From: a virus | Direction: 5' to 3' (one strand) | UHGV virus genome: UHGV-0187309 | Length of the DNA: 44,350 nt | In this document: piece by piece, positions 1-44,350 of the stretch | Layout: each line of letters begins with the position of its first letter | Position numbering within the stretch: position 1 is the first letter of the stretch | Notes under the pieces: model-generated | The model's input: only the letters and a program-made list of their open reading frames with translations | What the model was told of the DNA's origin: nothing | The model's database searches: none | Made by a program: the position numbers and the translations under genes

Positions 1-344
1 TTACCTTTCTTAGAGATAACAGTGAGGACTCGACACTGCGATAATGATGCAGTTTTTAATCCTAAACCAAATCTTCCAAGGTCATTTGTAGCTCTTATAT
101 CTAATGGATTTCTGCTTCCATATTGCATAGCTTTATCAATTTCAGGTGCATCCATACCGTTACCATTATCTAGCACAGCTATGTAAGCATCACCGACAGG
201 GAAGAAAAATATATCTATATTCTCAGAGCAGGCAGCAATACTATTATCGATAATATCTGCTATTGCTGCATCTAACGTATAACCGATTGCCCTTGTAGAT
301 TCAATCAATGTGGGTGCATATGGCGGTAGTTCTATAGTGTGCAT
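1..344 (-). CDS. GHKL (Bergerat-fold, HATPase_c_3-like) ATPase, N-terminal fragment; gene continues past the left window edge
   Basis: Own reverse-strand translation from ATG 344..342: MHTIELPPYAPTLIESTRAIGYTLDAAIADIIDNSIAACSENIDIFFFPVGDAYIAVLDNGNGMDAPEIDKAMQYGSRNPLDIRATNDLGRFGLGLKTASLSQCRVLTVISKKG. GHKL N box (IIDNSIAA), G1 box (DNGNGM), G2 box (GRFGLGLK). GGAGGGAG RBS 5 nt upstream. Absent from the ORF track because no stop lies inside the window. Confidence 0.6.
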   Translation of the reverse strand, partial: MHTIELPPYAPTLIESTRAIGYTLDAAIADIIDNSIAACSENIDIFFFPVGDAYIAVLDNGNGMDAPEIDKAMQYGSRNPLDIRATNDLGRFGLGLKTASLSQCRVLTVISKKG

Positions 345-400
345 ATTTTCTCCCTCCAGTATAGATATAATTTGCGAACGGGTAAAATACCCCATAATCT

Positions 401-429
401 ACTATACCACAATCTGCTGATTTTTTCAA
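401..429 (-). promoter_or_regulatory. sigma70-type promoter for the GHKL ATPase gene
   Basis: Reverse strand reads TTGAAA (429..424), 17-nt spacer, TGgTATAGT (extended -10; hexamer 406..401), about 55 nt upstream of ATG 344. Confidence 0.45.
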
Positions 430-524
430 TACACGATCCGCACTTTTTCAGAAAAAAGTAGGTGTTTTGTTTCCTTTCATTTTGTAAAGAGTTACTTTTT
501 TCTCTTGACAAATCATGATAAGAT

Positions 525-574
525 GCGAAAAACTCTGTGCAAGCATCGGACATCAGTGTCCATTTGCACAGAGT
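525..574 (-). terminator. rho-independent terminator after the 608..1705 gene
   Basis: Perfect 11-bp stem ACTCTGTGCAA (532..542) / TTGCACAGAGT (564..574) with an inner GGACA/TGTCC stem, followed on the minus strand by TTTTTCGC. Confidence 0.5.
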
Positions 575-607
575 CTTATTCTATGATTTACTTTCTCTAC
601 GGACTTA

Positions 608-1705
608 TCACTCCGAATACTCTCTCGCCATCTCTTTTATCTTCTCAACCATCATATCGCTGATGCAGCTTCCGATCTTCTCTAAAGTGTCCTCGTCCAT
701 CAACCAGAAACCTTTCTTATTAAGGTGTGCATCAAGTATCTTATACATTTTCCACATATGCGGCTGATAACACTCTGGTATATCGCTGATGCAGGTCGGC
801 TCTATGTTTTCATCGGGATAAACGCCGCCATTGATCTTCAGCTTACCCTCGTTAGCGGCATTTACAAATAATATCGTCAGATCGTCTGTGAGCAATTTTG
901 CGAAGTAGTGGGCAAGCGCATACTCATCAATGGTGTGCGAATAGTAGTAAAGCGTTGCTTCAAGAAAATCCTCTAACTGATTTACTATCCCGCCCCATAC
1001 ATCTGTTGTCCAGTCGAGCATTTCCGGATGATAGCTGTCACCGCCGGAGCGAATCGTATAGCTGACATGGTTTGCGATTACTTCTGCGATAAACTCCTGC
1101 CAGAACCAGTAGCCTTCCTGCTTTCGGCGTTCACTGCTGTATCTGCAGCCGTCGATTGCTGCATCATATAAAGGAGAATCATCTATCAGACCGGGTTCAT
1201 TATAACGGTGCAGATCATCTACCTCTGCATTGATAGTGTAGAAATGCCCAAGTTCATGCCAGAAGAAATGTTCAAAATAAACACGCAGCTCGAAGTCGTC
1301 ATGCACAGGCAAGTCTGCCACAAGCTCCCTGCGAATCAGAATCGCATTGCCTTTCTCACCGTGTATGTATTCCATGATGGAGTCAGGCGGTTCCTCTGTA
1401 TGAGGACAGCCGATGCTTTTGATGATCTTCTTTCTTGTCCGGGAATAACTGCTTGCAGTTGAAGTATACACCGGCGGAAACGGAATGCCGAGATCAGGCA
1501 TGATCTGCTCAAACTGCATCTTTGCCATTTCAGCCCAGTAAAGAATCGTTGCTTCGGGTATCGGGCGCGGCTTTGGCAGTTCAGCAGGATGTGCGGTATC
1601 TTCGCCGTTAGTACGCTCGGCAAATTCAAGCATACTCTTTACAAAATCAAGCGGCAAGCCTTTTTCTTCTGCCAGCTTCTGTGCTTCGACTTCAAGTTCA
1701 TTCAT
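608..1705 (-). CDS. hypothetical protein with HExxH metallopeptidase-like motif
   Basis: 365-aa ORF. AAGGAG RBS 8 nt upstream of the ATG (reverse strand). The only recognisable motif is FFWHELGHFY (HExxH). Has its own promoter and terminator. Confidence 0.7.
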   Translation of the reverse strand: MNELEVEAQKLAEEKGLPLDFVKSMLEFAERTNGEDTAHPAELPKPRPIPEATILYWAEMAKMQFEQIMPDLGIPFPPVYTSTASSYSRTRKKIIKSIGCPHTEEPPDSIMEYIHGEKGNAILIRRELVADLPVHDDFELRVYFEHFFWHELGHFYTINAEVDDLHRYNEPGLIDDSPLYDAAIDGCRYSSERRKQEGYWFWQEFIAEVIANHVSYTIRSGGDSYHPEMLDWTTDVWGGIVNQLEDFLEATLYYYSHTIDEYALAHYFAKLLTDDLTILFVNAANEGKLKINGGVYPDENIEPTCISDIPECYQPHMWKMYKILDAHLNKKGFWLMDEDTLEKIGSCISDMMVEKIKEMAREYSE

Positions 1706-1746
1706 GCGCTTTACTCCTTGTAAAATAGTACAATAATTTATTTTTT

Positions 1747-1775
1747 ATTATAGCACAATTGCCGCCTGTTTTCAA
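1747..1775 (-). promoter_or_regulatory. sigma70-type promoter for the HExxH gene
   Basis: Reverse strand: TTGAAA (1775..1770), 17 nt, gTGcTATAAT (extended -10; hexamer 1752..1747). Confidence 0.5.
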
Positions 1776-1796
1776 GCCTTTAGAGAGCGTTTTCAT

Positions 1797-1843
1797 ATAA
1801 AAACTCAGGCTCTGTGAGAAGACACTATACCTCTCACAGAGCC
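1797..1843 (-). terminator. rho-independent terminator after the SRAP gene
   Basis: Perfect 12-bp stem GGCTCTGTGAGA (1808..1819) / TCTCACAGAGCC (1832..1843), 12-nt loop, followed on the minus strand by TGAGTTTTTA. Begins 9 nt after the stop at 1852. Confidence 0.55.
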
Positions 1844-1851
1844 TCTATTCA

Positions 1852-2487
1852 TTATACAGCCTTTTCCATCACTACCTCAGTCAAAGCCCTCTTGCATATC
1901 TCAGCAGGATTCCCGTTCGGCTTTATCCAGCTTTCAACGTCCTCTCTACTCAGTATCACCGGCATTCGGTCGTGGATGCTTCTCAGTTCCTCGGTTGCGT
2001 CCCGTGTGATTACCGCAAACACCGGGCAATTAACTCCGTTTCTCTCCTCGATCCTATACAACAGCCCAGCAAGCAGCGTAGATTCGGCTCCTTTCGGCTG
2101 TATCAGGTATTTATCGCCAACCTTCTTCTTTTTCCCGTCCGGACTCCTGAAATGCTCCCATTCAAAGTACCAACTGCTCGGAATTACGCATCTACTTCGG
2201 AACCATGAGTCCTTCCACATTTCCTTCTGGTCAGCCGTTTCGAGGCGGCAGTTCACGATTGGAGCATCGGTCGCGTCATGACTGAAACCCCAGAGCATCG
2301 GAAAAACTTCCATTCTTCCGTCCTTATTCGGTGCTAAAACCGCAGCAACATCAGTCGGACGCAGTTCACCGGACATAAACAGCGGTTTGCCGAGTTTTAC
2401 CATGATAGTATTCGCTAGCTCCAGTTTCTGTGCCCGTGTGATCAGCGGAGCGAACTGAGCAGGCTCTACATAGAAGCGTGTACACAT
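1852..2487 (-). CDS. SOS-response-associated peptidase (SRAP / YedK-HMCES family, abasic-site processing)
   Basis: 211 aa starting MCTRFYV (catalytic Cys2). Family landmarks NCRLET, WFRSRCVIPSSWYFEWEH, IHDRMPVIL. Confidence 0.85.
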   Translation of the reverse strand: MCTRFYVEPAQFAPLITRAQKLELANTIMVKLGKPLFMSGELRPTDVAAVLAPNKDGRMEVFPMLWGFSHDATDAPIVNCRLETADQKEMWKDSWFRSRCVIPSSWYFEWEHFRSPDGKKKKVGDKYLIQPKGAESTLLAGLLYRIEERNGVNCPVFAVITRDATEELRSIHDRMPVILSREDVESWIKPNGNPAEICKRALTEVVMEKAV

Positions 2488-2501
2488 AAGACCACGACCT
2501 T

Positions 2502-3059
2502 TCAGCCTTCGATCATTCTCAGCTTATAGTGTTTTCGGCAGAGTGCTGTATAACTCTCATTACCGCCGAGCTGTACCTGTTCTCCCTCTGTGACCATTTC
2601 ACCGTTCAGGAGTCTTGCATTGAAGTGCGCTCTTTTGCCGCACCAGCAGATGGTCTTGATCTGCTCAATATCGTCTGCAAGCTCCATGAGCCGCTGTGCG
2701 CCGGGAAACAGATGACTCTGGAAGTCTGTCCGCAGGCCGTAGCAGATAACTGTGATGCCATGAAAATCCACAAGATCACTGAGCTTGTCTATCATTTCAG
2801 GTGACAGGAACTGCACCTCGTCAACGATGATACAGTCATAATGCTCACCATTATAGTCAGCAAGGAAGTTTTCAGCAAACTCGCAGGGTTCTTCAAGTCC
2901 GATGCGGGATTTTAGGTTCTTCGCACCGTCCCTGTCCTCGCATCTCGGCTTCAGCAGAAGCACTTTTTTGTCTCTCTCATAGTAGTTATATCGAACCATA
3001 AGCGCATTGGCGGTCTTGGAGCTGCCCATTGCGCCGTATCTGAATATCAGTTTTGCCAT
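2502..3059 (-). CDS. tdk: thymidine kinase
   Basis: 185 aa. P-loop GAMGSSKT, DEVQFL, C-terminal zinc/lasso region CWCGKRA...LCRKHY. Confidence 0.92.
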   Translation of the reverse strand: MAKLIFRYGAMGSSKTANALMVRYNYYERDKKVLLLKPRCEDRDGAKNLKSRIGLEEPCEFAENFLADYNGEHYDCIIVDEVQFLSPEMIDKLSDLVDFHGITVICYGLRTDFQSHLFPGAQRLMELADDIEQIKTICWCGKRAHFNARLLNGEMVTEGEQVQLGGNESYTALCRKHYKLRMIEG

Positions 3060-3064
3060 CTGCC

Positions 3065-3937
3065 TTACTCCTCATCGTCCTCGTGCATGACTTCATATCG
3101 CTTGATATCTCTCTTGCTTGCAATGGAAGCGGGTTCAAGGATACCGAGAACGCGCCCGATCAGAGTGACATTGTCATATTCTGTGAATGTCATGGTATCA
3201 TACTTATCATTAAACGATACCAGACCTTCTTCCTCATATATCTTTATGTATGTACTGTTTCCAACCATGAAAGCGCCGACCTCATCGTATTGCAGCTCCG
3301 GACAGCCGGGATACTTCTCCACAAGAACAAGGTCGCCGTCATGATACTCAGGCTCCATACTGTCGCCGTTGACAGGAAACACAAGGTCTGCCTGCCGTAT
3401 TGCTGTGTTCGTATTCGGATACAGATAGATCGGTGTTCCGTTGTCCTCAAACTCCGCCCCGCCGTCAAAGCCTGCTGCAAGCCCCTTGTCGCAGAGTGTC
3501 AGTTTGATGATCTCCGGGAAGCTGCCGACAGTCTCTGCCGCTTCAAGCGAGGATAGCAGACTGTCCATTGCAAGCTGGTGCGGATACGACAGTCCACGGT
3601 ATCTCTCTACCATAGACTTTTCCTTATCAGTATAGGTATCTTGCTTGTTTTCGATGCCATATAGTTCATACAGCGTGATACCAAGTGCGTCACATAGCTT
3701 AGGAACAACGCTGAAATCCGGGCGGGTTCTTCCGTTCTCCCAGTTACTGATAGCATTTGAGGTCACGCCGATTTTTTCTGCAATCACTTTCTGATCTAAT
3801 TTTAGACGCTCCCTGTAGTATTTGATGCGACCGCCAACCGCGTGAGCGTCCTTACGGTGGGCAGGATCAGAGATGTTACTCTTAATATCCTTGCCTCCCT
3901 GTGAGACTGAGATATTCGGTTTCTTACGCTGTTTCAT
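3065..3937 (-). CDS. CI-like phage repressor (XRE HTH + S24/LexA-type autopeptidase)
   Basis: HTH IKYYRERLKLDQKVIAEKIGVTSNAISNWENGRTRPD; S24 motif FPVNGDSMEPEYHDGDLVLVEK. Start placed at the second ATG (3937) because GGAGAG lies 7 nt upstream; the track ORF extends to 3955. Confidence 0.85.
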   Translation of the reverse strand: MKQRKKPNISVSQGGKDIKSNISDPAHRKDAHAVGGRIKYYRERLKLDQKVIAEKIGVTSNAISNWENGRTRPDFSVVPKLCDALGITLYELYGIENKQDTYTDKEKSMVERYRGLSYPHQLAMDSLLSSLEAAETVGSFPEIIKLTLCDKGLAAGFDGGAEFEDNGTPIYLYPNTNTAIRQADLVFPVNGDSMEPEYHDGDLVLVEKYPGCPELQYDEVGAFMVGNSTYIKIYEEEGLVSFNDKYDTMTFTEYDNVTLIGRVLGILEPASIASKRDIKRYEVMHEDDEE

Positions 3938-4097
3938 TACAAAGCTCTCCTTCAAGAATGTATGGGATAGTCAATCCTCAAAACGAACAAATATTCTTAT
4001 TGAAATCTGTGCAACCCTACAAAGTTTATCAAAGACTTTTCAACGCTGAAAACGTTAGAAATGCGAAATTTGGCGTAGGCATTGCATCTTTGATCAC

Positions 4098-4126
4098 ATT
4101 ATAGCACACAATCGGTGTTTTGTCAA
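4098..4126 (-). promoter_or_regulatory. consensus sigma70 promoter for the repressor operon
   Basis: Reverse strand: TTGACA (4126..4121), 17 nt, gTGcTATAAT (hexamer 4103..4098). Confidence 0.55.
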
Positions 4127-4131
4127 TACAA

Positions 4132-4147
4132 AATTGCACTTGCAATT
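4132..4147. promoter_or_regulatory. candidate operator: perfect palindrome AATTGCA-ct-TGCAATT
   Basis: 16-bp dyad overlapping the -35 of the rightward promoter and lying 6 bp from the -35 of the leftward one. A related half-site, ATTGCA, lies at about 4081..4086. Confidence 0.35.
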
Positions 4148-4168
4148 CGTTTGACGGTGTGATATAAT
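4140..4168 (+). promoter_or_regulatory. sigma70 promoter for the rightward (lytic-side) operon
   Basis: TTGCAA (4140..4145), 17 nt, TGaTATAAT (extended -10; hexamer 4163..4168). About 200-nt leader before ATG 4370. Confidence 0.5.
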
Positions 4169-4369
4169 AGCAATGTCGGTATTCCGCCTACAGGAAAATG
4201 AGACCGAAGGCTGGTGCAGTGTGTCCGTCTTAAGGTGTGTGACAGGACAGACTGCCGGTCAGAGTACCGACAACTTCGCCATCAACCCACTTCGCCACGA
4301 TAGATATACAGAACAATAGAATGGAGCTAATGTTGGAAATACCATAAGTTGCGAAACAGGAGGGCGTAA

Positions 4370-6298
4370 ATGACTATATATCTTGATAGAGGACCGTTTC
4401 TCACCATTCCCGACAAGCTGCATTCGGGGCAGTACAGAGTGATCCGCAACCCCGACTGGCACGGAGTACTGCCGGAGATCGTGTCCTTCACCGATTTTCT
4501 CAAATGGAATTACACACTGGAGTATGGTCAGTATATCCGCAAATTGCACTACTACCACCAGCTTCCGCTGCCGTGGGTCGTTCCACAGGATGCCGAGATA
4601 GAAACTGTCATCATCGAGGAAGGCAGATATGACCGCATTGATCACAATTCCTTTGATATGTATGTGATATGCGATGTCGTGTTCGAGATGAACGGCTGCC
4701 GGCAGTGCCAGAAGTATATCGTACACGGCTTTTACTGCTCTTACGGCGGTTCAGACTTTCTGTGCGGTGCGGAGCTCTACAATGGTCAGTTTATCCGGCT
4801 GAACAATCCCTTAGATGAGTTTCTGGTTCCCATCCTTTCAAAGAAAGAATTTGCAAGCATTGCACAAGCAATCATCGACCACTACTATTCATACAAATCG
4901 AATTATCCCTGCCGCATCAATACTGCTTCAATTGCAAAGGCAATGGGTCACGATATAAAGTATGCCAGACTGTCAAAAAACGGAAATGTCAAGTCCAAGC
5001 TGATCCTGGACAAGCGGGATACGACCGTCTATGATAAGGAATACAAAGCTGTCAAAATGCGGATCGACAGTCCTACGATCCTTGTGGACGAGTCATTGGA
5101 GGAGGATGAAGCGCAGAACGCCATTATTCATGAGTGCGTTCACGCTTACCTTCACAACCTCTTCTATGAGCTGCAGAGCTACTATCGGAAAATGGTCGGC
5201 AGGAAGATGCCGGAGTTCAATGACTACTTCTATTCCAAGACGCAGCGTAGCTGCCTGAAATGGATGGAAACACAGGCAAATGCCATCCCACGCTTTATTC
5301 AGATGCCGGAGGAGCAGGCATCCGATGTCATCCTGAACTTCTTCGAGCGACTCCCCGGAGAGCCTGACTGGGACGATTACAGAGAACTGATCGACCTTGT
5401 GAAATGGAAGTTCGGAGTATCCCGCAATGCTGCGAAGAAGCGTATCATTGAGCTTGGCTGGCCGGAGGTGCGCGGTGTGTATGTCTACAACACCACAGGA
5501 TATGTTGAGGACTACGATGTAGAGCTAAGATTCCCGCAGGACTATACCTATACACTGTCATTCCGCCAAATCTCTGATGTGTTTGCATCCTGCGAGACCT
5601 TCGCAGAGCTTGTCCGTTCCAAGAAGTTCATCTATCTGGACGGTCATGTTGTGATCAACAGCGACAGGTATATCCGCAAGGAACACGGCTTAGCTATGGG
5701 CTTGACAGAGTATGCTAGACACCACATGGCAGAGTGCTGTCTGGATTTCAAGCGTATCTACGCAGAATTCGACTACAGCTATACCTATGGCGAGCTACAC
5801 AAGGATGACCTGACCGAGATCACGGCCGAAAACCGTTCGTTCAGCGATGAACAGCGAAAGAAGATCCGCATGGCAATGTATGAGATCACAGAAGAAAACT
5901 ATAAACTGACCGTTCCTTCAGATGTCAACGAATTCGGCAAGGCGGTGCGTTTCCATATGGAGAGATGCGGTCTCACCTCGGATCTGGTTGCAGACCGCAG
6001 CGGCATGGGTGTGAACACTGTCAATAAGATGCGCAGTGGCAAGAGAGTGAAGCTCGAAACAGTGCTAGCTTTTTGTGTCGCTTTGGAGCTTGAAGAGTCG
6101 TTCCGCATTGACCTTATGCAGAAAGCGAAGGTTGATTATGATATGAGCAATCCTGCCCATCGGCTCTATGTCACGATCTTTGAGCTGATGCCGAAGGCAA
6201 ATGTCTTTCAGATCAACGATCTGCTGAAGGCAGAAGGCTTTACGCCGTGGACGAGGGACTGCGAGGAAAAGAAGCGGTATGCTAAGAAAAGTATGTAA
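4370..6298 (+). CDS. ImmA/IrrE (M78)-like HExxH metallopeptidase domain fused to a C-terminal XRE-type HTH
   Basis: 642 aa, AGGAGGG RBS. IIHECVHAYLH in the middle. C-terminal HTH FGKAVRFHMERCGLTSDLVADRSGMGVNTVNKMRSGKRVKLETVLAFCVAL. N-terminal ~230 aa unrecognised. Confidence 0.65.
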   Translation: MTIYLDRGPFLTIPDKLHSGQYRVIRNPDWHGVLPEIVSFTDFLKWNYTLEYGQYIRKLHYYHQLPLPWVVPQDAEIETVIIEEGRYDRIDHNSFDMYVICDVVFEMNGCRQCQKYIVHGFYCSYGGSDFLCGAELYNGQFIRLNNPLDEFLVPILSKKEFASIAQAIIDHYYSYKSNYPCRINTASIAKAMGHDIKYARLSKNGNVKSKLILDKRDTTVYDKEYKAVKMRIDSPTILVDESLEEDEAQNAIIHECVHAYLHNLFYELQSYYRKMVGRKMPEFNDYFYSKTQRSCLKWMETQANAIPRFIQMPEEQASDVILNFFERLPGEPDWDDYRELIDLVKWKFGVSRNAAKKRIIELGWPEVRGVYVYNTTGYVEDYDVELRFPQDYTYTLSFRQISDVFASCETFAELVRSKKFIYLDGHVVINSDRYIRKEHGLAMGLTEYARHHMAECCLDFKRIYAEFDYSYTYGELHKDDLTEITAENRSFSDEQRKKIRMAMYEITEENYKLTVPSDVNEFGKAVRFHMERCGLTSDLVADRSGMGVNTVNKMRSGKRVKLETVLAFCVALELEESFRIDLMQKAKVDYDMSNPAHRLYVTIFELMPKANVFQINDLLKAEGFTPWTRDCEEKKRYAKKSM

Positions 6299-6311
6299 TA
6301 ACGGCATTTTC

Positions 6312-6337
6312 AGGAGGCTTTCGAGCCTCCTTTTTTT
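6312..6337 (+). terminator. rho-independent terminator
   Basis: AGGAGGC tttcga GCCTCCT followed by TTTTTT, 14 nt after the stop at 6298. Confidence 0.7.
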
Positions 6338-6555
6338 ATGCCCTGAAATATTTTCATGAAGCCCCCAGAAAAAATGGGGGCGATTTGCGTTTTTGAAATA
6401 GTTTAGAGACAGAATGTTCATAGAATATCCATTTAATTTAGATGATATGAACAAGTGAAGATGATATATCAAAGTTGAGATAAGCACAGTGCATAAAAAG
6501 CAGCCCCCATTTTTTATGTATGTAAAAGAAGATTCGGATATGTTATGATATAGAC

Positions 6556-6721
6556 ACGGTCAAGGACAGGCACCACCTTCCAAGACTGAAACACCACAAT
6601 GCCGGATGCATACGGCAGAGGATGTTCATATGATATCTGAACAGAATGCCATAGGTATACCCTGTGGTCGGAAGCCGATGTCATATGTCTACTCTGTGCT
6701 ATGCATCCGGCTATTTTTTTT
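6556..6721 (+). ncRNA. candidate small RNA (extended -10 promoter to long-hairpin terminator)
   Basis: TGtTATGAT at 6541..6549. About 110-nt imperfect hairpin closed by GCCGGATGCATA (6601..6612) / TATGCATCCGGC (6700..6711), with inner CAGAG/CTCTG and CATATGA/TCATATG pairs, then TATTTTTTTT. No plausible ORF inside (longest is 13 codons). Confidence 0.3.
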
Positions 6722-6946
6722 GCCGCGGCATTCGGAGCATGGCAATTAGATCATTACATTTGTTAGTCAGGGCGCGCACTGGCGGACAGATGCTCATAGC
6801 GGAAATAACATCACGATTTGGAGTCTGTATAGACTGACAAGGTGTATTTCGTGTGGACATCGTCCCCTGCGTGCCTTTTTCTCTGGGACAGCAGTCGCGT
6901 TATGGGCATCTGCCGCTTGGTGTGTTCCTTGCAGAAAGGAACGATT

Positions 6947-7669
6947 ATGGAAAACGCAAATGTTCAGAATGCTGCCGCTATCACCGATAAGACCACCCTC
7001 GGCGAACTGCTTGCAATGCTTGACCTCGCTGATAAGGCAGGCAAGATGCCGACACCGAGAGAACTGTTTGAGACTGCCGGTTCGCCGATAGCCGATATGA
7101 ATGGCTGCACTCTCTTCAGCAACGGCTTCGCCATCTATCAGAATGTCACTGGGCGCACTGTTGTCTGGCTGCCGTACTGCAAGAGCTTCACCTATTACTT
7201 CGGCAAGCTCCGTGATTCCGAGAAAGACACGCTGACAGAGACCTATGAGCTGCCGGATGGATTTCTGGAAACACAGCCGTGGGTGATCGCAGTAACACTG
7301 ATCGGCGACCATCGTGTGGAGGCAAACAGCATGAACCGCACCGGCAGCCGCAAGGATACCACAGATTATGACAGCGCCGATAACGGCGATAAAGACGGTG
7401 ATGCAGAGGAGGCTTTGGCAGATCCGTATCGCAGGGCATTCAACTGGTATGACGGACGCATGGGCGAGAATCCGCAGGATGCCGTGGAGCGCAGAGAGAC
7501 ACGCGAGGAGATGCTTGCAGACATGACGGACAAGCAGCGTGAAGCCTTTATTATGTACTTCAGGGATGGTATGACGCAGGAAGAGATTGCTTCATATATA
7601 GGGGTAAGCCGTGATTCCATAAATGACAGGCTTGAAGGTGCTTTGAAAAAAGCAAAAAAATATTTTTAG
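6947..7669 (+). CDS. sigma-70 region-4-like HTH protein (possible phage sigma/transcription factor)
   Basis: Start at Met36 of the track ORF (AAAGGAA RBS). C-terminus TDKQREAFIMYFRDGMTQEEIASYIGVSRDSINDRLEGALKKAKK resembles sigma-70 region 4. N-terminal 190 aa unrecognised. Confidence 0.55.
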   Translation: MENANVQNAAAITDKTTLGELLAMLDLADKAGKMPTPRELFETAGSPIADMNGCTLFSNGFAIYQNVTGRTVVWLPYCKSFTYYFGKLRDSEKDTLTETYELPDGFLETQPWVIAVTLIGDHRVEANSMNRTGSRKDTTDYDSADNGDKDGDAEEALADPYRRAFNWYDGRMGENPQDAVERRETREEMLADMTDKQREAFIMYFRDGMTQEEIASYIGVSRDSINDRLEGALKKAKKYF

Positions 7670-7759
7670 GATACCCACAAAAAGACCTCTCCCACGACAG
7701 TATATGAGAGGGCTTGAAAAGAAACCAAACCGCAAGCGGCTGCAAAGCCCTCGCAGCCG
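7669..7759 (+). promoter_or_regulatory. copy 1 of a two-copy structured element (box + conserved-loop hairpin + second hairpin)
   Basis: GGATACCCACAAAA, then CCTCTC-ccacgacagtatat-GAGAGG, then CAAACC..AAGCGG and CGGCTGC/GCAGCCG (7737..7759). The first 44 nt are 40/44 identical to 21496..21539. Confidence 0.6.
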
Positions 7760-7806
7760 AACCATTATTACATCGGTCGAAAGACCTGAACAGAAAGGAA
7801 ATGCTT

Positions 7807-8169
7807 ATGCCTATGGAAAACAGAGTCCCGAAAAACCGCTACAACGGCGGTGCCGCAACCGATGCCGACAAGCAGGACAAGCCCGATGTGCTGAAGATGA
7901 TCGAAACGGCAATGGACAAGCGTGCGGCGGGCATCGCACAGACGGTCACGGATATGTTCCGTTTCATGTCGATGGCATCTGCCATGCTCCCGAATATGGA
8001 GATGGATGTCGGTGTGTTCCGTCTGAAGATCGACGATGACGGCATCTTTTTCGAGATCAACCATCCGTTCCGCAAGCGCAAGCAGCGTGATATCTCCAAT
8101 GACTGCTGTGCCGAGGAGCCGGACAACTATGATGATGACGAGGAGGGACTGATTTATGACGGAGACTGA
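7807..8169 (+). CDS. hypothetical protein (acidic C-terminus)
   Basis: ORF-track frame. ATG 7807 lies 6 nt after AAAGGAA; alternative ATGs at 7801 and 7813. Confidence 0.55.
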   Translation: MPMENRVPKNRYNGGAATDADKQDKPDVLKMIETAMDKRAAGIAQTVTDMFRFMSMASAMLPNMEMDVGVFRLKIDDDGIFFEINHPFRKRKQRDISNDCCAEEPDNYDDDEEGLIYDGD

Positions 8170-8650
8170 AAAGAAATTCCCTGTGCCGGGACCGCTTCCC
8201 GTAGACGCAAAGAAGCTGATCGATGGGCTTGGCACGATCTTCGGCGGCGTGATCCAGCTTCTGGCAGCAATGGAGCCGAACATGGCAAAGGAGCTGGCGG
8301 ACATGGCGATCAACGGTGTGCCAAAGGAGACTGCGCCGGAGGAAATCAATCCGGACGATTTCGAGGAGATCATCACCGCTGACGATCTGCCGTGGGATAC
8401 AGAGCCGGAGCAGCCCGAAGAGCCGAAACCTGCGGAAAAGCCCAAACCGAAGAAGGCGGCAAAGAGGGCGGAGCCTGCATCGGAGCTGACCGCTGATGAC
8501 CTCATCCGCGTGGTGACGCAGAAGATCAAGCAGAACCGTGCCAACAAGGACAAAGTGCTGGCGCTGCTGAAATCCTACGGTGCGGCAAAAGTCAGCGATA
8601 TACCTGCGGACAAGTACGAAGCGTTTCTCACTGACCTGTCGCAGCTCTGA
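8156..8650 (+). CDS. hypothetical protein (Pro/Glu/Lys-rich linker)
   Basis: 164 aa, GAGGAGGG RBS. Overlaps the upstream gene by 14 nt, consistent with translational coupling. Confidence 0.65.
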   Translation: MTETEKKFPVPGPLPVDAKKLIDGLGTIFGGVIQLLAAMEPNMAKELADMAINGVPKETAPEEINPDDFEEIITADDLPWDTEPEQPEEPKPAEKPKPKKAAKRAEPASELTADDLIRVVTQKIKQNRANKDKVLALLKSYGAAKVSDIPADKYEAFLTDLSQL

Positions 8651-8664
8651 TCGGAGGTGGCACG

Positions 8665-9912
8665 ATGCCGGATGTTCATGCACTTCTGAGTGCATCCAGT
8701 TCCAAGCAATGGCTTCACTGTCCGCCGTCCGTCCGCCTGCAGGAGAACTTTCCGAACGAGAGCTCCGTGTATGCCGCCGAGGGAACATTCGCTCATGAGG
8801 TCTGCGAGTACAAGGTCCGCAAGTATCTGAAGGAGCGTGTGAAACGTCCGCAGTCCGAGGAATATGACACCGAGGAAATCGAGCAGATCACAGATGTGTA
8901 TGCGGAGTTCGTGATCTCCATCATTGAGCAGATGAAGGAGAACGGCTGTGAGTCGCTTGCTTTTGTTGAGGAGCGTGTGGACTACAGCCACATTGCCCCT
9001 TCCGGCTTTGGCACGGCAGATATGCTCATCATCGGTAAGGACGAGCAGGGACGCGGAATCCTTCATGTATGCGATTTCAAGACGGGTGCAGGCGTGTTTG
9101 TGGATGCAGACCACAACAGCCAGATGATGCTCTATGCGATCGGAGCTTTAGCCGCCTACGGCTTTTTGTATGATATTGAGATCGTGCGTATGAGCATCAT
9201 TCAGCCTCGTCTGGATAATATCAGCACATTCGAGTGCAGCAGAGCCGAGCTTGAGGAATGGGGCGAGAGCATCAAGCCCATTGCGAAACTTGCCTACGAG
9301 GGCAAGGGCGAACAAAGCCCCGGCGACTGGTGTCGGTTCTGCCGTGCAAAGCCTGTTTGCAAAGCGTGTGCCAATGAAGCACTGGCACTCTGCCGTGAGG
9401 ATTTCCTTGACCTCGATGCCGGAGCATTCGATGATACTGCGGAGGAAAGCGATATGACCGCACCCTACGAAGCGGATATACAGACTGCCGTATTCAAGCA
9501 GCCGGGACTGATTCCTATCAGCGAACTTGCGGAGATCCTGCCGACTCTGAACCGCATCAGCTCTTGGATCGAGGCGGTATTCGCATTCGTATCCTCCGAG
9601 GCGATCAATCACGGTGTACCGATTCCCGGCTATAAGGTGGTCGAAGGGCGCAGCAAGCGTGTATTCACAGATACAAAAGCTGTGGTCGATACCGCTGTTC
9701 AGAACGGGTACACCGACCTTTACAAGCAGACGCTCATCACGCTGACGGAATTTGAAAAGATGATGGGCAAGAAAAAGTTCAACGAGCTGCTCGGTGAGTA
9801 TGTCGCCAAGCCACCCGGAAAGCTGGCACTTGTGCCGGAGAGCGATCCGAGAGAACCCGTTGATCTCACAACACCCGGTCAGGAATTTGAAGTTCTCTCT
9901 GATGATGAGTGA
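8665..9912 (+). CDS. DUF2800-type PD-(D/E)XK nuclease with Cys cluster
   Basis: N-terminus LSASSSKQWLHCPPSVRLQE...AAEGTFAHE. DFK core (HVCDFKTG). CRFCRAKPVCKAC cluster. Canonical position upstream of DUF2815 and the DNA polymerase. Confidence 0.8.
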   Translation: MPDVHALLSASSSKQWLHCPPSVRLQENFPNESSVYAAEGTFAHEVCEYKVRKYLKERVKRPQSEEYDTEEIEQITDVYAEFVISIIEQMKENGCESLAFVEERVDYSHIAPSGFGTADMLIIGKDEQGRGILHVCDFKTGAGVFVDADHNSQMMLYAIGALAAYGFLYDIEIVRMSIIQPRLDNISTFECSRAELEEWGESIKPIAKLAYEGKGEQSPGDWCRFCRAKPVCKACANEALALCREDFLDLDAGAFDDTAEESDMTAPYEADIQTAVFKQPGLIPISELAEILPTLNRISSWIEAVFAFVSSEAINHGVPIPGYKVVEGRSKRVFTDTKAVVDTAVQNGYTDLYKQTLITLTEFEKMMGKKKFNELLGEYVAKPPGKLALVPESDPREPVDLTTPGQEFEVLSDDE

Positions 9913-9985
9913 GGATCATACAATAATGCCGCAATTATTCTGTTTGGTGAATACGCAAAATTGAATGAAATATAGGAGGTATACT

Positions 9986-10561
9986 ATGGCAAACACAACA
10001 CCCGCGACTAAAGTGGTTATTCCCTGTCGCATTTCTTTTGCGAACATCTGGGAGCCAAAATCAATTAATGGCAGCGAAGAGAAGTATTCCGTTTCCCTAC
10101 TGATCCCGAAGGATGACAAGGCAACGCTCGCCAAGATCAAGAAGGCAATTGAGGCGGCAAAGGAAGCGGCGAAGGAGAAGAAGTGGGGCGGCAAGATCCC
10201 GCCGAACCTCAAGCTGCCGATGCATGACGGCGACATCGACCGTCCTGATGACGAGAACTATGCCGGTCACTTCTTCTTCAATGCCACGAGCAAGGATGCA
10301 CCGCAGATCGTTGACCGCCATGTGCAGCCGATTCTCGATCCGATGGAGTGCGGCAGCGGTGACTATTGCAATGTCAGCGTGAACTTCTACGGTTTTGCAG
10401 CATCCGGCAACAAGGGCATCGCAGCAGGACTCCAGAACATCCAGCTTGTCCGCCACGGTGAGCGTCTTGCGGGCAGACCGACCGCAGCATCCGACTTCGT
10501 TGAGGTCGAGGGCGATGACACGGATGATCTCGCAGACGATGATCTGGATTTCCTGAACTGA
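9986..10561 (+). CDS. DUF2815-type phage ssDNA-binding protein
   Basis: AGGAGG RBS. ATKVVIPCRISFANIWEPKS...EKYSVSLLIPKDDKATLAKIKKAIEAAKE. Acidic C-terminal tail DDLADDDLDFLN. Confidence 0.75.
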   Translation: MANTTPATKVVIPCRISFANIWEPKSINGSEEKYSVSLLIPKDDKATLAKIKKAIEAAKEAAKEKKWGGKIPPNLKLPMHDGDIDRPDDENYAGHFFFNATSKDAPQIVDRHVQPILDPMECGSGDYCNVSVNFYGFAASGNKGIAAGLQNIQLVRHGERLAGRPTAASDFVEVEGDDTDDLADDDLDFLN

Positions 10562-10601
10562 CGCATAAGGGAGGCTTGCCTCCCTGTACATACACAAACA
10601 G

Positions 10602-13487
10602 GTGGTGATTTTATTGAGCAGACGTGTACTTTCCATCGACTTAGAGACCTATTCGGATGTAGACCTCCCGAACTGCGGTGTGTACCGCTATGTTGAGGGA
10701 GATTTCCATATCCTGCTGTTCGCATATGCATTTGACGATGAGGAGACAAAATGCGTGGATATGGCCTGCGGGGAGCAGCTCCCGGCAGAGGTCGTGGATG
10801 CGCTGCAGGATGACAGTATTATCAAATCGGCATGGAACGCACAGTTTGAGCGTACCTGCCTTTCAAAATATCTCGGTACGCAGATTTCTCCGGACTCGTG
10901 GCAATGCACGATGGTATGGGCGGCATCGCTTTCACTTCCGCTGAAGCTGGCAACGGCTGCACAGGCACTGAAAACTGCACAGCAGAAGGACGCTGTCGGT
11001 GAGCGTCTTATCCGTTATTTCTCTCTGCCCTGTAAGCCCACCAAAGCAAACGGCGGCAGAACAAGAAATCTGCCGGAACACGCCCCCGAAGACTGGAAGC
11101 TGTTCAAAAGCTACTGCATACAGGACGTGGAAACCGAGCGGGATATCCGCCGCAGGCTTGAAAAGTTCCCCCTGCTCCCGCAGGAATGGGACTACTACCA
11201 CATGGATCAGCGGATCAATGATCGCGGTATCCTGATCGACAAAGAGCTTGTGCAGCAGGCTATTATCTGCAATATGGCAATGTCCGAAGAAATGACAAAA
11301 CGTGCATACGCTCTGACAGGACTTGAAAATCCGAATTCCGTATCACAGCTCAAGGGATGGCTTGAGGAGCGTGGCATTGAGGTGGATTCCCTCGGCAAAA
11401 AGAATGTCGCTTCTCTTATCACAGACCTCGACAGGCACAGCGCAGACGGTGAGGCTCTGGATATGATGAAGCTGCGGTTGCAGATGGCAAAGTCCTCTGT
11501 GAAAAAGTATCAGGCGGCAGAGAGATACATCTGTCAGGACGGCAGGGCGCACGGACTGTTTCAGTTTTCCGGAGCTCAGCGAACACAGCGCTGGTGTCTT
11601 ACCGGCGATCATGAAATACTGACAGATAAAGGCTGGCTCAGGCTTGATAATTGGCAGGGCGGTAAGATTGCTTGTTGGAATCCTAATCAGGAAATGGTCT
11701 CGTTCCAGAAAGCGAACGTATTGTGCTTTGAATATGACGGTCCTATCTACCGCTATGAGGACAAACGGATCGATCAGATCAGCACGCCGGATCACAAAAT
11801 GCGTGTAAAGAAACGGTATAACGGCGAGTGGACGGATGACACTGTTGGCAATATGGAAAAGTATCGTCCTTCTATTCCGTTTACCGGACGCAGACAAACG
11901 ATGCCCGGCTTGGAGCACGCAGAACTGAGGGTACTGGTGATGACGCAGGCTGACGGCAGCTATAAAGAAGATGGAATGCTCTGCTTCCATTTCAAGAAGA
12001 AAAGGAAAATAGAACGGTGCAAACATCTGCTCAGACAGGCGGGCATTTATTTCACAGTGAATGAATGCAGGACAGATGGAACAACGCAGATCAAGATTCC
12101 TTCCCGTGAGCAGCCGATGTATCTAAGAATGTTTCATAACAAGACATTTGGAATGTGGCTTCTCGATGAAAGCCCGGATGTTTTCTTTGATGAGCTTCGG
12201 TATTGGGACGGATCGCAAAGCGCCAAAAACAGTATCCAATATACCACAACGAACAAAGTGAATGCCGATATTGTTCAGGCTTTTGCTCATACAAGTGGTC
12301 GCTGTGCAAAAATGAAAACGGTCATCCGGGATAAAGAACACCCGAATTGGAGCGATGCATACTATCTCGATATATGGCTCACTCCGAAAAACTGTCATGA
12401 AATCAGAGTGAAGCCGACTATCTCGCAATTCAGCGGCAAAATATACTGTGCTGAAACCCCAACCGGATACTTCCTTGTAAGACGTAATGGTAAAGTGTGG
12501 GTAACAGGAAACAGCGGGCGCGGCATTCAATTACAGAACCTGCCGCAGAACCACATCTCTACCCTCGATGAAGCAAGAGAACTTGTCAAAATGGGCTGCT
12601 TTGACATGATCGAAGCACTGTACGGCAATACGCCGGATATCCTGTCACAGCTTATCCGCACGATGCTCATTCCGAAGGACGGCTGTGAATTTATCGTGGC
12701 AGACTTCTCCGCCATTGAAGCGAGAGTACTTGCGTGGCTTGCCGGAGAACAGTGGCGGCTCGATGCCTTCAAGCGTGGCGAGGATATTTACTGTGCATCC
12801 GCATCGCAAATGTTCGGTGTTCCGGTCGTGAAGCACGGCATCAATGGAGAACTGCGGCAGAAAGGCAAGGTCGCTGAGCTTGCCTGTGGTTACGGAGGTG
12901 GCAGCGGTGCGCTGATCTCTATGGGTGCGCTGGATATGGGACTGAAAGAGGATGAACTTCCCGACATCATTTCAAGCTGGCGCGATGCAAACCCGGAGAT
13001 CGTGAAATTCTGGTATGCCGTGGAGAAAGCGGCGATCGAAACAGTCAAGGACCACGCGGAAAGAACGGTCGGCAGGATCGGTTTTCAGTTCTCTGCAAAT
13101 ACACTGTGGATCGTGCTGCCGTCCGGGCGCAGACTTGCCTACATCAAGCCGAGGTTACAGCCGAACCGTTTCGGGCGTATGGCGCTGACCTTTGAAGGAC
13201 TCGGTGCAAACAACAAATGGACGCGCGGTGAGACATACAGCGGCAAGCTGACGGAGAACATCACACAGGCGACCGCCCGTGACCTGCTTGCAGAGGCAAT
13301 GCACCGAATGGAGCTTGCGGGACTTGACATAGTCGGTCATGTGCATGATGAGGTCATTTTGGAAGTGCCGAAAAGACAATATACGGTCGATGATGTGTGC
13401 AATATCATGAATCAAAATCCGAGATGGGCAGACGGTCTGCCCTTATCATCTGCCGGATATACCGGCAATTACTACTTCAAAGACTGA
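10602..13487 (+). CDS. family A DNA polymerase (3'-5' exo + pol) interrupted by an intein
   Basis: Exo motif LSIDLETYS. Pol motif A IVADFSAIEARVLAWLAG, motif B RQKGKVAELACGYGGG, motif C GHVHDEVILEV. The real start may be TTG 10614 (AGGTGGTGA RBS). Confidence 0.9.
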   Translation: MVILLSRRVLSIDLETYSDVDLPNCGVYRYVEGDFHILLFAYAFDDEETKCVDMACGEQLPAEVVDALQDDSIIKSAWNAQFERTCLSKYLGTQISPDSWQCTMVWAASLSLPLKLATAAQALKTAQQKDAVGERLIRYFSLPCKPTKANGGRTRNLPEHAPEDWKLFKSYCIQDVETERDIRRRLEKFPLLPQEWDYYHMDQRINDRGILIDKELVQQAIICNMAMSEEMTKRAYALTGLENPNSVSQLKGWLEERGIEVDSLGKKNVASLITDLDRHSADGEALDMMKLRLQMAKSSVKKYQAAERYICQDGRAHGLFQFSGAQRTQRWCLTGDHEILTDKGWLRLDNWQGGKIACWNPNQEMVSFQKANVLCFEYDGPIYRYEDKRIDQISTPDHKMRVKKRYNGEWTDDTVGNMEKYRPSIPFTGRRQTMPGLEHAELRVLVMTQADGSYKEDGMLCFHFKKKRKIERCKHLLRQAGIYFTVNECRTDGTTQIKIPSREQPMYLRMFHNKTFGMWLLDESPDVFFDELRYWDGSQSAKNSIQYTTTNKVNADIVQAFAHTSGRCAKMKTVIRDKEHPNWSDAYYLDIWLTPKNCHEIRVKPTISQFSGKIYCAETPTGYFLVRRNGKVWVTGNSGRGIQLQNLPQNHISTLDEARELVKMGCFDMIEALYGNTPDILSQLIRTMLIPKDGCEFIVADFSAIEARVLAWLAGEQWRLDAFKRGEDIYCASASQMFGVPVVKHGINGELRQKGKVAELACGYGGGSGALISMGALDMGLKEDELPDIISSWRDANPEIVKFWYAVEKAAIETVKDHAERTVGRIGFQFSANTLWIVLPSGRRLAYIKPRLQPNRFGRMALTFEGLGANNKWTRGETYSGKLTENITQATARDLLAEAMHRMELAGLDIVGHVHDEVILEVPKRQYTVDDVCNIMNQNPRWADGLPLSSAGYTGNYYFKD
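11595..12512 (+). mobile_element. 306-aa intein with LAGLIDADG-like homing endonuclease domain inside the DNA polymerase
   Basis: Extein junctions RTQRW|CLTGDHEILTDKGW ... GKVWVTGN|SGRGIQLQNLPQN. Block B STPDHKM. DOD-like motifs LRVLVMTQADGSY and FFDELRYWDGSQ. Removing it restores the contiguous RW-SGRGIQLQNLP polymerase motif. Confidence 0.8.
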
Positions 13488-13500
13488 GGAGGATATTCTT

Positions 13501-14550
13501 ATGAAACAGGGACGAGCATTACCGGAAGTGCTGACAGAGCTTCAGAGACAGAATGCAGCAAAGCAGGATTATATTGGCACGGCAGAGGCGTTCCGTCTGG
13601 ACGAGGACGGCAGCACCTTCCGGATCGGTGACGATCACAGCTTTGGTACCACACAGCTTTTCCATCGTCAGGTGGCATCGGCACTCGGCATTCCGGCGAA
13701 GTATTACGACATGATGCAGAAACAGAAGCCTGACCTTCTGGCAGACAATGTGAATGCATGGTTCAGTGACAAGGGCAGCAGCTACATGGTGCGTACCCTT
13801 GATTACGGCAGCGGACAGGTTGCGAGAGCCTTTCTGTCTGACCGTTACCGCCGTATCGATAACCTTGAAATTGCCTCGGCTGTTCTCCCGATTTTCGCCG
13901 GACAGGAAGGCATGGAGGTCATGAGCTGCGAGGTCACAGAGAATAAGCTGTATCTGAAGATCGTCAATCACCGTCTGGAAATGGCGTGTGTCGGTGACCG
14001 TGTGCAGGCAGGTGTCATCATCTCCAATTCGGAGGTTGGACTCGGTGCTGTGTCTGTTCAGCCGCTTGTCTATACACTTGCCTGCACCAACGGCATGGTG
14101 GTCAACAGTATGGGCGAACGCCGTACCCATGTCGGCAGGGCGGCGAAAGCACTGGAAGACAGCTTCAATATCTACACAAATGAAACCCTCGAAGCCGAAG
14201 ATAAGGCATTCATGCTGAAGCTCCGTGATACCACAATGGCAGCAATTGAAGAGGCTCGTTTCGCACAGATCATCGGTGTGTTGGAGCAGAGCCACGGCGC
14301 AAAGATCACAGGACGTGTGCAGGATGTCATCGAACTGACCGGCAAGGCGTATGACCTGAATCAGTCGGAACAGGACAGCATTCTGAACTATCTCATCAAG
14401 GGCGGCGATCTTTCCCTCTATGGTCTGAGCAATGCCATCACACGCGCTTCGCAGGATGTAGATTCCTACGACAGAGCCACTGCGTTAGAGGGCATCGGCT
14501 GGCAGGTGGCGACCATGCCTGCAAATCAGTGGAAGGAGATCAACGCATGA
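13501..14550 (+). CDS. DUF932-like phage/plasmid protein
   Basis: 349 aa, GAGGAGG RBS. IISNSEVGLGAVSVQPLVYTLACTNGMVV resembles the NSxxGxxA...CxNGM core of DUF932. Function unknown. Confidence 0.5.
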   Translation: MKQGRALPEVLTELQRQNAAKQDYIGTAEAFRLDEDGSTFRIGDDHSFGTTQLFHRQVASALGIPAKYYDMMQKQKPDLLADNVNAWFSDKGSSYMVRTLDYGSGQVARAFLSDRYRRIDNLEIASAVLPIFAGQEGMEVMSCEVTENKLYLKIVNHRLEMACVGDRVQAGVIISNSEVGLGAVSVQPLVYTLACTNGMVVNSMGERRTHVGRAAKALEDSFNIYTNETLEAEDKAFMLKLRDTTMAAIEEARFAQIIGVLEQSHGAKITGRVQDVIELTGKAYDLNQSEQDSILNYLIKGGDLSLYGLSNAITRASQDVDSYDRATALEGIGWQVATMPANQWKEINA

Positions 14551-14780
14551 GCAGAACCTGGAAAGACAGAAAAGGATATAAAACACGCAGAAAACGACAC
14601 GGATATCCTGTGCCGGAGATCTGCAATTACACACGCGGCAGCTATGAAGATTATGACCACAGCGATGAGGAACTGTATGTCGATGACCAGTGCTGCGAGA
14701 ACTGCCGCTTTTGCGGATGTTGCCGTCATACACCGTTCCCGTCGGGCTGGTGCGAATACTGGAAGGACGGCACACATTGA
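14547..14780 (+). CDS. small Cys-rich hypothetical protein
   Basis: ATG 14547 overlaps the upstream stop (ATGA); GGAAGGAG RBS. CCENCRFCGCCRH cluster. Confidence 0.5.
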   Translation: MSRTWKDRKGYKTRRKRHGYPVPEICNYTRGSYEDYDHSDEELYVDDQCCENCRFCGCCRHTPFPSGWCEYWKDGTH

Positions 14781-15217
14781 GAGAATATGTTGTCGAAAAC
14801 GAGTTTGTCAAGGCGGTAAAAGCGGCAGGCGGTGTGGCATACAAGCTGACATCGCAGACCGCAAACGGACTGCCGGACAGACTCGTTCTGTTCCCGGCGG
14901 CAAAGACGATTTTCGTGGAGCTGAAAGCACCGGGGAAAATGATGCGACCGTTGCAGCGTAAAAGACGGTATCAGCTTATGAAACTCGGCTTTCCGGTGCT
15001 GTGCATTGACAGGATGCCGCAGATCAAGCCGTTCATATCAGCAGCATTGTCATGGACACCCGGTGAGCCGTTCCCGGAAGGCATCGGTGCGAAGATACCC
15101 GATCTGGAAAGGGCAACGCTGCCGACGGATATGGATAACTTCGGGGAAACGCTTGAACCCATCGATCCAGACAATCTGATAGAGTTTTATGAAATAGAGG
15201 ACGGTGATGATGCATGA
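14777..15217 (+). CDS. VRR-NUC domain nuclease
   Basis: EFVKAVKAAGGVAYKLTSQTANGLPDRLVLFPAAKTIFVELKAPGKMMRPLQ. Start uncertain: TTG 14777 overlaps the previous stop, and the track ORF begins at 14690. Confidence 0.75.
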   Translation: MREYVVENEFVKAVKAAGGVAYKLTSQTANGLPDRLVLFPAAKTIFVELKAPGKMMRPLQRKRRYQLMKLGFPVLCIDRMPQIKPFISAALSWTPGEPFPEGIGAKIPDLERATLPTDMDNFGETLEPIDPDNLIEFYEIEDGDDA

Positions 15218-15711
15218 TTAACCCTAAACGCAGAGCTGTGAGAAAAAGCTGCTCATACTGCGGAACTGTCTTTACCTATGTCGGAAGTCATGGTACAAGA
15301 AATAAGCATTTTTTCTGTTCTCATGAATGCTATATTGCCTTTAAGACAAAGAAAGCAGAAGTGAAATGCGATTGGTGCGGCAAATCAATGCTGAAAAAAC
15401 GCTCTGATATATGGAGAACGGATCACAATTTCTGCTGCCCCGAATGCTGTTTACTGTATAGGCAAAAGCAAGGCGAAACTTCATGGAATCATCGTGTGAA
15501 TGGAATAACCGTACACAGGGGCATTTTGGAGAAGAAGCTCGGACGAGAACTGCGTGCGGATGAAGAAGTACACCTTATCGATGGTAACCATTTCAATAAT
15601 GATCCGGACAATCTCATCGCCCTTTCCAAATCGGAACACGCCAAAATTCATTCTTCTTGGAAAGCGAGGGACGAGTATGGAAAATACGTTAAAACGCAGT
15701 CAGATTCATGA
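15214..15711 (+). CDS. free-standing HNH homing-type endonuclease with N-terminal Cys-rich zinc-finger region
   Basis: HLIDGNHFNNDPDNLIALSKSEHAKIH. Multiple CxxC/CxxxC pairs N-terminally. Overlaps both neighbours (ATGA at 15214; 35 nt into the SNF2 gene). Confidence 0.8.
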   Translation: MINPKRRAVRKSCSYCGTVFTYVGSHGTRNKHFFCSHECYIAFKTKKAEVKCDWCGKSMLKKRSDIWRTDHNFCCPECCLLYRQKQGETSWNHRVNGITVHRGILEKKLGRELRADEEVHLIDGNHFNNDPDNLIALSKSEHAKIHSSWKARDEYGKYVKTQSDS

Positions 15712-17059
15712 ATACCAAAAATACTGTGTTGACTTTATTAAGTCTCATCCCGTATCAGCACTCTTTTTGGATTGCGGACTTGGAAAGACGATCATTTCAT
15801 TGACTGCAATATATGATCTAATGTTTGATGAGCTGAAGGTATCTAAAGTTCTTGTAATTGCCCCTCTAAGAGTGACAAATGTCTGGAAAGCGGAGGTTCA
15901 GAAATGGAGTCATCTGCAAGATGTTGATGTTGCGATAGTAGTCGGAACTGTAAAACAGCGGATTGCTGCGATTAACAGTAACGCTCTTGTTTACGCTGTC
16001 AACCGTGAAAATGTGAAGTGGCTCGTAGAGTATTACGAGAAGAACGGTCTTCGCTGGGATTACGATATGATCGTCATTGACGAGCTGAGTTCCTTCAAAA
16101 ACTACCAGTCACAGCGGTTCAAATGGTTGCGTAAGGTTCGGCCTTTCGTGAAGCGCTGGGTAGGATTGACAGGAACGCCGACTTCCAACGGTCTCATGGA
16201 CCTGTGGGCAGAGATCGGTATCCTTGACGGCGGTGAGCGGCTCGGACGGTTTATAGGCAGATTTCGTGAAAGCTATTTCAAGCCTGCGTCCATGAATCCG
16301 TCAACCGGTGTTGTTTTCAGCTACACCCCACGTCCCGTCGCAGAGGAGCAGATCTATAACAAAATCTCCGACATTACGATTTCCATGAAGGCACTGGATT
16401 ATCTGGATATGCCGGAATGTATCTTCGTCAATCATGAGGTCGAGATGAATGCAGCAGAGCGAAAACTATACGATCAGCTGAAACAGGATCTTATCATTCC
16501 GCTTGAGGACGGAGATATCGATGCTGCCAACGCTGCCTCTCTCTCCAACAAGCTGCTCCAGATGGCTAACGGCGCGGTCTATGACGAAAACAAGGAAGCC
16601 CGAATCATTCACAGCCGGAAACTGGAAATGCTGGAAGACCTGATCGAAGCCGCAAACGGACAGCCTGTTCTGGTCGGCTACTGGTTCAAGCATGACCGCA
16701 CTCGCATCATGGAGCATCTAACCGCCTGCGGTTACAGCCCTCGTGATATAAAGGATTCCGCCGACATCACAGACTGGAACGCCGGAAACATCCCGGTCGC
16801 TCTTATACACCCCGCTTCGGCAGGACACGGTCTGAACATTCAGTCCGGTGGCCATATCATGATCTGGTTCGGTCTGACATGGAGCTTAGAGCTTTATCAG
16901 CAGACAAATGCGCGTTTGTGGAGGCAGGGACAGAAGCACACTGTCACGATCCACCACATCGTAACAAAAGACAGTGTCGATGAGGATGTGCTTGCTGCTT
17001 TGGCCAATAAGGATGTAACACAGGAGAAATTGATCGCCGCTGTCAAGGCGAGATTATAG
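15677..17059 (+). CDS. SNF2/DEAD-like superfamily 2 helicase
   Basis: Start at Met42 of the track ORF (GAGGGA RBS). Motif I LDCGLGKT, motif II VIDELSSF, HPASAGHGLNIQ, motif VI QQTNARLWRQGQ. Confidence 0.88.
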   Translation: MENTLKRSQIHEYQKYCVDFIKSHPVSALFLDCGLGKTIISLTAIYDLMFDELKVSKVLVIAPLRVTNVWKAEVQKWSHLQDVDVAIVVGTVKQRIAAINSNALVYAVNRENVKWLVEYYEKNGLRWDYDMIVIDELSSFKNYQSQRFKWLRKVRPFVKRWVGLTGTPTSNGLMDLWAEIGILDGGERLGRFIGRFRESYFKPASMNPSTGVVFSYTPRPVAEEQIYNKISDITISMKALDYLDMPECIFVNHEVEMNAAERKLYDQLKQDLIIPLEDGDIDAANAASLSNKLLQMANGAVYDENKEARIIHSRKLEMLEDLIEAANGQPVLVGYWFKHDRTRIMEHLTACGYSPRDIKDSADITDWNAGNIPVALIHPASAGHGLNIQSGGHIMIWFGLTWSLELYQQTNARLWRQGQKHTVTIHHIVTKDSVDEDVLAALANKDVTQEKLIAAVKARL

Positions 17060-17081
17060 GATCATACTCTCCGTATGATCC
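17059..17081 (+). other. perfect 9-bp stem-loop directly after the SNF2 stop (no U-tract)
   Basis: GGATCATAC tctcc GTATGATCC. Confidence 0.4.
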
Positions 17082-17144
17082 GCACTGAAAAGACGACAAA
17101 GCGGCGACAAAACGGTTACACCGCACTCTATGGAGGTGAAAACT

Positions 17145-17648
17145 ATGGCGCGTAAGAACAAACGCCTGAAAACAGAATACCACAGAGGTCTCGGTTTTGA
17201 TCCGCGAAAGTATATGACTTCCTACTCCCACCAAACTCGCTGTGAATCAATTCCGACTCCCGACCGTGCTCCAAAGCGCGGCGATATCTGGTTTGCGCGG
17301 CTCGGCACACATCCGAATTCCAGTGTGCAGGGCGGCACCCGTCCCGTTATCATCATTTCTAACGACCTCGGCAACGAACACGCTGACACCGTCAATGTTG
17401 TGCCGATGACCAGACACCTGAAAAAGCCGGAGCTGCCTTGTCACACTCCGCTTTCTCCCGGCAGCATTACCGATAGCAGACAGCCGCTTGAACTGTCAAT
17501 GGTGCTGGCGGAGCAGCTCACAACTGTCAGCAAGAACGCACTTCGCTATTATGCAGGTCATATTTCCGATGACGAAGCTATGAACCGCATCGAAACCGCT
17601 GTTATTGCGCAGCTCAGTCTTGAAAGGAGATATTCCAAATGCCTGTGA
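17145..17648 (+). CDS. PemK/MazF-family endoribonuclease-like toxin with ~45-aa N-terminal extension
   Basis: GGAGGTG RBS before ATG 17145. PKRGDIWFARLG...GGTRPVIIISNDLGNEHADTVNVVPMT is the PemK/MazF core. No antitoxin-like ORF upstream. Confidence 0.72.
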   Translation: MARKNKRLKTEYHRGLGFDPRKYMTSYSHQTRCESIPTPDRAPKRGDIWFARLGTHPNSSVQGGTRPVIIISNDLGNEHADTVNVVPMTRHLKKPELPCHTPLSPGSITDSRQPLELSMVLAEQLTTVSKNALRYYAGHISDDEAMNRIETAVIAQLSLERRYSKCL

Positions 17649-20068
17649 ATTTTGTCAATATCCCAGATGTTCTGAAGCAGACCGCTTCTTTCTGTGTCTG
17701 GAAGCTGGAAAAGAGATCCGGCAGACCGACCAAAGTACCGTATAACCCTCGCACCGGTGCAATGGCGAGAACCAACGATCCGTCTACCTTTGCAGACTTC
17801 AATACAGCAATGAAATCCTATGCCATCGGCGGATGGGACGGTATCGGCTATCGTGTCAGCGAAGGCATCGGTGCAATCGACATCGACCACTGCATCCGTG
17901 AGGACGGCAGTCTCAATGATGTTGCAGCATCCATTCTCGGTATCTTCCCCGATGCGTACTTTGAGCGCAGCCCCTCTGGTACCGGCTTGCGCGGCTTTTT
18001 TCGCCTTTCTCCTGATTTCGCCTACGATAAGACTGTGTACTACATCAACAACCGAAAGCACGGTCTGGAGGTCTATCTTCCCGGTGTGACGAACCGCTTT
18101 GTGACTGTTACAGGAGATATGTTCCGCAATGGTGCAGTTACCCGAAATGACGGTTCCCTGCGCACACTACTTGATACCTTCATGAAGCGCAGCACCCGTG
18201 TATCTTCCAAGACTGTCGAGCCTGTGTCCTATCTCGATGATGACGGTGTTATCGCTCACGCATCGGCATCTGAATCCGGCGACAAGTTCAAAGCACTGTA
18301 TGCCGGTAACTGGGAGGAAGGCTACGATTCCCAGTCCGATGCAGATATGGCGCTTGTGTCTATCCTTGCATTCTGGTGCGGTAATGTCGAGGAGCAGATC
18401 GACCGTATCTTCCGAACTTCCGGTCTGATGCGTGATAAGTGGGATCGTATGACCGGAGACAGAACTTACGGACAGATCACGATCCGCAATGCTGTCGCTA
18501 CCAATTCCGCTGTCTATACACCGATTCAGGATTCTACGGCAGAAGATGACTTTGACGATATCGAGGGCGATGCGGAAAATGAGCAGCTTATGTTTGAGCC
18601 TGATCTCACCCATGTTTCCCTGACGCTGGAAGAAATGCAGCCGCACACGAATCCCCGCTATCAGCGTGACGAGATCGGCATCGGATATGCATTTGCGGAT
18701 TATTATAAGCCCATCGCTCGTTTTGACCGTGAGCGCGGCATCTGGTATGTCTTTGACGGGAAGGTGTGGCAGCCGGACGAGAATGCGCTTGCCGTGGCGG
18801 AGCTTGCAAAGCGTCTGGCAGACAGGCTGTATACCTTTGCCCTTCAGATCAAGGATGAGGACACACGCAACCGCTATATCAAGCGAGTGCAGAAGCTGCA
18901 AATGCGGAAGAACCGCCGCACCATGATCGAAGATGCGAAATCCGTGTATCCAGTGCCGCACGCTATCTTTGACCGCAATACCTACCTTTTCAACTGTCAG
19001 AACGGGACACTGAACCTCACCACAGGTGAATTCCGTCCGCACGATCCGGCAGACTTTCTCACCATGATGTCCGGTGTCACTTATGATCCGAACGCCACCT
19101 GTCCACGATGGGAGCAGTTCATTTCCGAAGTTATGTGTAATGATGCTGACCTCGCATTATACTTGCAAAAAGCCCTCGGATATGCGCTTACCGGCGACAC
19201 ATCACTGGAATGCCTGTTCATCCTCTACGGTGCAACATCCAGAAACGGCAAAGGCACCACAATGGAGACCTTTCTCAAAATCATGGGCGACTACGGCAAA
19301 ACCTCCAATCCGGAGATGCTGTCTACGAAATTCGGCAACACCAATGCTTCCGGACCGTCCGAAGAGATCGCCCGGCTTGCGGGTGTCCGTTTTGTCAATA
19401 TCTCCGAGCCGGAGAAGAAGATCACCTTCAATGCGGCACTGGTAAAGCGTATGACGGGTAATGATACACTGAATGCACGTTTCCTGCATGAGAATTCCTT
19501 CGACTTCCGACCGAATTTCAAGATCTTCATCAATACGAATTACAAACCGTCCGTTTCTGATATGACACTGTTTTACTCCAACCGTCTGAAGCTCATTCCG
19601 TTCAAACGCCATTTTGAGGAGCATGAGCAGGACAAAGGTCTGAAAGCATTTTTCAGTACGTATGTCTGCCTCTCTGCCATCTTCAACTGGTGCTATGAAG
19701 GATATAAGCGGTTCCGTTCCGAAGATCTGGAAGATCCGGCTGCTGTATCTCAAGCAACCAAGGAGTATCAGGAGGAGTCTGACCGTATCGGGCAGTTTGT
19801 GGATGCGTGGCTCGAAGAAGGCGAAGCATTTGAAGTCCGTACCTCTGCGGCATATAAGCTGTACGGTGAATGGTGCGATAAATATGGCTACCGCAAGGAA
19901 AACAGCACCAACTTCAATAACGCGATCCAGCGTTTCTTCCCCATCGTGCGTAAGCGCCCGAACGATACTAAGGGTGCGCAGAAAACAACGATGCTTGTGG
20001 GCTGTCGTTTTCTGGAGCATGAAAACGGCGAAGCTGACGAACCAGAGGAGTTTGCAGCTTTGGAGTAA
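17639..20068 (+). CDS. bifunctional prim-pol / D5_N / P4-type primase-helicase
   Basis: N-terminal prim-pol (FCVWKLEKRSGRPTKVPYNP...GAIDIDHC). C-terminal NTPase with Walker A YGATSRNGKGT. Starts 10 nt inside the MazF-like gene. Confidence 0.88.
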   Translation: MPVNFVNIPDVLKQTASFCVWKLEKRSGRPTKVPYNPRTGAMARTNDPSTFADFNTAMKSYAIGGWDGIGYRVSEGIGAIDIDHCIREDGSLNDVAASILGIFPDAYFERSPSGTGLRGFFRLSPDFAYDKTVYYINNRKHGLEVYLPGVTNRFVTVTGDMFRNGAVTRNDGSLRTLLDTFMKRSTRVSSKTVEPVSYLDDDGVIAHASASESGDKFKALYAGNWEEGYDSQSDADMALVSILAFWCGNVEEQIDRIFRTSGLMRDKWDRMTGDRTYGQITIRNAVATNSAVYTPIQDSTAEDDFDDIEGDAENEQLMFEPDLTHVSLTLEEMQPHTNPRYQRDEIGIGYAFADYYKPIARFDRERGIWYVFDGKVWQPDENALAVAELAKRLADRLYTFALQIKDEDTRNRYIKRVQKLQMRKNRRTMIEDAKSVYPVPHAIFDRNTYLFNCQNGTLNLTTGEFRPHDPADFLTMMSGVTYDPNATCPRWEQFISEVMCNDADLALYLQKALGYALTGDTSLECLFILYGATSRNGKGTTMETFLKIMGDYGKTSNPEMLSTKFGNTNASGPSEEIARLAGVRFVNISEPEKKITFNAALVKRMTGNDTLNARFLHENSFDFRPNFKIFINTNYKPSVSDMTLFYSNRLKLIPFKRHFEEHEQDKGLKAFFSTYVCLSAIFNWCYEGYKRFRSEDLEDPAAVSQATKEYQEESDRIGQFVDAWLEEGEAFEVRTSAAYKLYGEWCDKYGYRKENSTNFNNAIQRFFPIVRKRPNDTKGAQKTTMLVGCRFLEHENGEADEPEEFAALE

Positions 20069-20107
20069 AAGTAGACTTTTCTCCGTATTTACGCTGTTTT
20101 CCGCAGT

Positions 20108-20196
20108 TGGGGCAGCGTGGGGCAAGTTTTTTCGGTGGTTATTATTATTACTTCTCTTTATATATATTACTATTTTTACTTGCCCCTACTTGCCCC
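20108..20196. repeat. ori-like element: inverted pairs of TGGGGCA(AG) iterons flanking a 52-bp AT-rich core
   Basis: TGGGGCA 20108..20114 and TGGGGCAAG 20118..20126. CTTGCCCC 20179..20186 and 20189..20196. Core 20127..20178 is ttttttcggtggttattattattacttctctttatatatattactattttta. Confidence 0.35.
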
Positions 20197-20374
20197 AAAT
20201 AAATAAAAACAATAGAAAAGATAAGAAGAATAGAGGATTTTCACTGATTTGAACCATTACCCATTTTGCACTGTTTTGAACCTTGCCCGATGCTGTCACT
20301 GACAAAGAGTGTGTAAGCGACAAAGCGTGGCAAGGTCAAAATCCAATAAACAATCATACAGGAGGAACACGAAT

Positions 20375-21469
20375 ATGAGAATCATTACTTCAGAACAGGT
20401 ATCCGCAGGACATCCCGACAAGATCTGTGACCAAATCGCGGATGCCATCGTGACAGACTGCCTTCAGCATGACCGCAGCAGTCGTGTTGCGATAGAGTGT
20501 CTTTTCAAGAACCGCTGTCTTGTGATCGCCGGTGAGCTGACCAGTACCCATGAGCCGGACTACAAGGCTCTGGTGCAGCAGGTGTTCGACCGTATCAACA
20601 ACGGCGGAGCTGAGAACAGCGATGCGGGACTTGACTACAAGCTGGACTTCACCGCCGATGATCTGGACATTGCGATTCTGGTCGATCACCAGAGCAATGA
20701 CATTGCGCTCGGTGTGAATGTCGGCGGTGCAGGAGATCAGGGTATGATGTACGGCTATGCGACCAACGAAACGCCGGAGATGCTCCCGATCCCCTTCGTG
20801 CTGGCTACCAGATTTCTGGAACTGCTGAAAGCCTACCCCTGCCGTATGCTGAAAGCCGATGCAAAGGCACAGGTCAGCTATGACTATGACAGCGGTCGCA
20901 TTACCACCTTCCTCTGCTCGGTGCAGCATACACACGATGTGGATGTTGAGGACTTCAAGCCCATCATCGAAAAGCTGATGGTGAGAACGGCAACCGAATA
21001 CGGGCTGAATACAGACTTTGCAAAGCTCGTCAACCCGACCGGCAGATTTGTCATAGGCAGTTCCTTTGCGGACTGCGGCGTTACCGGACGCAAGCTCGCC
21101 TGCGATACCTATGGCGGTATCGGGCATATCGGCGGCGGTGCAATGTCCGGCAAAGATCCGTCTAAGGTTGACCGCAGCGGCGCATATGCAGCAAGAAAAA
21201 TCGCAAGGGATATCGTCAGCGCCGGATATTCAGACAAGGCAGAGGTGCAGATCGCATACGCCATCGGTGTGGCAGAGCCCGTATCCGTGTATGTAGAGAC
21301 TTTTGGCACGGAGCATCAGGATACGGAGTTCATCAACCAGTATGTTCGTGAGAATTATGACCTCACGCCGAGGGGAATCATCGAAGGGCTGCATCTGCTC
21401 GATGTGGACTATAACGCCATTTCCGCATACGGACACTTCGGAAAACAGAACCTTCCGTGGGAACTATAA
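20375..21469 (+). CDS. metK: S-adenosylmethionine synthetase
   Basis: Start at Met23 of the track ORF (AGGAGGA RBS). ITSEQVSAGHPDKICDQIADAI, GAGDQGMMYGYA, GGGAMSGKDPSKVDRSGAY. Confidence 0.92.
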   Translation: MRIITSEQVSAGHPDKICDQIADAIVTDCLQHDRSSRVAIECLFKNRCLVIAGELTSTHEPDYKALVQQVFDRINNGGAENSDAGLDYKLDFTADDLDIAILVDHQSNDIALGVNVGGAGDQGMMYGYATNETPEMLPIPFVLATRFLELLKAYPCRMLKADAKAQVSYDYDSGRITTFLCSVQHTHDVDVEDFKPIIEKLMVRTATEYGLNTDFAKLVNPTGRFVIGSSFADCGVTGRKLACDTYGGIGHIGGGAMSGKDPSKVDRSGAYAARKIARDIVSAGYSDKAEVQIAYAIGVAEPVSVYVETFGTEHQDTEFINQYVRENYDLTPRGIIEGLHLLDVDYNAISAYGHFGKQNLPWEL

Positions 21470-21495
21470 TAAATTTTTTGAAATTTTTTTTGATT

Positions 21496-21589
21496 GGATA
21501 CCCACAAAATGCCCTCTCCCACGACAGTATATGAGGGGCGTTGTTCAGACCGACCACAAACACACTACAAACCAAGCGGGACTGACCGC
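21496..21589 (+). promoter_or_regulatory. copy 2 of the two-copy structured element
   Basis: GGATACCCACAAAA, then CCTCTC-ccacgacagtatat-GAGGGG (U-A replaced by U.G), then CAAACC.AAGCGG and GCGG/CCGC (21576..21589). Confidence 0.6.
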
Positions 21590-21632
21590 CCCTATCACTA
21601 TGCAACACCACTGTGGAAAGGAGGCAGAGACA

Positions 21633-21992
21633 ATGCCAAGCAGACCAAAAACACCATGCAGACACCCCGGCTGTGCTGCGCTCGTACCTTATGGCACCAA
21701 GTATTGTGACAAGCACCGTTCTCTCCATCCGGAGGACACACGCTCCGCAGGCAGTCGAGGCTATGGCACCACATGGAACAAGACCCGCAAGCGTTACCTT
21801 GAGACGCATCCGCTGTGCGTGGAGTGCATGAAGCAAGGGCGCTATATCAAGGCGACCGATGTCGATCACATCATGCCGCACCGAGGAGACAATGTTCTCT
21901 TCTGGGATCAGAGCAACTGGCAGAGCCTCTGCCACCGACACCACAGCATCAAGACCCGAAATGAGGATCACACCCCCGAGTACAAGTACTAA
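21633..21992 (+). CDS. HNH endonuclease
   Basis: Start at the internal ATG with AAAGGAGG RBS. CRHPGC...YCDKH zinc motif. DVDHIMPHRGDNVLFWDQSNWQSLCHRHHSIKT. Confidence 0.85.
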   Translation: MPSRPKTPCRHPGCAALVPYGTKYCDKHRSLHPEDTRSAGSRGYGTTWNKTRKRYLETHPLCVECMKQGRYIKATDVDHIMPHRGDNVLFWDQSNWQSLCHRHHSIKTRNEDHTPEYKY

Positions 21993-22450
21993 ACGCAAGC
22001 CACACTCACTATCGTTGCAGTTCAGGCAGTCTCAGGGGTGTACCTATGGGCGGGGCTGGGGGCTGGGGTTGCCCGCCGGGGCGGGTTCACTTCTCTGTGT
22101 GAAAGCGAACACAAGACCGTCGGCCCCTCTCGTGTGAAAAAACGCGAATTTGCAAGGGCCCCGGTCATTTGGGACCCTGACAGAGATATATTAGCTGTAA
22201 ATGAAATACTGTGCAGAAAACAGAAAACGCAGATTTTTCGTGCTTTTCCATATGCTGCCGTAGGAAACTGCGGCGGCAGGATACATACAGAGTTTCGTTA
22301 CAAAATGCACTGTAAAACGGCGAATTTACGTCAAAAAGCGATAGAATTAGCACATTTTTAGCGCCAAACCGCATTTTACAGTTTTATTCTTGGCGGAGCC
22401 CGTGTGGATACCGAAAACCGCATAAAATCAGAAGTTTCGAGGTGAATCAG

Positions 22451-22756
22451 ATGACAGATTCTCAAAAATATCAAGTACGAATTATGCGGATGCAGGGCAT
22501 TGGATATAAGGCAATAGCAAGGTCGCTGGGCTTGAAAACCAATCAGGTGCAGCTCTTTTGCAAGGCTCACGGTCTTGCAGGAGACAATCATCTGGTCGAT
22601 GTCAACTATCAAATCTGGTGTCAGCAAAACAACCGCTGTCCGGTCTGCGGTGCAAAGGTCACCCAGCCGAGGACAGGACGGCGAAAACGCTTCTGTTCCG
22701 GACGGTGCAGAACAAGATATTATCGTGAAAAACTGGAGGAATCAAAATGCTTGTAA
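22451..22756 (+). CDS. small HTH (sigma-70 r4/resolvase-like) + C-terminal zinc-ribbon protein
   Basis: GAGGTG RBS. RIMRMQGIGYKAIARSLGLKTNQVQLFCKAHGL. CPVCGAKV...RFCSGRCRTRYY. Confidence 0.6.
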   Translation: MTDSQKYQVRIMRMQGIGYKAIARSLGLKTNQVQLFCKAHGLAGDNHLVDVNYQIWCQQNNRCPVCGAKVTQPRTGRRKRFCSGRCRTRYYREKLEESKCL

Positions 22757-22932
22757 CCGTTTTGTGCCTTACTTACATGATGATCATCATCCTGATCCAT
22801 GCGATCTGGATATCTTCGATCATCAAGCATGACGGGAAATGCCACTACAACGACTGCGGTCACTGTCCGTATGACGCCTGGTGTCCGATGCAGGAGGAAA
22901 AACATGACACTGACAGAGAACTTCATTCGTGA
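22747..22932 (+). CDS. small predicted membrane protein with Cys-rich tail
   Basis: GGAGGA RBS 6 nt upstream. Hydrophobic N-terminus LVTVLCLTYMMIIILIHAIWISSII, then CHYNDCGHCPYDAWC. Confidence 0.45.
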   Translation: MLVTVLCLTYMMIIILIHAIWISSIIKHDGKCHYNDCGHCPYDAWCPMQEEKHDTDRELHS

Positions 22933-23389
22933 TGCGATACAGCTTGACAGCGGTGCAGAGGTCATGTACGGCAGCGATCAGATCTATGACACCTACCCCT
23001 GCCGCTTTCCGACTGTCGAGTTCCAGCTCATGGCAACGGATGCACTTGCGGAGGTCGCAGACCGCATCCGAATGGAGAAAGGCTATCTCCCGATGCATCC
23101 GAGGGACGGGCGCACGGACGATGTTGACAATGACGGCTGGTACGACTTTTATATCGGGATTAGCAAGCTCCCCAGCGATCATAAGGAATGCAAACTTGAC
23201 AGCAGCATTAGTTTCGTGGTCGTCAATTCAGATTCCGATGACAACGAGGATATGTACAGCATTGACCTGACTGAAACAGAGCAGGCGTATGTGTATGAAA
23301 TACTGAACCGGCAATGCCGGAGATATCACGGGAAGGACTGTGCCACGCTTCTGGCAGAGTCTGAAAAGGAGCTGATGGATACAGCATGA
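22904..23389 (+). CDS. hypothetical protein
   Basis: AGGAGGA RBS before ATG 22904. The stop overlaps the nrdD start (ATGA). Confidence 0.6.
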   Translation: MTLTENFIRDAIQLDSGAEVMYGSDQIYDTYPCRFPTVEFQLMATDALAEVADRIRMEKGYLPMHPRDGRTDDVDNDGWYDFYIGISKLPSDHKECKLDSSISFVVVNSDSDDNEDMYSIDLTETEQAYVYEILNRQCRRYHGKDCATLLAESEKELMDTA

Positions 23390-25527
23390 GGATAATAAAA
23401 CGAAACGGCGCTGAGGTGCCGTATGACTGCGAAAAGATACGAGCCGCAATATCAGCGGCAAATGATGAAGTGCCGGAGAAGATATCAGATACAGTGATCG
23501 GATTCATTGTCGGGAATGTAGAAAAACGCTGTCATGCCCTTGCAAGACCTGTCCATGTCGAAGAAGTCCAGGACATGGTTCTTGATGAACTGGACAAGGC
23601 CGAGGCTTACAAACTTGCACGGCACTACAGTGAGTACCGCCTGTGGCATGAGCAGCAGCGCCGTATGAACACCACCGACGGCAAGATTCTCAGTCTGCTG
23701 GAACGCAACAACGAGGAGGCAAAGCAGGAGAACGCCAACAAGAACCCCATCATCAACAGCACGCTCCGTGACTATATGGCGGGAGAAGTCAGTCGGGATA
23801 TATGTCGGCGCTTCCTGTTTCCGGAGGATGTGATCGCCGCCCATGATGACGGCATCATTCATGTGCATGACCTCGACTACATCGCAGAGCCGATGCACAA
23901 TTGCTGTCTGGTGAATCTGGAGGATATGCTTCAAAACGGCACAGTGGTATCCGGTACTATGATTGAGAAGCCGCACAGCTTTTCGACTGCCTGCAATATC
24001 GCAACGCAGATCATTGCACAGGTGGCATCAAATCAGTACGGCGGACAGACGGTATCTCTGGCACATCTTGCGCCTTTCGTGGATATCAGCCGACAGAAAA
24101 TTCGTGCCGAGGTGTTCGAGGATGTGAACTGCGACTGCGGTGCAAAGCTGTCTGAAAAAGAACTGGACTACATCGTAGAAAAGCGCGTGCGACGGGAAGT
24201 CAAGCGAGGCGTACAAACGATCCAGTATCAGATCAACACGCTCCTGACAACCAACGGTCAGACACCGTTCGTGACGGTATTCATGTATCTGGACGAGGCA
24301 CCGGAGGGACAGACCAGAGATGACCTTGCACTCATTATCGAGGAAACGCTGCTTCAGCGTATCGAGGGCGTGAAAAACGAGAAGGGCGTGTGGATCACAC
24401 CGGCATTCCCGAAGCTGATCTATGTTCTCGATGAGGACAACATTCAGCCCGGTTCCAAGTATTACTACCTCACCGAGCTTGCGGCGAAGTGTACCGCAAA
24501 GCGTATGGTTCCCGACTATATTTCCGCAAAGGTGATGAAACGTCTGAAGGGTGATGTGTATGCCTGCATGGGCTGCCGGTCATTCCTGACACCTTCTGCC
24601 GACCACAAATACTACGGCAGATTCAATCAGGGAGTCGTCACGATCAACCTTGTGGATGTTGCGTGTAGCGCAGGCGGAGACGAAGATAAATTCTGGCAGC
24701 TTCTTGATGAACGCTGCGAACTGTGCCGCAAGGCTCTGATGTGCAGGCATGAACGTCTGAAAGGTACGCCGTCCGATGTTGCACCGATCCTCTGGCAGTA
24801 TGGCGCACTTGCGAGACTGAAGAACGGTGAGGTCATTGACAATTTGCTGTATAACAACTACAGCACGATCTCCCTCGGCTATGCCGGCATCGCGGAAATG
24901 ACCTACCGCATGACAGGCTGTTCGCATACAGAGTCGGAGGGAAAATCCTTCGCCATTTCAGTGATGCATTTTCTGAACGATAAGTGCAGCAAATGGAGAG
25001 CTGAAAGCAATATCTCGTTCTCGCTATACGGCACGCCGATGGAATCTGTGACCTACAAATTTGCAAAGTGTCTGCAAAGGCGGCATGGTATTATTCCGCA
25101 CGTCACGGACAGGAGCTACATTACCAACAGCTATCATGTCCATGTGACAGAGCCGATCGACGCCTTCAGCAAGTTGTCCTTTGAAGCGGAGTTTCAGGAG
25201 CTTTCTCCCGGCGGTGCGATTTCGTATGTAGAAGTGCCGAACCTTCAGAACAACATTCCTGCGGTTCTGGCACTCATGAAACACATTTACGAAACGATTT
25301 TATATGCTGAACTCAACACTAAGTCCGACTACTGTCAGGCTTGTGGCTATGACGGGGAGATGCAGATCGTGGAAGAGGACGGCAAGCTGATCTGGGAATG
25401 CCCGAACTGCGGCAACCGTGACCAGCGGACAATGAATGTCTGCCGCCGCACCTGCGGATATCTCGGAACGCAGTTCTGGAATCAAGGGCGCACACAGGAG
25501 ATCGCAGAAAGGGTGATGCACCTGTGA
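23386..25527 (+). CDS. nrdD: anaerobic ribonucleoside-triphosphate reductase
   Basis: N-terminal ATP-cone (IIKRNGAEVPYDCEKI). C-terminal Zn site CQACGY...CPNCGN. Glycyl-radical tail RRTCGYLG. Confidence 0.93.
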   Translation: MRIIKRNGAEVPYDCEKIRAAISAANDEVPEKISDTVIGFIVGNVEKRCHALARPVHVEEVQDMVLDELDKAEAYKLARHYSEYRLWHEQQRRMNTTDGKILSLLERNNEEAKQENANKNPIINSTLRDYMAGEVSRDICRRFLFPEDVIAAHDDGIIHVHDLDYIAEPMHNCCLVNLEDMLQNGTVVSGTMIEKPHSFSTACNIATQIIAQVASNQYGGQTVSLAHLAPFVDISRQKIRAEVFEDVNCDCGAKLSEKELDYIVEKRVRREVKRGVQTIQYQINTLLTTNGQTPFVTVFMYLDEAPEGQTRDDLALIIEETLLQRIEGVKNEKGVWITPAFPKLIYVLDEDNIQPGSKYYYLTELAAKCTAKRMVPDYISAKVMKRLKGDVYACMGCRSFLTPSADHKYYGRFNQGVVTINLVDVACSAGGDEDKFWQLLDERCELCRKALMCRHERLKGTPSDVAPILWQYGALARLKNGEVIDNLLYNNYSTISLGYAGIAEMTYRMTGCSHTESEGKSFAISVMHFLNDKCSKWRAESNISFSLYGTPMESVTYKFAKCLQRRHGIIPHVTDRSYITNSYHVHVTEPIDAFSKLSFEAEFQELSPGGAISYVEVPNLQNNIPAVLALMKHIYETILYAELNTKSDYCQACGYDGEMQIVEEDGKLIWECPNCGNRDQRTMNVCRRTCGYLGTQFWNQGRTQEIAERVMHL

Positions 25528-25991
25528 ATTACTGCGGTCTGAATAAAAACGATATTGCCAACGGTGAAGGTGTGCGTGTGTCGCTGTTCGTGTCCGGATG
25601 CCGGAATCACTGCATCGGCTGTCACAATCCCGAAGCATGGGATTTCGGCTACGGTCAGCCGTTTACCAAAGAAACCGAAAAAGAGATCATCGAAGCCCTG
25701 CGTCCTTCTTGGATACAGGGCATTTCTATACTCGGCGGTGAACCCTGCGAGGAGGAAAACGAGCGTGTTCTGATACCGTTTCTGAAACGGATAAAACTTG
25801 AGTCTCCGAATTCGGACACTTGGCTGTTCTCCGGATACACCTACGAAATGCTTCAGAATGATGAGATTCTCAAATACATTGATGTGCTTGTGGACGGGCC
25901 GTTCCTGATGGAACAGAAGAACATCTCCCTTGCATTCCGGGGCAGTCGGAATCAACGAATCCTCCGATTAAGAAATGGGGTGCGTGTATGA
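25524..25991 (+). CDS. nrdG: anaerobic RNR activating radical-SAM protein
   Basis: GTG start overlapping the nrdD stop. NDIANGEGVRVSLFVSGCRNHCIGCHN. Confidence 0.9.
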   Translation: MNYCGLNKNDIANGEGVRVSLFVSGCRNHCIGCHNPEAWDFGYGQPFTKETEKEIIEALRPSWIQGISILGGEPCEEENERVLIPFLKRIKLESPNSDTWLFSGYTYEMLQNDEILKYIDVLVDGPFLMEQKNISLAFRGSRNQRILRLRNGVRV

Positions 25992-26305
25992 GAGCCAGAC
26001 TGAAACCGCCGGGAGATGCTGTCCGCTGCGATGCCTGCGGATGTGCCTTTGTGCCGGAGCCGAAAATGCAGCGTGAGGGAGAGATCGAATACAGCTTCCT
26101 CAACTGTGATTACTGTGGCAAAGCGTATATCGTGTCTGTGACCGATGCCGCACTCCGCCGGAGCATCCGCAAGTACCGGACGCTTGCCGAAAAGCTGAAG
26201 GGCAAGCCGTTGAGTGAAGATACGCTCCGTGAGGTCACGGCGCTGAAGGATGCGAACACAAAAAGAGCCGCAGAGCTGCGGCAGATGTATATTCGGGAGG
26301 GATGA
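25988..26305 (+). CDS. hypothetical zinc-ribbon protein
   Basis: CDACGC...17 aa...CDYCGK. ATGA overlap with nrdG. Confidence 0.6.
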   Translation: MRARLKPPGDAVRCDACGCAFVPEPKMQREGEIEYSFLNCDYCGKAYIVSVTDAALRRSIRKYRTLAEKLKGKPLSEDTLREVTALKDANTKRAAELRQMYIREG

Positions 26306-26306
26306 G

Positions 26307-27578
26307 ATGAAAACAGCAGAACTTCGCATGATCCCTGTCTCGGAGCTGAAGCCTGCGGAATACAATCCGCGTAAAAAGCTGAAGCCCGGCGACAAGGAAT
26401 ACGAGAAGATCAAAAACAGCATCGAGGAATTCGGCTTTGCCGACCCGCTTGTTGTCAACGCCGACATGACGATCATCGGCGGACACCAGAGACTGACCGT
26501 AGCAACGGCGCTCGGTTACACGGAAGTTCCGTGTGCGGTGGTGGACATCGACAAAGTCCGTGAGAAGGCACTGAACATTGCGCTGAATAAGATCACGGGT
26601 GCATGGGACGAGAATCTTCTGGCGGAACTTCTCGAAGATATCCAGAGCAGCGATTTCGACCTCGGCAAGACCGGCTTTGATCCGCCGGAGATCGAGCAGC
26701 TTTTCAATGCCGTTCATGACAAGCAGGTCAGTGAGGACAGCTTCGATGTGGAGGAGGAGCTGCAAAAGCCGACATTCTCGCAGCCGGGAGATATCTGGAT
26801 TCTCGGCAGGCACAAAGTCATCTGCGGCGATAGTACAATCGCAGAGACATACACCAAGCTGATGGACGGGCAGAAGGCAAACCTCGTCCTGACCGATCCT
26901 CCGTACAATGTGGATGTTGAGGAAACTGCCGGAAAGATCATGAATGACAACATGAGCGACAGTGATTTCTATAGCTTCCTGCTTTCCGCTTACAAGTGTA
27001 TGTATGACAGTCTTGCCGATGACGGCAGCATTTATGTATGGCACGCCGACACCGAGGGGCTGAACTTCCGCAGAGCGTTCAAGGAGGCAGGCTTCCAGCT
27101 TTCTGGCTGCTGTATCTGGAAGAAGAATTCTCTGGTGCTGGGCAGAAGCCCCTATCAGTGGATTCATGAGCCGTGTCTCTTCGGGTGGAAACAGAAGGGC
27201 AAGCATCAGTGGTATGCCGACCGCAAGCAGACAACTGTATGGGAGTATGACAAGCCCAAGAGCAGCCCCGATCATCCGACCACAAAGCCTATCCCGCTGA
27301 TGGCGTACCCGATCAAGAACAGCACCATGACCAACGGCATCGTTCTCGATCCGTTCCTCGGCAGCGGTTCGACACTGATCGCCTGTTGCGAGACAGACCG
27401 TGTTTGTCGGGGCATCGAGCTTGATCCGAAGTTCGTGGATGTCATTGTCAAGAGGTATCTGGCATGGTGCCAAGAGAAGCAGACCGCCGAGGTCGCATAT
27501 GTCATTCGTGATGGACAGAAGCTCACCTATGAGGAGGCTATCGCAGCGATGCCGCAGGGCGGTGATGCAGTTGAGTGA
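26307..27578 (+). CDS. ParB-like nuclease domain fused to N6-adenine/N4-cytosine DNA methyltransferase
   Basis: ParB-N motifs IPVSELKPAEYNPRK and IIGGHQRL. MTase motif IV LVLTDPPYNV. Motif I VLDPFLGSGSTLIA. Confidence 0.88.
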   Translation: MKTAELRMIPVSELKPAEYNPRKKLKPGDKEYEKIKNSIEEFGFADPLVVNADMTIIGGHQRLTVATALGYTEVPCAVVDIDKVREKALNIALNKITGAWDENLLAELLEDIQSSDFDLGKTGFDPPEIEQLFNAVHDKQVSEDSFDVEEELQKPTFSQPGDIWILGRHKVICGDSTIAETYTKLMDGQKANLVLTDPPYNVDVEETAGKIMNDNMSDSDFYSFLLSAYKCMYDSLADDGSIYVWHADTEGLNFRRAFKEAGFQLSGCCIWKKNSLVLGRSPYQWIHEPCLFGWKQKGKHQWYADRKQTTVWEYDKPKSSPDHPTTKPIPLMAYPIKNSTMTNGIVLDPFLGSGSTLIACCETDRVCRGIELDPKFVDVIVKRYLAWCQEKQTAEVAYVIRDGQKLTYEEAIAAMPQGGDAVE

Positions 27579-28350
27579 TGTGAAGTGTGTATTATATCAC
27601 GACAACTTCCAAAACTTCAAAGGCTACAGCATCCCGAAAGCGCAGCTCGTCATCGCTGACATCCCGTACAACATCGGCGGCGATTTTTACGCAAGCCGCC
27701 CCGACTGGTATGTGGACGGTGACAATCAGAACGGCGAAAGCAGCAAAGCACATAAGGCGGCATTCCATACAGATTACAGCTTTAACATTGCTGAATACTT
27801 CGCCTTCTGCAACCGACTGCTCAAAAAAGAGCCGCCAAAAGGTGAAAAGGATGCGCCGTGCATGATCGTGTTCTGTGCCTTTCAGCAGATACCGGAAGTC
27901 ATCCGGCAGGCGGAGAAATACGGCTTCAAGAAGTATCAGTTTTTGTGTTTTATGAAGAATTACAGTCCGCAGGTGTTGAAGGCGAACATGAGGATCGTGG
28001 GCGCAACGGAATACGCTCTGGTGCTGTACCGGGGCAAGCTGCCGAAATTCCGAAACACGGATGAGAATGGCAAACACCACATGATCTTCGACCATTTTGA
28101 CTGGATGCGGGACGGCAAGGATATCCCGAAGATACATCCTTCGCAGAAGCCGGTAAATCTCCTGAAACGGCTGATCGGGATATTTACCGACGAGGGTGAT
28201 GTGGTCATCGATCCCTGCGCCGGTTCCGGCTCAACGCTGCGTGCGGCGAGGGAGCTTGGCAGACACAGCTACGGCTTTGAAGTCAGCCGGGATTTTTATA
28301 ATAAAGCCTGTGAACTGATGCTTGGGGAGGATACCGATGACGAAGCATGA
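27565..28350 (+). CDS. DNA methyltransferase (beta-class N6A/N4C type)
   Basis: Motif IV variant IADIPYNIG, then motif I VIDPCAGSGSTLRAA. Start uncertain (ATG 27565, TTG 27571 or GTG 27580). Confidence 0.78.
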   Translation: MQLSDVKCVLYHDNFQNFKGYSIPKAQLVIADIPYNIGGDFYASRPDWYVDGDNQNGESSKAHKAAFHTDYSFNIAEYFAFCNRLLKKEPPKGEKDAPCMIVFCAFQQIPEVIRQAEKYGFKKYQFLCFMKNYSPQVLKANMRIVGATEYALVLYRGKLPKFRNTDENGKHHMIFDHFDWMRDGKDIPKIHPSQKPVNLLKRLIGIFTDEGDVVIDPCAGSGSTLRAARELGRHSYGFEVSRDFYNKACELMLGEDTDDEA

Positions 28351-28582
28351 ATGTGCGGTCGTGACCGCTTACACAGAGATTTCTATGCTCAAGGGCGACG
28401 ATCTGAAATATCTGTATGACTATCTTTCCGGCTTTATCGGCAGACCGGTGTATACACACGAGATTTCTGCTGTGGTGATGGCTTACAGAGAGCAGATCAG
28501 GGAGGACTTCCTCGATCTGTGCAGGAACGCAAAGGAGGCGGATGATGGATCAGAAACACTTGACTCTCGGCAGCTTATTTGA
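28337..28582 (+). CDS. hypothetical protein
   Basis: GGGGAGGA RBS. 81 aa. Overlaps both neighbouring MTase genes. Confidence 0.5.
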   Translation: MTKHECAVVTAYTEISMLKGDDLKYLYDYLSGFIGRPVYTHEISAVVMAYREQIREDFLDLCRNAKEADDGSETLDSRQLI

Positions 28583-31145
28583 CGGCTCCGGTGGCTTTCC
28601 GCTTGGCGGCATCCTTGCAGGGATCGAGCCGAAGTGGAGCAGCGAAATTGAACCATTCCCGGTGCTTGTCACGCACAAGCGGCTGCCGCAGGTGAAGCAC
28701 TACGGCGATGTATCCAAACTGAACGGAGCAGAGCTTCCGCCGGTGGATATCATCACCTTCGGCAGCCCGTGTCAGGATCTGTCCATAGCGGGCAAGCGCG
28801 CCGGAATCCATGACGGTGATCGGTCAAACCTGTTCTTTCAGGCGATCCGCATCATCAAAGAAATGAGGGATGCAACAAATGGACGATATCCGCGATACTG
28901 CGTCTGGGAAAATGTCCCCGGCGCTTTCTCATCCAACGGAGGAAACGACTTCAAGGCTGTCCTCGAAGCAGTTATCGGAGTTAAAGAAAAAGGGATCGAG
29001 GTGCCTGCGCCTGAAAATCACAGATGGGCAAAATCAGACGTATATCTGGGAGACGGATGGAGCGTGGCTTACCGAGTTTTCGATGCTCAATACTGGGGTG
29101 TCCCCCAACGCAGAGCAAGAATCTACCTTGTCGCAGATCTTGCTGGTGGAAGTGCCGGAGAAGTATTATTTAAGTCCGAAGGCGTGTCTGGGTATACTCC
29201 GCAGGGCTTCCGTGCGTGGCAAGGAGCTGCCGGAGGTGCTGAAGAAGGCACTGGAGAGACAGGCGGGCGGTCTGACGCTGGAGGTGGAACCCTCTGCCTG
29301 AATACACAGGGCAACAGCGGCGTCGGCATCACCGAGAACAAGGCTCTCGCACTGGTCGCACAGGATCATGGCAATCATCCGGCTGTGCTTCATGCGGTCG
29401 GTATCGACGGCTACAATGCTGCGGTCACCGATGATACGGCAGCAACGCTTGGTGTGAACTGCGGAATGTCCACAGGCAGAAACGGTGTCCTGCAGGCGGC
29501 GGGATTTTCCACAGAACACAGTGCAAAAGCAAGGAGCATCGGCTACGAGGAAGAGGTATCTCCCACACTTCGAGCCGGTGTTGTTCCGGCGGCAATGGAG
29601 TTATATGAAAATCATGGGCAGGACAGCAGATTCAGAGGACCTTTGGATGTAGCACAGCCTGTGACTGCTACCTACGGCATGGGCGGCAACAATCAGCCGC
29701 TTGTGGTAGAGAACAATCCCACGGACGGCAGAGCGAAGATCAATCCCGACGGTGTGTTTCAGACGCTCTGCGGACGAGCCGGAACAGGCGGAAACAACAC
29801 GCCGCTTGTTGCTGAACCGGTCACGCTGAAAATCAGGTCGGGATGTGAGGGCGGTGGCAAGGGTGCTTTATGGCAGACCGACAAGTCTGCTACGCTCGGC
29901 ACAAACAATGACCAGAGTGTATTTGTTCCGTTCGTCAAGGGAACACGTCCGCACTCTGCTGAAGAGGGGCAAACATGGAAACCCGGCGAGGTCGCCAATA
30001 CACTGAATACCTTTGATGTCGGTGAAAGTCGCTGCAATGAACTTGTGGTGGAAGAGCCGCAGATCAGGGCTTTCGGTGTATGCAGCAAGCATTCCAATGC
30101 GATGATGTCCGACAATCCGCACAGCGGATTCTATGAGGCGACCACAAGCAGAACGCTCGACCAAAGTGGTGGAAATTCTGTGACATCGAATCAGGGCGGC
30201 ATCTGCGTGGTAGCACCTGCGCCTGAAACCTTCGATGTGCGTTTCACATCAGACGGTACAAAAAACGCTCGTGGGCATTGCTATCCGACAGACATCTCCC
30301 GATGCCTTGATACGAGCGAGGGATCGCCAGACTCGAATCACGGCGGTGTCGCTGTGGTGGCTCTTGAACCGGGGGCTGCATCACGTGTCGGCGGTCATGT
30401 ATACAGTGACGGCAAAAGCGGTACGCTTCGAGCCAATGCCGGCGATAATCAGCAGGCTGTTGTGGTCGCCGAGCCGGAGACCTATGCTCTGCAAGGCTCG
30501 ATGATCGGTCGTGCCGACAAGAACGGTCCGCAGGGTGATGGCATCAACGAGGATGTGTGCTTTACGCTCAATACATCGGACAGACACGCCATTGCCGCAC
30601 CTGATCCGTCCTTCACAATTTCCCGCGACAACCATTTTGCCGTTTCGGAGGATGTATCCGTTACAGCCGTGGCAAGAGGCCCTGCGGCAGTCGCAGCACC
30701 GGCAGACCACTATTGCACCAGTAAGAATTCGCATCATACGGTCGCCGCCCATGAGCAGGCAAACACGCTGGTCGCTTCCGACTGGAAGGATCCGCCGCTT
30801 GTGAACGACCTTCCGAATGACGAGCCAGTATATATCGTTCGCCGCTTGACTCCGGTTGAGTGCGCCAGATTGCAGGGATTCCCTGACTGGTGGTGTGCCG
30901 ACCTTGCAATTACTGATCCTTCCGATGAGGAGATCGCCTTCTGGACGGAGGTCTGGGAGACATGGCGGCAGGTCACAAATCCCAAGGGCAAGCCGAAAAC
31001 GGAAAAGCAGATCCGCAAATGGCTGGCTGATCCGTACACGGATTCAGCGGAGTACAAGCTGTGGGGCAACGGTGTCTCAGAGCCGGTCGTATACTTCGTG
31101 CTTTCCGGCATCGCATGGGCAGCGCAGAGAGATACACAAAAGTGA
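28542..31145 (+). CDS. dcm: DNA (cytosine-5)-methyltransferase with ~570-aa repetitive variable (TRD) region
   Basis: Motif I LFDGSGGF, IV FGSPCQDLS, VI CVWENVPG, VIII QRRARIYLV, IX RRLTPVECARLQGFP, X LWGNGVSEPV. About 1.7 kb lies between motifs VIII and IX. Confidence 0.9.
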   Translation: MMDQKHLTLGSLFDGSGGFPLGGILAGIEPKWSSEIEPFPVLVTHKRLPQVKHYGDVSKLNGAELPPVDIITFGSPCQDLSIAGKRAGIHDGDRSNLFFQAIRIIKEMRDATNGRYPRYCVWENVPGAFSSNGGNDFKAVLEAVIGVKEKGIEVPAPENHRWAKSDVYLGDGWSVAYRVFDAQYWGVPQRRARIYLVADLAGGSAGEVLFKSEGVSGYTPQGFRAWQGAAGGAEEGTGETGGRSDAGGGTLCLNTQGNSGVGITENKALALVAQDHGNHPAVLHAVGIDGYNAAVTDDTAATLGVNCGMSTGRNGVLQAAGFSTEHSAKARSIGYEEEVSPTLRAGVVPAAMELYENHGQDSRFRGPLDVAQPVTATYGMGGNNQPLVVENNPTDGRAKINPDGVFQTLCGRAGTGGNNTPLVAEPVTLKIRSGCEGGGKGALWQTDKSATLGTNNDQSVFVPFVKGTRPHSAEEGQTWKPGEVANTLNTFDVGESRCNELVVEEPQIRAFGVCSKHSNAMMSDNPHSGFYEATTSRTLDQSGGNSVTSNQGGICVVAPAPETFDVRFTSDGTKNARGHCYPTDISRCLDTSEGSPDSNHGGVAVVALEPGAASRVGGHVYSDGKSGTLRANAGDNQQAVVVAEPETYALQGSMIGRADKNGPQGDGINEDVCFTLNTSDRHAIAAPDPSFTISRDNHFAVSEDVSVTAVARGPAAVAAPADHYCTSKNSHHTVAAHEQANTLVASDWKDPPLVNDLPNDEPVYIVRRLTPVECARLQGFPDWWCADLAITDPSDEEIAFWTEVWETWRQVTNPKGKPKTEKQIRKWLADPYTDSAEYKLWGNGVSEPVVYFVLSGIAWAAQRDTQK

Positions 31146-31222
31146 ACGCATAACGTGCCCGTTTTGAAACGATGAAACGAAAACTCCCGAATCTGCGTTA
31201 CTTTGATTTCGCAAAGATACAC

Positions 31223-31405
31223 TCATTCAGATTTCTTGTCTCCGCCAAGCTCGATCTTTCCGTGCTTTTCCTCATATTTTTCAATGCAGTCACGGATCAG
31301 GATCAGAACCTGACTGTTGGCAGAACGACCTTCGTAATCGGCAACAACGTGAAGTTTATCAAGCATCTCCTGTTCGATACGGATGGATACACTTTTAATA
31401 GCCAT
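31223..31405 (-). CDS. ribbon-helix-helix (CopG/Arc-like) DNA-binding protein
   Basis: 60 aa. MAIKSVSIRIEQEMLDKLHVVADYEGRSANSQVLILIRDCIEKY fits a beta-alpha-alpha RHH. AAAGGAAG RBS. The only minus-strand gene between 4.4 and 44.3 kb. Confidence 0.72.
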   Translation of the reverse strand: MAIKSVSIRIEQEMLDKLHVVADYEGRSANSQVLILIRDCIEKYEEKHGKIELGGDKKSE

Positions 31406-31518
31406 AAAACAACTTCCTTTCAGATATATTATGACTTTATTTTAGACCTGTTTTGTGGTATAATGTTTGAAATGGATATAAAGTGTATCTAAAATATATC
31501 TATAAGAAGTTGTACGAT

Positions 31519-31857
31519 ATGAAAATAGCAATTATTGGCTCACGGGGACTTCATGTGAATGACCTTGAACGGTATCTTCCGGAAGATGTCACAGAAATCG
31601 TCAGCGGAGGAGCAAGGGGCATTGATTCGGATGCGCGGGCATACGCACAGGCACACGGCATTCCGCTGAAGGAGTTTCTGCCGGATTATGAACGCTTCGG
31701 CAGGAGCGCCCCGCTGAAACGGAATCTTGAGATCATCGCTTATGCCGATGTGGTGCTTGCATTCTGGGACGGACAGTCACGCGGCACGAAATATGTGATA
31801 GACCATTGCCGGGAACAGCACGTTCCGGTCAGGGTTTTCGCACCGAGAAAGAAATAG
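31519..31857 (+). CDS. SLOG-superfamily protein (DUF2493 / YpsA-DprA-like Rossmann fold)
   Basis: MKIAIIGSRG...VSGGARGIDSDARAYA...VLAFWDGQSRGTKYVI. Preceded by the extended -10 TGgTATAAT (hexamer 31459..31464). Confidence 0.7.
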   Translation: MKIAIIGSRGLHVNDLERYLPEDVTEIVSGGARGIDSDARAYAQAHGIPLKEFLPDYERFGRSAPLKRNLEIIAYADVVLAFWDGQSRGTKYVIDHCREQHVPVRVFAPRKK

Positions 31858-31863
31858 TAATAA

Positions 31864-31936
31864 AGAAGCCATGCAGCAAATTGTGAACATTCTGATACTA
31901 AATCAGATGTTCTGCCGCAGGGCTTCTTTCTATTCT
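31864..31936 (+). terminator. long near-perfect hairpin + T-rich tail after the SLOG gene
   Basis: AAGAAGCC (31864..31871) / GGCTTCTT (31921..31928) closing inner GAACATTCTGAT/ATCAGATGTTC pairs; followed by TCTATTCT. Confidence 0.4.
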
Positions 31937-31992
31937 GTACTATGCACAATCTAAAGGGCAGACACGCCCCGTACATTCTCCGTTTTACAGTC

Positions 31993-32021
31993 TTGCATTC
32001 CGGGGCAAAAGACGGTAATAT
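31993..32021 (+). promoter_or_regulatory. cassette promoter P1
   Basis: TTGCAT 31993..31998, 17 nt, TAATAT 32016..32021. ATG at 32090. Confidence 0.55.
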
Positions 32022-32089
32022 GTGACTACGAAAACGCCGCAGCCCAACGCACAAGGCTGAGGGGCGGCAGTAAAAACGGAGGTAATCAT

Positions 32090-32998
32090 ATGGAAATCAA
32101 GTTCAATATTGAAAAGAGCCAGCGCAAGGCACTGGCACAGAAAATCGGCGAGCTGACAGGAGCAGAGGTCAAGTACCTCGGTGTACCGGGCTGCAGATAC
32201 CAGATCGACTTCTTCACCCTGGACAAAAACGCAGTCCTCAGTTTCAGCGACCGCATCGACACAGATATCGTGGAGAAGGTACTGAATGGGCTTGCAGAGG
32301 CAGGATATGAAAGCAAAACAGTAGCACCGCCGGAAGAAACGGATGCTTCGGCTGAATCAGAGCCGGATATCCCTGACGAACCGAGCAGCGGATTTCCGCT
32401 GCTCGCAAGCATCAGCTTCCCGATTGCAGAGCACACGGTGCAGAGCCTTACAAACCTTATCTGCATGATCCACTCCCGCGGCGCACTTCTCAGCAAGGCG
32501 ACCGGCGGACAGTTCTTCGCAGACAAGAGCCTCGCCGATGCGATCCTCGATGACAAGACCTTCCGCAGCATCCACGAGCTTATCGCCTACATCAGAGTAT
32601 GGGAGGAAACGAATCCCGAACTGAAGGGCATCCGTTTCGCCGATGACAAGCTGATCTTTGACGGCTTCGGTGCAGCGCAGGATGCCGAAACGGTGCAGAC
32701 CTTCACCAAGCTCGCCACAGCCATGAACAGGATGGCGATCACGCAGAAACGTGTGCAGGCAAAGGATGTCGATGACAGCAACGAAAAGTACGCACTCCGC
32801 ATCTGGCTGATCCGCCTTGGGCTGAACGGCGCAGACTGCAAGGTTGACCGCAAGCGCCTCATGGCTCCGCTTTCCGGACACACCGCATTCCGCAACGATG
32901 CGGAGCGTGTGCGCTGGGAGGCAAAGCAAAAGGCAAAGCGTGATGCTGCCAGAACCGAACTGACCGAGGAGGATGAAAACGATGCAGTTTCCGAATGA
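32090..32998 (+). CDS. hypothetical protein (C-terminal module shared with the amidoligase)
   Basis: 302 aa, GGAGG RBS. Acidic linker. C-terminal EKYALRIWLIRLGLNGADCKVDRKRLMAPLSGHTAFRN. Confidence 0.75.
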   Translation: MEIKFNIEKSQRKALAQKIGELTGAEVKYLGVPGCRYQIDFFTLDKNAVLSFSDRIDTDIVEKVLNGLAEAGYESKTVAPPEETDASAESEPDIPDEPSSGFPLLASISFPIAEHTVQSLTNLICMIHSRGALLSKATGGQFFADKSLADAILDDKTFRSIHELIAYIRVWEETNPELKGIRFADDKLIFDGFGAAQDAETVQTFTKLATAMNRMAITQKRVQAKDVDDSNEKYALRIWLIRLGLNGADCKVDRKRLMAPLSGHTAFRNDAERVRWEAKQKAKRDAARTELTEEDENDAVSE

Positions 32999-33230
32999 AA
33001 GACAGCTCAGAGCCTTGCGGGAGCGTTATCCCGCAGGCACCCGCATCCGACTGAAGCATATGGATGACCCTTATGCACCCGTACCGCCCGGCACGGTCGG
33101 CGAGGTTCAGATGGTTGATGACGGCGGCAACATACACATGGTCTGGGAGAATGGCAGAACGCTCTCCCTTATAGACGGTGTCGATGATTTCCAGGTCATT
33201 TCTGACCGCAATGGGGGCTCCGGAAAATAA
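32982..33230 (+). CDS. DUF4314-like protein
   Basis: YPAGTRIRLKHMDDPYAPVPPGTVGEVQMVDDGGNIHMVWENGRTLSLIDGVDDF. Second ATG chosen (GAGGAGG 9 nt upstream). Confidence 0.68.
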   Translation: MQFPNERQLRALRERYPAGTRIRLKHMDDPYAPVPPGTVGEVQMVDDGGNIHMVWENGRTLSLIDGVDDFQVISDRNGGSGK

Positions 33231-33343
33231 GAGATCCTATTCCATTGTATCCGAGTATACCATAGAATTTCAAGTATATCAAGTGTACACATACACCAGA
33301 TATGAGCAATGTATTTTCCTCGATATTCTGTGGTTTTAGCGGC

Positions 33344-33372
33344 TTGCTATATCCTCCGAAAGACGGTAATAT
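33344..33372 (+). promoter_or_regulatory. cassette promoter P2
   Basis: TTGCTA 33344..33349, 17 nt, TAATAT 33367..33372. Conserved leader to ATG 33428. Confidence 0.55.
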
Positions 33373-33427
33373 GTGACACAACGGAAGGGCAAACGCCCAC
33401 CGAAAAACCGAATCGGAGGATACCAAA

Positions 33428-34372
33428 ATGACTGAGAAAACCGCACAGCAGATCAACAGAATGAAGGAGCAGACCATCGGGGTTGAGATCGAGATGAACA
33501 ACATCACCCGCAAGGCTGCCGCAAAGCTCGCCGCCGACTTCTTCGGCACGAACCGCTACGAGGACACGGCCTGCCGCAACGGCTACGAAACCTACAGTGC
33601 TTGGGACGCACAGGGACGCGAGTGGAAATTCCAGAAGGACGTCAGCATCGCAGGCCCCGACAGCGAAAAGTGCGAACTGGTCACACCGATCCTGCACTAC
33701 GCAGACATCGAAACCCTGCAGGAGCTTGTGAGAAGGCTCAGAAAGGCAGGAGCGCGCAGTGATTACACGCGGGGATGTGGAGTCCACTGCCACATTGGAG
33801 CCCAGGGACACACACCGCAGAGCCTCAGAAACCTCGCAAACCTTATGGCAAGCCACGAAACCCTGATCGCCGAGGCAATCAGAGTAGACCAGAGCAGAAT
33901 GCACCGCTACTGCAGAACAGTTGACCCGAGATTCCTTGAACAGCTCAACCGCAAAAAGCCCACCACGATGGCACAGCTTGCGGACATCTGGTACGGCGCA
34001 CAGGGCTGCGAATACGGCAGAACCCACCACTACAACGACAGCCGCTATCACATGCTCAACCTCCACGCTACCTTCACCAAAGGCACGGTCGAGTTCAGAC
34101 TTTTCCAGTTCGCACCGCCTTCCAACGGCAAGCAGAACGGGCTCCACGCAGGCAAGCTCAAGAGCTACATTCAGCTCTGCCTCGCAATGAGCCAGATGGC
34201 AAAGGACCTGCGGAGCGCCAGCCCCAAGGAACAGCAGAAGGAAAACAAAAAGTTCGCCATGCGGACTTGGCTGATGAGAATGGGATTCATCGGGGATGAA
34301 TTCGCAACGGCGAGAGAGGTCCTCACTGAGAACCTTACGGGCGACAACAGCTTCCGCTTCGGCAGATCTTAA
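33428..34372 (+). CDS. putative amidoligase (Amidoligase_2, glutamine-synthetase-like fold)
   Basis: QTIGVEIEMNNITR...GREWKFQKDVSI...CELVTPIL...GCGVHCHIG...TVEFRLFQ. Pattern recalled from the Amidoligase_2 family. Confidence 0.75.
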   Translation: MTEKTAQQINRMKEQTIGVEIEMNNITRKAAAKLAADFFGTNRYEDTACRNGYETYSAWDAQGREWKFQKDVSIAGPDSEKCELVTPILHYADIETLQELVRRLRKAGARSDYTRGCGVHCHIGAQGHTPQSLRNLANLMASHETLIAEAIRVDQSRMHRYCRTVDPRFLEQLNRKKPTTMAQLADIWYGAQGCEYGRTHHYNDSRYHMLNLHATFTKGTVEFRLFQFAPPSNGKQNGLHAGKLKSYIQLCLAMSQMAKDLRSASPKEQQKENKKFAMRTWLMRMGFIGDEFATAREVLTENLTGDNSFRFGRS

Positions 34373-34637
34373 AGGCCTGCCCTTCGGGGCGGAAGAACAA
34401 GCGGAACGGCACGGCGGCGCACACAGCCGCCACGGTCTCGGCTCTCGCCTCGGTCGGTGCTTCTGCTTCGCAGAGGTTGCCACTGGCAACCCGCACCCCC
34501 GTGTGTGGCGGAAAGGGTATCCTCCGAATCGGTATCCCATCTCAGTCAACCGCGCCACACAGCGCAAATGTAGGCAAGGCATAAAATGCACAACATACGG
34601 CACAGAATCGCCCTCGATGATCTGTTCATTTACCCGC

Positions 34638-34666
34638 TTGATAATGCCGCCGAAATGAGTTAACAT
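34638..34666 (+). promoter_or_regulatory. cassette promoter P3
   Basis: TTGATA 34638..34643, 17 nt, TAACAT 34661..34666. Confidence 0.45.
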
Positions 34667-34705
34667 AGCACTACCGCAAGGAAAAAACGCAAAGGAGAAC
34701 ATAGC

Positions 34706-35173
34706 ATGAACAAGAAAAAATACTACATAGCCTACGGCAGCAACCTCAACATCCGCCAGATGCGATTCCGCTGCTCAGGCGCAAAGCCCATCGGCATTTC
34801 CGCGATTCCTGACTACGAACTGCTCTTCAAGGGCAGCAAGACGGGAGCGTACCTCACCATCGAGCCGAAGGACGGCGGGCTTGTTCCGGTCGCCGTGTGG
34901 GAAGTGACAGCCGACGATGAGAAGCACCTCGACATCTACGAGGGCTACCCGAACTTCTACTACAAGAAGGAAGTCCGCCTGCCAATCAGGCTGGCAAACG
35001 GCAAGACCAAAAAGGTCACGGCATTTGTCTACATCATGCACGAGGAGCGTGAGATTGCGATCCCGTCAATGACCTACATCCGCACCTGCGAGGAAGGCTA
35101 CCGCAACTTCGGCTTCGACACCAAGTTCCTTGATGCCGCCTACGAGATCAGCGCAAAGGAGGTACAGCGATGA
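34706..35173 (+). CDS. gamma-glutamylcyclotransferase (GGCT/AIG2-like)
   Basis: YYIAYGSNLNIRQMRFRC...LVPVAVWEVTADDEKHLDIYEGYPNFYYK. Confidence 0.82.
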   Translation: MNKKKYYIAYGSNLNIRQMRFRCSGAKPIGISAIPDYELLFKGSKTGAYLTIEPKDGGLVPVAVWEVTADDEKHLDIYEGYPNFYYKKEVRLPIRLANGKTKKVTAFVYIMHEEREIAIPSMTYIRTCEEGYRNFGFDTKFLDAAYEISAKEVQR

Positions 35174-35370
35174 AAGACCGCAACAAAGAGCCGCACATCT
35201 GCCCGAAATGCGGGCAGGCGTACACCGCCCGACCAGCTCTTTCCCGCGTGGATAACAGCCCAATCTGCCCCGACTGCGGAACGCGTGAAGCGCTTGAAAG
35301 CATCGGCGTCGGACGCGAGGAACAGGACAAGATTCTCGGCATCATCCACGAGAAGTACGAAGGCGAATAA
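35170..35370 (+). CDS. small zinc-ribbon protein
   Basis: CPKCG...16 aa...CPDCG. ATGA overlap with the GGCT gene. Confidence 0.6.
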   Translation: MKDRNKEPHICPKCGQAYTARPALSRVDNSPICPDCGTREALESIGVGREEQDKILGIIHEKYEGE

Positions 35371-35378
35371 GTCGGCAC

Positions 35379-35400
35379 AAAGGGGCGTTACAGCCCCTTT
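35379..35400 (+). terminator. GC-rich stem-loop without U-tract (terminator or RNA stabiliser)
   Basis: AAAGGGGC gttaca GCCCCTTT. Confidence 0.3.
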
Positions 35401-35527
35401 CCGCATTCTCAGGGATAACTTATCCCCCACTTTCCGGGCGTGACACGGCGCGTTCTGGCGCAAACTATGTACCTGTTCAGCTTGCTGAAAACGGCGATTC
35501 TTCTACGATTTATTTTGCACATAGGCG

Positions 35528-35556
35528 TGGACTTTTCAGGCAAAAGGCGGTAGTAT
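35528..35556 (+). promoter_or_regulatory. cassette promoter P4
   Basis: TGGACT 35528..35533, 17 nt, TAGTAT 35551..35556. Confidence 0.5.
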
Positions 35557-35613
35557 GTGACACAACGGAAGGGCAGACAGCCCACCGGAATTCATAACAT
35601 GGAGGATACGAAC

Positions 35614-36084
35614 ATGAACGACAGCTACTTTGAGGAGATGACCTTCCAGTGCGCCGCCTATGAACGCGCCAAAAAGGAGCGCGCCGAGCGCAAGGCTCAG
35701 ATTGCCGAAGCCCACGGCTACGACAGCCCGGAGGTGGACGCTTGGTACGCTGAGGAGAAGGCGGCAGGTCCTTACCCCTACAGCGGCAATGAGATGAAAG
35801 CCTACTGGGTGTACAAGATGCGCCGCGAGAACGACGGTGACGAGTTCGAGATGAGCGATTACTGCTGGGACAAGGAATTCCACGATTTCATCGAAACGCT
35901 CCGCAAGCTAGGCATCACCGAGTTCACGATCACCAATCAGAGCACGGCGCTGATGGAGAACATCTACGGATTTATTGCAGAAGGCTGCACGATGGTCGGA
36001 ACGCACACCATCACCAAGAAGAGCCTGCGCTGGGGCGAGGAAGAATACGAAACGGCACAGGGCATCCTTTTCAAGGTGAACTGA
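35614..36084 (+). CDS. hypothetical protein
   Basis: Start at the ATG preceded by GGAGGATACGAAC, the same RBS spacing as the other cassettes. 156 aa. Confidence 0.65.
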   Translation: MNDSYFEEMTFQCAAYERAKKERAERKAQIAEAHGYDSPEVDAWYAEEKAAGPYPYSGNEMKAYWVYKMRRENDGDEFEMSDYCWDKEFHDFIETLRKLGITEFTITNQSTALMENIYGFIAEGCTMVGTHTITKKSLRWGEEEYETAQGILFKVN

Positions 36085-36092
36085 TATCGACA

Positions 36093-36116
36093 GGAGCAGG
36101 GCTTCGGCTCTGCTCC
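36093..36116 (+). terminator. 10-bp stem with TTCG loop, no U-tract
   Basis: GGAGCAGGGC ttcg GCTCTGCTCC. The 21-nt core GCAGGGCTTCGGCTCTGCTCC recurs at 38541..38561. Confidence 0.3.
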
Positions 36117-36201
36117 CCTCCCCCTTTTCCTCATGTGTAAATCCTACAATACGAAAGGCTGAGATCGGCGATTCTTCTACGTTTTATTTTGCACATAGGC
36201 G

Positions 36202-36230
36202 TGGACTTATCAGCAGGATCATGGTAATAT
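36202..36230 (+). promoter_or_regulatory. cassette promoter P5
   Basis: TGGACT 36202..36207, 17 nt, TAATAT 36225..36230. Confidence 0.55.
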
Positions 36231-36285
36231 GTGACACAACGGAAGGGCAGAACGCCTACCGAAAAACGAAACGGAGGATAACACC

Positions 36286-36606
36286 ATGAACCCCTACACA
36301 CTGAGAAAGAGCCTGAACCTGATTGATGCCAACACGGCGATCACCCGCGAGGACTTCGAGAGCCTCTTCTGCAAGACTGCAGAGCGTGTCACCTTTACCT
36401 TCAACGGTTGGGACGGCAAGAGCTATGATGGCGAGAGGCGCAGCGGTTACGTTTACCGCACCATCATCGAGGGCTACGAGAATGTGAGATTCGTTAAGGT
36501 CGGCAAGGGACTGCATTACATCGATGAGGACAGCAGCATTACCGAGAAGGCTACGGGCATCGCCCACAAGGAAGCAGAGTGGCTGGTCGATGTGAAGAGA
36601 GCATAA
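36286..36606 (+). CDS. hypothetical protein
   Basis: 106 aa, CGGAGGATA RBS. Confidence 0.65.
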   Translation: MNPYTLRKSLNLIDANTAITREDFESLFCKTAERVTFTFNGWDGKSYDGERRSGYVYRTIIEGYENVRFVKVGKGLHYIDEDSSITEKATGIAHKEAEWLVDVKRA

Positions 36607-36672
36607 GCAAAACAGCGGAGCCCTTCCTGCGGGGAGGGCTTACCGCAGAAAAAAACATGGAGGTTTACGAAC

Positions 36673-37056
36673 ATGAGTACGAATTCAAGAGTCGGAATTC
36701 TGCATCAGGACGGCGTCACGGAGACAATCTACTGCCATTGGGACGGCTACCCCGAACACCAGATGCCCATCCTCACCGAGCATTATAACACCGCCGAGAA
36801 GGTCAAGGCACTGCTTGCCCTTGGAGACATCAGCATCCTCGGCGAGCGCCTTGCTCCCGATGCGGATGAGCCGCACAGCTTTGAAAAGCCTGCCGATGGT
36901 GTGACGGTTGCTTACCACCGCGACCGCAAAGAGCCGATGCAGCCTGCGGTCACCCACAAGAGCGTTGTTTCCCTGATGAGCGATGACTGGGGCATTCCGT
37001 ATTACTACCTTTTCGATGAGGAAAAAGGAGCATGGCTTCCGCCGACCGAGGACTGA
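36673..37056 (+). CDS. hypothetical protein
   Basis: 127 aa, GGAGG RBS 9 nt upstream. Probably co-transcribed with 36286..36606. Confidence 0.65.
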   Translation: MSTNSRVGILHQDGVTETIYCHWDGYPEHQMPILTEHYNTAEKVKALLALGDISILGERLAPDADEPHSFEKPADGVTVAYHRDRKEPMQPAVTHKSVVSLMSDDWGIPYYYLFDEEKGAWLPPTED

Positions 37057-37236
37057 TAGGTTCAGCCCTGCGGGGCTGACTTGCCCCACGTTGTCCTTTG
37101 TGCGGTTTTCCTGCGATAAGCTTGCCCCTGCGGAAAGCCGCCTCACACGGCGCGTTTGTGTGCCTCCTGTGGGCTTGGTGCTATGTATACAACAAATGGC
37201 GCAGATACGCCGATTTTGTTCTGAACATTTAGCCGC

Positions 37237-37265
37237 TTGCTATTCCGGAAAGATCATGGTAATAT
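37237..37265 (+). promoter_or_regulatory. cassette promoter P6
   Basis: TTGCTA 37237..37242, 17 nt, TAATAT 37260..37265. Confidence 0.55.
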
Positions 37266-37321
37266 GCTACACAACGGAAGGGCAAACGCCCACCGAATAC
37301 AAAACACGGAGGTAAACCACC

Positions 37322-37687
37322 ATGACAAAGAAGGAAATGAAAGCCGCAGTTGCCAAGCTGAAGATGCTGCAGAACGGCAAAGCCGCCCTTGAGGGAATGA
37401 CCGAAGCGGACTGCCTTGAGCTTTTCGGGATCAGCAGAGCGCAGGCACTTGCAAACACAAACGCCGCCCTTGCCAAAACCGAGCAGGAGATTTTCAGAGC
37501 CGAGCATCCGCTGACAGGCATCGACAAACAGCTCTTCGAGATCGCAGCAAAGCACCTGATCACGGTGCAGGAGCGCGGAGACCTTGAAGCCCGCCACTGC
37601 GACAGCGAGGACTTCATCGAGGGTTCGGTCTGGGGGCTGGAAGCCGCCCTCAAGGATGCCTACGAGGCAGGACGCAAGAGCAAGTAA
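37322..37687 (+). CDS. hypothetical protein
   Basis: 121 aa, CGGAGGTAA RBS. Confidence 0.65.
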   Translation: MTKKEMKAAVAKLKMLQNGKAALEGMTEADCLELFGISRAQALANTNAALAKTEQEIFRAEHPLTGIDKQLFEIAAKHLITVQERGDLEARHCDSEDFIEGSVWGLEAALKDAYEAGRKSK

Positions 37688-37749
37688 CCAAACGGAACAG
37701 CGCAGCCCTTCCGCAGGGAGGGGCTGCCAATCCCGAAGGAGGAAAGAAC

Positions 37750-37929
37750 ATGGATACATACGCACAGCTTGAAATGCTGACCGCAGTCATCGCAAACCTG
37801 TCGGCCACGGGAACATGGACGGAGCGAGAAGTGATGGAAACGCTGCTGGATGTCTTTGAACCGAAGGAGCTTGAACAGCTCGGCTACGGCGACTGCGTGA
37901 ACGCATACTTGGAAGAGTACGGCGGATAG
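37750..37929 (+). CDS. small hypothetical protein (59 aa; below the ORF-track cutoff)
   Basis: Own translation: MDTYAQLEMLTAVIANLSATGTWTEREVMETLLDVFEPKELEQLGYGDCVNAYLEEYGG. GGAGGA RBS 7 nt upstream. Confidence 0.5.
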   Translation: MDTYAQLEMLTAVIANLSATGTWTEREVMETLLDVFEPKELEQLGYGDCVNAYLEEYGG

Positions 37930-38099
37930 CGACGACACACGCACCACGTTGCCTCGTGTGGGGCGGTGCCGGGGAGATGCGTACAGCTTGCCCCTGCGAA
38001 AAGCCGCCTTACACGGCGCGTTCTGGCGCGTCCTATACGATGTACAATTCCGCCCGACTTCCCGCCTCATGTTTGTCACATTTATTTTGCAGACAGACG

Positions 38100-38128
38100 T
38101 GGACTTTTCTGCGAAAAGACGGTAATAT
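38100..38128 (+). promoter_or_regulatory. cassette promoter P7
   Basis: TGGACT 38100..38105, 17 nt, TAATAT 38123..38128. Confidence 0.55.
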
Positions 38129-38175
38129 GTGACTACCGCAAGAGAAGCGGAATCAATCAAAAGGAGCGAATCTAC

Positions 38176-38529
38176 ATGAAAATTCTGGTATGCGAACCCG
38201 GCAAGCACCCCTACGTCAAGGACATCGAGTCGGGGCTGGAGAACCTTCAGCACGAGGTGGACGGACTGATTCAGGCCCTCTACCCATTTTCCGAAGAGGC
38301 GGCTGTTGTGTGCAACGAAGAAGGGCTGTTCCGCGATGACCTCGAATGGAACAGAACGGTCGATCCCTATGGTCCGATCAAGGGAACATTCTTCATTTGT
38401 GGGCTCGGCTTTGAAGATTTTACAGGACTGACCGATGAACAGATCGAAAAGTACACTAAGCTCTTCTGGCCTCCTGAGCTTTTCATCCCGACACCGAACG
38501 GCATGGTGGTGCTTCACATTGTGGAATGA
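38176..38529 (+). CDS. DUF3846-like protein
   Basis: MKILVCEPGKHPYVKDIESGLENLQHEVDGLIQALYPFSEEAAVVCNEEGLF...GTFFICG. Confidence 0.72.
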   Translation: MKILVCEPGKHPYVKDIESGLENLQHEVDGLIQALYPFSEEAAVVCNEEGLFRDDLEWNRTVDPYGPIKGTFFICGLGFEDFTGLTDEQIEKYTKLFWPPELFIPTPNGMVVLHIVE

Positions 38530-38632
38530 CCGCAACAGGGGCAGGGCTTCGGCTCTGCTCCGCACTATTCCCCGGTCATAATGTACACAACTGAACGCCG
38601 AAAAATGCAGAAATGATCGTGATTACTCACGC

Positions 38633-38661
38633 TTGATAATGTAGGCAAGAAGAGTTATACT
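38633..38661 (+). promoter_or_regulatory. cassette promoter P8
   Basis: TTGATA 38633..38638, 17 nt, TATACT 38656..38661. Confidence 0.5.
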
Positions 38662-38718
38662 GTGTACAACGGAAGGGCGGAAAGCCCAGCCGAAAACGAA
38701 AATGCGGAGGTACACACC

Positions 38719-38898
38719 ATGAAAACGAAGCAGGAACTGATCGAGAAGGCAAAGAAAGAGTGGGGCGAGACTTGGAACGAGGGCATGATCGAGTACGATG
38801 CCGAGTACAACGAGTACATCGTCTGGGTAGGCAAGCCGGACATCTACAAAGCCTTCTTCGATGCCGACACCCTCAGATGCATTGGCACGAAGTGCTGA
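38719..38898 (+). CDS. small hypothetical protein (59 aa)
   Basis: CGGAGGTAC RBS. MKTKQELIEKAKKEWGETWNEG... Confidence 0.55.
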   Translation: MKTKQELIEKAKKEWGETWNEGMIEYDAEYNEYIVWVGKPDIYKAFFDADTLRCIGTKC

Positions 38899-38953
38899 GA
38901 ACAACCGCCGCCCTTCGGGGCGGCACAACACCAATACTAAGGAGGACATTTAC

Positions 38954-39226
38954 ATGAGCGAGAACACAGAAAAGCGCGATGCAGCCGAAGAACTAGAACT
39001 TACCGATGCACAGGCAGACCGCAACGATGACATCTACGAGGCAGCTTTTGAATTCTGCAAGGTGCTGACCGAGAACCCCGACCTCGAATGGGACATGGCG
39101 TTCCTCGGTGAGATCGCCGACCTTGCCGCTGGCATCATGACCGAGCAGGGACACAAGGTGCGGTTCCCCAGTGTGGTCACCGAGCAGGACGGCACGCAGT
39201 ACATTGAAGAATACTACGGCGGCTGA
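38954..39226 (+). CDS. hypothetical acidic protein
   Basis: AAGGAGGA RBS. 90 aa. Confidence 0.6.
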   Translation: MSENTEKRDAAEELELTDAQADRNDDIYEAAFEFCKVLTENPDLEWDMAFLGEIADLAAGIMTEQGHKVRFPSVVTEQDGTQYIEEYYGG

Positions 39227-39427
39227 TCGGCAAAACGGAGCAGTCCTTCTGCGGAGGGGCTGTTCCACGCCACGTTCGCTTGTGTGGGGGGCTTACGGCT
39301 TTCTGCGGATATCTTGCCCCGCGATAAAAGCCGCCCACACGGCGCATTTGTGTGCCTCCTGTGGCAAGGCATAATATGTACAACAACCGACAAAAAATCG
39401 CCTTGCACATTCTGGTAGTTTAGCCGC

Positions 39428-39456
39428 TTGATATATCTGCCGAAAAGAGTTATAGT
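39428..39456 (+). promoter_or_regulatory. cassette promoter P9
   Basis: TTGATA 39428..39433, 17 nt, TATAGT 39451..39456. Confidence 0.5.
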
Positions 39457-39512
39457 GTGTACAACGGAACGGGAAACCGAGCCGAAAACTACGAAAGAAC
39501 GAGGTAAACACT

Positions 39513-39749
39513 ATGTGGCACGAAGGCACGATTCTGGCACCGACCAAGGAAGGCAAGACGGTGGTTCACTACTGGGCAAAGGTCTACGACGAGGGCAGCC
39601 AGTACGGCATCAACGAGGGCAGAATCAGTAAACTGACACTCAAGGAGAATGGCAAGGTCATCTACAACTATGACAGAGGCGAGGATGTACCCGAGCAGAA
39701 CGAGGCTGCGGAGATTGCCCTTGCGATCCTGATGTACGAGTACAAGTAA
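39513..39749 (+). CDS. hypothetical protein
   Basis: 78 aa. RBS-like CGAGGTAA 7 nt upstream. Confidence 0.6.
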   Translation: MWHEGTILAPTKEGKTVVHYWAKVYDEGSQYGINEGRISKLTLKENGKVIYNYDRGEDVPEQNEAAEIALAILMYEYK

Positions 39750-39837
39750 ATAGAACGGTCGGTAGGCGGTAGCATTAAGCCGCCCATCCAAACCAAGACG
39801 GACACACATATAAATTCAAGGTGGATATACATAGGAG

Positions 39838-39866
39838 AGGCTTGCAGCACGCAGGCCTTTTCTTTA
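39838..39866 (+). terminator. rho-independent terminator immediately upstream of terS
   Basis: AGGCTTGC agcac GCAGGCCT (one G.U pair) followed by TTTTCTTT. Confidence 0.5.
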
Positions 39867-39897
39867 TGCAGATTTTTTGAGAAAAGGAGTGATGCGG

Positions 39898-40371
39898 ATG
39901 GCTCAGAGAGGCAGAAAACCGACGCCGACAGCAATCAAGGAACTGGAAGGCAATCCCGGAAAACGACCGCTGAATGATGCAGAGCCGAAGCCGGAACGCA
40001 AGGCACCGCCCTGTCCGAAGTGGCTGGAGCCCGAAGCAAAAAAGGAATGGCGCAGGCTGTCAAAGCAACTGGAGCAGATTGGTGTGCTGACCGAGGTCGA
40101 TCAGGCGGCATTCGCATCCTACTGTCAGGCATACGCACGATGGAAAGAAGCCGAGGAATTCATGACCCAGCACGGCACGATCGTAAAAACAAAATCAGGT
40201 TACTGGCAGCAGGTTCCGCAGGTATCCATTGCGCAAACTTATCTGAAGATCATGAACAAGATCGCAGAGCAGTTTGGCCTGACCCCGGCGGCAAGAAGCC
40301 GTATCACTGCCGGCGCAGATATGAAAAACGCTGCCGTTGACGATATGGATGAACTTCTCGGAGGTGGCTGA
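39898..40371 (+). CDS. terS: terminase small subunit (P27 family)
   Basis: MAQRGRKPTPTAIKELEGNPGKRPLN...PKWLEPEAKKEWRRL...FGLTPAARSRI. AAGGAGTG RBS. Confidence 0.85.
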   Translation: MAQRGRKPTPTAIKELEGNPGKRPLNDAEPKPERKAPPCPKWLEPEAKKEWRRLSKQLEQIGVLTEVDQAAFASYCQAYARWKEAEEFMTQHGTIVKTKSGYWQQVPQVSIAQTYLKIMNKIAEQFGLTPAARSRITAGADMKNAAVDDMDELLGGG

Positions 40372-43037
40372 TGGCGAGAACGGCAAAGGCAAGAGAAAGA
40401 CCTGCCAACTATCCGAAACTGAAGGATTATAAACCGACACGCTTTATGCTGCCGGAATCGCACTACGATGCGGCAAAGGCTGACCGAGCTGTGCGGTTCA
40501 TCGAGAATCTCTGCCATACCAAAGGACGCTGGGCAGGCAAACCGTTCTGGCTGCTTCCGTGGCAGGAACAGATCATCCGGGATATTTTCGGCATCGTCAA
40601 AGAGGACGATATGCGGCAATTTCGTACCGCCTATGTCGAAATTCCAAAGAAAAATGGGAAGCAGCTTGCACTGGATACACCGATCCCGACTCCGCAGGGA
40701 TTCACCAATATGGGAGATCTGAAGGTCGGAGATACAGTATTCGATGAAAACGGCATTCCGTGCCATGTGGTTGCGAAAAGTCCTGTGGATGATACAGAGC
40801 AAGCCTACAAGCTGACCTTCAAGGACGGCACCTCGATCATTGCCGGGGAAAGGCATCTGTGGAACTGTCAGTATATTTACGGCAAACGCAAGGATGTTCT
40901 CTGGACGACCGGCGAGATCTATCGCAGGACAACGGAATACAGACAGCGTTTTTCCGACAGACCACAGACAAAGCGGGATTCCCTTATCCGAATTCCGGTG
41001 TGCGGTGTCCTTCAGACAGAAGCGGCAGTTTTACCGATTGATCCGTATCTGTACGGCTACTGGCTCGGAAACGGTAATGTGACCATGCCGGAGATCACTG
41101 TTCGGACGGAGGATGTCGAGGATATCATCTCGAATATTCCGTATAAGGTACACAACCGTTATCCGCAGAAATGCGGCGGCAGTGAGATCATAAAGTACAA
41201 TGAACTGAAAGCAGTACTACTTGACAGCTTCCGTGAAAAGAAGATCCGACCAGAATATCTGAGGGCATCCGCAGAGCAGAGATGGGCATTACTGCAAGGG
41301 CTTATGGATTCGGACGGCTGTATCGGCGAACGCAAAGGGCAAAGTGTGTATGTCACAACGCTGCGAGAGCTGGCGCTTTCCGTCAGAGAACTGCTGTGGT
41401 CACTCGGCATCAAAAATGCAGTGAAATGTGAGCCTTCTACACGGCATGGGTGGCCGACCGGCGAGATTTTGTATATCGTCCGTTTTACAACCTTTGATGG
41501 CCAACCGACATCAAGGCTTAAACGCAAAAATACACGCACACAGGCGCGGTTAAAGGAAACTCGCTCCTGTTTTCATTATCTGCTGGATATTCAACCTGTA
41601 AATCATCCTGTAAAAATGCAGTGCATTCAGGTGGACAGTCCGAGTCACCAATATCTCGCAGGACCGTCATTTGTGCCTACGCACAACAGTGAGCTTGCAG
41701 CGGCAATTGCACTGTATCTGCTCTACGCCGACAACGAGCCGTCTGCTGAGGTCTACGGCGCTGCTGCTGATCGTGGGCAGGCATCCATTGTATTCGATGT
41801 CGCCAAAAGAATGGTTGAGATGACACCGGCACTTCTGAAACGCTCAAAAATCATGGCGGCGACAAAGCGTCTGGTGAATTACAGTAATGTTGGCTTTTAT
41901 CAGGTGCTTTCAGCGGAAGTCGGTACAAAGCACGGATTGAATGTATCCGGTCTGGTTTTGGATGAACTTCATGCCCAACCGAACCGCAGCCTTGTGGATG
42001 TTCTCACAAAGGGTTCCGGTGATGCCCGTACTCAGCCGCTGTACTTCCTGATCACAACCGCCGGAACGGATCGCAACAGCATCTGCTACGAGTATCACAC
42101 GAAAGCAAAAGATATTCTGGACGGCAGGCGCATTGATCCGTCCTTCTATCCTGTGATCTACGGCTTGAACGATGATGACGACTGGAACGCAGAGGAGTCA
42201 TGGTATAAGGCAAATCCCTCGCTCGGATACACTATCGCCATCGACCGAGTCCGCGATGCTCACCGGGAAGCCCTTACAAATCCCGCTGAAGAAAATGTAT
42301 TCCGTCAGCTGAGGCTTGACCAGTGGGTAGGCAGTGCGGTGGCATGGATTCCGGAGCATATCTACGACAGGGGCAATCTTCCGATCGACCTCGAAAAGCT
42401 CCGGGGACGGGAGTGCTACGCAGGTCTTGACCTATCCAGCACATCGGATATCACGGCATTTGTGCTGGTGTTCCCTCCGCTGCATGACGGCGAGAAATAC
42501 ATCGTTGTCCCGCACTTCTGGCTGCCGAGAGAAACGCTCGATTTGCGAGTACGGCGAGACCATGTTCCCTACGATGTATGGGAGCGCATGGGATTATTTC
42601 ATATCACCGAGGGCAATGTGGTCGATTACAATTTCGTGCGGAAAACGATCAACGAGCTGCACACGATGTACAACATCAAGGAAATTGCTGCCGACCGCTG
42701 GAATGCCACACAGCTTATCACAGACCTTGAGGGAGACGGATTTACCGTTGTTCCGATGGGTATGGGCTTCAAGGATATGTCCCCGCCGATGAAGGAACTG
42801 TACAAGCTCATACTCGAGGGGCAGTTTATCCACGGCGGCAACCCTGTACTCCGCTGGATGGCAGGAAATGTGGTCGCTGAAATTGATGCAGCGGAGAACA
42901 TCAAACCAAGTAAAAAGAAAAGTACAGAAAAGATTGACGGTATCGTGGCATGGATCATGGCACTTGACCGCTGCATCCGCCACGAAATGCAGGGCAGTGT
43001 CTATGACGAACCCGGCCACGATCTTGTGGTCATCTGA
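40371..43037 (+). CDS. terL: terminase large subunit (Terminase_1 type) interrupted by an intein in the Walker A loop
   Basis: Exteins join as EIPKKNGK|SELAAAIALYLLYADNEPSAEVYGAAADRGQA. Downstream LVLDELHA (Walker B) and a nuclease domain. 546 aa without the insert. Confidence 0.92.
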   Translation: MARTAKARERPANYPKLKDYKPTRFMLPESHYDAAKADRAVRFIENLCHTKGRWAGKPFWLLPWQEQIIRDIFGIVKEDDMRQFRTAYVEIPKKNGKQLALDTPIPTPQGFTNMGDLKVGDTVFDENGIPCHVVAKSPVDDTEQAYKLTFKDGTSIIAGERHLWNCQYIYGKRKDVLWTTGEIYRRTTEYRQRFSDRPQTKRDSLIRIPVCGVLQTEAAVLPIDPYLYGYWLGNGNVTMPEITVRTEDVEDIISNIPYKVHNRYPQKCGGSEIIKYNELKAVLLDSFREKKIRPEYLRASAEQRWALLQGLMDSDGCIGERKGQSVYVTTLRELALSVRELLWSLGIKNAVKCEPSTRHGWPTGEILYIVRFTTFDGQPTSRLKRKNTRTQARLKETRSCFHYLLDIQPVNHPVKMQCIQVDSPSHQYLAGPSFVPTHNSELAAAIALYLLYADNEPSAEVYGAAADRGQASIVFDVAKRMVEMTPALLKRSKIMAATKRLVNYSNVGFYQVLSAEVGTKHGLNVSGLVLDELHAQPNRSLVDVLTKGSGDARTQPLYFLITTAGTDRNSICYEYHTKAKDILDGRRIDPSFYPVIYGLNDDDDWNAEESWYKANPSLGYTIAIDRVRDAHREALTNPAEENVFRQLRLDQWVGSAVAWIPEHIYDRGNLPIDLEKLRGRECYAGLDLSSTSDITAFVLVFPPLHDGEKYIVVPHFWLPRETLDLRVRRDHVPYDVWERMGLFHITEGNVVDYNFVRKTINELHTMYNIKEIAADRWNATQLITDLEGDGFTVVPMGMGFKDMSPPMKELYKLILEGQFIHGGNPVLRWMAGNVVAEIDAAENIKPSKKKSTEKIDGIVAWIMALDRCIRHEMQGSVYDEPGHDLVVI
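40662..41687 (+). mobile_element. 342-aa intein (apparent class 3, Gln at position 1) with LAGLIDADG endonuclease domain
   Basis: QLALDTPIPTPQGF... block A. GERHLW (Trp two residues after the block B His). LYGYWLGNGN and LLQGLMDSDGCIG (LAGLIDADG pair). MQCIQVDSPSHQYLAG (block F Cys). VPTHN|S at the C-terminal junction. Confidence 0.78.
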
Positions 43038-43052
43038 CAGGAGGTAATGTTT

Positions 43053-44350
43053 ATGAGCTTTTTAAGCTGGCTCGGCATCAGCAAGCCGAGAGATGCGCCG
43101 ATGCTGCCTGATATTCAGGACAATGTCCGTGATTCTGGAAATCTGTTCGTATTCGGCATGACGCACAGCGGTGAACGTGTCGATGAGCGCACGGCGATGC
43201 AGATCGTGACTGTTTACGCCTGTGTTCGACTGCTCTCCAACACCATCGCAGGACTGCCGCTGCACCTATACAGATACACCGGCAAAGGCGATGATAAGGA
43301 ATTAGCCATTGACCATCCGCTGTACAAAATACTCTATCGGCAGCCGAATCCCGAAATGAGTTCATTCTCGTTCTGGGAAGCACTGATGTGCCACCTTTTA
43401 CTATGGGGCAACGCCTATGCACAGATTGTCCGGGACGGCAAAAACGGCATCCTCGGTCTCTATCCCCTGCTTCCCGAAAATGTCGAGATCGACCGTGATC
43501 CGAAATCCGGCGACCTGATCTACACTTACCACGCCTACACCGACGAAAAGCCCGGTGAGCATGACAAGGATATTATCTTCCGCAGGGATGAAATCTTACA
43601 CATCCCCGGTCTGGGATTCAATGGACTGGTCGGTTTCTCACCGATAGCGATGATGAAAAATGCACTCGGTGCGGTCATGGCAGTAGAGCGATACGGCAGC
43701 GCCTTCTTCAAAAACGGAGCGCAGCCTGCCGGAGTTCTCGAACATCCGGGCGTGCTGAAGGATCCGCAGAAGATCCGCGACAACTGGACAAAGGCATACG
43801 GCGGCGCACGGAACGCACACCGCATCGCAGTCCTCGAAGAAGGTATGCAGTATAAGCCAATCTCCCTGCCGCCGGAGGATTCGCAGTTTCTGTCCACAAG
43901 AGAATTCGATGTGGAGGAAATCTGCCGGATGTTTCAGGTTCCGCCGCATCTGGTACAAGACCTCAAACGCAGTACCTTCAATAACATCGAGCATCAGGGT
44001 ATTGCATTTGTGCAGTATTCTCTTATGCCGTGGATCATTCGCATCGAAAAGGGCATCATGAAAGACCTTCTTCTGGAGGAAGAACAGAATGTATATTTCC
44101 CGAAATTCAATGTGGACGGTCTGATGCGCGGCGACTACCAGAGCCGAATGAACGCCTACGCTATCGGTGTCGGCAACGGCTTTATGTCGCCCAATGATGT
44201 GCGCCGTCTTGAAAATATGGACTTGATCCCTGACGATCAGGGCGGCAACGACTACTACCTGAACGGCTCGTATAACAAGCTGGAGGATGCAGGTGCGGCA
44301 TATGCTCTGAATCAGCCGCAGGAACAGCCGGATACCGAGGAACAGGATGA
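43053..44350 (+). CDS. portal protein (HK97 family), C-terminally truncated by the window edge
   Basis: Own translation from ATG 43053 (AGGAGGTAA RBS): MSFLSWLGISKPRDAP...TAMQIVTVYACVRLLSNTIAGLPLHLY...LLLWGNAYAQIVRDGKNGILGLYPL...FFKNGAQPAGVLEHPG... Open to the last base. Confidence 0.9.
   Translation, partial: MSFLSWLGISKPRDAPMLPDIQDNVRDSGNLFVFGMTHSGERVDERTAMQIVTVYACVRLLSNTIAGLPLHLYRYTGKGDDKELAIDHPLYKILYRQPNPEMSSFSFWEALMCHLLLWGNAYAQIVRDGKNGILGLYPLLPENVEIDRDPKSGDLIYTYHAYTDEKPGEHDKDIIFRRDEILHIPGLGFNGLVGFSPIAMMKNALGAVMAVERYGSAFFKNGAQPAGVLEHPGVLKDPQKIRDNWTKAYGGARNAHRIAVLEEGMQYKPISLPPEDSQFLSTREFDVEEICRMFQVPPHLVQDLKRSTFNNIEHQGIAFVQYSLMPWIIRIEKGIMKDLLLEEEQNVYFPKFNVDGLMRGDYQSRMNAYAIGVGNGFMSPNDVRRLENMDLIPDDQGGNDYYLNGSYNKLEDAGAAYALNQPQEQPDTEEQD

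Follow-up and report, generated by a model that had tools for sequence, protein, structure and literature searches.

The window analysed here, a stretch of 44,350 nucleotides from the virus genome UHGV-0187309, contains replication and packaging genes of phage type, and our search of deposited phages for nucleotide similarity found none. The original prediction had placed a lysis-lysogeny switch in it, in which divergent promoters separate a CI-like gene with HTH and S24 domains from the gene of a 642-residue protein joining an M78 peptidase to an HTH domain. As far as the sequence can tell, this layout is largely real. In our reading, the phage is temperate, its host is the rumen bacterium Ruminococcus flavefaciens, and the locus is its immunity region, with a switch of more than one tier, an explanation that, taken as a whole, we consider possible rather than probable.

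The left gene (3065-3937, minus strand, start codon likely the ATG at 3937) encodes a CI-like repressor of 290 residues with an XRE HTH at residues 38-98 and an S24 autopeptidase. Both assignments held in Pfam (HTH_3, E=2e-15; Peptidase_S24, E=3e-13), and the protein matches phrog_4, a transcriptional repressor (E=1e-37). In the translation, an Ala155-Gly156 site is found together with Ser193 (in GDSM) and Lys232. The left gene thus combines the HTH, the S24 domain, the Ala-Gly site and the Ser/Lys dyad by which the LexA/CI class is recognised.

This LexA/CI-type self-cleaving repressor gene is driven by the leftward promoter PL (minus strand), in which TTGACA at 4126-4121 is followed by a 17-nt spacer and TGcTATAAT ending at 4098, a 12/12 match plus TG. 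The rightward promoter PR (plus strand) runs from TTGCAA at 4140-4145 over a 17-nt spacer to TGaTATAAT ending at 4168 (10/12 plus TG). The two -35 hexamers lie 13 bp apart (4127-4139), as had been read originally. Sites matching TTGACA-N14-TGnTATAAT with at most two mismatches number five in the whole 44-kb window, compared with 0.24 expected by chance, and PL is the only one with zero mismatches. PL is kept in relatives, some of them with a different repressor type, and the PR sequence GTGTGATATAAT is kept in 13 or more relatives.

A candidate operator, read from the sequence, covers the PR -35 at 4132-4147. It had been described as a perfect 16-bp palindrome; it is in fact imperfect, with 7-bp arms around a non-complementary CT (AATTGCA-CT-TGCAATT). 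Its left arm differs between phages whose CI HTH domains are 92-96% identical, and one relative, L005, carries a single symmetric double change (AAATACA-CT-TGCATTT). Further operator-like palindromes were not above chance, with four sites at three mismatches or fewer and 3.04 expected.

PR is followed by a conserved non-coding leader of about 200 nt (4169-4369) that precedes the 642-residue ORF. Covariation and conservation support a folded RNA in its 5' domain (4175-4271, plus strand), as do alignment-free folds and the MFE z-score. In the predicted fold, helix P1 pairs 4175-4184 with 4262-4271, and hairpin P3 (4224-4247) carries a conserved GGUGUG loop at 4234-4239. Among 27 variants, which are close relatives and the same sequences from which the structure was derived, 92% of cells were paired against 88.0 ± 0.6 in shuffles (0/500), double-change cells numbered 24 against 10.1 ± 2.5 in shuffles, and slid controls gave 30-53% of cells paired. 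When leaders were folded without an alignment, GGUGUG fell in a loop in 23 of 28, carried by at least six different stems, and P1 formed in 21 of 28. The 5' domain alone stands out in folding energy (z=-2.78), the MFE of the whole leader being unexceptional (z=-1.47). Rfam searches of the leader region, run at the gathering score and at E<=10, gave no credible match (best E=5.1).

Downstream of this domain, two direct copies of ACTTCGCCA (4273-4281 and 4289-4297, plus strand) are nearly invariant in all leaders. In a conserved block at 4346-4369, the repeat recurs as an inverted near-copy, AAGTTGCGAAAC; the Shine-Dalgarno sequence AGGAGGGCG and the start codon come next. RNAalifold pairs the repeats with 4346-4366 without covariation: all pairs of the helices that would sequester the Shine-Dalgarno sequence are either invariant or broken, and three variants break the helices. 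Sequestration by pairing of the repeats is a prediction only. A small Cro-like ORF in the leader was also considered. The 48-aa ORF at 4173-4319 and the shorter ORFs are unconserved, and we rejected them because their start codons are lost and their indels are not multiples of three. Searching viral and metagenome contigs for the leader motif GCCATCAACCCANTTCGC and a relaxed form of it returned mostly chance matches in unrelated high-GC coding DNA; the genuine GCCATCAACCCANTTCGC matches, from viral and metagenome contigs, belong to Ruminococcus-type loci only. Since the leader is limited to one clade, it is dispensable for the function of the protein family to which the downstream gene belongs.

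That gene (4370-6298, plus strand) encodes the M78-HTH protein of 642 residues, assigned to phrog_4031. The product is predicted to carry a zinc metalloprotease with the ImmA/IrrE/CapP fold and, behind a linker, an XRE DNA-binding domain, in agreement with the original domain assignment. An N-terminal alpha+beta domain (residues 1-150; 4370-4819) is followed by the peptidase domain (residues ~151-370; 4820-5479), a beta-rich domain (residues 371-463), a disordered linker of about 55 residues with pLDDT <50 (residues 464-519; 5759-5926) and the XRE HTH domain (residues 520-629; 5927-6256). The N-terminus, earlier given as 230 unrecognised residues, shrinks to about 150, as the predicted peptidase fold starts near residue 155; it had appeared longer because the Pfam match starts late in the peptidase domain. 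This match to PF06114 (Peptidase M78) is a marginal pass (22.1 bits, cut-off 22; E=1.4e-4). The predicted peptidase fold resembles solved M78 members, and the C-terminal domain is predicted to adopt the five-helix lambda-repressor-like XRE, or Cro/C1, fold. PHROG 4031, whose annotation is "unknown function", matches residues 138-623 to profile positions 121-622 of 626 (E=1.2e-76).

The zinc site consists of HECVHAYLH (residues 254-262, with HECVH at 254-258; 5129-5155) and WMETQAN (residues 298-304; 5261-5281), the latter within WMETQANAIPRFIQMP (residues 298-313). H254, E255, H258, H262, E300 and Q302 are invariant or nearly so across 24 homologues whose identity goes as low as 22%. All 137 full-length representatives have HExxH, and 100 of the 137 have ExQAN; these representatives were gathered without motif bias, and loci retrieved by the HECVH pattern were left out as circular. 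We infer that the protein is competent as a protease because HExxH, H262, E300 and Q302 are kept across homologues. C256 and C456, the latter in the beta-rich domain, are also invariant among homologues. They could bind a metal or a cluster, and HTH fusions are typical of transcription factors, which would suit a non-proteolytic regulator of the early operon whose M78-like domain senses a ligand or metal, as in HTH-M78-like regulators of the PrpR/RamB type. However, ~1000 clusters strictly keep the ExxAN motif and, upstream of it, the catalytic Glu of HExxH, the pattern expected of an active peptidase, and the domain order is reversed relative to PrpR. We consider such a regulator highly improbable.

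A strong intrinsic terminator found by a terminator scan (AGGAGGCT-TTCG-AGCCTCCT and then T7; 6312-6338, plus strand) closes the unit and renders the M78-HTH gene monocistronic. The predicted PR transcript is therefore a one-gene unit, running from the leader with its folded 5' domain to this terminator. The gene had been said to occupy the cro position. The geometry agrees; the rest does not, with a 200-nt leader before the ORF and a strong terminator after it. The terminator segment is 94-98% identical in loci L001, L012 and L090, whose M78-HTH proteins are only ~60% identical.

Between the terminator and the next gene lie about 650 nt of conserved non-coding DNA, better conserved than the M78-HTH protein itself. 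This region contains a rod-like structured RNA of ~120 nt (6599-6720, plus strand), closed by GCCGGAUGCAUA/UAUGCAUCCGGC plus a U-tract, with an extended -10 (TGtTATGAT, 6541-6549) upstream. A single long hairpin was predicted in 25/25 variants, with dG from -44 to -62 kcal/mol. Its inner helix includes five pairs with double changes, and pairing is seen in 93.3% of cells, compared with 21-38% in slid controls. In L114, L122 and L127 the core is 96% identical and the M78-HTH protein ~24% identical. Rfam gave rli53 as the best hit for this RNA (E=0.53; 18 bits against a cut-off of 70), and none of its families matched anywhere in the window at gathering score. The first gene past the non-coding gap (6947-7669, plus strand) encodes a sigma-70 region-4-like protein (Pfam Sigma70_r4_2, E=7e-10). 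At least 52 of 122 loci have a homologue of it no more than 3 kb downstream of the M78-HTH gene, separated from that gene by 300-600 nt. The early genes may be driven by read-through of the terminators instead of a separate promoter.

The phrog_4031 family comprises 951 clusters at 50% identity (E<=1e-30), distributed over prophages of Ruminococcus, Streptococcus, Lactococcus, Butyrivibrio and Bacilli, "Heliusvirales" prophages, and Streptococcus elements of the phi-SsUD.1 type, which carry tet and erm genes. It is annotated as a hypothetical protein in all records found. A divergent HTH_3-S24 CI is present in all of the 15 or more Ruminococcus-clade loci. In L008, L010, L011, L013 and L100, the gene directly upstream, on the same strand, encodes a non-homologous wHTH-S24 (LexA-like) protein; the M78-HTH protein of L008 is 86% identical to ours and stands beside wHTH-S24 instead of HTH_3-S24. 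L004 and L084 have M78-HTH proteins 94-96% identical, with CI HTH domains only 45% and CI linkers 38-43% identical. Conversely, L086 and L200/L232 have the same CI and leader, but family members of ~25% identity. Judged from these comparisons, CI and the M78-HTH protein assort independently. Many family members have no adjacent repressor, and gating by an S24 protein is therefore not universal.

These comparisons bear on what the protease could cut. Adjacent XRE repressors are the characteristic substrates of M78 proteases (PMC6868357, PMC13228613), the M78-HTH gene lies opposite CI with its promoter overlapped by the palindrome, and S24 repressors recur beside the family; an ImmA-like protease also accompanies the cI-like S24 repressor of ICESt1 and ICESt3 (PMC3234194). 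A trans-acting anti-repressor could be proposed on these grounds: the M78 domain would cleave the neighbouring CI by a second route, RecA-independent or RecA-reinforcing, and lock the lytic state, with the HTH acting like Cro at shared operators. Yet CI and the protease do not co-vary, as L004 and L084, and L086 and L200/L232, show. Partner recognition of the CapP type is highly specific (PMC13228613). For self-cleavage, CI is already fully equipped with its S24 apparatus, and a strong terminator cuts the M78-HTH gene off from the lytic genes. The HTH domains of CI and of the M78-HTH protein, when compared, were unrelated, which leaves shared operator specificity without support. An anti-repressor of this kind seems to us unlikely. 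The earlier suggestion that CI is cleaved by a second, cognate route finds no support in the comparative evidence, given the mismatches in L004/L084 and L200/L232 and the many members without a repressor.

Independence from the local CI would be compatible with a non-local substrate. The protease might be aimed at XRE regulators of the host or of foreign elements (other prophages, ICEs, CapH- or ImmR-like defence), resulting in cross-induction or altered host defence early in infection. Some family genes do lie at element borders, where their neighbours are defence or cargo genes and no cognate repressor is close by, and the Listeria ImmA-like protease MpaR is described as acting on repressors of two elements (PMC6872733). 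However, a foreign target leaves unexplained the fused HTH, the conserved downstream non-coding module and the sigma-like partner; the PADLOC search gave no match and no candidate substrate was identified. We hold it to be very unlikely.

The alternative offered in the original prediction, a protease-repressor fusion acting as the lytic-side regulator, fits better than cognate cleavage of CI, because the HTH lies behind a disordered linker, a sigma-like gene recurs downstream, and the protein is recurrently paired with non-homologous S24 repressors. We propose, tentatively and with somewhat less than even confidence in the explanation as a whole, that the S24 repressor gates a DNA-tethered metalloprotease regulator acting between SOS sensing and the sigma-like early operon. 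CI would hold PR off through the palindrome over its -35, and DNA damage would lead to CI self-cleavage and switch PR on. The leader would tune the amount of M78-HTH protein, possibly by pairing of its CGCC-containing repeats with the Shine-Dalgarno region. The protein would then bind phage DNA through its HTH, most plausibly at the conserved 650-nt stretch before the sigma-like operon, and its M78 protease would disable a DNA-binding module of XRE type. Its own HTH tether, severed either in cis or by one protomer in another, would be the most economical substrate, with CI as an alternative. A self-cut tether would amount to the logic of ImmA plus ImmR in a single chain, a LexA analogue built with a metalloprotease. 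The M78-HTH protein could thus act after SOS sensing and before the sigma-like and replication genes are expressed, as a second checkpoint gated by a signal. It counts against this explanation that, should PR be fully repressed in lysogens, the protease could be no sensor there.

It is tempting to go further and to see a class of self-cleaving metalloprotease repressors (ImmA plus ImmR in one chain, a zinc LexA analogue) which, with two structured RNAs not described before, an upstream translational leader and a downstream rod-like terminator or sRNA, forms the master decision module of a very widespread lineage of Firmicutes prophages of gut, rumen and mouth, namely Heliusvirales- and phi-m46.1/phi-SsUD.1-like prophages, carriers of antibiotic-resistance genes included. 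Taken jointly, this is improbable in our judgement. In the literature searched, known switches rely on an S24 repressor or else on an ImmR/ImmA pair (PMC12637031), and the wiring of an S24 repressor to a protease-HTH fusion points to an induction circuit with two checkpoints. The family sits at the regulatory hinge of prophages, the phi-SsUD.1-type carriers of tet and erm among them, and the leader and the 6599-6720 RNA are candidate new cis-regulatory or small RNAs. The structured leader, the terminator that makes the gene monocistronic, the conserved downstream non-coding region with its second RNA, the large uncharacterised family and the independent assortment of CI and the M78-HTH protein had been overlooked in the original prediction.

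Characterised M78 regulators, ImmA/ImmR, IrrE/DdrO and CapP/CapH, cut neighbouring XRE repressors (PMC6868357, PMC13228613). An adjacent, co-transcribed and cleaved cognate repressor of this kind is not what we find here: the gene of the neighbouring CI is divergent, CI itself possesses an S24 domain, and its variation does not follow that of the protease. In ImmR/ImmA of ICEBs1 and ImmAR-type prophages, as here, an M78 zinc metalloprotease (HExxH ... E..AN) works together with an XRE HTH in the immunity region of a mobile element. There, the two are separate proteins whose genes are transcribed along with the integrase gene on the lysogeny side, and S24 is absent from the repressor. Here, one chain of 642 residues has a C-terminal HTH and extra N-terminal and beta-rich domains, and its gene lies across the switch from an S24-bearing CI. 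The M78 domain resembles IrrE and CapP, which are activated by ssDNA. IrrE (PprI), which acts with DdrO in Deinococcus, and CapP, which acts with CapH in CBASS and other defence operons, are ~280-residue proteins of peptidase-HTH-like-GAF architecture with a separate substrate; the M78-HTH protein has no recognised GAF domain and only 13-14% sequence identity to them. ICESt1 and ICESt3 were, as of 2011, the only characterised elements with a cI homologue plus an ImmR/ImmA pair (PMC3234194). In their module (arp1, cI-like; orfQ, ImmA-like; arp2, ImmR-like) the metalloprotease gene also adjoins the cI gene, but the three proteins are separate and small and orfQ is co-transcribed with arp1. Our element is a phage, its two genes diverge, and its protease carries an HTH of its own in the same chain.

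Like lambda Cro, the M78-HTH protein has an XRE-type HTH and is encoded by the first and only gene read from the promoter opposite the repressor gene. Its size is ten times that of Cro, it includes a protease, its sequence is not similar to that of Cro, and its gene has a 200-nt structured leader before it and a terminator after it. A lambda-type Cro is an HTH protein of ~60-80 residues that is encoded by the first gene of the lytic operon and shares its operators with CI; here we find a monocistronic gene for 642 residues behind a leader without a conserved small ORF. With LexA and lambda CI, the M78-HTH protein would share a DNA-binding domain, a linker and a severing protease in one polypeptide, although it is a metalloprotease instead of a Ser-Lys dyad enzyme, has the reverse domain order and is only proposed to cleave itself. 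The left-hand gene, in contrast, is a true member of the S24 self-cleaving class.

The original prediction of an M78 peptidase and an HTH in the 642-aa protein (ORF 4370-6298, +) was right, judging from signature residues and a structural model. The Pfam M78 match is marginal (22.1 bits, cut-off 22), and three Pfam HTH models all score under cut-off. Among 24 aligned homologues, with identities down to 22%, residues H254, E255, C256, H258, H262 and Q302 are invariant and E300 is nearly so. They belong to the ImmA/IrrE signature motifs HECVHxxxH and WMExQAN. The AlphaFold model (mean pLDDT 78) divides into five parts. An N-terminal helix with a four-stranded sheet (aa 1-150) precedes the peptidase core, and a beta-rich domain comes next; aa 464-519, where pLDDT falls below 50, then form a disordered linker to the last part, a helical C-terminal domain. 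An unrecognised N-terminus is present as described, with weak NTF2-like or IcmL-like hints and nothing stronger, but it spans about 150 aa in the model and not 230.

The protein matches phrog_4031 ("unknown function", E=1e-76) and no NCBIfam or PADLOC model. Profile searching of 1.84 billion representative proteins gave 951 clusters at E<=1e-30, most of them of 600-650 aa and matching end to end. HExxH is kept in 137 of 137 full-length top matches. We think it unlikely that the protein acts as a non-proteolytic sensor like PrpR. Close relatives come from Oscillospiraceae of rumen and gut, Ruminococcus flavefaciens among them. Distant ones, annotated as hypothetical in every case, belong to phi-SsUD.1-type prophages of Streptococcus sanguinis, S. 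suis and S. gallolyticus, and further to Lactococcus, Butyrivibrio, Bacilli and one "Ca. Heliusvirales" Ruminococcus phage. Our literature search found no paper describing this M78-HTH family. In two human gut contigs (L276 579-2126 and L277 506-2053), residues 378-471 of a 94%-identical M78-HTH gene are joined, in frame, to the ORF of a large serine recombinase. The break is exactly at the invariant Y471, where the disordered linker begins, as if a second mobile element had inserted into the regulator gene at this point. The window itself is phage DNA, encoding DUF2800, Enc34 SSB, PolA, SNF2 helicase, D5 primase, NrdD, methylases and TerL. Its family-A DNA polymerase (10602-13487, +; 961 aa) matches Pfam only at aa 683-814 and contains an intein-like insert (CLTGDHEILT...); in TerL (40371-43037, +), aa 303-369 are a LAGLIDADG_3 domain. 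Each of the two genes seems to contain an intein or homing endonuclease.

Back-to-back promoters had been proposed, and the promoter scan recovers both. The leftward PL (4126-4098, -) has TTGACA, a 17-nt spacer and TATAAT with an upstream TG (12/12 matches); the rightward PR (4140-4168, +) has TTGCAA, the same spacer length and TATAAT with TG (10/12). Their -35 hexamers lie 13 bp apart, and both promoters are found again in every close relative. Five sites in the 44-kb window fit TTGACA-N14-TGnTATAAT with at most two mismatches, against 0.24 expected by chance, and PL is the only perfect one. The PR palindrome, a candidate operator, is on the other hand not perfect as claimed: in AATTGCA-CT-TGCAATT, a central CT that is not self-complementary separates the two 7-bp arms. 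Its left arm differs between phages with near-identical CI recognition helices, and one related locus (L005) shows a single symmetric double change. Two similar sequences lie within the 642-aa ORF (4858-4873, three mismatches; 4930-4945, two mismatches), but such sites are not above chance in the window (4 versus 3.04 expected).

Leftward, the CI-like repressor gene (3065-3937, -; likely start codon ATG at 3937) encodes HTH_3 and Peptidase_S24, with an Ala155-Gly156 site, Ser193 and Lys232 in the translation, in agreement with the predicted S24 domain. Most of its leader of about 135 nt is bracketed by a perfect 8-nt inverted repeat, ATCAAAGA/TCTTTGAT (4028-4035, 4087-4094). The same region of L001, a relative whose M78-HTH protein is 60% identical, has another inverted repeat, of 11 nt, and the block CTACAAAGTTTATCAAAGACTTTTCAAC is kept across relatives. 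Directly 3' of cI, on the same strand, are genes for a thymidine kinase (2502-3059, -) and a SRAP (SOS-response-associated peptidase; 1852-2487, -), probably lysogeny-expressed cargo.

The 200 nt after PR contain no conserved ORF and have no Rfam match, and they are conserved in 28 distinct variants; in L001 the window's sequence is almost unchanged in several blocks of the leader. Helix P1 closes the 5' domain (4175-4271), in which hairpin P3 always has GGUGUG in its loop. With an unfitted alignment (MAFFT), the share of paired cells is 92%, and shuffles give 88.0 +/- 0.6 (0/500); double-change cells number 24 against 10.1 +/- 2.5. For this RNA, as for the one downstream of the gene, the covariation comes from related sequences, which also supplied the structures. 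Slid registers pair 30-53%. Folded singly, 23 of the 28 leaders place GGUGUG in a hairpin loop, on at least six different stems. For the window's 5' domain the folding z-score is -2.78. Invariant features of the leader are two direct ACTTCGCCA repeats and, beside the Shine-Dalgarno, an inverted near-copy; SD-sequestering helices can be drawn from them, but without covariation. Detection of the leader by a covariance model is confined to the Ruminococcus clade that has the divergent S24 CI. In two related loci (L200 3524-3717, L232 6391-6585) the same CI gene and leader stand 5' of a distant, ~25% identical M78-HTH member, and the recombination boundary is its start codon. Thus the leader travels with the CI/promoter module and not with the protein.

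CI and the 642-aa protein assort independently. Family proteins 94-96% identical (L004 and L084) adjoin CIs 45% identical in the HTH, and L086 has the same CI and leader as L200/L232 with family members ~25% identical. The HTHs of CI and the 642-aa protein are unrelated. Divergent HTH-S24 CI accompanies all Ruminococcus-clade loci and some streptococcal ones, and many family loci have a small divergent XRE gene. In L008 (family protein 86% identical), L010, L011, L013 and L100, the gene directly upstream, in the same orientation, is a winged-helix S24 (LexA-like) gene that is not homologous. Further loci show an HTH-M78 fusion or a WYL protein, or have no nearby regulator. The 642-aa protein had been read as a possible anti-repressor cleaving CI, a second route to its inactivation. 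This is still conceivable but doubtful, as the two proteins do not co-vary and CI has an S24 domain of its own.

A strong intrinsic terminator (6312-6338) ends the 642-aa gene and is followed by about 650 nt of non-coding DNA, 77-99% identical among relatives. This includes a rod-like structured RNA of ~120 nt (6599-6720, +), closed by GCCGGAUGCAUA/UAUGCAUCCGGC and ending in a U-tract. The fold recurs in 25 of 25 variants and its inner helix covaries. Its core is 96% identical in three distant elements, L114, L122 and L127, where the protein is ~24% identical, the RNA lies ~300 nt past the M78-HTH gene and a ParA-like gene comes next. A putative extended -10 (TGtTATGAT, 6541-6549, +) precedes it, as TGcTATAAT does in L232. 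The best Rfam match is rli53 (E=0.53); the RNA might attenuate the sigma-like operon or act as a discrete sRNA. Nearby, AAAAAATGGGGGC (6369-6381) can pair alternatively with GCCCCCAG just upstream (6361-6381 region), as a terminator-like hairpin, or with GCCCCCATTTTTT ~120 nt downstream (6503-6515; 13 bp, perfect), across an AT-rich stretch with two AGATGATAT repeats. The block 6747-6804 (CACATTTGTTAGTCAGGGCGCGCACTGGCGGACAGATG...) keeps 93-96% identity in L001 and L090, where the protein flanking it has only ~60%. L091 and L232 have the block too, and it may serve the early operon as promoter or operator. The first gene after the non-coding region is sigma-70 region-4-like, and a homologue lies within 3 kb downstream of the family gene in at least 52 of 122 loci, usually after a 300-600-nt gap.

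Characterised M78 regulators respond to ssDNA, RecA or redox signals by cleaving the XRE repressor encoded alongside them (PMC6868357, PMC13228613). A protease directed at foreign or host XRE regulators seems rather unlikely here. We tentatively favour a cascade, since the XRE module follows a disordered linker in the same chain, control of expression falls repeatedly to an S24 repressor, and the 642-aa gene is insulated from the conserved non-coding region and the sigma-like gene that come after it. Autocleavage of the S24 repressor would open PR, the leader would tune translation, and the DNA-tethered metalloprotease would control the next transcription unit, most economically by cutting its own or another XRE tether. 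Beyond the presence and conservation of the domains, all of this cascade is what we infer.

The nearest known systems are ImmR/ImmA, IrrE/DdrO, CapP/CapH and the arp1-orfQ-arp2 module of ICESt1/ICESt3, described in 2011 as the only characterised elements to combine cI with ImmR/ImmA (PMC3234194). The two types of system exclude each other in pneumococcal prophages (PMC12637031). From the nearest systems this locus differs in that protease and HTH are fused, in the order M78 then HTH, in a protein with two extra domains, that the protease gene stands opposite an S24 CI, and that it is flanked by two RNA elements without Rfam match, the leader and the 6599-6720 RNA, which are candidate new families.

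Follow-up and report, generated by a model that had tools for sequence, protein, structure and literature searches.

Promoters that depend on alternative sigma factors, of the ECF/group-4 type or phage-encoded, are exemplified by those of B. subtilis sigma-X and sigma-W, the gp28-dependent middle promoters of SPO1 and those of PBSX Xpf. The middle promoters of T4 combine a MotA box at -30 with the -10 element of host sigma-70, together with AsiA, an arrangement named 'sigma appropriation', and the put RNA of HK022 consists of two conserved stem-loops (~70 nt) that act in cis without a protein. Here we analyse a stretch of 44,350 nucleotides from a virus genome (UHGV-0187309; hereafter the window) in which a two-part site occurs twice, each time ahead of a long block of genes. 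The original prediction was of a structured element of ~90 nt, acting either as a nut/put-like antitermination site or as a phage-specific promoter. From sequence comparison we consider it probable that the two copies are factor-dependent middle promoters, one leading into the replication block and the other into a nucleotide-metabolism/methylase block.

Two copies of a two-part site in the window

Both copies lie where they had been placed: the repeat search of the whole window returned the family 7669-7716 and 21496-21543, with 90% identity over 48 nt, and reading the sequence confirmed that the opening 44 nt match at 40 positions. Copy 1 opens with the G that ends the TAG stop codon of the ORF at 6842/6947..7669, and copy 2 begins 27 nt past the end of the metK ORF at 21469; both are on the + strand and precede co-directional gene blocks, as had been described. 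The extent of the element had been overestimated, true similarity stopping ~48 nt in, and the CAAACC..AAGCGG motif, although common to both copies, lies 56 nt from the element start in one and 71 nt in the other. The repeat is above chance, since the 17-mer CCACGACAGTATATGAG with <=3 mismatches is expected 0.03 times and was found twice exactly and once with 3 mismatches, and for the 14-mer box with <=2 mismatches two matches compare with an expected 0.16. The third 17-mer match (17202-17218, 3 mismatches) lies within an ORF and lacks an upstream box, and was taken as chance; a scan of the window with the 23-nt core (<=7 mismatches) gave otherwise only chance-level matches, in agreement with the earlier reading by eye, which found no further full copy. 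A literature search returned nothing relevant on the motif or on Ruminococcus phage sigma factors.

Relative to the first C of CCACG (7692 in copy 1, 21519 in copy 2), the site comprises an A/T tract (~-46 to -26), a 14-bp box (-23 to -10) and a core (-3 to +19), with box and core set apart by a fixed 6-bp spacer (Table 1). The AAAAA..TTTTT tract recurs at this position in almost every related element, and also in copy 2, where it is non-coding. The core, CTCCCACGACAGTATATGAGRGG, is 23 bp long and nearly unchanged across the phage family; its register relative to a -10 hexamer is uncertain, the candidates being GACAGT (+4..+9) and CGAC (+3..+6). A promoter scan found no canonical sigma-70-type promoter at either copy, and perfect ones elsewhere in the phage, at 4098-4168. 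The terminator proposed at 39838-39866 is plausible by eye and was unreported by the terminator scan. The length of the near-invariant core exceeds that of a usual -10 region, a point against a promoter reading.

Table 1. Coordinates of the two copies, the putative factor gene and the downstream blocks in the window.
Feature	Position	Strand	Remarks
Sigma-like factor gene	6947..7669	+	240 aa from ATG 6947
Copy 1 A/T tract, AAAAAAGCAAAAAAATATTTTT	7646..7666	+	UP-element-like; overlaps final codons of factor gene
Copy 1 phage-specific box, GGATACCCACAAAA	7669..7682	+	Read as -35-like; tracks recognition helix
Copy 1 core, CTCCCACGACAGTATATGAGAGG	7689..7711	+	Read as -10/start-site region; invariant family-wide
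Copy 1 predicted 5'-terminal transcript stem	7708..7752	+	GAGGGCTT (7708-7715) pairs with AAGCCCTC (7745-7752)
First gene after copy 1	7813-8169		
Block after copy 1	7813..20068	+	Small ORFs, DUF2800 nuclease, Enc34-type SSB, family-A DNA polymerase, DUF932, SNF2 helicase, D5-type primase
Copy 2 A/T tract, TAAATTTTTTGAAATTTTTTTTGA	21470..21493	+	Non-coding, directly past metK stop
Copy 2 box, GGATACCCACAAAA	21496..21509	+	Identical to copy 1 box
Copy 2 core, CTCCCACGACAGTATATGAGGGG	21516..21538	+	
Copy 2 predicted 5'-terminal stem	21534..21593	+	AGGGGCG (21534-21540) with CGCCCCT (21587-21593); MFE fold
First gene after copy 2	21633-21992		
Block after copy 2	21633..31145	+	HNH endonuclease, small ORFs, anaerobic ribonucleotide reductase NrdD, ParB-N6/N4 methylase, C5 methylase

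The core is conserved in related phages and the box co-varies with the recognition helix

The relatives are prophages of Ruminococcus/Oscillospiraceae, the distant ones reached by a search for contigs encoding relatives of the factor, and what they conserve is a site of two parts, defined at the DNA level and constant in its spacing. Many elements were fetched with an exact 17- or 19-mer, so the invariance of the core is partly by construction and the unbiased sample is restricted to loci found through protein similarity; of the 21 loci found in this way alone, 16 have the core (<=2 mismatches) directly 3' of the factor gene, the remaining five being cut off or without a full gene. The core is also carried by all IMG/VR relatives at 70-78% identity, and is kept even where the factor protein has diverged much further from that of the window. 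The 108 distinct elements align from box to core without a gap, and the spacer varies in sequence (positions -9..-4 are low in information). Every copy is intergenic and shares the strand of the genes, 64-137 nt before a ribosome-binding site and start codon. The metK-element arrangement was found again in relatives, and the order of factor gene, element and replication module is also seen in distant ones.

The box follows the recognition helix of the factor. In 41 non-redundant pairs, box and helix were correlated (Mantel r=0.57, p=1e-4), and the correlation was unchanged (partial r=0.57) after controlling for the preceding 45 residues, which for their part gave r=0.04 with the box. Helices that differ at <=2 of 12 residues have boxes that differ by 0.56 of 11 nt, and those that differ at >=6 of 12 have boxes that differ by 6.8 of 11 nt. 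One helix set in very different protein backgrounds goes with the same box: SRDSVNDRL accompanies TACCCACAAA in the window and in the loci L015, L024 and L066, and DQT(S/T)(V/I)RD accompanies ACCCCTAAAA in L044, a pairing that recurred in L073 and L074, both fetched after the rule had been formed. Among 11 phages that have 2-4 copies each, boxes from a single phage differ at 0.25 of 11 nt and boxes from different phages at 5.5; the downstream flanks show no such contrast, being as dissimilar inside one phage as across phages. At least 18 box specificities occur within this one protein family. Single-linkage clustering of the boxes chains the ATACnnnnAAAA variants, for which reason the Rand index (0.24-0.55) is a poor summary, and the Mantel test and the comparison within and between phages were used in its place. 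This co-variation demonstrates a specific relationship between protein and box; activation we infer.

A putative factor and the possible readings of the site

The protein encoded next to copy 1 has an uncharacterised N-terminal alpha/beta domain (residues ~10-128), followed by a linker and a sigma-70 region-4 helix-turn-helix (~172-240) with its recognition helix at ~220-232. Its most variable residues fall in the helix-turn-helix (216-217, 221-223, 226-227 and 230-231), and by alignment they correspond to the region-4 recognition helix of sigma-E. It weakly matches the NCBIfam model 'positive control sigma-like factor', and sigma region 2, the all-helical part that binds core polymerase and recognises the -10 element, went undetected by Pfam, NCBIfam, PDB profile search, hhalign and fold search. 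Structure prediction of the protein gave a pLDDT of 47 with a shallow alignment and of 76 with a deeper one; the AF2 model of the N-domain, which has beta strands and is of moderate confidence (pLDDT ~80-89 locally, pTM 0.47), gave no structural match in a fold search. None of the deposited phage genomes carries a full-length homologue. Because only region 4 and the alpha/beta domain were detected, the protein may not be a canonical sigma. One possibility, which we regard as tentative, is a novel promoter-specificity factor in which sigma region 4 is fused to an alpha/beta domain other than sigma 2, the conserved half reading the core directly or via polymerase and the hypervariable helix reading an interchangeable -35-like box. 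If so, the family would hold at least 18 orthogonal factor/promoter pairs, and these would insulate the middle transcription of each phage from co-resident relatives. The promoter alternative had named two sigma-70 region-4-like proteins as candidates: for 6947..7669 the comparative evidence supports it strongly, and for 22451..22756 it does not. The latter ORF (22442/22451..22756) had no significant sigma match, giving weak YacG/zinc-ribbon and HTH_38 matches only, and was rejected as a second sigma-like factor.

According to the promoter model, host RNA polymerase would use each copy only together with the phage protein, which might replace the host sigma or help it. The region-4 helix-turn-helix would bind the box as a -35-like element, the recognition helix contacting GGATACCCACAAAA in copy 1, and the invariant core would supply the -10, melting and start region and be read by an invariant partner, either the conserved N-terminal domain of the factor or the polymerase itself. 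Transcription would start within GAGRGG. Downstream of this segment lies a co-varying partner with which it pairs; the 5' edge of the stem is at +14, which fits a transcription start at that position and suggests start sites near 7706-7709 in copy 1 and 21533-21536 in copy 2. The copy 1 duplex (7708-7715 with 7745-7752) has an energy of -15.8 kcal/mol and is contained in the MFE fold from +14 onward; elements pair better with their own downstream region than with those of other elements (32 elements, p=5e-5), and the copy 2 pairing is also found in its close relatives L001 and L020 (~-16 kcal/mol). These data suggest that the first RNA bases fold into a 5'-terminal stem-loop of the transcript. 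It would follow from the promoter model that the factor gene is early and that the two promoters switch on the 7.8-20 kb and 21.6-31 kb blocks as the middle class.

The original prediction had put first a nut/put-like RNA element, in which the transcribed box and hairpin(s) would modify polymerase for processive antitermination. In its favour, each genome has two copies, which precede long operons; no terminator lies between the upstream gene and the element, so that read-through RNA would include it; and hairpin 1 (CCTCTC, a 14-nt loop and GAGRGG) can be folded in either copy of the window (-8.9 and -10.5 kcal/mol, z ~-1.5). As a conserved structure, however, this hairpin did not hold up: all six pairs are kept in only 52 of 108 related elements, in which pairing is 0.864 vs 0.855 after shuffling, and among 31 elements 84.9% of cells are paired vs 84.0% shuffled, with covariation absent (1 double change vs 1.2 expected). 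Its 3' arm is conserved as sequence and pairs better with the downstream partner described above, whereas the 5' arm varies by uncompensated transversions. The second hairpins are unrelated in sequence and position between the copies and appear as 5'-UTR features, that of copy 1 having as its loop the favoured pairing partner of 7708-7715 (7745-7752). Rfam gave no relevant match (gathering threshold over the whole window; E-value mode over 6250-7850). Conservation follows instead the logic of DNA: spacing is fixed, and the box, itself unstructured, changes with a DNA-binding helix. The comparative data largely refute the nut/put-like reading, which we find hardly credible.

Two further explanations keep the protein/box relationship and change what it does. 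The protein might bind the box by a promoter, join polymerase that is initiating or paused at the core and confer terminator resistance, the element being promoter plus engagement site, as in lambda pR'/qut. Such Q-like loading would agree with a DNA-binding factor gene directly upstream of the site, as Q is with pR', with a phage-specific box matched to the protein, with a long invariant stretch at the inferred start that could be a pause or engagement signal, and with terminator-like hairpins inside and after block 1 (19369-19385 and 20088-20121). We judge it very unlikely: the sole recognisable domain of the factor is sigma region 4 and not a Q fold, the 2-4 copies per phage precede early/middle instead of late genes, the box is not flanked by canonical host promoter hexamers, and the blocks hold few strong terminators. 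Alternatively, the same protein could recognise a site other than a promoter, which might act as an operator or roadblock, as an origin of replication or in some other architectural role; co-variation by itself demonstrates specific recognition only, and copy 1 stands at the entrance of the replication module. The sites are nevertheless single, with no iteron array, copy 2 follows metK far from the replication genes, and the orientation is always that of the genes, with the operon's first gene 64-137 nt further on. The succession of A/T tract, box, fixed spacer and core is moreover promoter-like and the 5' stem starts right where the core ends, all of which makes a non-promoter site very unlikely in our opinion.

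If the promoter model is correct, it provides the first regulatory map for a widespread group of temperate phages of rumen/gut Ruminococcus/Oscillospiraceae, in which an early factor gene precedes two to four middle promoters matched to it. The one-to-one helix/box variants constitute a natural dataset on DNA reading by sigma region 4 and a possible source of orthogonal pairs of promoter and factor for engineering anaerobic Firmicutes, and they raise the mechanistic question of how a protein with region 4 alone and an uncharacterised N-terminal domain directs initiation at a conserved core of 23 bp.

Relation to known regulatory systems

Like lambda nutL/nutR and HK022 putL/putR, the site occurs twice per genome, ahead of long operons and on their strand, and has a conserved segment with a possible hairpin. 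A nut system would also have a small arginine-rich RNA-binding protein of the N type encoded close by; the protein adjacent to the element here is 240 aa long and has a sigma-4 domain. It differs in that the RNA structures that define those systems show no covariation here, and in that specificity resides in an unstructured box tracking a DNA-binding helix. In place of a conserved boxA-like motif, the 14-nt box upstream varies more between phages than any other part (5.5 of 11 differences), and in place of two put-like stem-loops there is a stem 1 that is not conserved, with unrelated second hairpins and no Rfam match. The lambda Q/qut system at pR' is similar in having the regulator gene directly upstream of its DNA site and specificities matched between phages; here, in contrast, there are several copies per phage, lying before genes of replication and metabolism; the regulator contains a sigma-4 domain, and a host-type promoter is absent.

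The core is also reminiscent of promoters of the T7/SP6 type, and GACAGTATATGAGAG may resemble the SP6 sequence GACACTATAGAAGAG; these promoters too are near-invariant over ~23 bp, with a TATA end, a purine-rich start and a 5' stem-loop. They have, however, no counterpart to a phage-specific upstream box matched to a sigma-4 helix, and the large ORFs scanned in the window gave no match to an RNA polymerase family. The middle promoters of T4 are alike in that an early phage protein provides recognition of the -35 region, and as in T4 host sigma region 2 could still read the downstream element; they are unlike in that MotA binds DNA through a domain whose fold is not that of sigma-4, no partner resembling AsiA was identified here and the downstream element is not a host-type TATAAT.

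As to the promoters of alternative sigma factors, three differences stand out: (i) the factor described here has no detectable region 2, and its N-terminal alpha/beta half is without structural match; (ii) the conserved downstream part, at 23 bp, is far longer than a -10 motif; (iii) the -35-like box has diversified into at least 18 specificities in one protein family. The likenesses are a two-part site with fixed spacing, whose upstream element would be read by a region-4 helix-turn-helix; a core that contains CGAC, the -10 motif of the sigma-X type; a factor gene that would be early, with targets in the next temporal class; and a location upstream of operons, on the same strand, in several copies per genome with one specificity.

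A two-copy element and its spread among related phages

The two-copy repeat described in the original prediction is present at its coordinates: a repeat search returned it as family D13 (7669-7716 and 21496-21543, 90% identity, both on the plus strand), and direct reading shows 40 of the first 44 nt to be identical. Copy 1 starts with the final G of the TAG codon that closes the ORF at 7669; copy 2 follows the metK ORF end (21469) by 27 nt. The match between the copies is far beyond chance. For the 17-mer CCACGACAGTATATGAG at up to 3 mismatches, chance would give 0.03 hits in the window, against 2 exact occurrences observed; for the 14-mer box at up to 2 mismatches the figures are 0.16 expected and two found. 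Past ~48 nt the copies are not alignable and, as originally noted, there are no others: scanning with the 23-nt core at 7 mismatches gave no further hit above chance. A third hit to the 17-mer core with 3 mismatches, at 17202-17218 (CCGCGAAAGTATATGAC), was judged chance or non-functional since it falls within an ORF that starts at 17146 and has no box; the related locus L001 also contains a stretch with these same 17 bases.

The relatives come from Ruminococcus flavefaciens and further Oscillospiraceae hosts, most of them MAGs from rumen and gut; one is a prophage of R. flavefaciens 007c, whose contig NZ_ATAX01000017.1 has the element at position 8050 of locus L047. The relatives fall into three sets of loci: those collected by similarity to the sigma-like protein, unbiased as regards the element; more distant family members, obtained by exact contig look-up; and those pulled out with the 17- or 19-mer, whose core is invariant by construction. 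Among the loci retrieved without this bias, the core is directly 3' of the factor gene wherever the 3' end of that gene is present, that is, in all IMG/VR relatives (70-78% protein identity) and in 16 of 21 genome loci, the remaining 5 being cut off or without a full gene. The core is unchanged at ~55% identity to the window protein and persists in members, L068-L070 and L073 among them, that were reached by searching for distant homologues. Different halves of it are altered in three distant relatives: L071 retains CTC..TATA..AGAGG and has lost CCACGACAG, L072 retains TTCCCACGACAG and has lost TATAT, and L074 retains CCACGACA. Throughout the relatives the factor gene is followed by the element, then by small genes and the replication module.

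Some loci depart from this plan. L071 carries two tandem sigma-like paralogues (7841-9660), the element 3' of the second having a changed core, CTCGAAATGCTATATAGTAGAGG; in this single example, changes in the core may go together with changes in the protein's conserved half. In L070 the element is tandemly duplicated, with the same box, at 10904 and 11169 (265 nt apart), and one 20-kb contig (L024/L035) has it four times. The metagenomic contig L031 (4040-4105) joins the core to a wholly unrelated upstream, with neither A/T tract nor box, and may represent a recombination junction or an assembly chimera.

Correspondence between box and recognition helix

Among 108 elements there is no indel between box and core. 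The box differs among phages and is common to the copies that one phage carries: over 11 phages, each having 2-4 copies, box differences amount to 0.25/11 nt within a phage versus 5.5/11 between phages, and the flanks (+23..+33) show 6.9 differences within and 6.3 between. Since the box is shared within a phage and the flanks are not, a phage-specific, trans-acting reader of the box is required.

The only recognisable domain of the factor is sigma-70 region 4. The most variable residues of the family fall in its helix-turn-helix (216-217, 221-223, 226-227 and 230-231) and correspond, in an hhalign alignment, to the E. coli sigma-E region 4 recognition helix. When each protein was paired with the element directly downstream of its own gene, helices and boxes corresponded one-to-one, with at least 18 classes in all.

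Helices of the sigma-like proteins and the boxes downstream of their genes
Helix	Box
SRDS(V/I)NDRL	TACCCACAAA
(A/S)KMSVNERL	ACCCCTTACAAA
TKQSVNERL	AACCCTGACTTT
NHRAVGFRL	ATACTACCAAAA
SQ(R/K)(A/G)V(N/D)YRL	ATACTTCT(A/G)AAA
DQT(T/S)(I/V)RD(H/R)L	ACCCCTAAAA
SRRTLREHL	GACCCGCCATTT
(S/T)QVGVKHHL	ATAGTTATATTT
ARTT(V/I)(I/M)H(H/R)L	ATACGG(A/T)CAAAA

Helix and box distances are correlated (Mantel r=0.57, p=1e-4, 41 non-redundant pairs; r=0.47 in an earlier set of 26 pairs), and r is unaltered after controlling for the preceding 45 residues, which alone are not predictive of the box (r=0.04). Helices at most 2/12 positions apart have boxes differing by 0.56/11 nt, and those at least 6/12 apart by 6.8/11 nt. 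Where one helix occurs in very different proteins, the box stays the same (window versus L015, L024 and L066), and similar backgrounds with different helices go with different boxes (window versus L004). L073 and L074, fetched once the rule had been formed, combine DQTSVRDRL with ACCCCTAAAA, as predicted. These comparisons identify the adjacent sigma-like protein as the predicted reader of the box.

Probable transcription start and competing explanations

The original prediction favoured a nut/put antitermination RNA with a hairpin of CCTCTC, a 14-nt loop and GAGRGG. In the relatives, sequence conservation covers the 3' arm GAGRGG and the inner CTC; the outer 5' arm varies freely, pairing-breaking transversions included (ACGCTC, CTACTC, CGGCTC, CTGCTC, GCATTC, TCACTC, ACGATC). 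For 31 distinct elements, pairing is found in 84.9% of cells and, after column-preserving shuffling, in 84.0%, with 1 double-sided change observed and 1.2 expected; in 108 distinct elements the paired fraction is 0.864 against 0.855 with shuffled partners, and all six pairs are kept in only 52. Without covariation, with thermodynamically unremarkable folding in the window (z ~ -1.5) and with no matching Rfam family, this reading fails its defining test, and we regard it as very improbable.

A better partner for GAGRGG lies downstream and co-varies with it: GAGGGGAGTTGT / ACAACTCCCCTC in L016, L028 and L035 (-23 kcal/mol), GAGGGGCG / CGCCCCT in the copy-2 type and GAGGGCTT / AAGCCCTC in window copy 1. 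Over 32 non-redundant elements, mean pairing energy is -11.8 kcal/mol with the element's own downstream region and -9.9 with those of other elements (permutation p=5e-5). In MFE folds of RNAs beginning at +14, GAGRGG is paired in 22/32, versus 33% with the downstream shuffled, and when the start offset is varied a sharp peak appears at +14. Because the 5' edge of the stem is fixed just past the conserved DNA block, as in a 5'-terminal stabilising stem-loop, we infer transcription starts near 7706-7709 and 21533-21536. Counted from there, the box would lie at about -38 to -24 and the A/T tract in the position of an UP element, with GACAGT or CGAC (+4..+9 and +3..+6 in the element's own numbering) in the -10 region.

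The alternative in which the element is a promoter read by a region-4-like protein is supported for the product of 6947-7669 and not for that of 22451-22756, and the pair is, with good probability, two factor-dependent middle promoters. A Q-like loading site at a promoter is an unlikely reading of the element; a binding site that is no promoter is slightly less likely still. As Pfam, NCBIfam, a PDB profile search and hhalign detected no sigma region 2 in the factor, it may be either an unusual sigma or an activator giving the host holoenzyme its -35 recognition.

Setting in the phage and comparison with known systems

The window represents a Firmicutes-type temperate phage or prophage, and the divergent promoters at its left are probably the lysis/lysogeny switch. 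These near-perfect sigma-70-type promoters indicate that the host uses canonical hexamers; the element does not.

Features of the window and of the element (element numbering: counted from the first C of CCACG, 7692 / 21519)
Feature	Position	Details
Integrase		minus strand
Divergent perfect/near-perfect sigma-70-type promoters	4098-4168	TTGACA-17-TGnTATAAT, minus; TTGCAA-17-TATAAT, plus
M78-peptidase/HTH gene, then terminators	6312-6381 (terminators)	
Non-coding leader	between terminators and sigma-like gene	640 nt
Sigma-like gene	ATG at 6947	copy 1 next
Replication module	after copy 1	DUF2800, Enc34-type SSB, family-A polymerase, DUF932, SNF2, D5 primase
metK, then copy 2	downstream of replication module	
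Genes after copy 2		HNH endonuclease, NrdD, two DNA methylases
Repeat-rich region	32-39.5 kb	then terS, terL
A/T tract	~ -46 to -26	AAAAA..TTTTT
Box	-23 to -10	
Spacer	between box and core	pyrimidine-rich, sequence varies
Core	-3 to +19	CTCCCACGACA(G/A)TATATGAG(A/G)GG

The conserved leader 5' of the sigma-like gene (6585-6946) contains a long hairpin, GCCGGATGCATACGG...CCGTATGCATCCGGC, followed by TATTTTT (6597-6722), whose inner stem has compensatory changes across 12 relatives, and two islands (6753-6804 and 6903-6942) with 90-98% identity, distant relatives included. It has no match in Rfam and resembles a structured attenuator, or an sRNA, that would control the factor gene. Immediately 5' of the RBS of the first gene past copy 1 is a tetraloop hairpin (7775-7786), GGTC-GAAA-GACC in the window and GGCC-GCAA-GGCC or GGTC-TCAA-GACC in L004, L012 and other relatives; the changes being compensatory, the stem is kept. 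In 32000-39500 there are several more repeat families of 3-5 copies, each ahead of small ORFs; examples are GACGGTAATATGTGAC..ACAACGGAAGGGC(N4-6)GCCC and the CGCTTGATA-N17-TATACT sigma-70-type promoters at 34638, 38633 and 39428. They make up a second, distinct family of promoter-plus-leader cassettes, upstream of terS. The large terminase (40371-43037) contains a LAGLIDADG domain (residues ~303-369) on the N-terminal side of its ATPase domain, likely an intein or homing endonuclease insertion. The family-A polymerase (10602-13487), with 961 aa, may carry an insertion or extra domain, as it is longer than in most other relatives (650-705 aa; 963 aa in L069).

Within the core, GACAGTATATGAGAG (7696-7710 / 21523-21537) resembles the SP6 promoter, GACACTATAGAAGAG, at 12/15 positions, and the invariance of the 23 bp recalls T7-type promoters. 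The large ORFs scanned within the window gave no match to an RNA polymerase family, so this likeness is probably a coincidence. The factor family comprises ~450 clusters at 50% identity, and no full-length homologue was found in deposited phage genomes. Phage-encoded sigma-like factors that have promoters of their own are an already known kind of system; what is unusual here is a factor combining region 4 alone with an unassigned N-domain, a near-invariant core of 23 bp, and a diversified, factor-matched set of -35-like boxes.

Follow-up and report, generated by a model that had tools for sequence, protein, structure and literature searches.

SigI-type sigma factors of cellulolytic clostridia keep sigma-2 and have sigma-4, the domain that normally reads the -35 element, replaced by a family-specific domain. 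The T4 proteins AsiA and MotA are phage factors that alter which -35-region sequence RNA polymerase (RNAP) uses, and Orf7 of Tn916 is a sigma-region-4-like regulator. Use of the -35 region by RNAP is also altered by gp39 of Thermus phage P23-45, a sigma appropriator/remodeller (PMC3950348). Tn916 Orf7 and Orf8 activate their own promoter (PMC5812530), and Bacillus subtilis SigO-RsoA is cited in PMC7826278 as a two-subunit sigma. Here, we describe a phage locus that shares features with several of these systems, within a window comprising the whole 44,350-nucleotide stretch of UHGV virus genome UHGV-0187309. A first-pass annotation had singled out two of its proteins, here called protein 1 and protein 2, as carrying sigma-70 region-4-type HTHs with no recognizable region 2.

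Protein 1 (6947..7669, plus strand; 240 amino acids, called from its ORF and SD) is an acidic protein (pI 4.6) of prophage origin, with gut and rumen Ruminococcus as hosts. We observe 488 homologs, the best 120 of which are all at least 70% identical to it, and close homologs bear the PGAP label “sigma-70 family RNA polymerase sigma factor.” In the literature searched, the family is not described. No isolated phage relatives were recovered by blastn, and tblastn matches covered the sigma-4 part only, on two unannotated faecal contigs. The gene follows repressor and ImmA-like genes and heads the replication module, a position that is conserved.

Homology identifies the C-terminal domain of protein 1 (7478..7666, plus strand) as a sigma region 4 of ECF type (4.1-4.2 HTH); a sigma-70 region-4-type HTH had been proposed for this protein in the earlier annotation. 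Its last 68 residues, NPE linker motif included, are homologous to ECF sigma in hhalign comparisons, and the NPQ/NPE motif aligns with the sigmaE linker. The homology thus spans the linker end and region 4.1-4.2 of ECF (group 4) sigmas such as Escherichia coli sigmaE (PDB 2H27, its region 4 in complex with -35 DNA); a further likeness is that protein 1 is acidic and that its recognition helix apparently reads a box near -35. An acidic linker (approximately residues 137-158, low confidence) leads into a near-invariant segment, DPYRRAFNWYDGRMGENPQDAVERRETREEML (residues 159-190), that extends into the sigma-4 part; the linker and the start of this segment occupy 7355..7477 (plus strand). Column identity peaks over residues 159-190 (0.93, versus 0.79 in the N-terminal domain) and is lowest in the recognition helix (0.38), whose segment SYIGVSRDSINDRLEGA (residues 216-232) is hypervariable across the family.

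HTHs of the sigma-4 and LuxR/GerE types have a common fold, and a weak GerE match is found in 31 of 92 members of the family. Along with the precedent of Tn916 Orf7, this would suit a stand-alone activator or repressor/autoregulator, with a sigma-4-derived HTH that takes the class box described below as its operator and makes no sigma-like RNAP contact. We consider such a factor unlikely, and protein 1 does not match the profile of a LuxR/GerE regulator, namely, a GerE-type HTH as best match and no sigma linker.

The N-terminal domain (6947..7354, plus strand; approximately residues 1-136) is conserved, acidic (pI 4.55), unannotated, and predicted to be mixed alpha/beta. It is present in 169 clusters at 50% identity, and Pfam, PHROG, and PDB searches with it returned zero matches. 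AlphaFold places strands at residues 47-101 and a helix at residues 112-128, in a model of medium confidence (block-mean pLDDT of 45-86 across residues 11-120). Protein 1 contains the -35-reading region 4 of sigma-70 family (ECF/group 4) sigmas but not their region 2, responsible for core binding, -10 recognition, and melting, and here the first-pass annotation was correct. No Sigma70_r2 match was found in protein 1 of the window or in the 25 most frequent families among the 92 members; PDB profile matches are confined to positions 158 onward, structure superposition on sigmas covers just the C-terminal 50-90 residues, and hhalign against ECF sigma gave no alignment ahead of residue 173. The N-terminal domain is not a sigma region 2, and similarity to sigma-2 or any RNAP-binding fold is not detectable in it. 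No sigma-70-family sigma is known to function without a sigma-2 fold, which weighs against protein 1 as a specificity factor seated on RNAP like a sigma. Pfam also found no separate sigma-2 partner, with no Sigma70_r2 match in the 30 other ORFs of the window (20 scanned at E ≤0.001 and 10 at E ≤0.1). A partner could still be highly divergent or host-encoded.

These features set protein 1 apart from each of the described systems. In contrast to ECF sigmas, it lacks sigma-2, and the ~135 residues at its N terminus make up an alpha/beta domain that is unrelated and unannotated. Set against the general description of SigI, it appears as a mirror image, keeping sigma-4 and replacing sigma-2. AsiA/MotA and gp39 instead bind to region 4 of the host sigma, lack a sigma-4 fold themselves, and resemble protein 1 in neither sequence nor fold. 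SigO-RsoA likewise includes a sigma-4-bearing polypeptide without its own region 2, but protein 1 has a large conserved N-terminal domain fused to it, and Pfam finds no small sigma-2-like partner among the window ORFs scanned.

A promoter-like element composed of an A/T tract, a 12-nt class box, and the invariant box CTCCCACGACAGTATATGAGRGG occurs twice on the plus strand. Copy 1 (7640..7716) begins at the stop codon of protein 1, bearing out the earlier placement of the gene directly upstream of it; its A/T tract overlaps the last codons of protein 1, followed by the class box GATACCCACAAAA (7670-7682) and the invariant box CTCCCACGACAGTATATGAGAGG (7689-7711). It precedes the replication operon, and the first gene after it begins at approximately 7807. 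Copy 2 (21466..21543), 13.8 kb downstream, comprises an A/T tract, the class box GATACCCACAAAA (21497-21509), and the invariant box (21516-21538), and lies ~90 nt upstream of an HNH gene (21630..21992) at the head of an HNH/protein 2/NrdDG/methyltransferase operon. The invariant box has only these two occurrences in the window, and the class box by itself is found elsewhere in the window no more often than expected by chance. Across 75 elements, the invariant box is conserved at 90% or more in 22 of 24 positions, and 78 of 80 elements are followed, at a median of ~100 nt, by a same-strand ORF with an SD ahead of it.

Taking TATATG as the -10 puts the class box at approximately -40 to -27 and the A/T tract where an UP element is expected, with the -35 placement conditional on this assumed start site. 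A sigma-70-consensus promoter scan called neither copy, and TATATG (TATATA in a divergent clade) does not have the last -10 T that the scan demands; canonical TTGCTA-17-TAATAT promoters are present elsewhere in the phage. At 23 nt and invariant, the downstream box also differs from the short -10 of ECF promoters, and because it is far longer than a -10, the RNA 5′ end, another protein, or other constraints may act there. Two further candidates were rejected. The GGATACC heptamer as a general site is overrepresented (15 observed versus 2.9 expected), yet most copies are intragenic, the only intergenic ones being at 7669, 21496, and 22406. A T7-type promoter was likewise dismissed: ACGACAGTATATGAGAGG agrees by eye at 10/18 positions with the T7 promoter core ACGACTCACTATAGGGAGA, but no single-subunit RNAP gene is seen in the window.

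Over ~90 related loci, the 12-nt box sorts into at least 11 classes, and every class pairs with one recognition-helix sequence of protein 1, for a total of 32 unique helix/box combinations. In Ruminococcus flavefaciens 007c (locus L138), for example, helix class CRVSTVHQHM is found with box GATACCGAAAATT; QVGVKHHL is a further helix class, and ATAGTTATATTT and TACCCACAAA are contrasting boxes. Helix distance correlates with box distance (Mantel r of 0.615, with 0 of 5,000 permutations as high), also when N-domain identity is controlled (partial r of 0.63), whereas N-domain distance does not track box distance (r of 0.06). N-domains that are just 49% identical can bear the same helix and box, and others that are 94 to 98% identical can bear different ones. 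Part of this covariation is co-inheritance, since no more than 100 bp separates the helix from the proximal box, a linkage broken only by distal element copies. In the 10 contigs with at least two copies, box identity is 0.88 within a genome versus 0.45 between genomes, and copies kilobases apart in one genome have the same class box. Covariation and distal concordance together are as expected for a sigma-70 family member, in which the region 4 helix sets the cognate -35 element, given the -35 position assumed above. The helix changes in step with the 12-base box of two promoter-like sites, making protein 1 a very likely determinant of promoter specificity and most likely the specificity factor of two phage operons.

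The first-pass annotation had described the element as conserved and structured. Its conservation in two copies is confirmed, but hairpin support is weak. A CTCTC...GAGAG inverted repeat lies on either side of TATAT, and together with a two-sided change at pair 2 in one sequence and the leading position of the protein 1 gene in the replication module, it could point to an RNA structure or a replication/packaging site rather than a promoter, with covariation arising from mosaic inheritance. However, only three pairs are invariant, pair 4 forms in 69% of elements, outer positions vary uncompensated, and Rfam gave no match at gathering score or at E ≤1. In addition, distal copies kilobases away retain the same box, each element carries a single class box without iterons, and orientation toward the downstream gene is constant, leaving a nonpromoter role highly improbable.

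Our best explanation, tentative and at somewhat less than an even chance, is that protein 1 acts as the specificity factor of a dedicated phage promoter class. It would be seated on RNAP in sigma fashion, with sigma-4 on the beta flap reading the class box, the near-invariant linker along the sigma 3.2/ECF linker path, and the N-terminal domain handling the invariant box, directly or via the polymerase. Upon loss of the prophage repressor, protein 1 may turn on delayed-early or middle transcription. Tn916 Orf7 and Orf8, small regulators of a Firmicutes mobile element, are by description comparable in that they are de-repressed on repressor loss and then activate transcription into downstream modules (PMC5812530), although they come with no described system of covarying boxes. 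Recognition helix and boxes may be swapped among phages as one specificity set, so that co-resident relatives would stay orthogonal. It is rather unlikely, in our estimate, that protein 1 represents a genuine initiation factor of new architecture, in which an unrelated alpha/beta domain in place of the universal sigma-2 recognizes and opens the long invariant box while the ECF-type sigma-4 reads a freely swappable -35 box; if so, the family would offer at least 11 natural orthogonal sigma-4/-35 pairs built on a single unchanging chassis.

Covariation and geometry fit equally well with a sigma-4 surrogate or co-activator, akin to T4 MotA/AsiA or a PhoB-type class II activator. In this scheme, region 2 of host sigma-A would open the TATAT box while the sigma-4 of protein 1 sits at -35 and its N-terminal domain touches sigma-A or RNAP. 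Protein 1 lacks sigma-2, so the host sigma may have to supply melting, and the invariant box does contain a TATAT motif. However, TATATG/TATATA lacks the required last -10 T and the sigma-70 scan calls neither element; the ECF-type linker, NPE motif, and 0.93 conservation suggest that protein 1 itself threads onto RNAP; and no AsiA-like partner was identified. We regard the surrogate as possible but doubtful. The earlier suggestion of an appropriator or co-activator instead of a full sigma is matched by the protein 1 data no better than an unconventional sigma is, but its core idea is upheld for protein 1, which lacks region 2 and would redirect transcription as a -35-type reader, with a helix that covaries with a box near -35 in both promoter-like elements.

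Should protein 1 initiate transcription with no sigma-2 fold, an apparent general rule of the sigma-70 family would be broken and a second solution to promoter opening revealed; if it acts alongside host sigma-A, it would represent a new kind of sigma appropriation, carried out by one protein, in temperate phages of Gram-positive bacteria. Under either reading, the recognition helix and 12-nt box form a natural code with at least 11 classes, carried by scaffolds that are almost identical, which could provide orthogonal transcription parts for anaerobic Firmicutes and would explain how related prophages of one Ruminococcus host might escape cross-activation. The “RNA polymerase sigma factor” XAO13862.1 of Terrisporobacter phage TPDSL_ph1 occupies the same slot (factor, two small ORFs, DUF2800 exonuclease, SSB, and PolA), and Pfam finds only region 4 in it, as in protein 1. 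Its N-terminal 150 residues are, however, dissimilar to protein 1, and the gene is followed by a terminator-like hairpin rather than the promoter-like element. Because a sigma-4-only gene holds this slot in an unrelated phage, the numerous phage genes annotated as “sigma factor” that head DUF2800 replication modules may need re-examination.

Protein 2 (22451..22756, plus strand; 101 amino acids, pI 10.0) is encoded in the second element-headed operon and consists of an N-terminal three-helix HTH (approximately residues 1-44), a helix at residues 49-59, a Cys4 zinc ribbon, and a C-terminal helix. The zinc ribbon had been noted previously and is borne out by C63, C66, C82, and C86. The proposed region-4-type HTH, on the other hand, does not hold: profile and structure searches, which assign protein 1 to sigma region 4, give no sigma-70 region 4 as best match for protein 2, and its top structural match is the DNA-binding domain of GcrA, the Caulobacter sigma-70 cofactor. 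This match is weak (hhalign probability, 38%; limited to GcrA positions 3-59, with no PF07750 match), and the C-terminal sigma-70-interacting domain of GcrA is missing, with the Cys4 ribbon in its place and weak TiaS and YacG similarity at the C terminus. The suggestion that protein 2 redirects RNAP finds no evidence of RNAP contact. Protein 2 is, from its sequence, a basic HTH and zinc-ribbon protein and a putative nucleic-acid binder, not a sigma-4 protein, and grouping it with protein 1 as one class is unjustified. Its possible targets include a conserved CTTGGCGGAGCCCGTGTGGATACC motif, as well as repeated promoters and leaders at 33-39.5 kb.

The ORF at 6947..7669 (+) is real, and its 240-aa product (protein 1) passes the Pfam cut-offs for Sigma70_r4_2 and Sigma70_r4 at residues 188-235; TIGR02937 is also passed, solely via profile positions 96-164. 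In a profile of 92 diverse members, only residues 173-240 align to E. coli sigmaE (its residues 115-185), with a probability of 88%; this alignment takes in NPE, the motif found ahead of region 4 in ECF sigmas. N-terminal of approximately residue 150, neither searches nor model comparison gave a sigma match: Pfam, NCBIfam, PHROG, and single-sequence and profile searches of PDB returned no matches over the N-terminal part, and Sigma70_r2 is absent from the 25 most frequent Pfam families among the 92 members. In the predicted structure, residues 47-101 hold six strands and residues 112-128 form a helix, unlike the sigma-2 helical bundle, and full-length sigma structures superpose on the model over its C-terminal 50-90 residues only. 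The first-pass annotation, which saw a region 4-type HTH but no region 2, was thus right about this protein, and it is on region 2 that protein 1 departs from the sigma-70 family. A small separate family (169 clusters at 50% identity) is delimited by its N-terminal 174 residues; nearly all of these are 220- to 370-aa proteins with region 4 at the end. Protein 1 is an uncharacterised sigma-4 fusion, mislabelled in databases. One family member, P0264 (374 aa), carries the same N-domain followed by a C-terminal region that, by eye, differs from the usual sigma-4 consensus, so the N-domain may be a mobile module.

Protein 1 lies immediately upstream of the first copy of the promoter-like element, a position already noted in the first-pass annotation: copy 1 (7669-7716) starts at the last base of its stop codon. 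Copy 2 (21496-21543) is located about 90 nt 5' of an HNH gene (21630..21992), and no further copy was found in the window. Both consist of an A/T-rich tract (in copy 1, the coding end KKAKKYF plus stop), the box GATACCCACAAAA, six to eight bases, and then CTCCCACGACAGTATATGAGRGG. Across 80 distinct elements gathered from IMG/VR, metagenome and genome loci, 78 are followed by a same-strand, SD-preceded ORF at a median distance of about 100 nt. In the 75 elements of the main type, 22 of the 24 positions of the downstream box reach 90% conservation or more, and overall conservation is absent from the 12- to 14-nt upstream box. Large contigs typically hold two copies, and one 20-kb contig holds four. 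A divergent clade (42-49% identity) has the variant downstream box ...GAAACGCTATATAGTAGAGG, also seen in at least one distal copy of that clade (locus L026). Neither window element satisfies a sigma-70 consensus scan, TATATG lacking the final T that the scan demands; canonical TTGCTA-17-TAATAT promoters are present elsewhere in the same phage. That the element is something other than a promoter we consider highly improbable, since its CTCTC/GAGAG inverted repeat shows only three invariant pairs without consistent compensation, and an Rfam search gave no match.

By far the least conserved part of protein 1 is the recognition segment (residues 216-232), with a mean pairwise column identity of 0.38, versus 0.79 for the N-domain and 0.93 for the segment DPYRRAFNWYDGRMGENPQDAVERRETREEML. 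When the recognition segment of each gene is paired with the box just 3' of that gene, we observe 32 distinct combinations, which fall into 11 or more classes without an exception. Examples from these classes are SRDS(I/V)NDRL with TACCCACAAA, AKMSVNERLRY with ACCCCTTACAAA, NHRAVGFRL with ATACTACCAAAA, QVGVKHHL with ATAGTTATATTT, SRRTLREHL with GACCCGCCATTT, DQTTIRDHL with GATACCCCTAAAA, TKPAVYVRL with GACTTTAACTTT, SQQDIYQT with CATATTGTT, and CRVSTVHQHM with GATACCGAAAATT. Helix and box distances are correlated (Mantel r = 0.615, reached by 0 of 5000 permutations; r = 0.63 once N-domain distance is controlled for), and N-domain and box distances show next to no correlation (r 0.06). Identical helices and boxes occur on N-domains sharing only 49% identity, and differing ones on N-domains that are 94-98% identical. 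Because less than 100 bp separates the codons of the helix from the proximal box, co-inheritance could mimic a functional link, and it is the distal copy that provides the decisive control. Among the 10 contigs with at least two copies, boxes of the same genome have an identity of 0.88, versus 0.45 between genomes; the core 11-12 nt are the same between copies in eight contigs and differ by one base in two. The two copies in the window are 13.8 kb apart. These sequence comparisons show a one-to-one code between the sigma-4 recognition helix and the box of a promoter-like element heading two operons, and strongly support, on comparative grounds, a cognate and modular promoter code for protein 1.

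If TATATG is taken as the -10, the box would span approximately -40 to -27, the canonical -35 position, with the A/T tract at about -54 to -46, the canonical UP position, and protein 1 would act like a -35 reader despite having no region 2. The ECF-type linker and its extreme conservation, the overall acidity of protein 1 (pI 4.6), and the conserved N-domain together with the conserved downstream box favour a polymerase-riding protein over a free DNA-binding regulator. The same features fit less well with a stand-alone regulator, which is unlikely. For a polymerase-riding protein 1, an unconventional sigma is our leading, still tentative, identification; a sigma-4 surrogate working alongside host sigma-A is almost as probable. 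The split sigma SigO-RsoA offers the closest precedent for a sigma-4 protein lacking region 2 (PMC7826278), but here no sigma-2-like partner was found by Pfam among the 30 other ORFs of the window. Tn916 Orf7/Orf8, encoded on a different mobile element of Firmicutes, is functionally analogous (PMC5812530). In Terrisporobacter phage TPDSL_ph1 (2733-3356 of locus L158), XAO13862.1, annotated "RNA polymerase sigma factor," occupies the syntenic slot of protein 1; Pfam likewise finds region 4 only, yet the N-terminus is unrelated. Sigma-4-only factors heading DUF2800-type replication modules may be widespread.

The second ORF that the first-pass annotation had credited with a sigma-4-type HTH, at 22451..22756 (+), is also real and encodes a 101-aa protein of pI 10.0 (protein 2). 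Its small family (52 clusters) has no Pfam domain and matches PHROG 2308, of unknown function. The confident model (pLDDT 91.7) comprises a three-helix HTH and one further helix, followed by a Cys4 ribbon and a C-terminal helix. By hhalign, the HTH is in register with 28 genuine GcrA proteins at a probability of only 38%; Pfam GcrA does not match protein 2, which is missing the sigma-binding domain of GcrA, and the ribbon has weak similarity to the TiaS and YacG ribbons. Protein 2 is therefore predicted to be a basic nucleic-acid-binding protein, not a sigma-4 and separate from protein 1, and is ordinary by present evidence. The two-protein claim was accordingly half right, holding for protein 1, where it was understated, and not for protein 2. 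From the position of the protein 2 gene 3' of element copy 2, we infer that its expression may depend on protein 1.

Throughout this phage lineage, the protein 2 family is found in one constant gene order: MetK, HNH, a gap (about 460 nt), protein 2, a small ORF, NrdD, NrdG and ParB-methyltransferase. The noncoding gap (21993-22450, +) is conserved in three related loci (L023, L026, and L027), as judged over the aligned 180 nt nearest the protein 2 homologues. Invariant blocks are GTTTCGTTACA, AAAACGGCGA, and CTTGGCG(G/A)AGCCCGTGTGGAT(A/G)CC, the last about 35-60 nt 5' of the start codon. An Rfam search of the gap gave no match, and a GC-rich stretch lies at about 22040-22090.

The window is a temperate phage or prophage of Ruminococcus/Oscillospiraceae. 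An S24/LexA-type repressor (3065..3955, minus strand) is followed by an ImmA/IrrE-like gene (4370..6298), protein 1, and a DUF2800/Enc34-SSB/PolA/SNF2/MazF/D5-primase replication block ahead of MetK; beyond NrdD/NrdG and ParB-methyltransferase come more methyltransferases, an accessory region, and the small and large terminases (39877..43037). Genomes of R. flavefaciens and Oscillospiraceae contain close relatives, as do metagenomes from gut, rumen and digesters, and a human-gut contig (L064) is identical throughout protein 1 and the element; blastn and tblastn found no protein 1 in isolated phages. Two terminator-like hairpins (6312-6331 and 6361-6381) directly follow the ImmA-like gene, within an untranslated region of about 650 nt 5' of protein 1 (6299-6946, +) that likewise has no called gene in the 91%-related prophage L001.

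The family A DNA polymerase has 961 aa here (10602-13487, +) versus 651 aa in L001 (13626-15581), with Pfam coverage limited to residues 683-814, which suggests a large insertion, e.g., a putative intein or homing element. An HNH_3 ORF (15214-15711) overlaps the start of the SNF2 gene. The large terminase (40371-43037, +; 888 aa) matches terminase profiles in two separated stretches and may thus also contain an intein or other insertion. The MazF/PemK toxin gene within the replication operon, SAM synthetase, anaerobic ribonucleotide reductase NrdD/NrdG, a ParB-methyltransferase fusion plus two further methyltransferases, amidoligase and gamma-glutamyl cyclotransferase (17130-17648, 20309-21469, 23386-25991, 26250-31145, and 32090-35173) together suggest that the phage invests heavily in DNA modification. 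Over the whole window, the heptamer GGATACC has 15 copies versus 2.9 expected, mostly within coding sequence. Finally, six units with the common leader core ACAACGGAA(G/C)GG lie at 33326-39472 (+). The five inspected share the order promoter-like region, leader (T)GTGACACAACGGAAGGGC-loop-GCCC, GGAGG and ATG, with two upstream subtypes, TTTAGCCGCTTG(C/A)TAT and TTTTGCACATAGGCGTGGACTT, and a canonical sigma-70-type TTGCTA-17-TAATAT in at least two. The sixth leader core, at 39461, lies 5' of the small terminase and may be part of a late promoter.

Follow-up and report, generated by a model that had tools for sequence, protein, structure and literature searches.

A MazF-type gene with a conserved N-terminal motif and no adjacent antitoxin in a phage replication operon

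The window analyzed here is a 44,350-nt stretch of virus genome UHGV-0187309. It covers part of a phage, ending before the structural genes, and Pfam returns no match for many of its ORFs. Between an SNF2-family helicase gene and a primase gene lies a MazF-like gene, which an earlier note on this DNA had described as an orphan toxin. MazF toxins have mostly been studied as halves of bacterial toxin–antitoxin pairs.

The mazF locus and its operon

The features of the locus, all on the plus strand, are as follows:

15677–17059, plus strand: upstream SNF2-family helicase gene, probable start M42 of the ORF 15554–17059 (Pfam SNF2-rel_dom, 8.5e-20)
17059–17081, plus strand: perfect 9-bp hairpin over the SNF2 stop codon (arms 17059–17067 and 17073–17081, 5-nt loop, no T-run)
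17092–17123, plus strand: conserved non-coding block with 11-nt periodicity (GACGACAAAGC GGCGACAAAAC GGTTACACCG; TRF)
17132–17138, plus strand: Shine–Dalgarno sequence GGAGGTG of mazF, 6 nt 5′ of the ATG (sequence)
17145–17648, plus strand: mazF-like gene, 167 aa including the extension, TGA stop at 17646–17648 (ORF and sequence)
17145–17219, plus strand: conserved basic N-terminal motif, residues 1–25 (MARKNKRLKTEYHRGLGFDPRKYMT), near-invariant in 119 homologs
17220–17270, plus strand: variable linker, residues 26–42 (dN/dS 0.45; AF2 pLDDT <60)
17271–17645, plus strand: MazF endoribonuclease core, residues 43–167 (alignment to 4me7/4mdx, invariant columns, AF2 and Foldseek)
17622–17641, plus strand: primase Shine–Dalgarno sequence GAAAGGAG (17622–17629) and primase ATG (17639–17641), inside the mazF 3′ end (sequence)
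17639–20068, plus strand: downstream D5_N/NrS-1-type primase(-helicase) gene (Pfam D5_N, 1.3e-34; NrS1-1_pol-like_HBD, 4.6e-28)

The Shine–Dalgarno sequence of mazF is kept in all related loci compared. A second in-frame ATG at 17130 is unlikely to be the start, because it overlaps this sequence. At the other end of the gene, the 10-nt overlap with the primase start reported in the earlier note is confirmed by the coordinates of the TGA and of the primase ATG, and this 10-nt overlap recurs in 24 of 35 related viral contigs; the C-terminal tail of mazF shows a lowered dS (0.55) with dN/dS 0.70. The GC content of the gene matches that of its neighbors. The assigned SNF2 start can be set beside SNF2 proteins of relatives, which span 413–456 aa.

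The SNF2 gene ends with TAG at 17057–17059, leaving an 85-nt gap (17060–17144) that no ORF fits. The earlier note had described this gap as 85 nt without an ORF, holding only a perfect 9-bp stem-loop. Its length, the lack of an ORF and the stem-loop all stand, but the stem-loop is not alone: the gap also carries an 11-nt direct repeat (17094–17115; TRF period 11) and the conserved non-coding block. The hairpin is only partly conserved in relatives (6–9 bp in one group, absent in another), and the GCGGCG/CGCCGC pairing acquires mismatches among them with no compensatory changes; it was not scored as a terminator. The block is far better kept: its pairwise identity over 20 distinct loci is 95.9%, whereas the third codon positions of mazF reach 60.6%, and the relatives' version comprises three units over 43 nt. 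It is single-copy and always lies just 3′ of SNF2; in some loci an inserted gene parts it from mazF. A scan of the gap for promoters (by simple sigma-70 consensus only) and terminators returned none. GRCGRCAA was considered as a genome-wide iteron and discarded; it is enriched along the whole plus strand and so is not specific to the gap.

The position of mazF is highly regular. Of the 37 viral contigs that encode a primase homolog, 35 have mazF directly upstream of it, and a gene order that recurs is DUF2800, Enc34-type ssDNA-binding protein, PolA, DUF932, VRR-NUC, SNF2, MazF, primase, and MetK. More distant clade members fill an equivalent slot beside MetK, and in these MetK-adjacent clades a terminator closely precedes the gene, which opens the late region. 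In the window, mazF is one gene in an extended run of the lytic operon; the same simple consensus scan gave it no separate promoter, and it has no separate terminator. The opposite strand encodes a CI/LexA-like repressor at 3065–3955. mazF is a core gene of the phage module, not a sporadic moron. A related prophage is present in cultured Ruminococcus flavefaciens 007c (contig NZ_ATAX01000017.1); a literature search returned no paper describing this MazF clade or its N-terminal motif.

The MazF core and its N-terminal extension

On sequence and modeling grounds, this is a real MazF-type gene, whose product is predicted to adopt the MazF/Kid/CcdB SH3-like barrel fold. Pfam PemK_toxin (PF02452) matches residues 44–155 over profile positions 1–107 of 109 (E = 8.8e-22; 77.8 bits against a gathering score of 23.1), PHROG 1936 ("MazF-like growth inhibitor") matches residues 40–163 (1.1e-26), and PDB sequences of MazF/EndoA match at 2e-15. 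An AF2 model from close homologs only (alignment A2) reached pLDDT 48 and was unusable; rerun with a diverse alignment (A4), the monomer model gave pLDDT >90 for the core. All of the top 50 Foldseek matches were MazF structures, the best being B. subtilis MazF–RNA (4mdx_A; TM 0.89, rmsd 1.9 Å). The PemK/MazF assignment made in the earlier note holds.

That note had also named the catalytic residues, on alignment with MazF/Kid, as a point on which the assignment could fail; they are present. R66 and T89 align (to 4me7/4mdx) with R25 and T48, the catalytic residues of B. subtilis MazF. In the 103 sequences of A4 (identity down to 35%), R66 never varies and T89 is kept in at least 90%; in A2 neither residue varies. 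The RNA-binding E-Q pair, E123–Q124, is likewise conserved and shows little or no variation across the clade. Full-length homologs number more than 200, at 62–98% identity, and the gene is under purifying selection (core dN/dS 0.15). Taken from alignment and model, the protein is most likely a catalytically competent, sequence-specific endoribonuclease.

B. subtilis MazF (EndoA/YdcE) and S. aureus MazF (PF02452) have the same fold, with 31–34% identity in structural alignment, and have the catalytic Arg, Thr and E-Q pair in common with the phage protein; its chemistry is most likely theirs, metal-independent cleavage of single-stranded RNA. The phage protein differs from both in the sequence of its S1–S2 loop region, so that its cleavage specificity may differ as well, and in its N-terminal extension with a conserved basic motif, and its core is mildly basic (pI 8.3, versus 5.1 for B. 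subtilis MazF). MazF homologs are common among phages (PHROG 1936 and 35650, "MazF-like growth inhibitor"); a tblastn search matched 102 phage records, among them those of Lactobacillus Herelleviridae, Heliusvirales, and Faecalibacterium phages. The GenBank phage matches are all below 60% identity and mostly lack the extension, and the PHROG profile omits the N-terminal motif. A literature search found no experimental characterization of PHROG 1936 or 35650 proteins.

The extension measures 43 aa, because the PemK_toxin match begins at residue 44, close to the figure of about 45 in the earlier note, and it is basic, as described there, and conserved. It divides into two unlike parts. The first 25 residues are Arg/Lys-rich, with a net charge of +6, and follow the consensus M[AG]RKNxRxKxEYxxxLGF[DN]PxKY[IV]; with dN/dS 0.09 (dS 0.74), this motif is held more tightly than the core. 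The linker that follows is low-complexity and fast-evolving, ranging from ~10 to ~95 aa in relatives. In the AF2 monomer, residues 1–42 reach pLDDT 54–65 and are placed without confident docking onto the core; short helices are predicted at residues 7–16 and 20–23. Proteins with the long form of the tag are encoded directly upstream of a D5/NrS-1-type primase gene; short-tag or untagged forms adjoin MetK.

The motif had no match in Pfam (E ≤ 10), NCBIfam, PHROG, or PDB sequences. A profile search of 1.84e9 sequences recovered 26 representatives, almost all of them MazF proteins in which the motif starts at residue 1. It was found once on an unrelated, non-MazF chromosomal protein (P0252; one cluster, a handful of contigs), and no family was identified for the C-terminal domain of P0252/P0264. 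A likeness to the KNKR...CPR segment of ribosomal protein bL33 was considered and dropped, as nothing supports it. Judged from this architecture, the motif on its flexible linker is most likely an accessory tether rather than an antitoxin. A broader idea, possible but doubtful, is that it is an undescribed portable short linear module, attached by a disordered linker, whatever its length, to domains of RNase or toxin type, which would target the enzyme to the ribosome, to the replisome or primase, or to structured RNA, or else act as a built-in switch. Were the motif portable in this way, the host may have borrowed the same tag in P0252.

The search for an antitoxin partner

The orphan status claimed in the earlier note is supported at the locus: no adjacent or overlapping antitoxin gene was found here or in dozens of related loci. 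ORFs in the other five frames over mazF, antisense or out of frame, are not conserved in 31 related loci. An antitoxin elsewhere in the operon, which the note had singled out as the observation that would end this status, did not appear among the 35 other window ORFs scanned, none of which has a MazE, AbrB, RHH, PHD, or other antitoxin Pfam domain. Neighbors also vary between clades, with SNF2 or a ~150-aa ORF upstream and the primase or MetK downstream. In loci of the L026 type, SNF2 and mazF are separated by an additional divergent gene of 82 aa; this gene was set aside as an antitoxin candidate, having no antitoxin domain and being absent from the window, as it is from most relatives.

An RNA antitoxin in the gap was also considered and rejected: the gap has no Rfam match, and its fold is no more stable than that of shuffled sequences (z −0.87). 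In type III ToxIN systems there is likewise no protein antitoxin and a non-coding region lies 5′ of the toxin gene. The ToxIN toxin has a Kid/MazF-like fold, and ToxI is an array of ~34–36-nt repeats followed by a terminator. Upstream of this mazF there is no ToxI-like array, only 2 × 11 nt; related loci hold two or three 11-nt units, and the gap in the window lacks both a terminator and an Rfam match. The locus differs from type II MazEF in that mazF has no upstream mazE and lies in a replication operon, apparently in place of an autoregulated bicistron.

Proposed role and competing explanations

At roughly even confidence, and partly by analogy, we read this protein as a fixed, antitoxin-less MazF-fold RNase of the replication operon, with a role in the lytic cycle and an accessory N-terminal tag. 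mazF would be a fixed component of the replication (early/middle) operon of temperate Oscillospiraceae/Ruminococcus phages, co-transcribed with SNF2 and primase from an operon repressed in lysogeny—a timing suggested by the placement in a lytic operon—and probably translated from its own strong Shine–Dalgarno sequence. The protein would first appear with the lytic programme under way, at a stage where the phage loses nothing by killing its host; no antitoxin would be needed for this reason. It would most likely cut single-stranded host RNA, early phage mRNA, or both, and such cutting could turn ribosomes and nucleotides to other uses or make a temporal switch sharper. The 25-aa motif would most likely serve as a tether between the nuclease and RNA or a partner, for example the ribosome or a protein of the replisome. 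A lytic-programme function fits better than a superinfection-exclusion moron expressed in the lysogen, because the gene is near-universal in its module and has no promoter or terminator of its own; host-mRNA shutoff is plausible. If phage transcripts were spared through motif avoidance, depletion on the sense strand would be expected. Neither UACAU, the B. subtilis MazF cleavage site, nor ACA is depleted there, which counts against avoidance, although the test is weak, since the phage enzyme may recognize another site. The 5-mers that are depleted on this strand are palindromic restriction-type sites.

The earlier note had suggested that the extension itself might neutralize the toxin in cis. 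Developed fully, this would make the protein a single-chain toxin–antitoxin: the extension would fold back on the MazF dimer and block it, to be released by a trigger such as proteolysis, a signal from phage or host, or superinfection, which would give the prophage a one-gene switch for abortive infection or exclusion. Such a design would agree with the failure to find a separate antitoxin and with a motif more constrained than the catalytic core; the flexible, length-variable linker would serve an attached inhibitor no less than a tether, and the short predicted helices also speak for it. We nevertheless judge it unlikely, and the suggestion of neutralization in cis is not supported. In E. 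coli MazE, an acidic tail binds the toxin in its positively charged RNA groove, whereas the motif here is strongly basic. The extension–core contacts that the note had proposed as a check are not predicted with confidence in the monomer, some clade members in the same genomic slot have no extension at all (one, L118, has an intrinsic terminator directly 5′ of its ribosome-binding site), the motif also occurs on an unrelated domain, and the gene lies in a lytic operon without its own promoter. EzeT and CapRel, fused or single-chain systems, likewise combine a toxin domain and an extra segment in one polypeptide with no antitoxin gene. Their extra segment is a folded antitoxin domain that inhibits in cis; that of the phage protein consists of a basic motif of 25 aa and a disordered linker, its docking is not predicted with confidence, and some members do without it.

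An antitoxin acting in trans has been proposed as the explanation of solo toxins (PMC2701414), and here it could be a phage protein encoded beyond the window, one non-homologous to known antitoxins, or a host MazE. The partial coverage of the phage, the many ORFs without a Pfam match and the 82-aa gene of L026-type loci leave room for this, but no conserved neighbor is common to the clade, that gene has neither the distribution nor the domain expected of an antitoxin, and the scanned ORFs hold no MazE, AbrB, RHH, or PHD domain; we regard it, too, as improbable. Quite unlikely, in our assessment, is a modulator of the lysis–lysogeny decision, in which early MazF activity would damp phage or host expression and so bias the outcome. 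The phage is temperate, with a CI/LexA-like repressor, and the gene sits in an early/middle operon; by analogy, host MazF activity in phage phi3T is tied to the arbitrium decision, and phi3T proteins are reported to act on host MazEF to control the life cycle (PMC10769878). Yet the toxin that phi3T manipulates is the host's and not one of its own, and the position at the head of the late region in MetK-adjacent clades would be late for a decision. Least probable is a non-nucleolytic replication role, with the MazF/CcdB fold binding a replisome protein (primase or helicase) and the nuclease chemistry irrelevant. The fixed slot between SNF2 helicase and primase, the translational coupling to the primase and the pairing of the long tag with a D5/NrS-1-type primase would suit it, but across the clade the catalytic Arg/Thr and the E-Q pair vary little or not at all, and other members are not beside a primase.

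For the favored reading, a lytic-cycle RNase without an antitoxin, T4 RegB would be the closest functional analogue. RegB is a phage-encoded, sequence-specific mRNA endonuclease of RelE/YoeB fold, a fold of toxin–antitoxin toxins, with no known antitoxin, which inactivates early mRNAs (PMC3014915); it is made early and is boosted by ribosomal protein S1 (PMC3014915, PMC1702504). It differs from the present protein in having a RelE-like rather than a MazF fold, in belonging to a virulent phage and in carrying no N-terminal tag.

A near-universal, partner-less MazF in a large group of gut and rumen Clostridia phages would point to a toxin RNase as a routine lytic tool and, if confirmed, would be the MazF-fold counterpart of T4 RegB in phages of Gram-positive anaerobes. 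The tag, if confirmed, would add a new short motif by which RNases are targeted or controlled. If the motif is indeed a portable module, the whole Clostridia phage clade would run an antitoxin-free, self-regulated MazF in the replication-to-late transition. The related prophage in cultured R. flavefaciens 007c opens the question to experiment.

A MazF-fold protein without a cognate partner gene

The mazF product carries the MazF fold with intact catalytic residues and has no cognate partner gene. Pfam PemK_toxin (PF02452) matches residues 44–155 (E = 8.8e-22; 77.8 bits, threshold 23.1), and the best PDB sequence matches, at ~2e-15, are B. subtilis EndoA/MazF and S. aureus MazF. In the PDB sequence alignments, E123-Q124 aligns to the LLEQ motif, and R66 and T89 align to R25 and T48 of B. 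subtilis MazF, the catalytic pair reported with its MazF–RNA structure. Across a 103-sequence alignment reaching down to 35% identity, R66 is invariant and T89 is conserved in at least 90%. The AF2 model, built with that diverse alignment, reached pLDDT >90 over core residues 43–160 and was placed by Foldseek on RNA-bound B. subtilis MazF (TM 0.89, rmsd 1.9 Å); the top 50 Foldseek hits were MazF structures without exception. Profile, fold, and catalytic residues thus place the protein in PF02452, bearing out the MazF/PemK identity proposed in the earlier note, with equivalents of both catalytic residues present. A phage "MazF-like growth inhibitor" annotation already exists (PHROG 1936); tblastn with the product retrieved 102 GenBank phage records, all at <60% identity.

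Features at the mazF locus (window coordinates, strand)
17057–17059, +, SNF2 stop, 85 nt before mazF
17059–17067/17073–17081, perfect 9-bp inverted repeat in the gap
17092–17123, two-unit version of a conserved block, non-coding with 11-nt periodicity, just after the SNF2 stop
17132–17138, +, strong mazF Shine–Dalgarno GGAGGTG, 6 nt 5' of the ATG
17145–17648, +, mazF ORF, 167 aa
17622–17629, +, primase Shine–Dalgarno, inside the mazF coding sequence
17646–17648, +, mazF stop, giving a 10-nt overlap with the primase ATG at 17639

The coordinates reported earlier for the gene, gap, primase overlap, and repeat were all correct. We take 17145 as the start because an alternative in-frame ATG at 17130 overlaps the Shine–Dalgarno sequence and because gene calls for most homologs begin at MARKN.

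The N-terminal tag and linker

More than 200 proteins of 160–170 aa match the product over its full length at 62–98% identity. Sequence comparison indicates that the N-terminal extension noted earlier is a real, conserved architecture and not a gene-calling artefact. Residues 1–25 (MARKNNRMKTEYHRGLGFDPRKYIT; net charge +6) are near-invariant among homologs, but the following 10–17 residues are not. Segment-wise dN/dS places the constraint on this motif at the protein level, tighter than on the catalytic domain.

Selection by segment, from codon alignments of 32 distinct mazF genes
Motif, residues 2–25: dN/dS 0.09, dS 0.74
Linker, residues 26–42: dN/dS 0.45, dS 1.48
Core, residues 43–158: dN/dS 0.15, dS 1.08
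C-tail over the primase signals, residues 159–167: dN/dS 0.70, dS 0.55

Searched against 1.84 billion representatives, an extension-only profile returned 26 matches. Nearly all were MazF-domain proteins of 133–262 aa, each with M[AGP]RKN[KNR]RxKxEYxxxLGF[DN]PxKY[IV] at residue 1 and a low-complexity linker of ~10 to ~95 aa before the core. In one of the matches the motif sits on an unrelated ~115-aa domain: P0252, the product of a stand-alone chromosomal gene on a Ruminococcus-type contig (L110 5001–5432). The sole homolog of P0252, P0264 (L167 4001–4366), is motif-less and lies upstream of a SIR2-containing cluster, possibly a defence island. The tag is shorter (MGRKNRRKxEHIP...) in a sister clade, and certain members have none; in the untagged locus L118 the absence is genuine, because an intrinsic-terminator-like hairpin abuts the mazF RBS. 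The motif had no matches in Pfam, NCBIfam, PHROGs, or PDB sequences.

Residues 1–42 are modeled as two short helices at pLDDT 54–65, without confident packing. A fused toxin–antitoxin, with the tag inhibiting the core in cis, may still apply, as the AF2 model covers the monomer only. As an RNA-mimicking cis-antitoxin, however, the tag is a poorer fit, being basic, dispensable in sister clades, and once found on another domain. An accessory targeting or tethering module fits better, given the basic charge, the terminal position, the flexible linker of arbitrary length, the dispensability in sister clades, and the single move to another domain. The long tag form co-occurs with the D5/NrS-1 primase immediately downstream, and the short-tag and untagged forms adjoin MetK; as a lead only, this co-occurrence points toward a replisome partner of the tag.

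The upstream gap and the search for an antitoxin

The 85-nt gap has no room for an antitoxin ORF, in line with the earlier reading, and the stretches left open in the five remaining frames over mazF differ from locus to locus. The other scanned ORFs of the window contain no MazE/AbrB, RHH, PHD, or other antitoxin domain. Without an adjacent antitoxin, the gene does not form a type II MazEF module. Nor is it a type III system: upstream of mazF there is no ToxI-like array, just 2 × 11 nt, and Rfam returned zero matches. In L026-type relatives (L026 2611–2859, −; also L029–L031, L038, L120–L122, L126, and L146), the conserved block is separated from mazF by an additional, divergent gene of 82 aa, which is absent from the window and has no Pfam match or recognizable domain. 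Read by eye, its flanks are AT-rich upstream (a likely promoter) with a possible terminator hairpin downstream. An antitoxin acting in trans, encoded beyond the window or supplied as host MazE, is conceivable.

The gap does hold the perfect 9-bp stem-loop, but not only that, as the earlier note had it: a conserved 11-nt-periodic block lies there too. Relatives (e.g., L001 5930–5975) have in common a 43-nt block of ~11-nt units, GACGACAGAAA GACGGCAAAGC GGCGACAATTC GGTTACGCCG, which is 95.9% identical across 20 distinct loci, against 60.6% for mazF third codon positions. Single-copy at each locus, the block stays beside the SNF2 end where another gene separates it from mazF; a related variant occurs in a second set of loci. 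The 9-bp hairpin is kept in only part of the relatives and has no T-run. The gap region folds as RNA no better than shuffled sequences, and a possible GCGGCG(N12)CGCCGC stem shows uncompensated mismatches among relatives. We read the block as a candidate protein-binding site or an element acting at the DNA level, for example an operator or origin iteron; it may alternatively be an RNA element.

Genomic setting and proposed function

The window derives from a temperate phage. Its minus strand encodes a CI/LexA-like HTH-S24 repressor (3065–3955), after which a long plus-strand run encodes, in order, a sigma-like regulator, DUF2800/PDDEXK, an Enc34-type ssDNA-binding protein, PolA, DUF932, VRR-NUC, an HNH insertion, SNF2, mazF, primase, MetK, HNH, anaerobic ribonucleotide reductase, methylases, and the small and large terminase. 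Metagenomic contigs and MAGs bearing the name Oscillospiraceae or Ruminococcus show this gene order too, including the isolate R. flavefaciens 007c. Among 37 IMG/VR contigs found with the primase and having enough upstream sequence, mazF lies directly upstream of the primase in 35, all 35 tagged (TTG or GTG starts occur) and 24 with an identical 10-nt overlap; one of the remaining two has a mazF 3' remnant beside a putative recombinase, by reading, and the other has no mazF. Fixed synteny, a gap in which no sigma-70-type promoter or terminator was found, and GC content equal to that of neighboring genes make mazF a core module member co-transcribed with replication genes. We rejected a moron origin on this near-universal presence and co-transcribed setting.

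In short-tag and untagged clades, mazF follows SNF2 and a sigma-like or ~150-aa ORF and directly precedes MetK, often overlapping it; no neighbor is constant across the whole mazF clade. In the MetK-adjacent clades, a sigma/ArpU-like regulator gene is closely followed by an intrinsic-terminator-like hairpin with a T-run, which lies immediately 5' of the mazF RBS (L040 ~1040–1070; L118 4950–4985). Expression of mazF in these clades would require antitermination or read-through where the late region begins.

Several further features were observed. At 20088–20121, just past the primase stop, a 13-bp stem with a T-run resembles a terminator and probably marks where the replication operon ends, ahead of metK. 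An HNH endonuclease ORF (15214–15711), between VRR-NUC and SNF2 and missing in related loci, and a PolA ORF of 961 aa (10602–13487) versus 651 aa in relatives suggest window-specific homing-endonuclease or intein-type insertions. In L007 (6489–8514) a large serine recombinase (Pfam) follows a 133-aa N-terminal primase fragment and precedes host genes, and in L128 (~1500–2100) a putative recombinase, read from translation, precedes the mazF 3' remnant; these may mark integration/attachment sites within the mazF–primase region or insertion of other elements.

The gene is fixed in a lytic, lysogeny-repressed operon and is under strong selection. Its product would be an endoribonuclease made during lytic growth only, for which an antitoxin would be superfluous, and it may cut RNA of the host, transcripts made earlier by the phage, or both. 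A precedent is T4 RegB, a phage RNase with no known antitoxin that inactivates early mRNAs, although of RelE/YoeB rather than MazF fold; reviewers of that work argue likewise on why an antitoxin may be unneeded (PMC3014915). Solo toxins are common in genomes generally (PMC2701414). Self-immunity by motif avoidance found no support, UACAU and ACA not being depleted in the phage, a weak test in that these sites may not be this enzyme's. The most depleted pentamers (4300–44350, + strand) are GGACC/GGTCC (GGWCC) and CCTGG (z −5 to −7), consistent with restriction-site avoidance; the phage also encodes MetK, several DNA methyltransferases, an amidoligase, and a GGACT enzyme.

We found no paper describing this mazF clade, its fixed module position, or its N-terminal motif. 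That strongly constrained, undescribed motif is the part most worth experiment.

Follow-up and report, generated by a model that had tools for sequence, protein, structure and literature searches.

We propose that the segment from 20107 to 20198 of a 44,350-nucleotide stretch of viral DNA (UHGV-0187309, hereafter the window) is a phage replication origin of the self-loading primase-helicase type, comparable to the SaPI pri-rep-ori and to the archaeal pRN1 ORF904 system, and we consider this assignment very likely. The architecture of the site, its conservation among relatives, the concerted change of its repeats, the covariation of these repeats with a DNA-binding wing in the neighbouring protein, the fold that carries this wing and the low stability of the duplex between the repeats were all established computationally; origin activity is what we infer from them. 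Judged by its sequence, the system is of a known kind and not a new one, since the sequence-level features of the SaPI type are all present.

Organization of the iteron site

The site follows a primase-helicase gene, its first iteron beginning 39 nt past the stop codon (20066–20068), in good agreement with the original prediction of about 40 nt. By direct reading, two direct copies of TGGGGCA (20108 and 20118) and two inverted copies (20181/20191) surround a core of 52 bp (Table 1). On the plus strand, TGGGGCAG occupies 20108–20115 and TGGGGCAAG 20118–20126. On the other side of the core, CTTGCCCC is found at 20179–20186 and 20189–20196 as part of a perfect 10-nt tandem, TACTTGCCCC repeated twice (20177–20196); read on the minus strand, TGGGGCA is exact at 20191–20197 and carries one mismatch at 20181–20187. 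An independent repeat finder also returned two arms, 20107–20127 and 20178–20198, each of 21 nt, 81% complementary and 50 nt apart, and the two direct and two inverted repeats predicted at 20108, 20118, 20179 and 20189 are thus borne out by both approaches. The arrangement known from origins of this type, at least two short iterons on each side in opposite orientation around an AT-rich centre, is therefore what the site contains.

Statistically, the 2 + 2 inverted arrangement stands out as unique in the window. CTTGCCCC occurs eight times in the window against an expectation of 1.28, a count reached in none of 100 shuffles. When the window was searched for any 6-mer found twice in direct and twice in inverted orientation, with a period of 9–12 bp and 30–150 bp between them, this site was the sole match in 44 kb, so that by this search the window holds no second iteron cluster, and the same 2 + 2 arrangement was present in one of 300 first-order Markov simulations. 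Outside the putative origin, TGGGGCA was not enriched in the window.

Between the arms the DNA reads TTTTTTCGGTGGTTATTATTATTACTTCTCTTTATATATATTACTATTTTTA and is T-rich on the plus strand (A11 C5 G4 T32). The core had been described as AT-rich, which stands, and as almost free of G/C, which with five C and four G was a slight overstatement. Among 50-bp duplexes of the window it shares the lowest stability, at −51.5 kcal/mol compared with a mean of −71.7 (sd 4.7), that is, 4.3 sd below the mean. An A-rich run lies directly after the right-arm tandem TACTTGCCCC/TACTTGCCCC, and the A/G-rich tract to which it belongs may be an auxiliary part of the origin. No DnaA box (TTATCCACA at one mismatch or fewer) was found within 2 kb of the site, Rfam covariance models gave nothing at gathering score across the whole window, and locally around the site a cut-off of E ≤ 10 gave nothing beyond spurious matches to miRNAs and snoRNAs. 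Cumulative GC skew over the window, a check suggested with the original prediction, tracks the direction of transcription, with a minimum at the divergent switch at about 4 kb and no inflection at 20.1 kb.

Table 1. Positions of the iteron site and of the genes discussed in the text (window coordinates)
Feature	Position	Strand	Basis or remarks
Left arm: TGGGGCA(G) at 20108 and TGGGGCA(AG) at 20118, 10-bp period	20108–20126	+	position and period kept in relatives, word replaced
AT-rich core, proposed DNA-unwinding element	20127–20178		52 bp, 83% A+T; composition and nearest-neighbour stability rank
Right arm: inverted iterons, CTTGCCCC at 20179 and 20189, 10-bp period	20179–20197	−	
A/G-rich tract 3' of the right arm	20198–20240	+	A28/44; partly conserved (…ATAGAAAAGATAAGAAGAATAG…)
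Gene for the 809-aa putative initiator	17639–20068	+	N-terminal AEP prim-pol, NrS-1-type helix-bundle, D5_N/SF3 helicase, C-terminal winged helix
Winged-helix core coding region (residues ~725–791)	19811–20011	+	AlphaFold2 model
Wing loop codons R773–K782 (RPNDTKGAQK)	19955–19984	+	
Family-A DNA polymerase	10602–13487		
ParB-N-domain methyltransferase	26250–27578		
Terminase gene (TerL)	40371–43037		20 kb from the iteron site

The putative initiator protein and its gene neighbourhood

The window is a genome segment of a temperate member of the Caudoviricetes, in which a CI-like repressor is encoded on the minus strand and is followed by a long rightward gene block. The 5' part of this block encodes a sigma-like protein, an exonuclease, a Gp2.5-like SSB, a family-A DNA polymerase, a DUF932 protein, an SNF2 helicase and a MazF-like protein; it continues with the primase-helicase, the iteron site, MetK, NrdD, two DNA methyltransferases, small-gene cassettes and TerL. 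Megablast of positions 17600–21500 against 50,697 phage records gave no match and hence no close cultured relative. At the protein level, matches were all below 60% identity, and the full-length ones, among the matches listed, were about 31% identical. Many relatives come from IMG/VR, from MAGs of the rumen and gut, and from isolates of Oscillospiraceae, Ruminococcus, Lachnospiraceae, Blautia, Dorea and Faecalibacterium.

Pfam searches with the 809-aa protein returned D5_N (1.3e-34), NrS1-1_pol-like_HBD (4.6e-28) and Pox_D5 (2.6e-08, in the C-terminal domain), together with RFX_DNA_binding at 6.6e-4, which is below the cut-off and overlaps the C-terminal Pox_D5 region. PHROG 1829, 'DNA primase', matched at 3.3e-172. 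The best match in a PDB sequence search was SaPI5 PriRep5 (7OLA, 4.6e-42), and NrS-1 primase was found at 2e-33. An SF3 helicase and a C-terminal winged helix with a primase fused to them, or encoded next to them, characterise initiators of this type, and the 809-aa protein contains all three. When the C-terminal domain (CTD) was searched alone, similarity to PriRep5 was insignificant (E 0.36), and for this reason a fold search was used instead. An AlphaFold2 model of residues 661–809, made from 55 diverse C-terminal fragments, adopted a winged helix with a mean pLDDT of 86.7, in the order strand b1, helix, recognition helix STNFNNAI (756–763), strand b2 IVRK (769–772), wing and strand b3 TTMLVGCRF (783–791). 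Foldseek comparison of this model with the PDB gave RFX DNA-binding domains as the best matches (8zjr_M and 1dp7_P; E 6e-4 and 1e-3, TM 0.75), followed by the CTD of ASFV PrimPol and by the Orc1/Cdc6 WHD on origin DNA.

Conservation of the architecture in relatives

For every fetched locus, the stop codon of the orthologous gene was located and the next 330–500 bp were read. The relatives comprise IMG/VR contigs (L001–L047) and GTDB genomes (L048–L116), and amount to about 60 distinct loci in phages and prophages of Oscillospiraceae, Ruminococcus and Lachnospiraceae. Several of the GTDB loci are prophages of isolates, among them Dorea acetigenes Sanger_03 (L058), Blautia faecis DFI.3.66 (L075), Faecalibacterium intestinale CLA-AA-H281 (L076), Clostridium fessum SNUG30386 (L091) and Ruminococcus flavefaciens 007c (L070). 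Nearly all of the distinct loci carry two direct and two inverted 7–8-mers with a period of 9–10 bp around an AT-rich core, 3' of the gene, so that placement directly downstream of the initiator-helicase ORF, as seen in the window, is shared by about 60 relatives. In one relative (L013) no such structure was found after the primase gene. The core is 54–56 bp long with 75–88% A+T in most relatives, and longer and somewhat less AT-rich in some distant loci. From start to start, the inner iterons are 61–63 bp apart in most loci, or about six helical turns; distances of 57–70 bp were seen in several others, and up to 110 bp in the most distant.

The iteron word itself varies by locus. It is TGGGGCA in the window and its nearest relatives, and elsewhere TGTAGCA, TGTCGCA, TGTTGCA/T/C, TGTAGGA, TGTAGAT, TGTAAAAG, TGGGAAAG, TGGGGAT, TGGGCAG, TGTGCAG or TGTGACA. 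A change of word affects all four copies jointly, and in practically all word classes the two words of one arm are identical. An alignment of 13 close relatives gave the same picture in finer grain, because within the arms only positions 3 and 4 of each of the four words vary. The core is almost invariant in this alignment (…GTTTTTTCGGTG.TTATTAT.T.TAC.T.TCTTTATATATATTACT.T.TTTAC…) and, with its motif TCTTTATATATATTACT, is more conserved than the iterons; the downstream A/G-rich tract is conserved in part, and the sequence 5' of the left arm poorly.

The same design was also found in distant cultured phages whose primases are about 31% identical, in the gap of 200–290 bp after the gene. These phages are Bacillus phi105, which has TGTTACT twice, AT-rich DNA and then AGTAACA twice; Latilactobacillus TMW 1.591 P1, with GGTGTAGG three times and CCTACAC three times; Listeria PSA; and Staphylococcus phiSP15-1. 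A literature search found nothing relevant on a described phi105 origin, and in the database records and literature searched we met no origin assignment for the present prophage family.

Duplex iterons and the stem-loop alternative

Inverted arms might also act by pairing within one strand, in which case the origin would work as an extruded stem-loop (hairpin or cruciform) of 21-nt arms, with the protein recognising the structure. The 81% complementarity of the arms agrees with this, single-strand DNA and RNA folds pair them (z about −3.4), and compensatory changes on both sides are seen in relatives. In addition, two loci (L056 and L058) have inner iterons that differ from the outer ones and keep the mirror symmetry all the same, and an essential element of near-identical geometry in pRN1 has been interpreted in this way, as has been proposed for phage BIP-1 (PMC4234260).

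We treated the arms of the 13 aligned sequences as a hypothetical 21-bp stem. The positions of the iteron cores were 100% complementary, with changes on both sides, and the pair counts were equal in both iterons of an arm: columns 55 and 65 each had UA in eight sequences and GC in five, while columns 56 and 66 each had GC in five, AU in four and CG in four. Such identical counts indicate that the four sites change in concert. The three positions of the inter-iteron spacer were unpaired in 8/13, 11/13 and 5/13 sequences, and spacers are unpaired in most relatives. A large inverted repeat shortly 3' of a prim-pol/SF3/WH gene, as in pRN1, is thus present (21-nt arms with 50 nt between them), but continuous pairing of the arms is not a conserved feature. 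Taken together, concerted change and unpaired spacers argue for four copies of one protein site and not for a continuous stem. Moreover, a stem does not need the two words of an arm to be identical, which they are in essentially every class; the 9–10-bp period and the covariation with a DNA-binding wing described below are explained by protein sites and not by pairing; and an interrupted stem of 7 + 8 bp with a loop of at least 50 nt is energetically weak (−16 kcal/mol as DNA). We accordingly regard a stem-loop origin as quite unlikely.

Position between two operons and the possibility of a control site

The site is intergenic, between the replication genes and the co-oriented metK operon, and could in principle serve as a transcriptional control site (an operator or autoregulatory element, a promoter or a terminator) that is bound by the winged helix of the primase or by another regulator and has no origin function. 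RFX-type winged helices are transcription factors in eukaryotes, autoregulation is frequent among initiators, and a terminator-like site followed by a T-run was flagged at 20088–20121. In the last of these the stem is G-U-rich, the loop has 8 nt and the T-run is shifted by 8 nt; this was the sole terminator match, and promoter and terminator matches in our scan did not outnumber those in shuffles. On the plus strand, the scan gave no sigma-70-like promoter here. The iteron arms themselves do not form a Rho-independent terminator either, since they make an interrupted 7 + 8-bp stem enclosing 50 nt or more and are followed by an A-run, which upholds the earlier view of the structure as a poor terminator at the RNA level.

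The wider context also speaks against a role in control. The site is downstream, and not upstream, of the gene for its putative binder, it follows the primase gene whatever comes next (metK, VRR-NUC, a Holliday-junction resolvase or unknown ORFs), and homologous systems of the same design are proven origins (PMC9371898). A control site without origin function is, in our estimation, very unlikely. A riboswitch or leader RNA 5' of metK was considered too: the outer stem CTTGCC/GGCAAG is conserved, with weak covariation (covariation term 0.08).

Further copies of the octamer

Beyond the site, CTTGCCCC is present at 37080, 37121, 37987 and 39313, exactly where the original prediction had listed it in the cassette spacers, and there is an extra copy at 28031 on the minus strand. 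Those at 37121, 37987 and 39313 are inside a 65-nt repeat family (…CTTGCCCC.GCG.AAAGCCGCC.CACACGGCGC…) that is found several times between small genes, accompanied by a promoter/5'-UTR unit that is itself repeated, and the copy at 37080 is 28 nt 5' of the first repeat unit, in a spacer resembling its counterparts before other units. We considered these copies as extra initiator sites and rejected the idea, as they are single, without 10-bp pairing, and TGGGGCA shows no enrichment away from the origin. Relatives with other iteron words still have a CTTGCC-containing leader 5' of metK. Because the cassette copies are single and unphased, and because this motif persists where the iterons differ, their link to the origin is probably coincidental, as had been suspected.

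Covariation of the wing tip with the iterons

Among the CTDs of orthologues there is only one hypervariable stretch, between an invariant RKRP and the conserved strand TTM(L/V). According to the model, the variable residues are the wing tip, A780, Q781 and K782 in the window. We compared the tip with the iteron word across 44 locus classes. A lysine in the wing tip (QK, EK or SK) was accompanied by TGGG in all 13 classes that have it, and a tip without lysine (GP, NP, TP, SQ, GQ, SA, NA, ST, CT, SM, NM, GM, NV or GA) by TGT in 31 of 31. The pairing of K with G and of non-K with T at iteron position 3 consequently fits 44/44 classes (Fisher 1.9e-11, a statistic that ignores phylogeny). Within clades, finer pairings were apparent: GGP/NP with TGTAGCA (GGP in L005 and L009), GSQ with TGTCGCA (as in L010), GSA/GST/GAC with TGTTGC, and GSM with TGTAAAAG.

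Contrasts between similar proteins point in the same direction. L024 (GGEK, TGGGAAAG) and L025 (GGSM, TGTAAAAG) share 93% CTD identity outside the wing, and L055 (GSK, TGGGCAG) and L016 (GSQ, TGTCGCA) share 91%; the corresponding values are 79% for L023/L100, 72% for L086/L077 and 85–91% within the window's own clade. L037 (AQK) and L009 (GGP) are nearly identical in the core and in everything downstream through metK. Their four iterons differ solely at positions 3 and 4, and their coding differences cluster at the wing codons and in the C-terminal tail; the tail and the spacer 5' of the iterons have also been swapped.

We propose from these sequence comparisons that A780-Q781-K782 may be the specificity determinant for the iterons, and cognate specificity between CTD and iterons would fit the covariation. 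It is possible that the covariation reflects in part the co-inheritance of one recombination module, because the wing codons are only 120–240 bp from the iterons and the intervening tail and spacer were exchanged between L037 and L009. The K/G rule recurs in deep, separate lineages, which argues that function maintains it. In RFX, wing W1 lies in the major groove and helix H3 in the minor groove (PMC2533330; PMC4538799), an arrangement that fits specificity residing in the wing, and an RFX-like mode of recognition by the CTD is suggested by the covariation. The RFX half-site, GTTGnC (PMC4538799), resembles the TGTTGC iterons of several relatives, a likeness that serves as a lead and not as a test.

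A broader reading would be that the wing tip is a simple and repeatedly rewritten code, in which Lys calls for G at iteron position 3 and Pro, Gln, Ala, Thr or Met for TA, TC, TT and so on. Close gut phages would then have switched origin specificity many times by changing two to three residues and two bases in each of four sites, yielding orthogonal replicons that avoid cross-initiation between co-resident prophages, and pRN1-type 'stem-loop' origins would be co-evolving inverted iterons. We put this forward tentatively, with somewhat less than even confidence.

The covariation also bears on other kinds of phage DNA site. The candidates are an attP core, a pac/cos packaging site and parS, since repeated short binding sites around AT-rich DNA are also known from attP arms, pac sites and parS, and a ParB-N-domain methyltransferase is encoded in the window (Table 1). 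That the word follows the wing of the primase speaks against these candidates. The structure is furthermore intact and internal, beside the primase gene, in prophages that sit within large bacterial contigs (for example L091 in a 1.09-Mb scaffold, and L075, L076, L087 and L058), which excludes an attP core, and the distance to the terminase gene makes a pac site unlikely. Overall, a site of this group is extremely improbable.

A model for initiation

The scheme that we infer for the origin extends from binding and melting through helicase loading and priming to the direction of replication. As a first step, the RFX-like winged helix at the C terminus of the 809-aa protein would bind the four 7–8-bp iterons. 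Its beta-hairpin wing would read the major groove, with A780-Q781-K782 specifying iteron positions 3 and 4 (TG-GG-GCA). The sites within an arm are one helical turn apart, and the inner sites about six turns (63 bp) apart and in opposite orientation. From this phasing and orientation we propose that the protein gathers on the same face of the DNA to either side of the core, probably forming two opposed hexamers. The 52-bp AT-rich core, which shares the lowest duplex stability in the window with one other segment, would then melt and allow SF3 helicase rings to load on the single strands, where the N-terminal prim-pol would lay down the initial primers for extension by the family-A DNA polymerase that the phage itself encodes. 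The idea of initiator sites flanking a DNA-unwinding element, which the original prediction favoured, was preferred over the alternatives by each computational test able to tell them apart, and receives support from the architecture kept in about 60 relatives, the concerted words, the unpaired spacers, the wing covariation and the homology to PriRep5.

Implications

These results place a candidate origin on an uncultured phage of gut or rumen Clostridia, and the assignment extends to the many related prophages of Oscillospiraceae, Ruminococcus and Lachnospiraceae. Such an assignment helps annotation, the reading of coverage data (peak-to-trough ratios) and the construction of shuttle or orthogonal replicons that could serve in anaerobes that are hard to engineer. 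The comparison across the family yields a testable rule of specificity, relating two to three wing-tip residues to iteron positions 3 and 4. It also bears on a disagreement in the literature on prim-pol/SF3/WH initiators, in which inverted duplex iterons (the SaPI view) stand against a stem-loop (the pRN1 view), as the present family appears to show how a pRN1-like signature can arise from co-evolving inverted iterons. What is added to a known kind of system is therefore the family-wide architecture, the rule linking wing tip and iteron, and evidence on the question of iterons versus stem-loop.

Comparison with known systems

The closest structural counterpart of the modelled CTD is the RFX DNA-binding domain (1DP7, 8ZJR; TM 0.75). 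RFX differs in being a eukaryotic transcription factor that binds the palindromic X-box as a dimer, and identity is 18–23%.

Like the alpha protein of satellite phage P4, the 809-aa protein is a single polypeptide in which a primase and an SF3 helicase are joined to a winged helix at the C terminus. The primase of P4 is of the DnaG/Toprim type, whereas that of the window is an AEP prim-pol. Besides its ori, P4 requires another cluster of repeats (crr) at a distance of several kb, and the P4 ori is not known to be adjacent to the alpha gene. Neither a Toprim primase nor a second cis element with the same iterons, as in the ori/crr system, was found in this window. As summarised in later work, the winged helix of alpha is an origin-binding domain that binds short ori repeats (PMC2777425, PMC4234260).

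[quoted passage not shown] The origin element of pRN1, which is essential and sufficient, is 54 bp after the gene and consists of a 21-nt inverted repeat with a 58-nt centre; its symmetry, but not its sequence, is kept among relatives (PMC4234260). The authors favoured a stem-loop, found no cognate binding site and noted a similar element in phage BIP-1 (PMC4234260). In contrast to that interpretation, each arm in the present family consists of one word given twice in the same direction, the spacers are unpaired, and the word varies with the wing of the winged helix, all of which argues for duplex iterons.

The system most similar overall is that of the staphylococcal pathogenicity islands. 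SaPI Reps are initiators and self-loading SF3 helicases at once, and their C-terminal winged helix recognises short iterons (PMC9371898). The iterons are described there, with reference to Ubeda et al. 2007 and 2012, as directly downstream of the rep ORF with an AT-rich centre, and the conserved feature is a minimum of two iterons per side, those on one side pointing opposite to those on the other (PMC9371898). Binding of PriRep5 to ori5 was seen in EMSA, and in a two-plasmid assay PriRep5 supported the replication in vivo of a plasmid carrying ori5, for which the CTD is required (PMC9371898). PriRep5 of SaPI5 (PDB 7OLA/7OM0) and the 809-aa protein are alike in fusing an AEP primase, an SF3 helicase and a C-terminal winged helix in one polypeptide, although the similarity seen over the whole protein does not extend significantly to the CTD alone. 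The two origins share their location directly 3' of the ORF, opposed iterons numbering at least two per side and an AT-rich centre, as well as specificity through the CTD, to which covariation points here. They differ in that SaPI origins have 6–12 iterons of 5–6 bp, compared with four of 7–8 bp here, and in that the element carrying the site here is a whole temperate phage of gut or rumen Clostridia and not a staphylococcal satellite. The SaPI design is known biochemically; the one described here, read from sequence, would extend it to the phages and prophages of this family.

Iteron variants and additional repeats in relatives

In two relatives carrying an orthologous primase-helicase gene (loci L056 and L058, both from GTDB genomes), the outer iterons read TGGGGCA, whereas the inner ones read GTGGCA(AG). 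Because the arrangement has mirror symmetry, the inner and outer iterons of these loci are unequal yet palindromically matched, and this is the one pattern that is also predicted by a base-paired structure. Repeats were also observed 0-200 bp after the primase stop codon in loci L019, L038, L011, L024 and L068. They include three 22-bp units in L019, five copies of GCAACA at 11-bp spacing in L038 and approximately nine copies of ATGCTAT at 10-bp spacing in L068. For L038, L019 and L011 the repeated word agrees with the iteron of the locus itself. The repeats of all five loci may represent putative auxiliary initiator sites.

In the IMG/VR contig locus L013, the primase-helicase is intact and the variable residues at the tip of its winged-helix wing are GGP. 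The iteron/AT-rich structure is absent 3' of this gene, after position 6412, and its place is taken by unrelated, apparently coding sequence. It is possible that L013 is a rearranged or defective element.

Positions of features in the window and of the proposed origin structures in two relatives
Feature	Position	Details
L056 proposed origin structure	198-300 after stop	
L058 proposed origin structure	60-155 after stop	
Family-A DNA polymerase	10602-13487	961 aa
MazF/PemK-like toxin-domain gene	17130-17648	Pfam 9e-22
metK leader	20238-20345	two tandem repeats and outer inverted repeat
MetK (S-adenosylmethionine synthetase)	20375-21469	phage-encoded
DNA methyltransferase	26250-27578	ParB-N fusion
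DNA methyltransferase	28542-31145	
Cassette repeats	36060-39480	intergenic, between small ORFs
Promoter-like unit and conserved 5'-UTR	36217, 37252, 38647, 39440	…GGTAATATG…ACAACGGAAGGGC…CCGAA…GGAGG
65-nt unit with CTTGCCCC	37108, 37974, 39300	cassette spacers
Large terminase	40371-43037	888 aa

A second segment of low duplex stability

The lowest duplex stability in the window is shared by the core of the proposed origin and a segment at 31390-31535. This second segment is AT-rich and intergenic, located between two divergent genes, one on the minus strand (31223-31405, 60 aa) and one on the plus strand that begins at 31520. The segment has no iteron-like 2+2 arrangement, and the region resembles a moron that carries divergent promoters.

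The metK leader and other genes

The metK gene lies approximately 0.3-1.5 kb downstream of the proposed origin in most relatives (window and loci L001-L111), and several DNA methyltransferases are encoded in the same genomes. In the metK leader, a tandem repeat with a 27-nt unit (20238-20264/20265-20291) is followed by an 18-nt tandem repeat, TGTCACTGACAAAGAGTG/TGTAAGCGACAAAGCGTG, at 20294-20329; the outer inverted repeat is CCTTGCC…GGCAAGG. Many relatives have a homologous leader 5' of metK, with an internal hairpin, CTGTGG…CCACGG, of variable length. The leader had no match in Rfam and showed weak covariation with RNAalifold; it may be a candidate RNA element or a candidate regulator site.

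The MazF/PemK-like gene is located within the replication module and ends in a 10-nt overlap with the beginning of the primase-helicase gene. In the family-A DNA polymerase, only the C-terminal third gives the polymerase match, and the central portion matches PhoH-like and RNR PHROGs. The large terminase match falls in two separate stretches. An inserted domain or an intein may be present in either protein.

Repeated terminator-like hairpins also occur among the cassette repeats. Overall, this region resembles a modular array in which every small gene has a separate copy of the same expression signals.

Follow-up and report, generated by a model that had tools for sequence, protein, structure and literature searches.

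Streptococcal phage Φ1207.3 carries a gene module in which the order runs primase, SNF2, S-adenosylmethionine (SAM) synthetase (orf29), HNH (orf30), orf31, ParB-fused methylase (orf32), C-5 methylase (orf33), TerS, TerL and portal, and its authors put forward the synthetase as a supplier to the methylase (Iannelli et al. 2014, PMC4260502). Its relatives include Φm46.1, phiD12 and the Javan prophages, and from metK onward the order of the module is that of the locus described here. A survey of 1032 Ca. Heliusvirales genomes reports a SAM synthetase (K00789) in 58.9% and Dcm (K00558) in 67% of them, suggests a role against restriction-modification for these genes, and lists the major capsid protein, a helicase and an ssDNA-binding protein among nine marker genes of the group (de Jonge et al. 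2024, PMC11283538). The treatment there consists of frequencies, without analysis of co-occurrence, catalytic sites, phylogeny or regulation.

The only member of this clade of synthetases with genetic data is in the Streptococcus agalactiae prophage 12/111phiA, where a homologous metK lies beside an endonuclease gene. On deletion of the metK region, flocculation and long chains were lost and there was less glycocalyx and biofilm; metK supplied on a plasmid brought aggregation back in part, with inconsistent complementation and secondary mutations found (PMC8223999). The phenotypes studied there were aggregation and biofilm formation by the lysogen, not methylation or restriction. Phage T3 also acts on the SAM pool amid methylation-based defence, with unrelated proteins and in the opposite direction: it degrades SAM through its SAM lyase (SAMase) and inhibits SAM synthesis by blocking MetK, disabling SAM-dependent restriction and BREX, SAM being a cofactor for both BREX defence and Type I restriction (10.1101/2023.02.27.530186).

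Seen against these systems, the association of metK with DNA methyltransferases (MTases) reported here is real, already described for the lineage, and largely ordinary. The idea that the enzyme supplies self-methylation is not new either, having been advanced in 2014 for the Φ1207.3 module and in 2024 for the lineage. Our additions are small: a contrast in riboswitch control between phage and cellular metK, and the accessory, non-obligatory nature of the phage gene.

Genome setting and the metK block

The window, which is the whole stretch of 44,350 nucleotides analysed (UHGV virus genome UHGV-0187309), is a temperate Caudoviricetes genome. Genes for a LexA-like repressor, thymidine kinase and SRAP lie on the minus strand. 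The rightward genes before metK encode, in order, a DUF2800 nuclease, Enc34-type SSB, PolA, DUF932, HNH, SNF2 helicase, a MazF-like protein and a D5-type primase; from metK they continue through HNH, NrdDG, three MTases, two amidoligases, GGACT, TerS and TerL. At the nucleotide level the window bears little resemblance to deposited phages; Acutalibacteraceae phage NatCom_991 comes closest (75.7% over 7% of the query). A MetK 87% identical to that of the window carries the name Ruminococcus flavefaciens, and the host is probably a member of the Oscillospirales, to judge from sequence matches of this kind.

NatCom_18656, a phage classified in its record as Ca. Heliusvirales, has the same gene order as the window, and by pairwise identity TerL homology ties the window to this lineage. 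The two genomes are 72.7% identical in TerL, 70.5% in TerS, 65.6% in the ParB-fused MTase, 63.9% in HNH, 60.9% in MetK and 55.9% in PolA. The TerLs of Streptococcus prophages (Javan phages, Φm46.1, phiNJ3) also match the window TerL, in two pieces, at ~72% identity. With regard to the nine Heliusvirales marker genes, the window has PolA, SNF2 helicase, Enc34-type SSB, TerS and TerL; its sequence stops at 44350, short of the portal and capsid genes. It differs from Φ1207.3 in having a third MTase, an NrdDG insertion and a much longer Dcm (867 versus 388 aa), in the order of primase and SNF2, and in its probable Oscillospirales host, the hosts of Φ1207.3 being streptococci.

The preliminary description had placed metK in one rightward block with three DNA MTases, and coordinates, Pfam domains and strand all agree with it (Table 1): every gene from metK through Dcm is on the plus strand, and no opposite-strand gene occurs within 20375..31145. 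The ParB-fused MTase has DPPY ahead of FLGSGS, which is the beta-class motif order, and DPPY is found in 48 of 50 cases. The second beta-class enzyme has the DIPY variant instead, as do 27 of 27 relatives. In the Dcm translation the N-terminal motifs FDGSGG, PCQ, ENV and QRR are divided by a long variable region from the C-terminal RRLTPVE and GNGV. We considered repeated target-recognition modules within this giant protein and dropped the idea, as a BLAST self-comparison returned no internal repeats. The small protein encoded at 22442..22756 has no Pfam match; by eye it looks like a helix-turn-helix with a Cys-rich, zinc-ribbon-like stretch. The NrdG translation has the CxxxCxxC motif as CRNHCIGC; NrdG is a fourth SAM user in the block, absent from the earlier list.

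Table 1. Features of the metK block in the window
Feature	Position	Strand	Remarks
Intergenic region, D5-type primase gene to metK	20069..20374	.	306 bp; carries metK ribosome-binding site
metK, S-adenosylmethionine synthetase (methionine adenosyltransferase), short phage-type form	20375..21469	+	364 aa
HNH endonuclease	21624..21992	+	Pfam HNH, phrog_144; conserved next gene after metK
Small protein, phrog_2308 (no annotated function)	22442..22756	+	Sits between HNH and ParB-MTase across lineage
NrdD, anaerobic ribonucleoside-triphosphate reductase	23386..25527	+	Pfam NRDD 4.3e-192, Gly_radical, ATP-cone
NrdG, radical-SAM activase of NrdD	25524..25991	+	Pfam Fer4_12 2.5e-48, Radical_SAM
ParB_N-fused beta-class N6/N4 DNA MTase	26307..27578	+	Pfam ParB_N + N6_N4_Mtase
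Second beta-class N6/N4 DNA MTase	27565..28350	+	Pfam N6_N4_Mtase 3.3e-27; motif IV = DIPY
C-5 cytosine DNA MTase (Dcm)	28542..31145	+	867 aa; PF00145 in two stretches

The phage MetK and its ancestry

The ORF containing metK spans 20309..21469 (+) and has an internal ATG at 20375; an AGGAGG ribosome-binding site lies 8 nt 5' of this ATG, making 20375 the likely start. Translation from this position gives 364 aa and a stop codon, one residue fewer than the 365 aa first counted. That the gene is complete, as first described, is borne out by the ORF, by the Pfam N, M and C domains and by the NCBIfam metK equivalog TIGR01034 (385.5 bits; cutoff 309.4). S-AdoMet_synt_N, _M and _C (PF00438, PF02772 and PF02773; E values 2.7e-24, 3.8e-25 and 3.3e-55) follow in order across residues 3–363, the span to which solved MetK structures also align, including E. 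coli 1fug/1rg9 (E 7.8e-90). The phage family phrog_1569 matches with 435 bits (3.5e-130) over profile positions 2–345 of 346. Sequence alone thus places the protein in the MetK family without ambiguity. Annotation pipelines mislabel the gene: phrog_1569 carries the label 'unknown function' in PHROGs, and deposited NatCom genomes call the product 'peptidase'.

The protein was also noted to be shorter than typical bacterial MetK, which a wider comparison upholds. Cellular MetKs from 68 named genomes span 367–407 aa, with a single outlier of 367 aa and the rest at 378–407, whereas 107 phage copies measure 345–372 aa, except two at 391. Phage MetK is thus 15–40 residues shorter than the cellular enzyme, with trimmed loops and the C-terminal tail gone. 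In the window copy the missing parts correspond to E. coli residues 1–2, 83–84, 111–115, 148–151, 180–182 and 202 and to the tail 371–384, and there is an 11-residue insertion near E. coli residue 84. Identity between the phage form and cellular MetK is 41–46% (42–45% when full-length sequences are compared, and 45% for the window copy against E. coli), and the three-domain architecture, the catalytic and ligand residues and full-length alignment are common to both the phage form and cellular enzymes such as those of E. coli (1fug/1rg9) and of Firmicutes with S-box metK.

An alignment with E. coli MetK shows 18 catalytic, metal-binding and substrate-binding positions to be invariant across 85 unique phage MetKs: H14, D16, K17, E42, E55, Q98, D118, D163, K165, F230, D238, R244, K245, D249, K265, D266, K269 and D271. 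The numbering follows an E. coli reference sequence that agrees with the alignment of E. coli MetK in the PDB match. The sole checked position that varies among the 85 homologues is C239, which is non-essential. Missing catalytic residues had been named at the outset as a sign of an inactive protein; all 18 are present in the window copy, which looks like an intact, catalytically competent enzyme. Phage metK is under strong purifying selection, with a median pairwise (Nei-Gojobori) dN/dS of 0.09 (533 pairs); among those that include the window copy the value is 0.07.

These data leave very little room for the gene being inactive or not of the phage at all, that is, a decayed copy, a host metK at a prophage edge or a product of mis-assembly. 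Such a reading could draw on the shorter length, and on the fact that some of the database matches labelled as phage are probably misleading. By tblastn, 138 phage records, including 90 from Streptococcus phages, contain a MetK homologue; we discounted 'phage-encoded metK' in the Helicobacter records, since these prophages integrate beside the host metK and the matches are probably flanking host genes. Against it stand the full length, the complete catalytic set, the low dN/dS, a position among phage genes in 80 independent viral contigs, and a clade distinct from cellular MetK. We consider the reading effectively refuted and its remaining probability minute.

The separation from cellular MetK is sharp. 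A scan with one genome per species yields nine genomes with short-form MetK (345–357 aa) at 53–73% identity, after which identity falls abruptly to ≤46%. The MetK of Φ1207.3 (353 aa) is likewise of the short form, and MetKs of the Φ1207.3 type are 57–58% identical to that of the window. A neighbour-joining tree, which is distance-based only, sets 31 short-form sequences, drawn from gut phages, phages of Streptococcus and prophage copies, apart from 69 cellular MetKs in all of 60 bootstraps; Ruminococcus, Oscillospiraceae, Acutalibacteraceae and Faecalibacterium are represented on the cellular side. This split, the drop in identity and the possession of its own PHROG family together indicate a gene of the phage lineage rather than a recent host capture. 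From the sequence comparisons we infer that the short form had a single origin and has been passed down with the phage module, as opposed to repeated capture from current hosts. One copy, that of Oribacterium parvum, is nested within the short-form clade yet surrounded by chromosomal genes, with trk-like genes before it and tpi, pgk and gap-like genes after it, as read from the translated ORFs.

The region upstream of metK

A terminator-like hairpin (20088–20121) lies between the primase gene and metK. The intergenic region also holds an inverted pair of tandem 8-mers: TGGGGCA / GGGGCAAG at 20108–20126, and, as the other half, CTTGCCCC twice at 20179–20196. The spacer between the tandem pairs is 52 nt long and 83% A+T, and all four repeat copies vary in concert among relatives. 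A consensus scan found no plus-strand promoter-like site from the primase to metK, its overall counts being no better than in shuffled sequence; terminator-like sites in the same kind of scan (18 observed versus 14.1 ± 4.1 in shuffles) are not above chance.

Firmicute metK is classically under the control of the S-box (SAM-I) riboswitch, which turns the gene off at high SAM. Using Rfam, we found RF00162 directly upstream, at ~100–400 nt, of cellular metK in six of seven loci, and from those six hits we built a SAM-I covariance model of our own. This model matches upstream of 40 of 71 cellular metK genes, and is positive in 14 of 16 genomes of Ruminococcus, Oscillospiraceae, Acutalibacteraceae and Faecalibacterium, the likely host families. 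In contrast, 163 phage loci, some 2.5 Mb of sequence, yield no match to it at E ≤ 1. Upstream of the window metK, neither Rfam nor our own model detects a SAM-I riboswitch. Rfam gives no match in the window at the gathering score, and none near metK at E ≤ 5 other than noise (snoZ155 and mir-172, E 1.5–4), which we rejected as candidate RNA elements; six other phage metK loci, two from Streptococcus among them, have no riboswitch match in Rfam either. The sole short-form metK with a riboswitch is the chromosomal copy in Oribacterium. Phage MetK is set apart from cellular Firmicute MetK both as a clade and in being without the SAM-I element, and the phage loci, lacking it, are not subject to SAM-I riboswitch feedback. 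We did not find this contrast in the accounts of the lineage that we consulted, and regard it as a small addition to them. It offers a concrete, testable reason for which a phage copy could matter in a cell that already possesses a metK.

A stronger claim can be built on the same observation together with the trimming and divergence of the phage enzyme, namely that the phage enzyme is a regulation-proof isozyme, insensitive to SAM feedback and perhaps also to product inhibition and to rival SAM lyases or MetK inhibitors, which would override host SAM homeostasis, guarantee hypermethylation and keep the SAM-dependent defences of the lysogen working when superinfecting phages attack SAM. We think this decidedly unlikely in so full a form. 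A related proposal sees in the phage MetK a counter-measure to SAM shortage, an enzyme that works when the host MetK is repressed, inhibited or out-competed, whether through the SAM lyases and MetK inhibitors of rival phages or through some undiscovered host defence. The strong divergence of the phage form (identity, loops and tail) and its freedom from the riboswitch would suit this, as would the T3 case, in which SAM is degraded and its synthesis inhibited, making SAM a contested metabolite (10.1101/2023.02.27.530186). Yet the sequence bears no sign of inhibitor resistance, the SAM lyases known come from phages with other hosts, and our literature search returned no described host system that defends by depleting or limiting SAM. 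We hold this proposal, too, to be improbable, and the suggestion in the preliminary description that a phage MetK counters SAM limitation by the host accordingly has no known target.

The upstream region bears on another alternative, lysogenic conversion, in which a prophage MetK alters SAM-dependent host physiology (AI-2 signalling, polyamines, cell surface) to the benefit of the lysogen and not of phage methylation. The 306 bp and their hairpin part metK from the primase gene, so that regulation of its own is possible, and the deletion phenotypes and partial plasmid rescue of aggregation in S. agalactiae 12/111 point the same way (PMC8223999). The inconsistent complementation and secondary mutations in that study weaken the case. 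So does location: metK shares the lytic strand with the replication and modification genes among which it lies, away from the lysogeny module and from any attachment site, and its neighbours (HNH, MTases, NrdDG) have lytic-cycle functions. We judge lysogenic conversion unlikely as the main role, while taking it seriously.

Gene neighbourhoods and a proposed supply of SAM

An IMG/VR scan gave 441 relatives, from which 80 metK-carrying loci were retrieved. Gene order in these 80 viral contigs is near-invariant: PolA, SNF2, MazF-like, D5 primase, MetK, HNH, the small protein and then ParB-MTase, with two amidoligases, GGACT, TerS and TerL at the end. Optional inserts are NrdD-NrdG before the ParB-MTase, and MT2-DUF7736 and Dcm after it. 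HNH lies ≤1.5 kb downstream of metK in 67 of 74 viral loci. Among the 42 metK-anchored loci with at least 9 kb of downstream sequence, 39 carry one MTase or more, 34 carry two or three, and the ParB-MTase itself is present in 39. These MTase counts rest on N6_N4 and C5 profiles taken from the loci themselves, so that other classes could be missed; a search of the loci for Dam-type (alpha-class) MTases, seeded with E. coli Dam, returned no matches.

We also picked relatives irrespective of metK, in a scan anchored on the Φ1207.3 TerL that left 34 loci with enough upstream sequence. All 34 have the ParB-MTase and 20 have metK, leaving 14 in which the MTase occurs without it, six of these with Dcm. 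Dcm is present in 16 of the 20 metK-positive loci and in 6 of the 14 metK-negative ones (Fisher odds ratio 5.3, raw p = 0.036; p = 0.068 after removal of loci with identical HNH; kinship is ignored in both). At most, then, metK tends weakly to go with a larger MTase load. The 14 loci with MTases and no metK indicate that host SAM is evidently enough for these enzymes, and that metK is an accessory booster and not a requirement.

The same sample bears on whether the SAM is mainly for NrdG, which would permit a fast switch-on of anaerobic dNTP synthesis by NrdD. In the window NrdD and NrdG do lie between metK and the MTases, and they are found in 26 and 24, respectively, of the 42 metK-anchored loci. 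None of the 34 TerL-anchored, Φ1207.3-like loci has nrdDG, however, including all 20 that have metK, so metK does not need NrdG. Class III reductases need SAM only at activation: NrdG uses up a single molecule each time it activates NrdD, and the glycyl radical formed supports many rounds of catalysis, so that the SAM demand of NrdG is tiny. We have rejected NrdG as the main reason for metK, and would call it very improbable in that role.

The reading we favour, and to which we would give about an even chance, is that MetK, as a short-form clade belonging to the Heliusvirales-type module, acts as an accessory booster of the SAM supply for phage DNA methylation. On this proposal metK would be inherited within the replication and DNA-modification module of Ca. 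Heliusvirales-type temperate Firmicute phages, and the block would be transcribed in lytic replication, so that MetK would be made whatever the SAM level of the cell. Converting host methionine and ATP to SAM, the enzyme would raise or sustain the methyl-donor pool, from which one to three phage MTases would draw as they modify the many genome copies, and NrdG would take a little besides. Methylation of progeny DNA would then be more complete, and that DNA better shielded from restriction in both the current and the next host. The preliminary description had said that a MetK of its own could sustain self-methylation by the phage. The intact enzyme, the linkage to MTases conserved across Streptococcus and gut phages and the lack of a SAM riboswitch speak for this; the relatives that have MTases and no metK speak against any stricter version in which the MTases would depend on metK. 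Since SAM is a cofactor of BREX and Type I restriction, extra SAM could also help the host.

The lineage that carries metK is very widespread in gut and streptococcal phages. If the proposed role is right, these phages feed their own methylases, the opposite of what T3 does in starving restriction enzymes, and SAM would be a battleground fought over in both directions.

Repeats between the primase gene and metK

The intergenic region between the D5-type primase gene and metK holds a short repeat array. A tandem pair of 8-mers (TGGGGCA / GGGGCAAG) lies on one side of a 52-nt spacer that is 83% A+T, and their reverse complements, two copies of CTTGCCCC in a 10-bp register, lie on the other. All four copies covary among relatives, reading GGGGCAAG, GTAGCAAG or GTCGCAAG, and because they change together, the 8-mers look like iterons or operator sites. 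The array could be an origin beside the primase gene. Across the window CTTGCCCC occurs eight times (1.3 expected), five of these outside the array. Most relatives also conserve a MazF/PemK-like toxin-domain protein, encoded directly 5' of either metK or the gene for the primase.

Coordinates of the features discussed (window positions unless a locus is named)
Feature	Position	Strand	Remark
365-aa ORF	608-1705	minus	left end
MazF/PemK-like toxin-domain protein	17130-17648		
Repeat array	20105-20198		inside intergenic 20069-20374
CTTGCCCC outside array	28031	minus	
CTTGCCCC outside array	37080, 37121, 37987, 39313		
Second beta-class MTase	27565-28350		
Dcm	28542-31145		
Amidoligase 1	32090-32998		phrog_2443
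Amidoligase 2	33428-34372		Pfam Amidoligase_2
GGACT/AIG2-like cyclotransferase	34706-35173		
TerL	40371-43037		
Short-form MetK, Oribacterium parvum ACB1	L169 (chromosomal locus), 9998-11056		phage clade
SAM-I riboswitch	L169, 9782-9897		

Insertions and unusual proteins

TerL is 888 aa long in the window versus ~530 aa in relatives, whose TerLs align to it as two separate pieces, and a LAGLIDADG domain occupies residues 303-369. The two-piece match and this domain together make it probable that TerL contains an intein of ~340 aa ending ...THN|S. NrdD, 713 aa in the window, reaches 1009 aa at four loci of relatives (L015, L022-L024) and 1647 aa at two others (L055, L056); lengths so far above that of the window suggest an intein or other insertions there.

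The second beta-class methyltransferase carries DIPY as its motif IV rather than the canonical (D/N/S)PPY, a variant kept in 27 of 27 relatives. Dcm, at 867 aa (388-796 aa in relatives), has ~550 Gly/Ala-rich residues separating its N-terminal from its C-terminal catalytic motifs; BLAST found no internal repeats in the protein. Located 3' of the methyltransferases, a trio of two amidoligases and a cyclotransferase is conserved throughout the lineage. The left-end ORF has no Pfam or PHROG match, and no integrase was identified within the window.

Labels and cellular relatives of phage MetK

PHROGs lists the phage MetK family, phrog_1569, as 'unknown function', and members of the family in deposited Heliusvirales genomes (PV036428.1 and other NatCom records) are labelled 'peptidase'; these labels are a systematic annotation error. 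One member of the phage short-form clade is cellular: the MetK of Oribacterium parvum ACB1 (352 aa, 58% identical), whose gene neighbors, by our own reading of the ORFs, are chromosomal (trk-like, tpi, pgk and gap). The position of this phage-clade gene among chromosomal genes, with a SAM-I riboswitch, points to transfer of short-form metK between phage and cell, in either direction.
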